From assembly GCA_905178155.1 (NCBI GenBank), contig CAJINV010000005.1, positions 1-40,822 of the forward strand: a DNA stretch of 40,822 bases, read 5' to 3'. This document shows, one piece after another, positions 1 through 40,822 of the stretch. The number at the start of each line of letters is the position of its first letter. The stretch's first letter is position 1. The notes under the pieces are model-generated. The model did not search any database and was not told the origin of the DNA. It worked only from the letters and a program-made list of their open reading frames with translations. A program made the position numbers and the translations under genes. This DNA is from Amoebophrya sp. A120 (Eukaryota; Protista; Dinoflagellata).

Positions 1-1688
1 GCGGCGCCCCGCTTACTCCACAGATTCACGCCGACCGGCAGCAGCGCGTTCCCGGTGTGTTCGCTCACCTCGGTGAGCGCCTGTACCGCCTTGTCCGGGA
101 GGCGAGTGAAGTCCTGCCTTTTTGTGAAGAACGCCAAGGAACGAAACTCCAGCTGCAAACTGCCCACTTCGGCCAAATTCCCGCTGCGGTCTTTATTCAG
201 CTCGGCAGCGGTCGGTGTAGAAGGAGCAGAGGGTTCTTCTTCATCCTCAGAACTGGCGCCAGCTTCTTCATCATCCCCGGAATCTACTTCGCCAGAAGAG
301 CCTTTTTCGCCTTCGCTGTTCGACCCGGAAACCAGGTCAGTACCGTAGTTGACCAATCCCACTTGAAGAGCCGACGGCGGCGGCTTGTTTACTGCCTTTT
401 TCCGCTGACGAGAATCTTGAATCTTGGATTTCTTCCCGTAGCTTTTATCCTTTCTCCCCATCTTTTTCTCCGCCAACTGAATCATTCGTACCGGAAACAG
501 TCCGTGCCGCGAATTCGCTTTCCCCACGTCCCCAAACGCCTTTGCGAGCAGCGTGTCGCCCAGCTGCTCTGCCTTCTGCAGCAGCGGTTTTTCGGAGCTC
601 AGACTGTAGGCGGAGAGCAGTCCACCCAAGGCGCGAATGGTGATCTCGAAGGTGGAGAACTTTTTTTCCTCTCTTTTCCTGTGTTTGTTCAATTCTCGTC
701 CTCCTGAAGTGTCTGGACGATTTAGCAACCGCAGATCGTCTAGGTGCGCTTTTCGAGACGTAAAATCCGCTTTCGGCGCCGTCACGTTCAGTTCGTTCCG
801 GACAAACTCCAACCCCTCTCGAAATTCCTTGTGCAGCCCCATTAAGTACAAGGTGTCCAAGCTGTCCACGATGGTAACCCCGAGTCCCCCGAGCGGGTTC
901 TGGCCGCCTCCGGTCACTGGGAACACTTCGTCGTAGCCCCAGGCCTGCTTTCGGTAGTTCTCCCAACAGAATCGCATCTCGGCCTTGACCTCCTCCGCAA
1001 GCTGGGTTGCGTTGGTGATCGGGCTTCGTTCAAGCGGGTGGTTAGCGCCGGTGCCGGATTGCTGCGCGACATACAGTTCTTGTAAAGAGGAAATCATGGC
1101 TTTTCCGCTGGTGCTGGGATCTGCTTCCTCTTCTGCCGAGCCGGAAGATTCTTCAAAGTCTTCGTCGCCGCCAAGAGCAGCGTCCTCTTCGCCCGTAGTA
1201 GGTTCGAATAAATGCAGGGCTGTAGGAGTAGGACTATGTCTATGATCTACTGCGTCGGCATAAAAATCTTCTTTTCCTGTGTAGAAGACGTCTCCATCCT
1301 GCTCGATTGCGTTCTGTTCGAGGACCAAATGTTGACGGGCAGGTCGTGGAGCGTTGTTGGAAGGTGTCGTGGACGAGCGACTTGCATTCACTTGTCGTGG
1401 CTGATTGTGTCCTCGTGGTGCTGAACTAGCAGATCTTCCGATTTTGTAGTTTCCGCTCGACGATTTTACGTGCGAAGAAAGACTTGCGGCTCCTCCTTGG
1501 TGTTCGGCAGTGATTTCCGGTACTACAGGAGGCGCGCTTGCTCCGGATGAAACTGTTGCAGCCTCCTGGTGTTCCTTGCGCAGGTAAATCGCCAAAGCCG
1601 GGTTTGGATTACCGCCGATGCTAAAGAGTCCGACTACAACTGCACTCGCCGCAATTTTGCGTATTGCGGTGAGCGGGCGGAACCTCAT
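1..1688 (-). CDS. Glycoside hydrolase family 47 (class I alpha-1,2-mannosidase), 5' part; runs off the left edge of the window
   Basis: Hand translation from ATG at 1688 gives MRFRPLTAIRKIAASAVVVGLFSIGG (signal/anchor-like). In the same frame follow the GH47 blocks AWGYDEVFP (~915-945), GLGVTIVDSLDTLYLMGL (~835-890), FSTFEITIRALGGLLSAYSLS (~600-660) and LAEVGSLQLEFRSL (~135-176). It is absent from the ORF track, consistent with no stop codon inside the window. Confidence 0.95.
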   Translation of the reverse strand, partial: MRFRPLTAIRKIAASAVVVGLFSIGGNPNPALAIYLRKEHQEAATVSSGASAPPVVPEITAEHQGGAASLSSHVKSSSGNYKIGRSASSAPRGHNQPRQVNASRSSTTPSNNAPRPARQHLVLEQNAIEQDGDVFYTGKEDFYADAVDHRHSPTPTALHLFEPTTGEEDAALGGDEDFEESSGSAEEEADPSTSGKAMISSLQELYVAQQSGTGANHPLERSPITNATQLAEEVKAEMRFCWENYRKQAWGYDEVFPVTGGGQNPLGGLGVTIVDSLDTLYLMGLHKEFREGLEFVRNELNVTAPKADFTSRKAHLDDLRLLNRPDTSGGRELNKHRKREEKKFSTFEITIRALGGLLSAYSLSSEKPLLQKAEQLGDTLLAKAFGDVGKANSRHGLFPVRMIQLAEKKMGRKDKSYGKKSKIQDSRQRKKAVNKPPPSALQVGLVNYGTDLVSGSNSEGEKGSSGEVDSGDDEEAGASSEDEEEPSAPSTPTAAELNKDRSGNLAEVGSLQLEFRSLAFFTKRQDFTRLPDKAVQALTEVSEHTGNALLPVGVNLWSKRGA

Positions 1689-2254
1689 CTTGAGTCGATA
1701 CTTTGATTTCTTGTTCGAAGGTTTATTTTTCTGGTCTGCTTCTATCTGACAATTATTCAAGGTCTCGCTTACGCTCCTTCATTCGACTATTCATTAGCGG
1801 ACCTGCCCAACGATAGAAGATAAGGTTCCGCTGGACCAGAAGTCCGATATGAACTCGATCTCGACCTCGAACGAAAAGAATACGATGACGAAGCGACAAC
1901 GACAAGATAATTCGATTGGACGACAATTACGACGAATTTGTGCATGCGAGGAATTGTTCGCATATCGCTATTACTTGCTGTGAACTGGCCTGCTCCTGAC
2001 CGAACAACTCGTGTTCTCAGCTGCGCTTTTTAGAATTTTTGGAAAGTCGATACGTAAGTTGGAGTTGCAAAAATTCTTTCGGTCGTTCATTCTCTGTTTC
2101 TCTTGCGCTGCAAGGCAAGGAGGCCTGTCTGATACGATTCTTTCTAAAAGAAATTGGCCGGAAAGCTTCTACAGAAGCTGCGCCATAATTCAATGCGTTC
2201 CCATCCTGACTTTCCTTCGAAGATCAGATCTTGATTGGAGTCGTGAAGCACTTA

Positions 2255-2422
2255 TTATTTCACCTTGATTTGTATCTTCACGTTGATCTCGACCTTGTCC
2301 CCAATTTTCACCACCGGAAGCTGGATGTCCCCGCCTTTCGGAACATTGCTGCTCACGAACTTGCCGATGTCTTTCCCGGCGGTCTCCAGCTTTTTCCCGA
2401 GAGGCTTGAAGTTGATCTTCAT
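2255..2422 (-). CDS. Putative 55-aa cationic small protein MKINFKPLGKKLETAGKDIGKFVSSNVPKGGDIQLPVVKIGDKVEINVKIQIKVK
   Basis: ATG at 2422, tandem TAA TAA stops. 43 of 55 codons end in G/C against more AT-rich flanks. Same strand as all neighbours. Shorter than any ORF in the track. Confidence 0.6.
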   Translation of the reverse strand: MKINFKPLGKKLETAGKDIGKFVSSNVPKGGDIQLPVVKIGDKVEINVKIQIKVK

Positions 2423-3291
2423 CTTCCTAGTCGCGAGGCGCTGGCACTAGGACTAGTTGTTCAAAAGCGGTACTGGAATCGTTTCACTTTTTATTTAGCA
2501 CTTTAGTAAATATTTAAGAGAATGAGAAGTAGTTTGAAACTTATTGAAGTGACACTGCAAGGTTTGTTCCTGTGCAACAGCAACTACAATGGAAGCGGAA
2601 AAAACTGATACCGATAAAGTGTGAATCTGAGCTCAAGGATCAGGCCGGGCGGGACACTGGTAGTACAAAGTATCTTCCGTGCGTTGATCAACAGAGCGTT
2701 CGAGTTGGTTTTTGAGATGACGCCTCACACTGACCGAGAAAACTTCACCGAGGTTGTGAAAAGCAAAAGCTAGCGTATAAGAAATTCGGAAGTAATTCAC
2801 TCCTGCGTGTGCGCAGTGTGTCCTCTGTGTGGAAAAAATAGAGACACATATATCAATTTTGTCTCTCTTTTACACGACAAAAAAAACCGACACGACTTTT
2901 AATGACCGACAGCATTTCATTATCTCAATCGGAGGCTAGTAGGTACTACAGCTTGTTTGAACACGGTTCTAATCTATATCGATGGCCTGATATTGTTCTC
3001 TATCTGCTCCGTCGGCACACGATGAATTCCCGTCGAATAGAAGCGTTACTTAGGCCCGGCATGAGCAAGTACGATTTGTTTTTGTAGTACGGTGAACTGA
3101 TATAAAAGTGCCTTTGAAACATGTTCGTTCTCATCTCTTCCCGGATTGATCCGTCGAACTCTAATTTTCGATTTCTTTTAATTTTGAAAAATGGGATTCC
3201 TTGATGAGTTGTAGTCCCCAAATCTTCCAAACTTGTTCCAATAAGCAGCAACGTTCCTTTACCACTCGTTGTCTTTCCGTCTTGATCTTCC

Positions 3292-6200
3292 CTACTTCGT
3301 AAAGGGCTGCTGATCCTCCCTTCGTCTTTTTGCTGGGTGTTCATCTTCAACGTTCATCTGCTCTGCATTCCTGGATCGTGAACTCGATATGCTGCTACCA
3401 GCATCAACTGCAGCAACGCGCTTGTTGACACGCGTGTCTGCGCCCTCATTCTCCACCCCATAATCTGCATCGTTTCGCCCTGTGTTTTCCTGATCCTGCA
3501 AAGACGCAGTAGACGCGGACTTGTGCATCCCAATCGCGGCTGCAGCATCTGTTTTCTTTACCTGATCTGGTGGATCGTCATTTTCATCGAGGGATGGTTC
3601 CGGCGCTCCTGCGTCCGTTCTCGCGGGTGGCTTCCAACCACCGCACTCCGTGAAATCTAGGTGAAGCGCAGCCCGGACGTGAAAGAGCGCGTAATAATCT
3701 GCATCGGACGGCATCTTTTCACGAACGTGTGTTTTTTCCCCAAACAACAGCGGATGTACTTCCGCGTAATCGGCAAAAACGGACCTGTAGTTTTATATTG
3801 TGCGTTTTTTTCTGAAAGCCAAGAACGTGCCGCTTCAGCAAAAGCATCTACGAAGGTCTTGAAGTGCTTTTGAGTTATTCACGTTTCTGCAATTTGTGGT
3901 TGTACCCCGCGGGTTATGCCATGAAAGGTTCTGTCAGTCTTTGCATCGCCGGGCTAGCTGCAGTGTGAAGAACTCAAATCAAAATGTTTGAATATAGTAT
4001 CTTCGGCTTTTGAACATAATCATAATTCAAACCATATGAAAATACGCAAGGTCTTCCTGCGAGCACGTGTGGTTCTGGCAGCTCCTTACATGCTTGATAG
4101 TATCTTCTTCGGTTGCGTTGTTCGCTGGGGCTGAGTTGCTGCAACTTTTGTTCGTAGCTCGTTCCTCCGCGCTGGTGCTGGTACCCTGCGCAGGTGAAGT
4201 AGCGGGATCCGGATTTGCAGCGACATCAGCAGATGGGTGATTCGAAACGACGTGCGAGTCCTTTCGTTCGGGCGCACGCTGGCTACAGGTTTTCGAGAAG
4301 CTCTTGTCCCGGCGAGAACATGCTTCGTGCGGCACGCGCTCGTGGAAAATCGGAACCCAAAACAGATTCTCGGTCAGGATCTCATTCGCCTCCAGCTTGT
4401 AGTTACCGGGGTGGTTTGGCCTGTAGTGGCGGCACTTCCGTTCCTCCGCCGTCATAATCCCGGCGACGTCGAGATGTGGGAGAGACGGCGGGCCGAAGGG
4501 TGCCACCCAAACCTCCGCTGCGCTCGTTGGCTGATACTGCGACCCCAAGTTGCCGCCGGTGGTCAAGTATTCACGCACTGCACTCCGGGTCCGCGGCAGC
4601 CGACCCGAATAGGTTTCCGACAGCGGTTTGTTCAGCACGACAGCGCGCCGCGGGCAATAGCACTCCTCTGCGTACAAGTTGCAGGCACGAATGAAACTGT
4701 CCTTCGGCGATGTGCCTTGCTGTGGCGTGACGGAGGAAACGGGGGCCAGCGGAAGCACATGCTCCTCGACTCGCAGGAAGAGGTCCGCAACCGAAACCGC
4801 GGATTTACTCCGATCTCTCAGCGCCTTCGCCAACTCTTCGCGGGAAACTTTGCACGCCCAATCCAGCTCGTGAAGGTACCAGCGCACGCTTACCTTCGCC
4901 CCCCCTTGCATCCCGAGCGCCGCGAACCACCGCTCCTTGGTGTGGCTTTTGAAGAACTGCATCACCTCGGACTCGGAACGTAATTCAAAGTTCATTGGCG
5001 GCTGCGCCTGCGGCTCTGTAGTACTGCTTCTAGCTGCAGCGTAGCAGCTGGGGTGGCCATTCGCGCGGCCAAAATGTCTCGCCTGTGCTCCCGTGGGCGT
5101 CCTGCAAAGTCGGCGGCCCCAGGCGGAAAACGTGAACGCCGGATCAATGGGGACGGCGATCGACCAGGAAAAATCTGCAGCACTCAGTAACTCCACCGCT
5201 CTTATGTGATGAACCCAGTTGTCCGGCGGTCTGCTACGCCAAAGATCACTCCCACAACAGCACAAGGGAAAAATCTTGTCCTGCTGAGCTTCGTCCGCCT
5301 CCGCTTTGGCCGAAGAGTGGAAGCACGCGTGCTCCAACGTCGGGAGAAACTGCTTGTTGGTTCGCGGACCCCCGAGAATCAGATAGCTTGCTGTTCGCAG
5401 CAACAGATTGTAGAGTCGCTCGAAGTCACTGATTTCCCACTGTTCATTCCGGAATGCATCATCCGACCGGGAGGTCGGGGCGAGAGCTTTGTCGTTCTGC
5501 GCCGGGGCACTCCGTACAAGAATGGAGCACGGAAATTCCGGCTTCTTTGTGACGTGAGCGCCAACAACATCCTTATTGTAGGCCGGTTGCGTGGCCGCGT
5601 GGAAGAGGTCCCCGGCGCTGCAGGTGATCCAAAAAAGGGTGAGCGCGTCGAGGAGCTCAAGGCGCACCTGAAATGGGCAACGGTGACGAGGGTTGTGCGC
5701 GCAAACCTGATCGTCGAGCGCCATCCTGAGCCGCGTGGTTTGTAGACGCTCCCAAGGTATAATACGGGCAGAACCCCGACCCAAAATCGCCACAGGACCA
5801 AGGTGCAGAGCGGTACGAGGCACAATGTAGTCTCGGTCTGCGAGCAAAAGCGCGCGCTTGCATCCAACTGTCGCGCAGGCTCGGTTCAACTCGTTTTCTA
5901 GGGTATGGCCTGCGACTGATTGGTGGTTCCGATGTTCCTCCGCCTTACGCTCGGCGTAGCGCCTTTCTTCTAGGCGGGCTTCCCGTTCGTGAGCCGGTTC
6001 TCCCGCATTTGGATTGTTTTGCGCGATTACGTTCCGTGCCACGTTTGCAGCTGCTGCAGCTTCGTCAGCCTTGGCAATGCGATCGACTGCAGTCCGATAT
6101 TCGTCGCCATAAACTGTGTTCTGCATCTCTTCGAAATGGGGAACGTTCATTCTCGCGCTCGTTGGCGGGACATGCAACTCGAGCATGCCGCCTAATGTAA

Positions 6201-9200
6201 GCATGGCATCGAGAACTGGGTACTCGTCCCGTGCAAGTTGTCTCTCTTCGGGAATCTTCGACGGCACCAATGCAAGGCTCGTTTCTACGCTCGACTGGCT
6301 AACGCTAGCACAAAACATGCTGCCGTGGTCGTAACAGTCGACCTCTGCACCTCCAAACATAAAAGACATTTCGTCATGGCGGTGGTCGTCCTTGAGCTTC
6401 AGAACGGTGCTCACGCGGTGGCGCTCGATTTTACCTGTCGTAGCGAATAAACGAGGTCCCCGCGGCCCAGCCAACTGCGGTTCTTCTACATCTTGTCCAG
6501 AAAATTCGGAGCTGCAGCCGATGACGCTGGGTGATCCGGCGTTCTGAGTTTTGTCTGGTTTGCTGACTCGTACGCCAGCGAATCGGTTGCAGTGCCGCTC
6601 GCAGTCGGTAAGGAACTGCTGCATTTGAGGAAAGGCGGCAATGTCTGACTCGGGGAAGTACATCCACTTTGGGTCTTCCCCTTGGTCGTGGGGGACCGTG
6701 TCGTCTTCGAAGCAGAAAGTGCGTACACAGGGGGGGCCATCCGATGGCACTGGAAGCTGAATCCGTGAACCCAGCAGCAACGCCGCCGTGACAACATTCC
6801 TCGAAGCTGCTGCTGTGACCCCGTCGTCCAGCAAATCTTTTGCTACACTTCCATGCTGCATCCGCCAACGCATCGGGGGCAGGCGGTCCACCGCTTGAAC
6901 ATCGGTCAATCGCATGAGATCACCGTGGTGGCCATCTAATTTTTTGAGGGGGTCTTTCACTTCTTTCCGGGCCCGGGCCACAGGAATGATGTGCGGGCGG
7001 TAGTACAGCTGTGCCTGCTTCACAGTCTTGATTCCGGAGTGCAGCAACGTTCCAGGAACTAGCGCCTCTTCTTCTGCTGACGCGTCGTCACCTTTTTTGT
7101 CGTCGAAAAACCCCAGCCTCTGGGCGTTCAGGCTTCGTGCAAACAATTTGTCCAGCCCGTGCAGCCGGCGTATCTGCCGAGGGTGCAGGGGTTGCTCCGG
7201 AGAGTCACTGCGCAGAGGAAAGAGTTCCAAGTTGGAGTACTTTTCGTAGGAGGGTAGGTGGATGACCCCCCCGTCGGGAAGAAACTTCGGCGAATCCCAC
7301 AACCGCTGCAGCAGCGTGCGGAGGTGCTTGCCATGAACTGTGTCGGTGCAGATGTCTTCCTGCTCGCGACTGTATCTGCAGTTGGTCAGCACCCAGCGTG
7401 TGCAGTCGAAGGTAAAATCCTCGTCCTCGGCCACCTGCGCCGCAGAAAATCCGAGCTTTTGCAAGTGATGTCGTTCCGCGAGCTTGACAACCTTGTCCAC
7501 GCCTTGTGTCCGCGGGGAGGTATCTTCTTGTGCAGTTTCTTCCCCGGCCTCGTCGTCGGATGAATCGATTCCAAGAATCGGTCCCCGATGCCATTTCTTC
7601 CAGAGCTCGTATCCATCAAGATCAGGCGAAATTTTTGCCGGAGTTGTTCTTTCGACGGAGGTAGCTGAATCACTACTGCCAGGGGCCAGAGCGGCGCCTT
7701 TTGTGTCTGTAGCACCTTCCGGCCCGTCCTGTTCCAACAGCGGCGCGATGTAGTCTCGCAATATTGGTATGCGATCCAGCAGGGGTGTGGACCGCTTCCG
7801 TGAGATTCGGAAAACCGCTACAAGGCAGTGGCCGTAGAGGCTCTTGAGATCTCGGACGTCGAATTTGGTGCCACGAACAAGGGCGACGGCGTGCAGTCGC
7901 GTAGCGGTGAACCGTGCCGAGCACGGCTCCGGGTGTTCATGTTCGTCCTCCGCAGCCGCGCTCGCACAAGATGAAGCTTCGTCGTCGTTCTGATCCGCCA
8001 CTTCTTCTGCTGCAATCGCAGAGCCGGGATCATCTTTTCTGCTCGCCACCAACTTTTCTTTCGTCTCGTTTTGGCCAACATCCTCGGCACAGGATGCCAC
8101 CTTTTGACTCTCCGACGCACTGCCCTCGTGAGCAGCGTGTTCCACGTCTCCATCTCCTGGCTGCGGTGCCACAGGAGTCTTCCCTGCGAAAGCGGACTGA
8201 CCGGCGCCAGAAGTGCCCGCTGCGACATCAACTACACCTACTTCTACACTTTCTTCGTCTACTACGCCGGGATTGTCGGTACTAGCAGCAGCAGCACCTC
8301 CTTCCTCCGGGACAACGCTCGGAGCCCGCGTCCTGAACCTCGCACGGAAGCTCTCCGGGAGCTCCTTGGTGCTGATCCCGTATGGCATGCACTGGCCCAT
8401 TTCCAAGTTGTCACACGCTTCCTCATCAGTCTCGTCGTCATCGAGGCCGTCCTCTTCGGACCCCTCTTCCGACTCGTCGTCGCTTTCGTCGTCCCCCTCG
8501 ACCATCCGGGCGGCCCCCATGCCAGAAAGCGCGACCGATTCTTTGAAGCGTCCTACCATTGTAGTAGCATTTTTTTCGTTGTCGTCCGAGTTGACATACT
8601 CATGTGGCAGGAGGTGCGTGTTGTAGGCGCCCGGAAGGCAGACTAGGAGTGTGCCGACCGTCCGGTCATTTGTGTCATGCACCTTTCGCAGTACGTCGTA
8701 GTCAAACTTTGGAGCTTTGTGGTCAACCTTCCGCAGAGCCCCGCAGCCGCGAGTGCGCGCGGGGTTACGGGGGTCTGGGGTAGTGTCCGGCTTGTACACA
8801 CAGTCATCTAAGCGAATCTTAATTGTTTTAGACGTCGGACTGTAATCCAGTGTTGATCCTCGAAATCGAGGCACCTTTTTCGGCGGTAAAGCAGCGCGCT
8901 TTCCAGTGCGCTTGTGATTCTCGTGCAATGCGCTGCGGTACTCCGCCGATTCGTCATCCGACTTGACCTCTTCTCCACGCTCTTGCAGGTATTTCGCAAA
9001 ATCTGAACCCAGAAACAACGATGGGCTGCGCGCCTCTTTGTCATCATCTTCATCTTTGTTCTCATCCGCGGCTGGCCCGCCCGTGTCATCTTCACTTCCG
9101 CGGGTGCGATTTTTCTTCGGCTTGAATGAGTTACTCCAGCCTCCGTCCAACCGCACGAAGTCCAACTCCACCGGGTAGGGATATTCAAGGTGCTTCTCGA

Positions 9201-10431
9201 GAGCGGCGGGAAGGCCCTTGTCGATCAGCACTTGCTGCAGGCTTTTGTCGCCGCACGTGATCTCCACGTCGTTTTTACCGAGCGATTTCGTCAACAGGTG
9301 TCGGTAGGGTGGAGGCGACCGGAAGGCTTCCAAGGGAGAATATCTACACCGCTCCTCAGATTCCTCCTCTTCGGTGGAGCCGTCGCAGGGAGAGAGCCCC
9401 GGAAACAGCAACCCGGGCTCCGGGCTTTTGACTAGAGTTCCGGCTTTGCTATGATGCGGCTTCGAATGGTCGAAAACTACGTTGGTCCGGTGCTCTATCG
9501 CATTGCGTTTGAGACCGTCAAACAACTTGCGGTCAATCTTCTTCATCCTGTGCAGTAACGGATCCAGTCGCCGACCCTGGTCGCGAAGCACGAGATCCGT
9601 CAAAAATTTGCGCACCTTCTTCCGCGCCGCACAAACCTTGTCTCCGGCGTCCAACCGCTTTCGCCACAGATCTTTTGCTTTTTCCTCCTCCTCGGCGGTC
9701 GCATTTGCGGTCGTGTTCGAAGCAAGGACGGCTTGTTCGGCTTCGCCAGCGCCACGTCCCCCATCCACTTCGGCTCCTTCTACGATAGAAATTCTTATAC
9801 TATTTTGCTTGTCGTCTACTACTTCTTCTGTCACAGCGTCTTGCAGTTCACCCCCGCCGTTGTGCGGTGCGCTTTCATTGGATTTTTCTTGCACTCGATT
9901 TTCCTTTTGTTCAATACCATCAGGATGGGTAAGAACTTCGGTGCCCGTACAAGCTGCACTGCCTGTGCGAACTTTTTTCTTCTCTTCAAGTTCTCGGTCA
10001 TAGTCCTCCTCTTCACGCTTTGCTTTTCGCCACGCCCGCACAGCCGTTACTAATTCGGCCGTGCCATCACTACCAAGTTCCTCCTCCGACAACTCGGCCA
10101 AAAGCTGCGACAGCGGTGGCCGGACGATATCAAAGGAGCTGGTCTCCCCACGGACGGCCGCCTGGTCCTCACTACTCCCCTCTTCTTTCTCGTGCAACAG
10201 CGCGACGCGTGGTGGCTCTGCCACGGGAATCGTAATCTCTGGAATGCAGAACCGCGCCCCCGCTCCGGCCAAAGCCCGCTCCAGAAGATACAGGCCATGC
10301 CTGGTCGACGCGACATCCACGGGAGTTCCGCCAAAGTCTTTTTGCCGAGGGAAGTAGTCGGGCACCGCGCCCAACTCGTAATCTTCCAGCGGTGGCTCCG
10401 GGGCAACGTCCTCGGTGAACGACGTTGGCAT
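3292..10431 (-). CDS. Family A paralog A1 (~2,300 aa): degenerate 2OG-Fe(II) dioxygenase-like N-half plus unknown conserved C-half; spliced
   Basis: ORF 4027..10515 (first ATG 10431) plus terminal ORF 3292..3747 carrying the family motif AALHLDFTECGGWKPP. A frame-consistent GT-AG model has exons 10431-4090, 3953-3883 and 3784-3292; the middle exon is tentative. Shares many colinear motif blocks with A2-A4. Confidence 0.85.
3785..3882 (-). other. Canonical phase-2 GT-AG last intron of A1
   Basis: AC|GTGAAT...CTACAG|G TCC joins into the frame of the terminal exon. The donor depends on the tentative middle exon. Confidence 0.55.
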
Positions 10432-11507
10432 CCTCGAAATTTTTGTTTGAAAAACTACCTCCTGATTGCGATGTGGGCGAAACACCGCTTGCGAACAGAA
10501 AATGTTTCGTATCAAAAAAGAGCCAGGGTTAACTTAATATCAATGGGTCATCTTTGAAATAAATGGTGATGATCGCAGCTTCAATCATCTGTTTTGAAAG
10601 CAACAAGAGTTGTGAAGTTGCGTCTGGTTTTGCAAATTCATTTCACCTACGAGAGAGAGAGTAAGACAATCTTGGTTGGCGCGTCGAACTTCTTCAAGTC
10701 TTTGTCTTACTTCAAGTCGATGCAGATTCACTTTCAGAAGCTGATGAAGAAGTGCAGCATGATCACTGTAGTCGTTTATCAGAGCAAGCCTGTAAGTACA
10801 ATATGCGAGTCGGTGAAATTGCATGTTGAACTCAGTGCCTTCGACGAGGAAACGAGAAGAACTACTGATCGTATCAACGAGAGGTAAATAAGTAGGTATG
10901 TGCTGCAGTTGCGGAAGTCGCGGGGACGATTAAGCACTTACTTTATCACACCTTCTTCTAATTCTTTGACACGAAAATGGCGCCAGCTGCTGGCAAGCCG
11001 ACGGCAATCTACTATGTGGAACGATGTGGCAAGAGGCACGCCGTGAGTAACAGGAACTGTGATCGCTCTGCGTAGGATCATCAATCTGCTCATCCTCATC
11101 ATCCATAATGGCACTAAAATGCTGTCGTCATCATCTGATCCGTTCTGAAACAATCACGTACTGCTAGTACAGGCGCTCGATACTGATCTTGGCTTTCGAG
11201 AGCTGTAAGATGGACGATACACAACCGCCCAGGCATTGCTTGCACAACCGGGCGAGCAGCGTTGACGACACACATCACGAAGATGGATCTTCCATGCGAA
11301 TATTCCAGGCGGAGGACAAGTCAGAGGTATCCAAAAAAAGTTGCTCGCATGGAGAAGTAAGGTGTCCGCGTCGGTTGGGGACAATGCACAAGTATAAATA
11401 ATTTTGAAATATTATCGTCGACAACCACAAGTCAACTCCAAACACTCAAAGTACTTAACACTAACTCACACCCACTGAAAATGCAATCGTCTGCTTCCAC
11501 CTCTTGC

Positions 11508-12785
11508 TCAGTTCCCGCCTGCAGCTGCATTTTCATGTTGGTCACCGCCTTCCTCGGCAGTTCCCTCCTGCTCTTCGCACGGAAACAACAGCGCCAGGTC
11601 CGTATCCGTTGCGCAGCAGAGGCTTCCCACAAGCGCTTCTTCGGGATCTTCCTCAGGCTCTTCGGCAAGCTCGTCCTTGGCAAGCTTTCCATCGGAAGTT
11701 GAAGGCTCCGCACCTGGGCTAAAAGCGGCCTGACTGGCAGCACAACTTCCCGCCCCGAACGCACTGCGCACGTCTTCGTCTGTTTTCCCTCGCTTTCGCT
11801 GACGAGCCAGCGGGCCGCTGTTTGTTCTGGGGCGCAACAGCAAATTCGATCTGGTTAACCTGCTCGCTGACTGCTCGGAGAGCTCCTCGCTTACTTCATA
11901 GTCGTGGTCTTCTTGGTCGGCGGTCATTTTCTCCTCACTTTCATCATCGTTGTCTGACGTGCAGACGCTGAGGCCGTGCAAAAGCGGACGCGGTTGCTTT
12001 GAAAAGCAGCGCTGCAAATGGTCCTTTGCTTTGCGGAGACTCATGTTGGTGGGAACGACAAGTGGTTGAAAGAGCTCCTCATTGATTTTCACTTGGAACA
12101 GGCTCCCCGTCATGTCGCGCAACTGCAGGTAGCGCACAGGCTCTTCCTCAGTAGCAGCTTCGTCTGGAATAGCTTGCGCTTCAACATCTTTCACGCCAAC
12201 ATGCTCCAATTTATTATTTTTTCCTTTCTTTACTGCAGTCGTCGCCGACGTATCTGTGCCCGGGGTGGTAAGCTCCGCTGACTTAGGCTTTTTAGCATCT
12301 TGCATCAAAATATTGCTCTTAGAAGTGCACTGCTCGGGTGGCGTTCGGACGGCTAGGACACAGACGGCCGCTCGTATACCACAGCATACACTGCTCATGA
12401 CTGCCTTAACTTTCCAGCCCTGGCACGGAGGAAAAAGGAAGGACTCCAGCCACGCTTGCACGCGGTCAGCAGTTTCCATGACATCAAAAAACACGGCGGT
12501 ATCGGGAAAAGAATATCCGTCTTTCGTGTGTCGGTTCATTCCGCCCGACATCGCCTCGGTCAACGCGACGGCGCCAGAACTTTCGACTTTGCGTCTCTTG
12601 CTCTCCTCCTCACCTGCCCGCAAGAGCAAATTATGCCCGACCTGCTCGTCCTCCTTCCGGACCTCCGCAAGCGGAGTGCGAGCACGTGCGTATGCGTTAG
12701 TTAGCCATCGCGCCACTTCATTCTCATCGGCGCACACCACAATTTGAAGTGGAACGCGCCGGGAGGTGATCGCATTCGTTTCCAT
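11508..12785 (-). CDS. Family B paralog B1 (~425 aa), unknown function, split ubiquitin-like domain
   Basis: ORF 11508..12794, first ATG 12785. Motifs PLQIVVC, RVQAWLESFLFPP..GW, VRYLQLRDMTG, SLRKAKDHLQRCF and DPEEALVGSLCCATDTDLALLFP have counterparts in B2 and B3. Confidence 0.85.
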   Translation of the reverse strand: METNAITSRRVPLQIVVCADENEVARWLTNAYARARTPLAEVRKEDEQVGHNLLLRAGEEESKRRKVESSGAVALTEAMSGGMNRHTKDGYSFPDTAVFFDVMETADRVQAWLESFLFPPCQGWKVKAVMSSVCCGIRAAVCVLAVRTPPEQCTSKSNILMQDAKKPKSAELTTPGTDTSATTAVKKGKNNKLEHVGVKDVEAQAIPDEAATEEEPVRYLQLRDMTGSLFQVKINEELFQPLVVPTNMSLRKAKDHLQRCFSKQPRPLLHGLSVCTSDNDDESEEKMTADQEDHDYEVSEELSEQSASRLTRSNLLLRPRTNSGPLARQRKRGKTDEDVRSAFGAGSCAASQAAFSPGAEPSTSDGKLAKDELAEEPEEDPEEALVGSLCCATDTDLALLFPCEEQEGTAEEGGDQHENAAAGGN

Positions 12786-13522
12786 TACCGACAAAGCACA
12801 CAGGCTTTCTTTCTGATGAGGGATGAATTTGAAGATGCCGCTGTGAAGAAAGATCTGCTGAGCCAGAGAAACTTTTGATGTTGCTAAACTGAGAGAGACG
12901 AGACTCGTGTTGATGTTGAGGCGACGGTGGCTGCAGTTGCGCTTACCCTTACACTACTTACATTTATCGACTTCTACTTACAAGACCAAGTTAGTAGTAC
13001 GTTTATTGGGTCTTCTGTTTCCTAGCTCTTGATGTGTTCAAAAAACAAAAGCTCCTTGCTCCACGATTGTGGGAGCTGTTCTCATTCCACGTGGTACTAC
13101 AGCCGAAGTTCTGACTCTGAAGCCAGGATGTTTTTCTGATAACACAGCTGATGATCTGTTAGAGCCCCTTCAGATCTCGAGAAACGGAGCTGCTTGATCA
13201 CGCGGTAGAAGACCTGGCGTACAGATAGAGCAGTCTTTTCGACGCAACGCAGCAATGAATGGCGGACAAACATCGATCATAACAGCAACCGCAATTGTTT
13301 TCTTCAACTCTGGCAAACGTTTCCACGTCGTGTGGGTGTGCTTTGGCACCGACACAAGAGTAAGTCTATATCGCTGTGATGGTTGTGGAGGTGGAGCCTC
13401 GAACTGAGCACCAAGAATCATGGCACTGATGATGCATCCGTGTGGTGTGGCATATCAGTGAAGCTCGAATCTTTGACCTCTTTATGTATTGAATCAGCAA
13501 AAGCGCAAGCGGGCTTCCTTTT

Positions 13523-16500
13523 CTATTTCTTGCACGTTCTAGTTCTGTCGAAAATGTCTTCCTGCAGCAGAAACCGCTTCTCTAAACTATTGCTCCACGC
13601 AGCTACACCTTCCGAGGCCGTTACAACCACCTTTCGGCGCTTCGCTGCGTCTCCTGTGTCTTCTGCGGTTTGATTTTCTGCTGCCCTCTCCTTGTCTGCG
13701 CCGCGAACGTTTTTCGCTGTGTCATCCTGTCCCCGCTGTGATGCAGATGTTGCCTTGTGGTCGCTGCCGCTTCTGGATTTCAACGTAGCCGGCCCCTTGC
13801 TTTCAGTCGTTTTGCTCGCGCCCAAGAGGCTGCCTAATGCTGTACCCCCGGTTGACGTCGGTTCCTTGCAGGCAGCTGCAGATGCAGAGGGCTTCCATCC
13901 GCCACATTCATGGAAGTCCAGGTGGATAGCGGCTCGCATCTGAAAAAATGCGAAGTAATCCCCATGCTGCTTGTACACGCGCCTGCCTCGGTCCGGCCGT
14001 TCTCCAAAAATGGCTCTGTGATAGCGGTTGTGGTTGTTCTTTTTACTGAAACTGAATGCAATCATCATCATCATCTGAATGCAATTCTGATACTTATGAA
14101 AACCAGATATAGAGATCGGAGGTCGTTGTAGCACACTCAGATACGCTTACTCTCTATGGATCCTATGCTGTTGCAGCTAGTGTGAGAAGTGCAGGAATAG
14201 CCAAGCATTAACATCAAGGACGAGCCAAAAACAAATAAACGCCTCCGCTATACTTGTAATCTGCACTGCCAAAGGTGTGGCCCTCAGAGCTTGTAGTCGG
14301 ATCCTGCTGCTTCCGCAGAAGAGTCTGACGACGTATGTCTTCCGCATCAGATTCGGAACTTTCTGTCCATTCTTCTTCCGACTGATAGCTGTCCTCCCTT
14401 TTGTTGTCGAAATTCTTCTGCTGCGCTTCGTCCGGATTTTCCGACCTGATCCGAAAAGCCAGCACCCCCTCGCCGTCGGCAGGCAGGTGCTTCGACCGCG
14501 GCGGCGGTGCTTCCAAGGGTGCGACCCAGATTTCGTTGTCCGGCGCAGCCGTGGGCTGGTACTGCACGCCCAGCGTTTCCAAGTACGCTCGCAAGGCCTG
14601 TCGTGAGGGCCACCGCTTCTTCGAGAGCAACGGCTCGTCGGGATTCCCGTAAGAGACGGGAGGCGGCTTGTGAAGCAGGATCGCGCGTCTCGGCCGGTAA
14701 GCTTCTTCGGCGCGCGCGTTCGCAACTCGCATCATGCGCTCTTTCGGCGACCGGCCAGGCTGGGCGGTAATTGGAGACAACGGCGCAAGGGGAAGCACAT
14801 ACTCCTCCACGGGTCTCAATCTCTCCCCCAGCGGGTCCCTTGTGCGGTTCTCCGTGACTGCTTTCTTATTGCGATACTCCAGCCCGGAAAACGCCGATTG
14901 CCAGTCCTCGGGCAGGCGGATCGAATCCCGTTCGGCGTTGTGTGTTGTACACAAATCCAGTTCCTGCAGATACCAGCGCACCGAAACACGCGCGCCTGCA
15001 AATATGCCCAGCGCAGCAACGAGCTTGTCACGGCTGCTCTGGTGTAAAAACTCCTTTACCTCGTCCTCCGTTGTGAGTGACAACGTCATCGGCGTGGGCG
15101 GAAGCCGCACGCTGTCGGTCTGAACGCACAGCCGGCTGAGGACGCGGACGCACGGCCCGCAAGGAAATTGGTTCACTATCTTGCAACGGAAGTCCCCGTC
15201 CAACAGCTCGGAATGCTGCAGCTGCCCCGGACTCGTCGGAAAGACGAGGGTCCATGCGAAATCAGTCGCGGCAAGGAAGTCGTCGTGCTTCAGCTCGGTC
15301 ATACGGGGATTTGCTTCCAGGTGGTGACTTTCGAAGAACCGGCACGAGAGCGGAAACAACAGCTCATCCGCAGTAAACGGAGACTCGTAAAAATCGGAGT
15401 CGCGTTCGTCTTCAACTTCACGGCTTCTGCGACCGCCTAAAATCAAGTGTCTCGCCGTGCAAACAAACGCGTTGTATTGTTCTTCTCCGGTCGTGAGGAA
15501 GTCAATCTCGGGCAACCTCTCCATCCCCGAGGAAAGCTCAGCATCGTCATTGCTTCCACCCACCGCCTGCAGCCGACCTTCGTTCTGTGCATCTTCTGGC
15601 GGGCCAGTTGCTGCGGGTCGTTGCCCAAACTCGTCCTCCACAAAGGCTGTCGCCATCGCGCGACTGTAAATTTGTTTTCTGCGCTGGCGCGTTTCTTCTT
15701 GCTGCGCTGCGATATGTTCTGGGACTAAGAAGTCACACAAGGACCGGGGGGCCCGAGAAGCGTGGACCACGGGCGGATATCGGTTTTCGGAGAAATAACA
15801 CCGTTTGCCGGTTTCGAAAAAGTTGTGCAGCATGCTCGTCGACCAAAAAAAGGTAAGCGCGTCCAGCAATTCTAGGCGCACCTGCAGCGGGCACCGGTGC
15901 CGTGGGTTCCGGCAGTTAACCTTCATACCCAAAGCCTTTTCCAACTGCTGTCGCTGCCCTTCCGGCTCGTCGTAGCGGCTGCTTTGGGACTTCGCCTTTC
16001 CACCATGGCCCACGTGCCACGGCGTCCGCGGCGCAAGGAAGTCCACGTATGCATATGCAAACATGTCTGGGCCGTGGACGGGTCCGAGTTTGTCACGCTA
16101 AGTCTGGTCGACCTCGACGCAGAGCTCTATCAGAAGTGGCCACCCTTGGGCGTCAGTCCTCGAAGACAACATTTCTCATGCAGGATACGCAGCGAGGAGC
16201 CCTCTCGCCAAAACTTGTGATGCTAGAGCCCGCAAGTCAGCCCGTCTATGTCATGCAGAACATAGAGCGCAAGTCTTGCAATCTTCCAACCAGGAGACCC
16301 ACACCCAGTCGCAGACATATTTGCAACGCATACCGCGTCCTCCTTCACTAATTCAAATTTTTCCGCTACGGTGTTGGTCGCACGATTCAGCTCACACTCC
16401 AGGGTCTGCTCCAAGTAATTTATGCGATTTGCCCGTCTGTGCTTAAATGCCAGCTGATCCACCGTCGGAGAAAGCCACGGAAGTCCTTTGCCCGGAGCGA

Positions 16501-19500
16501 ACGGATGTTCTTTTTCGTGAAAAGCGTGGTCGCCCAGCATCTGCTGCATTTCGTCGAAGTCAGGAATATTCACCCGTGACGCGAACGGCGGGACCTGCAG
16601 CTCCAACATACCTGCTAGCCCCATGTCAATTCTGTGACGCGTTGGGAAAGGGTCGTCTACGTTGCTGTCGGTTTCGGTCGTGTAACTCGTTTCATTCTCA
16701 GGGCCTAACTGCGAAGCCTTCTCATCCAGCGGTCTTCTCGCTTCCTCGCTTGTCCTGCTTTTTTTCAGTTTCTTCCTGCAGGCTTGTGCGGACGCGCTTA
16801 TCACAAAGGAGCTGCAGTTTTCGCCTTCAAGGCCGTACGCATGATCCTGCTTCGCATAAACAGGAAAGTTGCGAAACAAGAAGGACTGCATACCGCAACA
16901 CTTGTCATCGCCTTGCTCGACGTTTGGAAGATTAAAATCCCGCAAGTCGTAGCGAGCATTCTTTTCATTAGCCGCGTTGCGCACAAACTTATCACACAGA
17001 AAAAAGCTAGCACACACAACACAGTACTTCTGTGCGAATTGAAATAGACAAACACGATGAAAAATCAAAATCTGCTATGGGCCGCGGCAGCATAGGATTC
17101 TGCTTGGGCTATGCGACGCAGATACAGACTTTTGTGCACTTATTCTCTTTTGCGTCACAAATGTGAGATGCCAGCTTTTATCCCCAGGATAGACTTCGTA
17201 ATTTGCCCACTGCTCGTCGATGGTGTCTCGCTTGCTCGCATCAGCTCGATGAAGCGTCGACTCGCTCGCGCTTTCCCGAATCTGGTCACGTGACGAGTCC
17301 TTGCTGCGATTGACGTTTATTTTTTTGTCCGTATGACCTTCCTTCTGGAGCGCAGCAGCCCGAGACGAAGATCCGAGGGCGGATGTACCTATCGGCCGCT
17401 GATTGGCGACGCTGGCGCCCCGCCCGGTAGATGCACTGCATGCACCCTGCTCATTGTCCGACGCGACGGCACTACTTACCAGGAGATCCGCTGCACTGAC
17501 GCATCCGCTCGCGAAGTCTTCTAAGTCCGCCACGGTAGAACGGAAAACATCTTGACTCCTGCTGCTGCCGCAGGAAAATTTAGAATCGAAATCCTCGAGC
17601 GCCGTGGGACTCAAGTCATAGTGCAGCGGAACGGAGGCATCACAGGGAACGGTCTGCGCCCGCGAGCCCAGCACTGCTGCAAGCTCGCCGTGTTTTTTCC
17701 TGGATTTTGCAGTTTCCAACTGCTCCCCGCTGTGGGGAGCGCACAGCCGCCAACGCGTGGGCGGAAGACAGTCTAATGCACGCACATCTGCGCAACGCAT
17801 TCTCCAGGGGCCCTCCTCCACGTCGACGGTCGACACGAAGTGCGGATAGAGGCGGAGAGGAGCAGCAGCAAAAAGATTCATGGGGAAAAGCCGGTAGGAT
17901 TGCTTGGTCTTTGTCCCTTTGGCCCGGCCAGCAGCGCGCACAGATGAGAGCTGCTGCTGGCTTCCCAACCGTTGCGCTATGATATCCTACAGAAAAGCAC
18001 GCTTGTTCACCCATAGCGGAAACAAAAAGCCTATAGCTTTCGTGTGACAACTAAGACTAGCGAAGCGTCTTCGTGGCTGCTCGGCATGACAAACTTTTAC
18101 GCTAGTTCTCGGAGTCCGATCGCAATCCCAATCGCCTCACCGCATTAAATCTAAAAGCTGCACTCTGCATGAAAAAAGCCTACTTCTCTCGTGGTCTCCG
18201 CACTACGGGGCTCTCAACGATACCACCAACCTAAGAGCACACTTCGACCTTCGTGATGTGGGCGCTGTGCTTTTCTGCAAAATAGATGACGCACTTTGCT
18301 ATCAGCTTGTCGTCGCCGATCAGGTTTTCCACCTGGTGTCTTCTCAGCGGGTTCTCTGGTGCGTCACTGCGGAGCGGAAACAGCATCATGTTGGAATACT
18401 GTTCGTAGGACGGGAAGAGCAGCGCGCCGCCGTTTGGCAGGAAGGCGGGGGAGTCCCAGAGCCGCTGAAGGTCCTTGCGAAGCCGCGTGCCGAGCGCACT
18501 GTTGTGAGATCGGTCGGAGCCGCGCGCCTCGGTACTCAGGACCCACTCTGAACAGTCGAACTCAAAGGCCTGATCCGCTAAAACTGTAGGAGAGTCCGGG
18601 TCCAATCCGAGGATCTGCAGGCGCTGTTGCTCTACTGCGACGAGAAGCTGCTGCAAATCAAGTGTTTCCATATAAAAGGGATGGCGCGCTATCCCGGTTT
18701 CTGGCGTTCGGTCAAACTCCCTGGCCAATTCTTCTGTATTCACACCAGCCGGCGTCGAGATTTCAAGAACTTCCTTGCGCAGCAGGGAAAGTCTGTCGCA
18801 CAAGGGGGTGGCGCGCTTTCGCAAAATGCGAAACACCGCGACGAGGCAATGTCCCTCCAGGCCTTTCTTGCCTGGCCGTAACGCTGAGAGCGCGAACTCC
18901 GCACCGCGAACCACCGCAACGCAATGCAAACTCCGAGCGCCAACATCAGCGGGACAACATGACCGCGAGTCGGCTGCTGCACCTCCATCGATTTCCTTAG
19001 TGGTGCCCGGACCTCCTCCATCGACTTCTTCAGCAGCGTCGCCTCCGCGTTCTGCCGGACACTCCTCAAAACTGCTGCTATGACGCTCTGCCGATTTTTG
19101 CCTTGCTTGGTCCGGAGGAAACAATACGGGCCCAACCTCTCTCTCCGCTAAACCAATGGGAAGCCACCGATCAACCAACGCTGCTGCTTCCGGTTCCGTC
19201 TTTACCCCAGCAGGCGCGCACACCGTGTCACTCCACCCAACTTTCACTTTTTCGACGCAGCGCCCTGCGCTGATTTTTGCGGTTTGCTTTGTTTCGTCCA
19301 TGTGCAGCCCACGGCTCTTATACCAGGCTCCCGGCAAGAAAACGAGCAGAGTTCCGGCTGTGCGCTTCGTGACGTCTTCTACGGCCCGCAGTACATCATA
19401 GTCTGGCTCCATGGGTCGATCTTCGTGATCTAGAACTCGCGTGGACCGAAATTTCCCCAACTCAGTTCGCCCTGGGTTTTTTCGAAGATCCAGCGCCCTC

Positions 19501-20896
19501 CTGGGCCCCGCCGTGCTTCCATTTTCATTTTCGGTCGCCGAGCTATTCTCTATCACCTCCTCCGGAAGCGCGGCGTGGCGGCCGACGCGATTCGCATACC
19601 CGCTTCTTTGTGCTCGGTACTCTGCAACCTCGTCGTCCGATTTGGTGCCGTCCTCGTCCCGGTTGTGCAGGTACCTCTCGGCCCACCCCTGCGACTTCAC
19701 CAAACCAGAACCCCGAGGGCCAACTCCTTTCGCCGCAGCGCCGGCTTCCTTCTCTGGAATTGCGGTGCCCGACCTCAATGTCGAAGCGGGAGGCATCTCG
19801 TCCTGATGCGGCATCTCCTCCTCCCCCTGTTCCCCACCACCGTCCAGCCGTGCAAACTGCAACTCGACGGGAAAGGGAAGCTGCAGCTGCGTCTGCAGAT
19901 CCTCGCATACTTTCAGCTCAGTCAATAGTTGCGTCAGACTTTTGTCTGTGCCGTCACGGTCGCGGCAGCGGACATCGACGTCGTTCCTGCCGAGCGACCT
20001 CGTTAAGAGATGCTCTTCAACCGGCTCACTGTGCACCTGGGAACGAAGCTTGTAGTTACACGACACGTCGTCGTCCGACTCGTAGTCCTCGTCGTAGACT
20101 TCATGATAGGCTTTGAGAGAGAGGCCGGGCGGCAGAGTGGCAGGCAGAAAGGGCCGAGCACTGATGTTTTTAGAGCGTCGGGCGCGTGAGTAAAGGTTGT
20201 CGTCGATAGCGGTCAGCAGCCTGCGGTCAATCCTCTTCATTTGTCGAAAAAGTGGGCCCAGTCGCTGGACCTGGTCGCGACGGATCACGCCTTCGACGAA
20301 ATGGCGCACCTGCCGTTCCGGCGCACGGGCCTTGGCCCGTTCATCGACCCAGTAACCTGTCGCGTTTAGCACATAAACTGGATTCTTAACCCGCTCGCTC
20401 TCGGCCTCAGCTAGACGATCCGTCACGCGCTTGCGTCGCTGCTGTACTTCAGGGGCGGCCCCATGGAGAAGCTTTGCCAACGGTGGCCGCGCGATCTCGA
20501 ACTCCTCGCTGGTCTTGCTTACCTTCACGCGGGGCGGACTGGGCAACTCCACCCGGAAAGTCGCAAAGAACGTTTTTCCCGCCCCGCGAAGAGTGCGCTC
20601 CAACAAAGCAACGCCGGCGTCTGTCGTGAGCGGCGACTCCTTCCCATTCTCCGGCGTTGGCAGGAAGTCGCGCAGATCGCCTTTCTCGTAGGCGTATGCA
20701 GTGCAAATAATGCGTCTGGCTCTGGGGAGATGCAAAAAGCTAGCCCGCTAGCACAGCGCGACGCAAAGAACAGTCTTGCAGGAACGGAAAAATCTAACCG
20801 CTTTTCTTGGTCACACGGGAACAAGGGGCTTTTTGCTCATGCACGATAGCCCTCGGGCAGCTGCTGCAAGACCCGGCACGATTCTAGGGCATGCAT
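13523..20896 (-). CDS. Family A paralog A2 (~2,070 aa), multi-exon
   Basis: Five consecutive minus ORFs (18231..20735, 17075..17968, 16223..17068, 14214..16064, 13523..14134) carry the A1 motifs in order. Hand model: exons 20896-20891, 20729-18286, 17978-17146, 16959-16334, 16046-14254 and 14045-13523, total 6225 nt, divisible by 3. The start exon is tentative. Confidence 0.8.
14046..14253 (-). other. Canonical phase-2 GT-AG last intron of A2
   Basis: AA|GTATAG...TTTCAG|T AAA joins ORF 14214..16064 to the frame of 13523..14134. An alternative in-frame acceptor ends at 14052. Confidence 0.65.
16047..16333 (-). mobile_element. Introner-like GT...AC intron with 22-bp terminal stem (A2)
   Basis: Arms 16047-16069 gtatgcatatgcaaacatgtctg and 16312-16333 cagacatatttgcaacgcatac. 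In-frame junction LVKEDA|VDFLAPR. Confidence 0.78.
16960..17145 (-). other. Intron in A2, ends uncertain (AAAAGA direct repeat; internal 9-bp IR)
   Basis: An in-frame TAG at 17077-17075 must be removed. Direct repeat at 17146-17151 and 16960-16965; IR at 17131-17139 and 16979-16987. Confidence 0.5.
17979..18285 (-). mobile_element. Introner-like intron with 18-bp terminal stem and TCAT direct repeat (A2)
   Basis: Arms 17983-18000 and 18267-18284; sense TCAT at 18289-18286 and 17982-17979. Removal gives DKLIAKCVIAQRLG, gap-free against A1 DKLFARSLNAQRLG. Confidence 0.75.
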
Positions 20897-21938
20897 ATTA
20901 CCAGATCCTCTTGGTCAAGCGAAGCCCGAATGGATTGCTGCAAACATCGGCTCTCTTCCAGATCTAGACATATTAAGTTGCACTTGAAGTTGATAAGGCG
21001 AATTGAAAATGCTGACGCTCGTGCGGCGGTGGACCGTCCGGGTCGTGCGAGGCCTCCGAGTCGCTCATGATCTTGAAAAATAATCGCAAGCAAAGTGGAA
21101 TAAGAAACTGTCAATCAATGTGATCAACGCCAGGCACATTATCTGGCTCTCATCTAAGCGCCGCGCCCACGAAAGAACTTGAGCGCCCTCTTATCTTTAT
21201 GGAAATGCATTTGCGATTCATTGTGCTCACAACATCTGAACGAAGCAGCATCATGACGAGACAAAAACGCTAGCTATATTTCTGATAAAGTGCATAAGTA
21301 CAAAAAAGCTATCTCGAGACGCACAGGCACTTTTTTCTTGCTTCAAGATGAATTACGATGGTTCGAGCATCGGGATCGGAACCCTTTGAAAGTTACGCAG
21401 GTGCAAAATCGCAACGAATCGCGACAAGATCCATCAATGCCACCATGATCATCAACTTCAATCAATGGACAAATATCAGGATCCGTTGAAAATGTTGATC
21501 ATGGTCCAGCCACCTCGCCGCAAACAAAAGATCCAAGTGCTTATCTCGTTTTGGGACACCAGCACCTGAGGAATGATGGCTGTGGCATGGAAGATCGGTA
21601 TATGAAGGGTCATGAGCTGCTGGTGATTCGTCCCCGAGTACAGATCTGCGCTACATCTACAGCTGACTCGCTGATGCTGATCTCAAAGAGTAAGAGGCAC
21701 ACTTTCCAGATAGAATGAAAAGGAACAGAACAAATACAAACCAGAGCTCCTGCATAATGACAATGAGCTGTCATCTTTCTCCCGAAGGTAATATGGAAAC
21801 GCGTACTATGTCGCAACCGAAGCCCATCTCTACCACCAACCAGTGCGTATTCCAAAAATGATAGAAGCAAAGTCGTCCCTTTGAGTGAATACCAATACGT
21901 TTGACCAATTCGCAGCATTATCCTCCTCGCTAGTCAAT

Positions 21939-23411
21939 CTAATCTCCAGCGCCATCCTGCTCTTGTTCCGTCTCCTCACGAGGGAAAAGCAGTGCGATCT
22001 CGGTATCACTAGAACAAACCAGCTCCTCGATCAGCGCTTCGTCTGGATCTGGTGGCGCACCGGGGGCACAAGCAGCAGCGTTGTCTCTTTTGCTTGCCGA
22101 AGACCGAGTTCCTTCATCGGCCGATCTCTCATTCTCTTTGCTTGATGCAGCTGACGCCGCACCTTCTGCAGTAAAGACCCGCGCCCTCTTATTTCCATGG
22201 GAAGCAAGAGCGCCCGGCTTGGCGAGGGACTGCGTGCCTTTATCTTGGCTCGGGCGGGTTTTCTTCATCTTCTTCGACTCGCCAGGCGAAGACGAGCGGC
22301 GTTTCAAAGAAGATTTGGCTTCGGCGTCGCTGAAAAAGTTCACTTCGTCAAAATCCGAAAACGTCTCCCCTGCTGCGTCTCCGTCCTGCTCGTCTTCGTC
22401 GCAGGACGTAGAACTCGTTTGCAAGCGGTGGAACAGAAACTTTGTGCTTCTGTATATGTGCTGTCCTAGCTGCTCTTTCACCGTGCGAAGCTTCAAGTGG
22501 GTTGGCACTAGTAGTGGCAGGGCGTGATCTTCTTCGTCGCTCGTCGCCTTCAAAAAAAACTGATGGCCCGCCATGTCGACTACATTCAAATACCGCATCT
22601 CTTCGCTTTCCTCTGAATTCTCAGGCTGCGAGCCGGCTGGCACCGACGAAGATGATTTTTGCGCCGAGCTTTCCGCAGTCCGGGGTCTCTTTCGTGAGGA
22701 CGTTGCGGCTGCGTTCCTTTGCTCGTCAGGAATTCTGGTCGCCCCTTTTGCGACATCTTCTGGGGCGGTCGACGCAGCGGCTATTTCCGAACTGGCGAGC
22801 TCGATGGAATTTGTCTGCAACTTGCTTGGTTTTTTGTCCCCATCGCAAACGGAGGAAGATGACGATGGCGATTCCTTGCGCGGTTTGCGTTCTGACATGG
22901 TACTGCCCGCTGCAGCATCTTCACAGTCTGGTGCTGAATCTGAGTCCCGCGAGGACGCTGCGCTAGCTATCTTCGTCCTACTGGGCAACAGAACCGCGCA
23001 CAGAGTCAAGCGTCCGCGCGGCGAAGTGCAGAGCAGGTCCCTCAGTTCCCAATCGCTGTGTTGTGGTGGAACGACGTAGGTCTGCAGCCATTCCGTGACC
23101 TTTTTCTCAACCGCATAAGTACCGTAATCGAACAGGACGTGACTCTTGAAATCCAGCTCGAAATCCCGCGCTTTGCTCAGTGTCTCCGTCGCAGGTGTGT
23201 GGCTTCCCTCGACGTCTGGTGTGTCGATGTCTTCTGGCTTCACTTCCTCGCCAGAAGCATCCTGCTTGACAACTCTTACCAACGGCAGCTGGGCGAGCTC
23301 GCGCGGCGTTTTCGCGAGTGCCTCTTCCATCGTATTGCACACGAGGATCTGGAGCGGGAGGTAAAGGTCCTCCAGGGTTGGCTTCCGAATGTGGGCATAC
23401 CGGTCTTCCAT
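21939..23411 (-). CDS. Family B paralog B2 (490 aa)
   Basis: Single ATG ORF with PLQILVC, KVTEWLQTYVVPP..DW, MRYLNVVDMAG, LRTVKEQLGQHIY and DPDEALIEELVCSSDTEIALLFP. Confidence 0.88.
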   Translation of the reverse strand: MEDRYAHIRKPTLEDLYLPLQILVCNTMEEALAKTPRELAQLPLVRVVKQDASGEEVKPEDIDTPDVEGSHTPATETLSKARDFELDFKSHVLFDYGTYAVEKKVTEWLQTYVVPPQHSDWELRDLLCTSPRGRLTLCAVLLPSRTKIASAASSRDSDSAPDCEDAAAGSTMSERKPRKESPSSSSSVCDGDKKPSKLQTNSIELASSEIAAASTAPEDVAKGATRIPDEQRNAAATSSRKRPRTAESSAQKSSSSVPAGSQPENSEESEEMRYLNVVDMAGHQFFLKATSDEEDHALPLLVPTHLKLRTVKEQLGQHIYRSTKFLFHRLQTSSTSCDEDEQDGDAAGETFSDFDEVNFFSDAEAKSSLKRRSSSPGESKKMKKTRPSQDKGTQSLAKPGALASHGNKRARVFTAEGAASAASSKENERSADEGTRSSASKRDNAAACAPGAPPDPDEALIEELVCSSDTEIALLFPREETEQEQDGAGD

Positions 23412-24318
23412 CCTCCTTGTCTATCGATGTTGATCGGCTTCACGCGGTGCAGGAAGTGTTACAGGCAATGTTTCGAGGGCTTGCGTACTATTGACTACAT
23501 CCAAATAGCGGCCCGAAGTTGATGAGCTTTTGCTTTTGTGGCTCCTATTCATGAGTACTCTTCTCTTCACGAAGTTTAATTGCGGTTGTCTTTATGTTTA
23601 TTGTCACTCCGCCTGATACAACTGCCACGATGATTCTTGCACACTAGGTCCAGCGCTCACTATTAATGGAATCCATCATATTTCTTTTCCCTGGTGTTGG
23701 TCAAGAGACTAAAGCTGTTCTTTCACCGGTGCCGGATCGGAGCATTGGGGTTGCTAATGTTGCAAAACTAGAATAAATTCACTATTCGGCTTTTCTACAT
23801 TTGATCTTACAGGCTTGTCAACGGTGCACTCCTGGCAACCGTGTCGGCTCGCCCGCCCATCCCAGCAAGGCTCCGTCATCTATCACTGATCTCACGTTCG
23901 ACTTTCTTATGCTTCGTAGCACGACAAAAACCAAATAAGCAAGCAAGTAGCACGACCAATGGGACCAGTGTGATCACATTCAAATATTGGCACCGGCAAC
24001 ACAGGACAACGAGCGCTCAGCCGAAACAAAAAAGCTGTTTGTACCGCAAAACATCTGAGCAGCTGCCATGCGTCTGTTTGTCATCAACATTCATTGTAAA
24101 AACTGCAACTGTGAATGAGAGTGCTCTTGGTCATCGCATCCTGCTTTTTTCTTTGTGTCTTGCGAAAATGCAGGTAGCTGGCAGGAGCCTTACCGAAACT
24201 ACTGCGAAAGACCAAGCTCTTTCGCTACCCTCCCGTAGGCGTTTGCATTTTGAATCTCAGCACAATCATCAGAACATAACCGACCTCATTTATAATTCCT
24301 CGCCACTTTTACTACTCA

Positions 24319-27300
24319 TTAGACAGAATCACGACCGCTGGTCTTCGCAACCTTTCTTCTCCCGTCTTTATTTGTAGCTTGATTCATTGGCGATCCACTG
24401 CCGCTACCCCGGCCGCTTGCAGGCCTCTTCTTCGACTCTGAGGGCCGCCGGTCATTTTTGCCGGCAAACGCTCCCTCGGCTCTTTCCTTCTTTTTCTCGC
24501 GCAGCCGCGATGCCCGGTCCTTCTCCCACTGCGGTCGCCATCCACTGAAACTGCTAAAGTCGAGGTGATATGCCGCACTGAGTCGGAAGACCGCGTACTT
24601 TTTCGCAATGTTGCAGTCGTCAGTAGTTACGTCTGGATCAGTAGTTACGGCTGGGGTTGCAAGGGACTGCTTTCCGTCTGTATCACCAATGACGCCATCA
24701 TCTTCAAACGTCTCTCCTTCTTCGCACGATGACCTGTTGAAAAATGAGAAGAAGATAAACACACAGGATCGAGAAAAAGTTGACTTTATGAACCAGGGCG
24801 CACGCGCAGTGCAAGAGCAAAAGTAGACATTGGGAGAGTACCAAAACGAAACGAGCACAGAAAATCGATACGTGCTATCAACTGCTTTGCCGCTTTTCCT
24901 CGCGATCGTCGCATCTGGTGTGGTTTCGCCAATCGGGAAGTACAGCAAATCTTTGGCGAAAGTCCCGTCCGCCGCCTTCATTTCGCCCGACAGCGGAAGC
25001 GGCGCTACCCAGACGTGGTCCCCCTCCTCCGCCGGAAGGTATTGGTCCCCCATTTCGGACAGTAACCACTTCCCCAGCGCGTCGCGCGACGCAAAGCTTG
25101 GCAACTTCTCCGGCAGAGGTTTCCGCAGGACGATGGCACGCCGGGGCTTAAACGCTTCCACGGCATACTGACTGGACGCCTCCATCAAGAGCTGCTTGTT
25201 CCTTCGTTGCTTCTGGCTCGAAGTTGGGTCCACAACCGAATCGTCTGGTGTGGAATGATTATTGGCGAAACTACCCACCTGAAGATGGCCCTCCTCGACG
25301 CCAGTGAAGCTATCTGGTGGCAACGTGATCGGCGCAATCGGGGCCAACGGCAATGCAAACTGCTTCACGCGGTAGAACTTGTTCGCTCTGAAGGACAACT
25401 GCTGGCACCGCTCATAACTCTTCGGGTGCTCGTTTACCTCTTCCAGATACCAACGCAGCACAACTCGCATCTTCGCACCCCGCAGAGTGATCGCCGCGAG
25501 CATTCGATCGGGCAATGGGCAACCGGACAAAATTTGCGTGATATTGTCACGTGTCAACACCAACTCCAACGGGCCGCTCGAATGACTGGTAGCGGAAGTT
25601 CCCGTGACCGCAGCATGTCGAAGCGTGTCGGCCAGTGACGGCTCCCTTTTCTCCACTGGATGAATTTCCGCTGGGCCGCCTTTCCCGTTGATCGCGTCGT
25701 GAGTGGATGAGAGTAGATCAGCATAAAACTTTGACAGCTGCTCAAAGTATTCTGGCCCGTGCACAGGCCGGCTCGGATCTTCTTGTGCCAATGCCAGGTA
25801 CGGGTCGTGCTCTGTCATGAAGGCGTTTGCCGGAAAGACCAACTCCCAGTCGAAACGGATGGCTGCGAGGAGGTCACTTTTGCGCAGGTGGCTTTCCCAG
25901 GCGTCGCTGCTGCAAAAAGAGTAAATGCCGTCAACCTTCACGGGTGGAAAATGGGCGCCCGGCCCCAGTGGAACCTCGTCGCTTTGACTAGGAAAATAGA
26001 CTTGACCTAGCGAATCTCTACCGTCGACGTGTCCGTCCTCGCGTAGCGGGCCACTACCAAACAACAGCAGGCGGAGGCCACGCAGCATGGCATTAAATTG
26101 GCGTTGTTCATACGTGAGAGCCTTCAGGCCTCTTGTTTTCCGCAGTCCTACCTGCTCCGAGGCGGATGCAGGGGGGATAAAAGTGCAAGCAATTTGGTCG
26201 CTTCCGATGGGCTCCCAGATCTGGATGATGCGATGCCAGTCATCGAAGTGCCTCCAGAGTCGTGTCATCGTGTCCAATAGCTCAAGGCGAACTTGGTAAG
26301 GACAACGGTGCCGAATCCTCCGCGGATCGCTGTTGATTGAATGCACCCTCTTGCTGTTCTTGAGGCAGCTCTCAACCATTAGGGATGCGCTATGCTCTTT
26401 CTCTGGAGTCAGCTCCTCTATGTTCGGCACGAGAAACGGACCTCCTTGACCCGCTGCGGCCGTGTCGGCATGGTTCACTTCATCCCCCAAGATACTCGAA
26501 TTCTGCTCATCAACATGAACGAGGATAGCGCCTCGGTTGCCGATAGAGATATGGATATTGTCTAAAAACCGTGCGTGATCATGCAGCTGCGAGGGACAAA
26601 TGCCTGCTTCCAGAAGGTAACGGGCAACTGTTTGTGTCTCTTCATTTCCAACATCCTGCTGACCTCGTTCCCCTCCATCTTGGAGCTGGTTCATGTTCTC
26701 CGGAATCAGAACACGTTCCGCGGCTGGCGGAACCCGGACTTTGAACATTCCGCAATGCCCGAGGTCCAGCGAGTGTGCGTCGTGGTAGCCTGTGTTCGGA
26801 CCCCCCTTGTGCAGCAGAGCTTGCCTTGCGATCGGGCTCAACCCCGCACGGCGACCAACCTGGTTTCTCACATCCTGCACCGCCAGGCGGAAGCGACACT
26901 GCTGGTCGCGGACCGGGGGACCATGGCAAATGAACTCGCAATCGATTCCCGCCAGCGGCGCGCGGTTGTGGGAATCGTCGAAATCCTCGGGGTCCTGGAC
27001 CGAAATCAAGTGCGTCACGTGGTAGAGAGAGGAGTCTTCTTGCCCCACCTTCCTCGTCGAATCTTCTCTACTGGTCTTCTCGCGCTGGTGCCTCGACTCC
27101 TCCACATGCGAAATCGCACCCAGATCCAGAAGATGAGGAGCACAAGAACTCCACGGGGATTTATTCAACACCCCTGCTGCACACTCGAGGATTCGGTCCG
27201 GTTCGGCAATAATGTGTTCCGCAGCGACTTGGAGTTTCTTCCTCAAAGAATTGTGCGCTTCCAAACGAAATACATGGCTGCTGCTATCACTGTCCGTCAC

Positions 27301-30300
27301 CGTTGCGTCATCATGAACCTGACCCTGCTCCTGCTGAGAAGCAACTTTCATATTAACGTCGCCATCTGGACTCGCAGTGCTGCCGTCCTGGTTGCGACCA
27401 CCAGTGGAGATGACCTGCTCCACTAGCCCGTGTCCGCGATCATTGGCTTCGTCTACCTCAGGAACCACGGCTCCCTTGCGTTCGGCGTTTTCGTCCGCAG
27501 GCGGCATTCCGGAACAATTTGAGTTTTCCCCCGCGGCGTCGTCCGAGCACTCCGACTCCACGAGCTCCAAATCAGGGTACTTGCAGAAGATATCCGGAAC
27601 GTTTTGTCCCCTAGTCTGCACCATTGTGCTTGCGGTGAGCAGAGCGATGGCTACGGAATCCGCCACGTCCACGTCCACATCGGACTATCAACAAGCAAAA
27701 TTGAACCGTGATGTAGGTGCGTCCTCCAAAGATAGGTAGTTGTCGTGCACCCAGCGCAAGACAAAGACTTCCCGTCTAACATTAAAGTTGTCACGACCAC
27801 CTTTCGATTGATTCAAAGGCAACAAAACCTTGGTGAGTGTGATATTTTTTTTTCATCTTCGCGCACTTTTAGAAGCCCACTGCTTTGGATTGAATTTCTA
27901 CTTACGTCTACCTGCTTATTTGTGGCGTTAGTGATAGACAGGTAGTACAGCGAAATCTACATCAAGGGGCAGGCGGGAGTGCGACATTCATGAATAAGAT
28001 TGAGATATCTGATTGGGTAGTCCTCATAGTCTCGCCTTGCCTTGCGGCTATTGCCAAAAGTCATCAACGTGACCTACTGCGGTTCTCTACTACTTCGATA
28101 GCTGACGAGTTCGGAACCGGCAGGGAGGAAGTCGGTCCAGCGAGATTATCTCGTGCGTGCGCGCACGGGGGATATTCCCGAAACCTTGGCATGCCGTTGG
28201 TGCGGTGTGAATGTGGTAGTAGATGTCCAGCTTCTTGAAGGTTTCAGCCCAGGCAGAAAGAAGTGGCTTGCTGGCATCACCCAACTGGCAGTTACTCCCT
28301 TCGGCCGACTGTGGGCAGGCCGGTTGCGTGAGGCGCTGCCCGATACCGGACTGGCGCAAAGCGCGCACGAACACTTTATCCCTGCCCAATGTTCTCGCAT
28401 GAACGGGCAGCGGGGAGGATGGAGAATCCGTGCGCAGGGGAAACAGCTCTCGATTGCTGTAAATGCGATACGAAGGTAACCCAAGCACGCCACCGTCAGG
28501 CAGAAACGTAGGAGAGGACCAGAGCTGGCGCAGAACGACCTCCAGCCGCTGCTGCTGCAGCGACTTCTTGTTCCTCCGAAACCCCCGCTGATACGAATTA
28601 ACGTCGCTGAAGAAGTCCCACGGCTGTATGTCAAACTCGAAGGTCTCGTCGATCAAGATCTGCTTCCTTGAGAAACCGGCTTTCCGGAGCTTCTTCCGCG
28701 TCACAGAATTTAGGTGGGCACCGAGTTCCACTGAACCGTTGTGCACAGCCCTCTGCAGAAACAGATTAGCTTGATACTCCAAGATCGTGTCTAGTTCGAG
28801 ATCGTTTACGTCTTTGCCCTCGACCAGGTACCGCCTCTCCTTTTCGTCGTACAAGAAGTCTACCAGCATGGCGGGGCCTTTTTCACGTGTTTCCTCCAGA
28901 AGTTTCTCCGCCATCGGGAGTTGCCGCAGCAGCGGCGTTGTTCGCACACGGAGAATCCGAAAGACGGCCACGATTGCGTGGCCTTGAGTCGGGACAGTGC
29001 TCAGGTCGACCGACGTACCACGGACGACTGCAATGCAATGAAGCTGCGATCCACGGCTTTTTTGGCTTTCGGTCTCCGGTGACACGACAGAACCCGGGGT
29101 GCGGAGCGGTTCTGCCCCCTGCGATAAAGACGCACAGGAAGAAGTCTCGTCGTCAATGACAGCGGCGTGGCGCAGATCCTCGGACAACTCATCAAGTCGA
29201 ATCGCTGGTGGCAGCGCAGTGCCCGCACGGGCGCTGTCCGCGAAGGGAACCTGTTGGAGCTCGTAGCGTTCGCGCAGTCCGTCTTTCAAGTTCAGCTTCA
29301 TTGGCCGGGGACGACACCACGCACCGGGGAGGCAAACCAGCAATGTTCCGACGGTCCGTCGTCGAATGTCGTCGCGGTGCCGTAGAATGTCGTGGTCGGC
29401 TCTGCCGTCGCTTCGCCGCAGATCATGAGTAAGGATGTTTACAACACGCTCTTCCTTCGAATTATCCATCGTGGTAATTTTTTCCTCTTTCCATTTGCGA
29501 CCGCGGCCGCCGTCTGCGTCATTGTATAATGCCAGCCGACTACTAGATGCACCACGACCCGGCGCGTGGTGTCCACCAACATTTCTCGCTACTCCGGGAT
29601 TTTTCTGTTCGGCGTGCAAAGCTGTCACCGCCCTGTAAAGAGATCCCTCGTCATCAGACTTCACTTTCGTCGCGGGGCGCCTGGCAATCCTGCGGTCCCT
29701 TTCTTCCGCTTTCTCGCGGCCGTAGTGATAGTCCGGCGAGTATTTCTTTCTAAAGCGCGGGCGCGGGGACCCGTTCTTTGTGAACTTCCGGCAGCGGCGT
29801 CGGTCTTGCAGCGACTCGGCCGAGGATGAAAAACTGGAGTGGTCGCTCTCGCTAAGCTTTTCGTCTTCCTTCGTGTATTTCCAGGGCGACCTGTTGTTTT
29901 TCCGTTTCTCGGCCGAAATTGCATCGCGCAGCTTGCGGCGGCGTTTGATGCGCTTCGCGATCGCCTCGGATTTTCCGGGAGCGTCATGTCGCGCCTTCGT
30001 CTTGCGGGTCTTGCCGGCGGCGTCAAGCCGCACGAAATCCAATTCCACCGCATAGGGGTACTCCAGCTGATCACGAATGTGGTCCGGCACACCCGCCGCG
30101 ATGAGCTCGTCTGTTAACGACCGCTCCTCCAGAACTTGCCGTCCTGCACCAGATTCGTCCTCGCCGTCTTCACGATCTAACACCCCAACTTTCACCGCCA
30201 CGTCCCCAGCTCCCAGCGAGCGCGTGAAGAAGCAGTCGTTTCGGTTCTTCCGGACGTAGAAACGAGGCATGCCCTTCATTTCCTCGCGCCCCCGGTAATT

Positions 30301-31260
30301 GCAGAAGTCCGCGCAGTTGCTTCCTGTCAGCGGCACGCACAAGGACGGTGGCAGCACTGCTGGTGTGAGCTTCGGGTGCACCAGACCAGGACTGGCCGAT
30401 GCAAACGGCCGGCTAATATTCTTATCGCATTCGGCCAGGGAGCGCAGCAGCTCGTTGTCGACGCGCTTCATCTCCCCGAGAAGGGGATCGAGCCGCGCGT
30501 GCTGGTCAGCGATCAGGGCGTCCTCGAACAGATTCTGCGCGTGCTTCTCGGCGTCGCTTGTCGGCGACGAAAATTTTGGGCGCGGCATGGGGCGTCTGCT
30601 TTCGTAAAAGCGGTAGTCGTTTAAAGGGTCCCAACGTTTTGTTATTGGAGAAGAGGCAGTACTGCCTTCCCCGTCCTCATTTTTTCCAGAGTTGGTATGC
30701 CCCGCACCACCCATGTCCTCGGGTGGCTTTGCGTCTCTCTCTTTCTCGCCGCCCTGTTGACGTGCACCTCCTGAGCCTGGACTCTTGCTTGCCACTGCAG
30801 CGGACGTTGCTTTTTCCTCACACGACGAAGAGATGGCGACCGGATCCTCTCTTTCCTTGGTCTGTGTCTGCTCTGCGCCACACACATCAGAAGCCTCCGC
30901 CTCCTGCTCCTCCTCGGCTGTCAGAAGTTCAACAACTTTTTCCTGCGTTGCGGCGTTCAGAATCGAACCCAGGCTGGGGCGCTGTACCTGGTAGACGTTT
31001 CCGGAGCGAAGCACGTGGACACGGGGGGGGCCCGATACATTGACCTGGAAGGACGTTTGGAACTCGGGACCCACTCCGCGCAGGGTCCGCGCGATTTTTT
31101 CAAGGCCTTCCTCCGTGGAAACGCGCATCTTGCGCCAGGACCCATCTGCCGTCAGCACTTCACCGGCATAGGGTTCGCGGCTTTTGTCATCGTCCCCCGC
31201 GCCTCCCCACCGAGTGCCATCTGACCGACCACCATCAGATGAAGATGAAGAGGCGCTCAT
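24319..31260 (-). CDS. Family A paralog A3 (~2,130 aa), three exons
   Basis: ORFs 28090..31266 (first ATG 31260) and 24319..27678 are in the same frame and carry the A motifs in order. Model exons: 31260-28102, 27684-24872 and 24733-24319. Confidence 0.83.
24734..24871 (-). other. Canonical phase-2 GT-AG last intron of A3 (138 nt, stop-free, hidden inside the ORF call)
   Basis: AC|GTATCG...TTTTTCAACAG|G with a pyrimidine tract. It translates to an F/S-rich stretch absent from the paralogs. Confidence 0.75.
27685..28101 (-). mobile_element. Introner-like non-canonical (CT...AG) intron with interrupted terminal IR (A3)
   Basis: The sense-strand 5' end CTATCGAAGTAGTAGAGAACCGCAGTAGGT pairs in nested blocks with the 3' end ACCTACATCACGGTTCAATTTTGCTTGTTGATAG. 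It is 417 nt, and removal is in frame and eliminates the stops. Confidence 0.6.
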
Positions 31261-31785
31261 TTCCAATCAGATGTCGTCGTGGCTCGAGATTTATTTGTTT
31301 TTGTTTGCCTATGCCTTCTCTATCTCTTTTATTCATTCTACAACATCCAACAAGAAGTCTCTGAGCAGGGGAGAACAGGAGGAAACGCACCCACAAAAGC
31401 ACGGTAGTAAAGTTTTGAGCTTTGTTTTGGTCTCCTCGTCATGCTCTTGTCGGCACTAGTCGAGTGCAGAATCATCTTGGAGCACTTTTTGTCCAGCCTG
31501 CCACTTCCGTGACCAACGATGTACATCTATCATCTTACCACGCGGCTCTATCTGGTGTTGAAGCTGTTGAAGACACGTACCATGCGCAGATTTCGCAGTT
31601 GCCTCTATGTCTTCATCAAAACTCGCCAAAACATGCAACATGATCTGAATCTTTTGAGTTTGATCTGTCAAGAACCGGGATCTTGCTTTCTATCTAGAGG
31701 TCTTGACTTGTCCCTCGCTACAAAGAAAAAACTCATGGAAAGAAACCTCCTGCAACTTGAACTGTAAGCCAGTGTCAGAACTTGC

Positions 31786-31824
31786 GTAACTTTTCATCCG
31801 GCCGGCGGCCGGCAGAAAAGTTAC
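31786..31824. other. Strong hairpin ~75 nt downstream of the B3 stop
   Basis: gtaacttttc (31786-31795) / gaaaagttac (31815-31824) form perfect 10-bp arms around an inner ccggcc/ggccgg stem. Confidence 0.6.
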
Positions 31825-31899
31825 CCGGTTCCAGAATGTGCTTGATTTTTGAAGGCGATCTGGAGGTCAAGAGGGAAGTTCGGATTATCATGATCATCA

Positions 31900-33159
31900 T
31901 CATCTTGCTGGAAAATCCTCTTCATCGGAGAACGGAAACCCTACGTTGTCACTAGAGTCATCTGCATCTTCGGTTTCCGCCTCCTCTTCCTCATCCTTTT
32001 GGGCCGGAAACCACAGTAAAACCAGTTCATCGCCACTTTTGTGCACCAACTCGTCCACCAGGCGGTCGTCTGGGTCCTTTTCTCCAGCGGGTTTCTGCTC
32101 TTCCTCAGGCTGCTTGCTACCGTCATCTTCACTGCCGGCTTTTATGTCCGGTTCCTGCTTACCGGTGCTCTTCTCCCTCTTGTTCCGGACTGGAGACAGG
32201 CCCCCGTCGTCGATGTCCATGTCGTCTGCAAGCGGAGAAAAGTCGTCGCTGTTCATCTCCACGTCGCTCAGAACCGCATCGCTCTTCCCCTCGTTATCCG
32301 ATACCGCGTCCTCCGTGAGCTGCGGCACGAACTGCAACGTGCGGTCGGGAAAGCAGCGTTGGATCTGCTCCCTCGCCTCCCGCAGCGTCCAGGAGCGGTT
32401 GATCTTCAGCGTCGGCTGATCTTTAGCATCCAAACCCTGGATGGTCACACCGTACTCGTTACCGGAGATGTCGACGAGCCGAACGTACCGGATTGGAGCT
32501 TCCTCCTCGTCGCTCGCCTCTGGTGCATTTTTGTTTTCTCCACCTGCACCGGAGCTTTTCTTGTCTACTTCCTTCTTTTCCCCGACTGCATTCTTGCTTG
32601 CTGCGGCGCCCGTGCCGCAGTCGGCTTTGGCCTTTGCGTCGACCACTAGACCACAAGACGCATTTTCACCACTTTCTCCGGCGGAGGTCTGTGCTACATC
32701 AACCGGCTTCTCGTCGCCCAGCTTCCGTTCGCCGCTCCCATTATCTACTACTGCGGGCGCGCCGGCTGCTTTGGCCGATTGGTTGGCCTGGTCCTTGATG
32801 TCCTGCTTCTGCACGTTTGAGCTTTTGCCTTTCGTCACTTCTTTAATTTCCTCTTCGGTGGCGGAGCTGGTCCCGCCTACCTCTCGTGAAACCGTCGCGA
32901 GCACTGTCGGGGAGTAGCCGAAGGTGCTCACGTCCACGGAGTCGATCCGCCACCCGTCCTCAGCTGGCAGAAGCACGTTGGAGAGCCACGTCCGCACATG
33001 CGTCAAGCTTGACAGCTTCGGGGAAAACATGATGCCCCGACTTCGCGACTGCTCCCCGGTGCCAACCGTCGCAAGCGGCACGCGGGCCATTTCGAAGGCG
33101 GTGGCGACATGGCTGGTTGTCGCCACCAACTGAAGAGGCATATCATCATCCATGGACAT
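31900..33159 (-). CDS. Family B paralog B3 (419 aa)
   Basis: Single ATG ORF with PLQLVAT, HVRTWLSNVLLPAEDGW, IRYVRLVDISG, TLREAREQIQRCF and DPDDRLVDELVHKSGDELVLLWFP. Confidence 0.88.
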   Translation of the reverse strand: MSMDDDMPLQLVATTSHVATAFEMARVPLATVGTGEQSRSRGIMFSPKLSSLTHVRTWLSNVLLPAEDGWRIDSVDVSTFGYSPTVLATVSREVGGTSSATEEEIKEVTKGKSSNVQKQDIKDQANQSAKAAGAPAVVDNGSGERKLGDEKPVDVAQTSAGESGENASCGLVVDAKAKADCGTGAAASKNAVGEKKEVDKKSSGAGGENKNAPEASDEEEAPIRYVRLVDISGNEYGVTIQGLDAKDQPTLKINRSWTLREAREQIQRCFPDRTLQFVPQLTEDAVSDNEGKSDAVLSDVEMNSDDFSPLADDMDIDDGGLSPVRNKREKSTGKQEPDIKAGSEDDGSKQPEEEQKPAGEKDPDDRLVDELVHKSGDELVLLWFPAQKDEEEEAETEDADDSSDNVGFPFSDEEDFPAR

Positions 33160-33847
33160 GTTCGAGCGCTTGAGTATCTTGTTGCGACGACATACGATCC
33201 TCAGTGGTACAACTGTACGAGAATTTCAAGAGGGTACACTGAAGAAAAAAAAAAAACTCTCATGACGACAAGCGCAACCTCGCTGATGTGCTCTACAGAT
33301 CAGAGAACTGAACGAAGAATTTTTTGGGCAACTTGCTCCGAAGCAGAGTTTTGGTTTTCCGAGATGCCACTTTCGCAAAAAATAAAACGTCAGCGTGTTG
33401 CGCAAATTACTCCTTTGCATCGTCGATTGGCGTAGTTTTACTTCTGGTTTAACTGTACATACATAGTCATAGATTCTTGTTTGTGAAAAGTAACAAAGCG
33501 AACAACTGGAGGCGAGTCTTCCATTTGAAAGTAGTCTTGCGAGGGGGTCTGGTTCTCAATGCCACAGCCAGACAGGCCGTAAGTAGATACAAAAACAGTT
33601 GTTGCTCATCAACTTCTTTTTGGCAGCGTGGTGCAGAAGAACGCCGGGTGTACCCATGATATAAATAGAATTTAGCCATATCCGTGGTAGATACTTGTGC
33701 CTAGAATCTCATATACAGAACATCTTCCTCCAGCAAACGTCATCATAGTGAGTTTGTTTTCGGATTCTCGCGAACAGAGATGCATTTACATCCTCAAACA
33801 CATATTTGAACGCGTTAACCAAGTCAGTAGCTGTCCCGCGATCCTCG

Positions 33848-36800
33848 TTACTCCGGCGCAGCAGCATGTTGTCCGCCTACGTTTTCATCCCGCACTTGGG
33901 CTTCTGGTGTCCCCTCACGTCTTCTCTTGGCCTCCGTGCCGACAACATTACCTCCATCCGAACCTGGACTTTCTGCACCTCCCGCAGTTTGAAGATTTGC
34001 AGCAGCGGCCTTCGTTTGTATCTTGTCAAGTTTCTGCGCATTTTTCCCTATTCCTGCATATTCAGACGCGGCGACATCATCCCGGCCCGGCGGTTTCCAG
34101 CCGCCCGTGTGTCGCAAATCCAGGTGGATAGCCGCGCAGAGACGGAACAACGCGACGCACTCTTCCCTGCGCTCTTCGGTCTTCGCGTCGGAAATTTCGA
34201 AAATGGCACTGTGTTGTGTGTTTGGCATGAATATGTAAATGGCAAAAAATACGAGCAAAAAGTAAAGAGGAATTCTCATTGAAGCATTTTTTTCAATACT
34301 CAAAGTTCTCCTTTTCGCAGACGTGGTTTCGCGTCGACTCTCCCTTGTCAATAGTGACCGCTTCTTGCTCGCCGGGTTCGCGTTCAGCCGCGTCGCCCTC
34401 GGTGGCGGATGACGATTTCGACTGCTGCTGCGTGCCACTTGATGGGTCCGATGAACCTGCAGCGATAGGAAACCAGTACAGATCATCAGCGGTCTCTCGT
34501 CCAGTCAGCATGCGTAGCAGGCCAAAGCTATCCGGATGCGGCAGAAGTGGCGTTACCCAGACATCGTCTTCCGCCGCCTCGTACTGTGAACCAAACTCCG
34601 CTGCCAAGTGTGCCTTTAGCGCTGCCCGGTCGGAGAATATTTGCCCAGGGGGGCAGACGTGATCCTGTCTTGGCGGAAGTCGGTTCAGATGAATCGTCCG
34701 GCGCGGGCGAAACGCACGCTCTGCATGCAAGCTTGCAGCTTTGATTAGCCGATCCTTTGGTGTTCGACCACGTTGTGGCAGGACCAGCGCGGGATCAACG
34801 GGCGACAGAATGTACTCGCTGACGTCCTTGAAAAATTCCTTGGCGAGACTTGGATCTGCGGCCGCGTCTTGCAGCGGCGGGGCGTACGCTGGATCAAATA
34901 TTGATGACGTGGTTGCGACTAAATCGAGCTCCTCGAGATACCAGTGCACCGAAACCCGAGGCGCTCCACAGCGAATCGCAATCGCACAAAGCCATTGGGC
35001 AAGAAAAGCAGTATGAAGCTCCTCGTCGCGACTGGCTCCGACCGAAATTCCGCTTCCACTCGGCCGCGAAGTGCCCGCAGCAAAAAGGCTTGCTGCTGAC
35101 GCCGCAGACAAGACCGGAATGGAGAACGGAGGCTCTGGGCGTGGTGTGCCCGATCGGGATGCTACGCTTGTGGCGAGAAGTTCCGCTTGCTCGGCGTGTC
35201 CTAGGAGCTGCAGATCTGCAAACCGGTAGCCGTGCCGCAGTGGAAATACCAGCTGCCAGTGAAAATCAACAGCGGACAGCACCTCGTCCCTCTTCCACTG
35301 CGCCACCCAGAATGTCTCCTCACAGCGCCAGGGATTCATTCCGGAAGCCCCAGCAGGACAAAAAAGCGGATTCCCCTTTTCGACATCGACGCGTTCACGT
35401 GGTTCGTCGCTGAATAGGCTCGCAGCCCTTTCTCGTCCGACGATTAAATACCTCAACGTTTGAAGGAGGGCGTTGTACATCTTTCGCCGATTTTCACTTT
35501 GCCAGCTTGAAACTTTGTTGCTGGTGCTCGAGCTGATGCTGATCTCGTTCATTTCGTAATATGCACGTCCGAAAAATGCCTCGCACAACAACCTCGTCGG
35601 TCGTTGAGCTTACAGGAAGGAAAAACAAGACTGCCTGGTTTACTATACTTACAATTTAGATGTTGTGGCATCGCCTGAACTGACTGTAGCTGCTTCAGCT
35701 ACTGCATGCAATTCCAAGTCGATGCACTATGCACATAGGGCAAATTTCAAATGCGGTTTTCGTGGCGAGTTGTCGTGGCGTTTCTTCTTGTTTGTGATTG
35801 CGAGATCTTCCTTGCATTTTCAAAGGCACCTTGTAAGCACGATAAGTACGAAGTAACAGAGTTGAATCAAGATTCCATAAGGGTGGAGCAAGGTAGCAGA
35901 GCGGGCACGGCGAGGCTTTGTTGTGCTCTGCGTTTTTCACTTCGCCTGCCGCGTCGAGCTTGTGATACCGCTCAAAGTCAGACACTGTAGCGGCCAACGG
36001 AAAAGGAAACAGGTGCTGCATTTTCCTCACAATCTTCCCCATCTCTTTGAACTCGTAACCGTAGCGGATGCTCTCACCAGAACAGTTTACCCAATAGACT
36101 GTAAGGGCATCCAGAATCTCCAAACGGCACTGCAGCGGACAGCGGTGTCTGGGATTTCGTGGCTCGAGTTTGCCGCGTAGGACGGTCTTGAGCATCTCTC
36201 CGCGTGTGGCCGTCCAGTCACGCGCATTTCTGTCCTCCAGCCACCGGCGCTTCTGTACACGCAACGCGCCGTCCCAACTTCGAGGAAGAAGAAAATCCAC
36301 ACTCTCTGTATAACAAGCTCAGAAATTAAATTTGAAAAAAAGTTTTAGCTCACCTTCTTAGCTAAAATTCATTGTAATTTAGGTTGATGTTTAAACTGGA
36401 TAGCTCAGCAGGCTTCTGGCGCATTGCGGATGCGTGCATCCGCAAGACGCCAGGAGCCTGCTGGCTAAAACACATTTTGAAAATTTAATTTCTGAGCTTT
36501 TTATACTCCGCTATCAGTTGCTGCTTGTCAGCAACGGTGGTCGACATCGCATTGAACTCATCCTCAAGACACCCGTCAGTCTGCGACCGCTTCGTATCTC
36601 TTTCCTGTTTAATATCTCTGAGCCGTTGATCACGTTGTCGCCCGTCCTCGAATCGATCGGCATTCGGATGCTTCATTCTCGCTTTATGAACTTTCTCCGC
36701 TTCTTCGGCCTGCTGCCACGCTTCCGCGTTCCAAACTGCCTCGTCGATCTGGCGAAAGTCCGGTATGTTCACCCGCTGGCAGGCAGGCGGCACAATCAAC

Positions 36801-39800
36801 TCGATTACGCCGAGTTGCCCGAGAGGAATTTTCAACCACCGCTGTTGTTTCGACTCAGCCTTAGCAAGAGCAGCAACAGATCCTTTTTTTCTTTTGTTGT
36901 GTTCCAGCAAGGTAACAAAAGTGGACCGCTGCTCCATTTCATAATTATAGGAGCGAAATGGCAGCGACATCACCAGCGGGTTCTCGTGTACGCCTTTCTC
37001 TTCATCTGTATCAAGATCGAAGTTGGTATACACCAAGTGGCGATTCAGGGATCTGCCGTCACTTCCCTCCGACGACCTAAAACTGCTGACCACTCCAGCA
37101 ACCGTGCGGCTCTCTGGTCCACACGGAAGAGATGAAAAGTCGCACGAGCCACCAAGGCCGGCTCGTTTATTACTGATGCTGGTTGGTGAGATCGCCTTCG
37201 CCACGGAAAAATCCTTCTGAAACCCGTATGCCTTCTGCTGATCCAGTTGGGAAAGGGAGTTCTTGCCAGCAGAGAGCGTGTCACCATAGTCCTTGCAGCT
37301 GTCCATAAACTGTTGAAGATGCGCCAGAGCCGCTCGGTCAGCATTGCCATCGTCTGCGTCAGTCAAAAAGCCGTCTGGTCCCTCGGAGTCAAAAAGCGGC
37401 AGCGCCAAAGCATCCTCCACCATCTGCAGTCGCGATCCGCACACCAGAGCCAGTGCCCTGCTACTTGATGCTTCAGGGGGAGGGTGAAAGCTGTCGGCCT
37501 TGGGCTTTCTTGAAAGCTGAAGCTGCGTGCGCCAGCGGGCGGGGGGCAAGCGGTCGAGTGCTTCAAAATCACCGCCACGCATAGAGTCCGCGTCGAGGCT
37601 AAACTCAAATTGGGTTTTTTCAAAGCCAGGGAACTCCACGGTCGGAAAAATGCGTGGTCGGTAGTGTACTGCTGCAGGATGCACGGATTGTCGGCCTGCT
37701 TCTAGCAAGGTTGTTTCTCGCTCTTTCTCTAGAGACTGTTTCGCAATGGCCGGTCGGTCTTGTGGCTGGAGAAGAGCGGCCTTCTTGTTGGTCGACACTG
37801 TACCGCAATCCACAGGCCCGTTAGTGTGTGGCTCAGAATTGCCATCAGGCTTGTCTTCGGGGATGAAGCCGAGCTGTTGCTGGGCGACGCTCTCAGCGAT
37901 CAGTTTATCGCATTGACGGAGTCGCTGCGCTTGGTGCGGCTTGAGTGGCTGATCGGGGCCGTCGCTGCGCAGCGGAAAAATATCCAGGTTGCAATACCGT
38001 TCATATGACGGAAACACTACGGACCCCCCGCCCGACATGAACTTCTGGTTGTCCCAGAGCTTCTGCAATTCTGCTCTCAGCCGCTGTGCCTGACAGGTTT
38101 GATCGTCATCGTTGTCAAAAGTGAGACGCCAGTGCGTGCCATCAAAATCGTAGATAGCATCTGGTCTCGTCGCCATACTGCCTTCTCGCTCGTACGACCG
38201 GGATACGGCGGATTCGCTGAATCCCTTCTCCAGCAGCCTCCGCCGCTCCTCCTTTATAACGATTTCCAACAGATTGGGGCGCTTGCGGTCGTTACCCTCA
38301 ACGTGGTGGCGGAGATCAAACTGCAACTTCTGGCTATCAAACACCTTCGACTTCGCCTTCTCTGGGACGCACTGTTGCAGCGTTGGCAAAAGTTCGCGCA
38401 GTAGTGGCCATCTATCTGGGAGTGGGATTTCCTCTCGAACTCGCAGAATGCGAAACACACCGATGGCACAGTGTCCCTTGAAATGTGCACGGTATGTCGC
38501 TGGGTTCTTGATATCCGCCCCCCGAACAAGCCCAACCAGGTGCAGATTCCGCGCAATATCAGAAACCACCGTCGTAGGTGTAGCTTGAGCGCCAGCGTCA
38601 CGGTCCCGGTCACTCTGGTTCTGCATATGTTCTCCGCATCGGTCATCCTTCGTCTCACAATCGATGTTCTCATGGTCGCTGACAGCAGCCTTGTCTTTTC
38701 CATCGCCACAGAGGTGTTGGAAACTTAGCGGCACTTCATTGCGGGACACGGCTGCCGGGAGGTATTCAGCACTGTCGCCGGCCGCAAGCGTGGAATGTCC
38801 TGAAAGGTGGAAGCTCGTCTGAAGTGACCCGTCCATATCTGCAGAGGCCGTGTGGGCGTCGCTCCACAAACCCGGAAAACAGACCAAGAGCGTCCCCGCT
38901 GTACGGAACCGGTTGTCGTTAAGCTCTCGTAGCACGTCACAATCGGCCTCAGGGTAGTACTCGCTGGGCATCTGCCAACGACCATAACCAAAACCGTATG
39001 CCCCCTTTTCTGCGCTCATATTTTCAATGTCGCTGTACGGGGATTTGTCGCCGACATTCGAAAAAACTGCGCCGGCTTTGGCTGCGTAGCGCACTTTCAT
39101 CGCTTCATAGTCAGCCGTCTCGTCGTCTGTTTTCTCGTCATCCAACTGATCGCTCGCCCGCTTCTTGTTGAGCTTCTGCGCAACGTAGTTCCGCTTCGTA
39201 GTGTCAGAAACGTAGTGATGCTGCCACGCGTCATCTGGAACCACCTGCGCAGCGCGATCATCCGGCTGGTCGTGCATCCCTCCAGCGTCTAGGCGTGCAA
39301 ATTCGAGCTCCACCGGATACGGATAATCTAGCTCCCTTTGCAGCCGCTCAGCAACGCCGGCCTCCTGTAGGACGTCGGCGAGGTGTTTGGTTCCACACGA
39401 AATGTCGACCTCTCTGCTCGCGAGTGACCTTGTCAACAGGTGGCGCCGCTTCGCCTTCGCCGGCGTGGTGACGTCAGAAATAAAAAGCTCCTCCTGGTGG
39501 TCCTCGCACGCCGTCAACCCCGGAAAAAGAATTGACGGGTTGGGGTGCCAGAACAAGTCGTCATTTCCAGCAAGGTAGTTGCAGCTGCGCGCCTTCCCAT
39601 TTTCGGTTTTGCCACCCATAGTCTCATCGTACAGCGCACAAAAGAATTCGCGGTCGATTTTTTTCATTTTCTGTAGCAGCGGCTGCACACGCGACTCCTG
39701 CTCCTCCGCAATGACATCCTTGATGAAGTCTTGCACGTGAGAACGCGCCTCCCGAAGGGCGTACCAGGCTTCGAAACTATCTGCGTTGTCCTCTTTGCCA

Positions 39801-40090
39801 TTTTCCGAGAGAGCGCTTGCGTTTTTGCCGTCCGCGGTTTGCTGCTCTGCTTTGCTGCGAAGGTCTCGCGTGACTTCGCGTTGTCTGTCCTCATGTACTC
39901 CTTCGAGCAACGTGCAAAGAGGCGGTCGAACCAGGTCGAACCCTTCGCCAGTACTCTTCAGCGTCACCCGCGGAATATCCGCAACGGGGACAGTGAAGGT
40001 CGTGCAGAAATTTCCGCCAACGCCAGCCAGCGTGCGTTCCAGCACGTTCAGCCCTTTTTGCGTCTCGTCCTCCTCGGTAACCTCTGTCAT
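33848..40090 (-). CDS. Family A paralog A4 (~1,870 aa), four exons
   Basis: ORFs 36485..40090, 35695..36300, 34293..35591 and the distal part of 33848..34486 carry the A motifs in order. Model exons 40090-36507, 36307-35926, 35579-34300 and 34208-33848 total 5607 nt, divisible by 3. Confidence 0.83.
34209..34299 (-). other. Canonical phase-2 GT-AG last intron of A4
   Basis: GA|GTATTG...ACACAG|T GCC joins ORF 34293..35591 to the frame carrying AAIHLDLRHTGGWKPP. Confidence 0.75.
35580..35925 (-). mobile_element. Introner-like non-canonical intron with IR and GAG direct repeat (A4)
   Basis: IR gcacaacaa 35583-35591 / ttgttgtgc 35918-35926, extended by cctcg/cgagg. GAG occurs on both sides in coding frame, and removal fuses the two ORFs (KNAE|AFFG). 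Confidence 0.65.
36308..36506 (-). mobile_element. Introner-like intron with 26-bp terminal inverted repeats (A4)
   Basis: + strand 36308-36333 gtataacaagctcagaaattaaattt is the reverse complement of 36481-36506 aaatttaatttctgagctttttatac at 25/26 positions. Excision at the IR ends (GT...AC) is in frame. Confidence 0.8.
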
Positions 40091-40822
40091 GCTGCCGGGA
40101 TTTGTGCGCCCGCACGGGTGAAAGGACCCAACTACGAGATGCGTGAAGGCGTGGCAGGAGGTGCAGCGTACAAGTCTAGAGACACGAAGTGAAGTTGAAG
40201 ATGCTTCTTCTGCGACGCCGCATAGCGCCGGCGAAGGGTATCGCTAGTTACGAAACTGATACTCGCAAACTGCTCTTGACATCACCAGACGACGCACTAA
40301 TCAGAAGAGTGCAACTACTAGAAGACGGCCAACTCGTGACTTTTCAACAGCCTTACATTTGAATAAGTATTGTTCTTTTTTTTAAAAAAAAAAAAACGCG
40401 GCAAACAAGAAAGAAACTGACACACAAAGGTGGCACAGATAGGAGTGAGGCGCACGTACGACAATCAGGAACAGAGTCGGATGATGATGGAGACTGAACA
40501 GAACAGCTACATTCATATCGTCAAAGAACACTTTGCTTTCATCTCTAACAGCCACCGCATTCACCTTATGGTTACGTTAATTTCCTTCACGGCGAGTATC
40601 GATAAAGTGGTGGGCGAGGGCGAAACACTAGCAACAGCTAGCCGCCCTTTTTGTTATGTAGTTGGTGTCCGCGACACCTCGAGCCAGTATGCACATGGAG
40701 ACGTGACGGCGCCAGCCGCGGGCCCCCTGCAGGGAAGATCATGGGCAAGCAGCTGCCGCAGCAGGCTACCCCCATGTCATCGATTTCGTGCAAACCTTTG
40801 CACGCACGTGTGGGCAAGGTCC

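Follow-up and report, generated by a model that had tools for sequence, protein, structure and literature searches.

Non-GT-AG introns from small transposon-like insertions in a tandem gene family of Amoebophrya sp. A120

The window (40,822 nucleotides) opens scaffold 5 of Amoebophrya sp. A120. It carries tandem, highly divergent paralogs that encode an orphan protein some 2,000 aa long, and the segments which interrupt three of them, A2, A3 and A4, are real non-GT-AG introns that stem from small transposon-like insertions. The six introns (i1 to i6) are very probably introner elements (IEs) of A120, TAT...ATA insertions with a 5-bp duplication which are removed together with one duplication length. 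The phenomenon is real but already known, since it matches the introner elements with TAT-initiated inverted repeats published for A120 in 2021, and the six introns are already contained in public gene models. An initial annotation of the window had named Amoebophrya as a lineage with described introner elements, and the host indeed proved to be A120, in whose genome they were reported (Farhat et al. 2021, BMC Biol 19:1, PMC7789003).

The host paralogs share just 27-35% protein identity, divergence between their proteins exceeds one substitution per site, and the seven paralogs compared sit on long branches of a tree in which A1, A2 and A4 form one clade with unresolved branching. A Pfam search with family A and family B gave no match, and a search for homologous proteins in a word-indexed library, with A1 and the middle exon of A4 as queries, found none. 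Searches were run with single-exon references, joined models serving only to check frames, to align and to build the tree. The N-terminal ORF of A2 is partly covered by a separate public fragment model of 138 aa, and the C-terminal exon of A1 is recognised by homology (E 4e-13). Canonical GT-AG introns occur near the 3' end of every paralog examined, that of A1 being predicted; those of A2 and A4 lie at the same place, just before the AIF motif, in phase 2. The A3 intron is invisible to ORF reading because it is divisible by three in length and falls within a continuous ORF (24319-27678). None of the canonical introns of A2, A3 and A4 had been listed in the initial annotation. The GC content of the non-canonical introns is 38-54%, that of the exons 57%.

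Table 1. Genes and introns of the four paralogs in the window.
Feature	Position	Strand	Length, ends or extent	Basis
A1 gene	3538..10515	-	2162-aa ORF 4027-10515 plus homologous C-terminal exon ~3538-3784	
A1 predicted GT..AG intron	3785-4045	-		in-frame GT-AG candidates
A2 gene	13526..20735	-	CAD7948894.1 spans 13526-18671	
A2 3' intron	14016..14253	-	238 nt, GT..AG	CAD7948894.1 mapping and sequence
A2 i1	16044..16333	-	290 nt, G|TAT...ATA|CGTG	CAD7948894.1 mapping
A2 i2	16986..17192	-	207 nt, CT..TT or TC..GT	RNA contig joint 16985|17193 and protein mapping
A2 i3	17979..18285	-	307 nt, C|TAT...ATA|TCAT	RNA contig joint 17978|18286 and CAD7948894.1 mapping
A3 gene	24322..31260	-	2127 aa	CAD7948904.1
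A3 intron	24734..24871	-	138 nt, GT..AG	CAD7948904.1 mapping
A3 i4	27682..28101	-	420 nt, C|TAT...ATA|GTCC, ends CT..CC	CAD7948904.1 mapping
A4 gene	33851..40090	-	1874 aa	CAD7948908.1
A4 3' intron	34209..34299	-	91 nt, GT..AG	CAD7948908.1 mapping and sequence
A4 i5, annotated	35556..35880	-	325 nt, T|TAT...ATA|TTAC	CAD7948908.1 mapping
A4 i6	36305..36506	-	202 nt, G|TAT...ATA|CAGA	CAD7948908.1 mapping

The bounds of i2 and i3 were taken from RNA contigs together with proteins and those of i1, i4, i5 and i6 from the mapping of public proteins only (Table 1). Public A120 proteins map exactly only when all six non-canonical segments are cut out, and the frames of A2, A3 and A4 are open once the interruptions are removed, as had been claimed. 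Reading ORFs alone had misplaced five of the six junctions: i3 was exact, i1, i4 and i6 came out 3 nt short (starts at 16047, 27685 and 36308), i2 was put at 16960-17145, bounds which have no stem, and i5 at 35580-35925. The latter candidate, with its CACAACAA/TTGTTGTG stem, disagrees with the public model, and the annotated protein CAD7948908.1 excludes i6 both as a segment of 199 nt, as first proposed, and as a 205-nt GT-AG intron (36302-36506).

At these bounds a single register, N|TAT...ATA|NNNN, fits all six introns (chance about 6e-5 for each); it is the sole register common to all of them and corresponds to the element together with a single 5-nt target duplication (TSD). In i3 a 4-nt repeat, TCAT, allows five registers, none of which is GT-AG, and for i4 a single register is compatible with the exactly mapped protein CAD7948904.1. 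i1 and i3 match the motif TAT-N7-AAA exactly and i2 does so approximately; i4, i5 and i6 lack the A run. The two 5-nt copies beside TAT...ATA match at four of five positions in i1 (CGCGG/CGTGG), i3 and i6 (CGGAG/CAGAG), at two of five in i2 (three of four with a 1-nt slip) and at none or one in i4 and i5, and no recognisable TSD is present at annotated i4 and i5. Direct repeats of 2-6 nt had been noted earlier beside most of the segments; exact direct repeats at the bounds first given or at the RNA bounds are 0-4 nt long. A scan of the window for strict TAT...ATA ends, a 12-of-16 inverted repeat and a 4-of-5 duplication recovered only i3 and i6; it was too strict for elements that have indels in the inverted repeat.

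Three or four of the six introns are members of dispersed families with terminal inverted repeats (TIRs) and 5-bp TSDs. Of the copies elsewhere that the initial annotation had proposed to look for, relatives were found for i1, i2, i3 and i6 and none for i4 and i5 in the genome search. The i1 family consists of elements of about 260-285 nt with TIRs and TSDs, has at least 40 genomic matches and is represented by dispersed copies that are 67-89% identical to i1. Seven inspected copies have TAT..ATA/TTA ends, TIRs of about 30 nt and 5-bp TSDs, four of them perfect and three matching at 4/5; ORF restoration around other copies of this family was uninformative, the adjacent exons being short. Three relatives of i2 have TIRs, with a perfect TSD in two and a 3/5 match in one, i3 has an 18-nt TIR in common with dispersed elements (matched 37 times in the genome and 10 times in the control), and i6 has one degenerate relative, on C23. 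The TIRs, fixed TSD and dispersed copies of MITE-like elements are thus found in the i1 and i2 families and the TIR of i3 is enriched, whereas a transposon origin of i4 and i5 is suggested by analogy only, because they have neither relatives nor a recognisable TSD. The earlier statement that the elements have no internal sequence in common holds for i1 and i6, the sole pair compared directly; it is to be read beside the genomic relatives of four of the introns.

Each of the six positions is occupied in one of the seven paralogs, and repeated independent gain, as first proposed, is supported by this comparison of sequences. Gain of this kind would account for single-paralog occupancy, for the 4/5 target duplications which i1, i3 and i6 keep, for the membership of i1 and i2 in dispersed families with TIRs and 5-bp duplications and for the 67-89% identity of i1 to dispersed copies when the hosts have only 27-35% in protein. 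That the introns were ancestral to the family and then differentially lost is very unlikely. The introns i1 of A2 and i6 of A4 are separated by 7 nt within a homologous site, and with the A1/A2/A4 clade unresolved a single old intron at this site is formally conceivable; yet i1 and i6 have no common sequence and a separate 4/5 target duplication is preserved at each of them. Loss could explain six positions, each filled in a single one of the seven paralogs, only if it had occurred precisely dozens of times, and i1 is still 67-89% identical to dispersed copies although the host proteins are more than one substitution per site apart. Non-canonical introns are also strain-specific in position (Farhat et al. 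2021, PMC7789003). A1 does supply empty sites, as had been suggested, alignments showing it to be empty at all six; however, an intron-free A1 is doubtful, as it probably carries the predicted GT-AG intron at 3785-4045.

Evidence that the elements leave the RNA comes from the contigs of X1 and X2, which were taken as RNA by guess. Their exons are 100% identical to the reference and their depth is zero over the bodies of the three A2 introns. Contigs of A2 lack i2 and i3 at non-GT-AG joints, a check of the kind that the initial annotation had asked for; the i2 joint is found in X1, and X2 shows a loose end there. No contig of X1 or X2 bridges i1, the nearest ending 40 and 73 nt outside, and the i1 junction is therefore that of the public protein. 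In one X2 contig a single nucleotide is inserted behind 15844. The raw RNA runs X7 and X8 (2026, same species label) gave no aligned reads and so do not bear on removal.

It is highly improbable that splicing uses only nearby GT-AG or GC-AG sites and that the inverted and direct repeats are incidental. True GT-AG introns do occur in the same genes and in-frame, ORF-preserving GT/GC..AG pairs lie near every element, for example 16988-17194 and 36302-36506 (205 nt). However, the former, only 2 nt off i2, is left unused and would alter one base of the mRNA, and the joints of both i2 and i3 are non-canonical in the RNA contigs, which refutes the GT-AG reading for these two. For i1, i4, i5 and i6 the annotated proteins fit only non-canonical lengths with no GT-AG register, so that sequence and protein mapping together leave GT-AG ends in none of the six and the claim of non-GT-AG introns stands. 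There is as little probability that A2, A3 and A4 are transposon-disrupted pseudogenes in which the segments are retained or which are untranscribed. The segments contain stops or frameshifts and the public model of A2 is fragmented and coverage is low, but the segments are missing from A2 transcripts, all three genes have public CDS models, and TAT...ATA elements are the sole disruptions of frames of about 2,000 aa which open fully upon their removal. That the spliced contigs are instead DNA from which the elements are absent, owing to excision in somatic cells or to polymorphism between strains, is extremely improbable despite the guessed RNA nature of X1 and X2, given that the contigs have no base substitution relative to the reference in the exons they cover (which indicates the same strain), that 100% of the sampled words occur in X5 and X6 from the same organism and fractions of 0.38-0.77 in X1-X4, that intron makes up 17% of the queried stretch and explains most of the words X1 lacks, and that transcriptome-based CDS models have matching joints.

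Complementary sequence at the ends, first described for all of the segments, is a property of most of them. Ungapped stems anchored at the ends were compared with 20,000 random segments of the same length, giving p-values of 3e-4 for i1, 9e-4 for i2 at its RNA bounds, below 5e-5 for i3 and for i6 and about 0.06-0.08 for i4. These anchored tests replaced duplex energies of free 46-nt ends, which discriminated weakly because the GC-rich background itself gives -20 kcal/mol. By MFE folding, another of the checks first suggested, five of the six introns have a closing terminal stem in which 15-20 of the first 20 nt pair with the last 25 nt (17/20 in i4), a value of 15 being reached by 1 in 400 random segments; i6 has 32-nt TIR arms that are 91% complementary and a fold z of -12. 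The exception is annotated i5, in which the fold shows no closing stem. It follows that the stem seen in 35580-35925 lies off the annotated i5 junction and that a hairpin cannot be strictly required. An inverted repeat of 8-20 nt between the ends is likewise strong in i1, i2, i3 and i6, weaker in i4 and absent from annotated i5, which for this reason is regarded as a non-canonical intron and not as a strict IE. At the bounds first given for i1, i4, i5 and i6, transition mismatches in the stems are biased on the sense strand towards G.U (18 versus 5 A.C, p = 0.005), which hints at selection on the fold of the pre-mRNA. Ten further family copies gave 12:12, a result which neither confirms nor refutes the excess because their coding strand was guessed from ORF sums and is unreliable.

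It is proposed that short, non-autonomous TAT...ATA elements, most of them bearing terminal inverted repeats, entered coding exons of single paralogs after the family had diverged, every insertion creating a 5-bp target duplication. The element would be transcribed as part of the pre-mRNA, where in most cases its inverted ends may close into a long hairpin and so place both copies of the duplication side by side. Splicing would then excise the element and exactly one duplication length, beginning 1 nt ahead of TAT and ending 4 nt past ATA, and so restore the reading frame as it was before insertion without a need for GT-AG ends. What the hairpin does, that the register is fixed and which machinery cuts, be it the spliceosome or another, are inferences. 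That splice sites at these elements are set by such a register, with one cut 1 nt ahead of the 5' TAT and the other 4 nt past the 3' ATA, and neither by GT-AG nor by the extended hairpin alone, is a tentative and rather doubtful proposition. It would be in keeping with i4 admitting no other register and this one alone suiting all six, with the in-frame GT-AG pair ignored beside i2, with annotated i5 retaining the register in spite of its missing stem and with the sense-strand G.U excess. The register may fail genome-wide, since splicing in A120 is reported to occur at variable positions with respect to the hairpin, and the border position was left 'unknown/variable' (Farhat et al. 2021, PMC7789003). 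If it held, imperfect duplications could resolve the border position across the genome. Within the window, imperfect duplications and the adjacent unused GT-AG pair pin down exact cut positions that the original paper did not fix.

The array adds no new kind of element; it illustrates a published phenomenon, with canonical 3' introns beside young, copy-specific, transposon-derived non-GT-AG introns, and its practical value is that of a small test bed. Euglenid nonconventional introns also lack GT-AG ends, and complementary sequence near their ends is considered to bring the splice sites together. To our knowledge no families that combine inverted repeats, target duplications and TAT...ATA termini have been described among them, and with a syndinian dinoflagellate of another lineage as host the resemblance here is functional only. 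In introner lineages with GT-AG splicing, the splice sites are supplied by the element or by its duplication.

A closer likeness is to the TIR-transposon introners of Micromonas, Aureococcus, dinoflagellates and others, which are short, non-autonomous, multi-copy elements with TIRs and TSDs whose insertions in exons are removed as introns, the loss of the element and one duplication restoring the frame (Huff 2016; Gozashti 2022, PMC9860276; Gozashti 2025, PMC12130899). A120 families are listed among them (Gozashti 2025, PMC12130899). Unlike the introners of Aureococcus, which are spliced at canonical motifs (Farhat et al. 2021, PMC7789003), the elements described here do not have GT-AG ends. 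The closest match is found in the IEs of A120 itself, described with inverted repeats of 8-20 nt, direct repeats of 3-5 nt and a TAT-N7-AAA motif in a genome where 66.6% of introns are non-GT-AG and GC is about 46% in introns versus 56% in exons (Farhat et al. 2021, PMC7789003). The introns of the window come from the same genome and resemble these IEs in their non-GT-AG ends, terminal inverted repeats starting with TAT, direct repeats over the junctions in the case of i1, i3 and i6 (4/5 matches), low GC, occurrence both as family members and as singletons, strain- or copy-specific positions and fast-evolving, unannotated host genes. There is no difference in kind between the two, and the local detail that goes beyond the published description consists of the one register for six introns, the ignored GT-AG pair by i2 and the TAT...ATA ends of i5 without a hairpin.

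The six non-canonical introns of family A, i1 to i3 in A2, i4 in A3, and i5 and i6 in A4, are delimited here by mapping public gene models. Family A queries drew a blank in two word-indexed protein searches, and nine proteins were recovered by an exhaustive HMMER search that used a segment of an A1 exon, including CAD7948894.1 (A2), CAD7948904.1 (A3) and CAD7948908.1 (A4). Each protein was mapped onto the window residue by residue and all junctions that reproduce it were enumerated. Together with contig joints, the mapping shows that the bounds in the initial annotation were exact for i3, 3 nt short for i1, i4 and i6, and wrong for i5 and i2, which had been placed at 35580-35925 and 16960-17145, respectively. 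Three canonical introns, one each in A2, A3 and A4, had been overlooked. The annotated A4 protein rules out i6 as a 205-nt GT-AG intron.

Family A genes and introns in and near the window
Feature	Position	Strand	Description
A1	4027-10515	-	single ORF, 2162 aa
A2	~13526-20735	-	gene extent
A2 canonical GT..AG intron	14016-14253	-	CAD7948894.1 mapping
i1	16044-16333 register, 290 nt	-	A2, CAD7948894.1 mapping
i2	16986-17192, 207 nt	-	A2, CAD7948894.1 mapping and contig joint
i3	17979-18285, 307 nt	-	A2, CAD7948894.1 mapping and contig joint
A3	24322-31260	-	gene extent
A3 canonical GT..AG intron, in-frame	24734-24871	-	CAD7948904.1 mapping
i4	27682-28101, 420 nt	-	A3, CAD7948904.1 mapping; single solution, CT..CC
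A4	33851-40090	-	gene extent
A4 canonical GT..AG intron	34209-34299	-	CAD7948908.1 mapping
i5	35556/7-35880/1, 325 nt	-	A4, CAD7948908.1 mapping
i6	36305-36506 register, 202 nt	-	A4, CAD7948908.1 mapping
A5	C5:45468-51761		one 2098-aa ORF, just beyond window
C9 paralog	contig C9		1759-aa ORF
C4 paralog	contig C4		1495-aa ORF

The four large family A paralogs on the minus strand are highly diverged (27-35% protein identity) and interleaved with family B, and a Pfam search found no domain match in either family. A maximum-likelihood tree of seven paralogs has the form ((C9,C4),((A3,A5),(A1,A2,A4))), and its terminal branches are 1-1.8 changes per site long. A run of N directly abuts the window end (L018:1-1430 = C5:40823-42250), past which the A-B tandem array resumes with a B-like ORF (C5:43018-44436) followed by A5. 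A family A homologue is also present in Amoebophrya sp. AT5.2 (P0005, 1738 aa), a strain whose annotated introns are nearly all GT-AG, and P0005 would be useful as an outgroup for dating insertions. The intact A1 ORF has no self-hit from either protein library, although proteins of A2, A3 and A4 are present; A1 may lack annotation in the public gene set or may not be expressed. The public A2 model begins at 18671 and a separate 138-aa model (P0008) spans 19827-20240 of the same ORF; contig coverage is patchy in the N-terminal half of A2 (18671-20735), so that what looks fragmented is the annotation rather than the gene.

Removal from transcripts is seen in two contig sets, X1 and X2, aligned over the 5,991 letters of A2 between 14750 and 20740, a region in which no reads were placed from the raw RNA runs X7 and X8. 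The RNA label of X1 and X2 is a guess, and they are taken to be cDNA because their exon sequence exactly matches the strain (0 base substitutions across covered exons), because sampled words occur at 0.38-0.77 vs 100% in DNA-like runs of the same organism, and because their joints match transcriptome-based gene models. An X2 contig has an additional A behind 15844, present at full depth and missing from X1; it shifts the frame within an A2 exon and probably results from misassembly. Contig depth is zero over the bodies of i1, i2 and i3. One joint, 17978/18286, skips the 307 nt of i3 with 4 ambiguous letters, and another, 16985/17193, skips the 207 nt of i2 with 1 ambiguous letter and is repeated by a loose end in X2; in none of the possible registers, five for the former and two for the latter, are the ends GT-AG. 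An in-frame GT..AG pair at 16988-17194 sits 2 nt off the i2 joint and is not the site used, as the resulting mRNA would differ by a base. No X1 or X2 contig bridges i1, where 15974-16373 is without any contig cover.

On their RNA or annotated bounds all six introns can be written as N-TAT...ATA-NNNN, and the spliced length always equals the TAT...ATA core plus 5, the excision of which restores the frame; a random segment would have both triplets in this register with a probability of ~6e-5. Comparison of the 5 nt preceding TAT with the 5 nt following ATA shows a match at 4/5 positions in i1 (CGCGG/CGTGG), i3 (TCATC/TCATA) and i6 (CGGAG/CAGAG), at 2/5 in i2 and at 0-1/5 in i4 and i5. The imperfection of some duplications constrains the register: i4 permits only a cut 1 nt before TAT and 4 nt after ATA, and i2 and i5 permit either this or 2 before and 3 after, which leaves 1/4 as the one register common to all six. 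Under this register one complete target site remains in the mRNA, made up of four bases from the upstream copy and the last one from the downstream copy.

Evidence of a transposon origin comes from relatives elsewhere in the genome. For i1 there are at least 40 partial matches (67-89% identity), and the seven copies inspected are elements of 261-281 nt with inverted ends of ~30 nt and TAT...ATA termini (once TTA), flanked by 5-bp target duplications that are perfect in four and match at 4/5 positions in three. The ends of i2 recur in three elements of 174-180 nt, with a perfect 5-bp duplication in two and a 3/5 match in one, and the 18-nt i3 end occurs 37 times with at most 2 mismatches vs 10 times for a reversed control. 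i6 has one degenerate relative. A genome search found no relatives of i4 and i5, which in this respect match the 'singleton' class (Farhat 2021).

It had been proposed that all of these interruptions are complementary at or near their ends. In an anchored, ungapped test against 20,000 random segments of the same length, the end complementarity of i1 was matched or beaten by 6, that of i2 on its RNA bounds by 18, and those of i3 and i6 by none; it is weaker in i4 and absent from i2 as initially bounded. In minimum free energy folds of the six introns as first delimited, 15-20 of the first 20 nt pair with the last 25 nt, and only 1/400 random segments reaches 15. On annotated bounds i1, i4 and i6 are still closed (17-20/20), but i5 has no closing stem (0/20). 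The CACAACAA/TTGTTGTG stem once suggested for i5 lies 24-45 nt from the annotated junction and is rejected as junction-defining. A 21-nt inverted repeat (35571-35591 / 35918-35938, 81% complementary) straddles the annotated 5' junction of i5 without defining it, and could reflect an alternative isoform or chance. The entire i6 folds as a single long hairpin (z = -12), the centre of which (36406-36463) is a near-perfect palindrome with 28-nt arms, 89% matched and 2 nt apart. Transition mismatches in the stems, read on the sense strand, comprise 18 G.U vs 5 A.C (binomial p = 0.005), and a crude count in ten other copies, with the coding strand guessed, gives 12:12; a sense-strand excess of G.U is taken only as a hint. 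It is proposed that the hairpin would bring the two duplication copies side by side and that the machinery would cut in the fixed 1/4 register. Judging by the annotated i5, a single gene model, the TAT/ATA ends may count for more than a long stem.

Each of the six positions is occupied in one paralog and open in all others that align there, and i3 and i4 lie in well-conserved blocks where the alignment is gap-free across the junction. i1 resembles its dispersed copies far more than the host genes resemble one another, and i1, i3 and i6 retain target duplications. Taken together, single-paralog occupancy, the similarity of i1 to its copies and the retained duplications make independent insertion after duplication much the better reading, which bears out the earlier proposal of repeated gain with A1 empty at six sites. 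i1 and i6 are separated by 7 nt at a site homologous between A2 and A4, a proximity expected in ~4% of such arrays by chance (a rough estimate of our own). Direct comparison finds no sequence shared between them, and they are read as separate hits because each carries its own duplication; their closeness may reflect a local target preference.

A1 supplies the empty site in all six cases but is probably not intron-free, since a homologous C-terminal exon (~3538-3784) lies past its stop codon and in-frame GT..AG candidates exist, for instance a predicted 3785-4045. With the A1 intron as predicted, the 3' region of every family A paralog examined contains a canonical GT-AG intron, with identical position and phase in A2 and A4; the single one of the C4 paralog, near its 3' end, starts with GTAC. 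The canonical introns of A2, A3 and A4 and the predicted 3785-4045 all begin with GTAT, the same N-TAT start as the non-canonical elements.

The finding is real and its initial interpretation correct in outline, and the phenomenon is already known, down to individual gene models. Introner elements have been described in the syndinian parasite to which the window belongs, Amoebophrya sp. A120, in which 66.6% of introns are non-GT-AG and U1 snRNA was not detected. Junctions carry direct repeats of 3-5 nt together with inverted repeats of 8-20 nt, the latter starting with TAT and continuing with roughly seven bases and then a run of A; the elements form 1,954 families plus many singletons and are enriched in poorly conserved genes, and introns are canonical at conserved positions and mostly non-canonical at strain-specific positions (Farhat et al. 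2021, PMC7789003). The introner families of A120 span several transposon classes (Gozashti 2025, PMC12130899). The array reproduces all of this, combining canonical 3' introns with copy-specific, non-canonical TAT...ATA introns.
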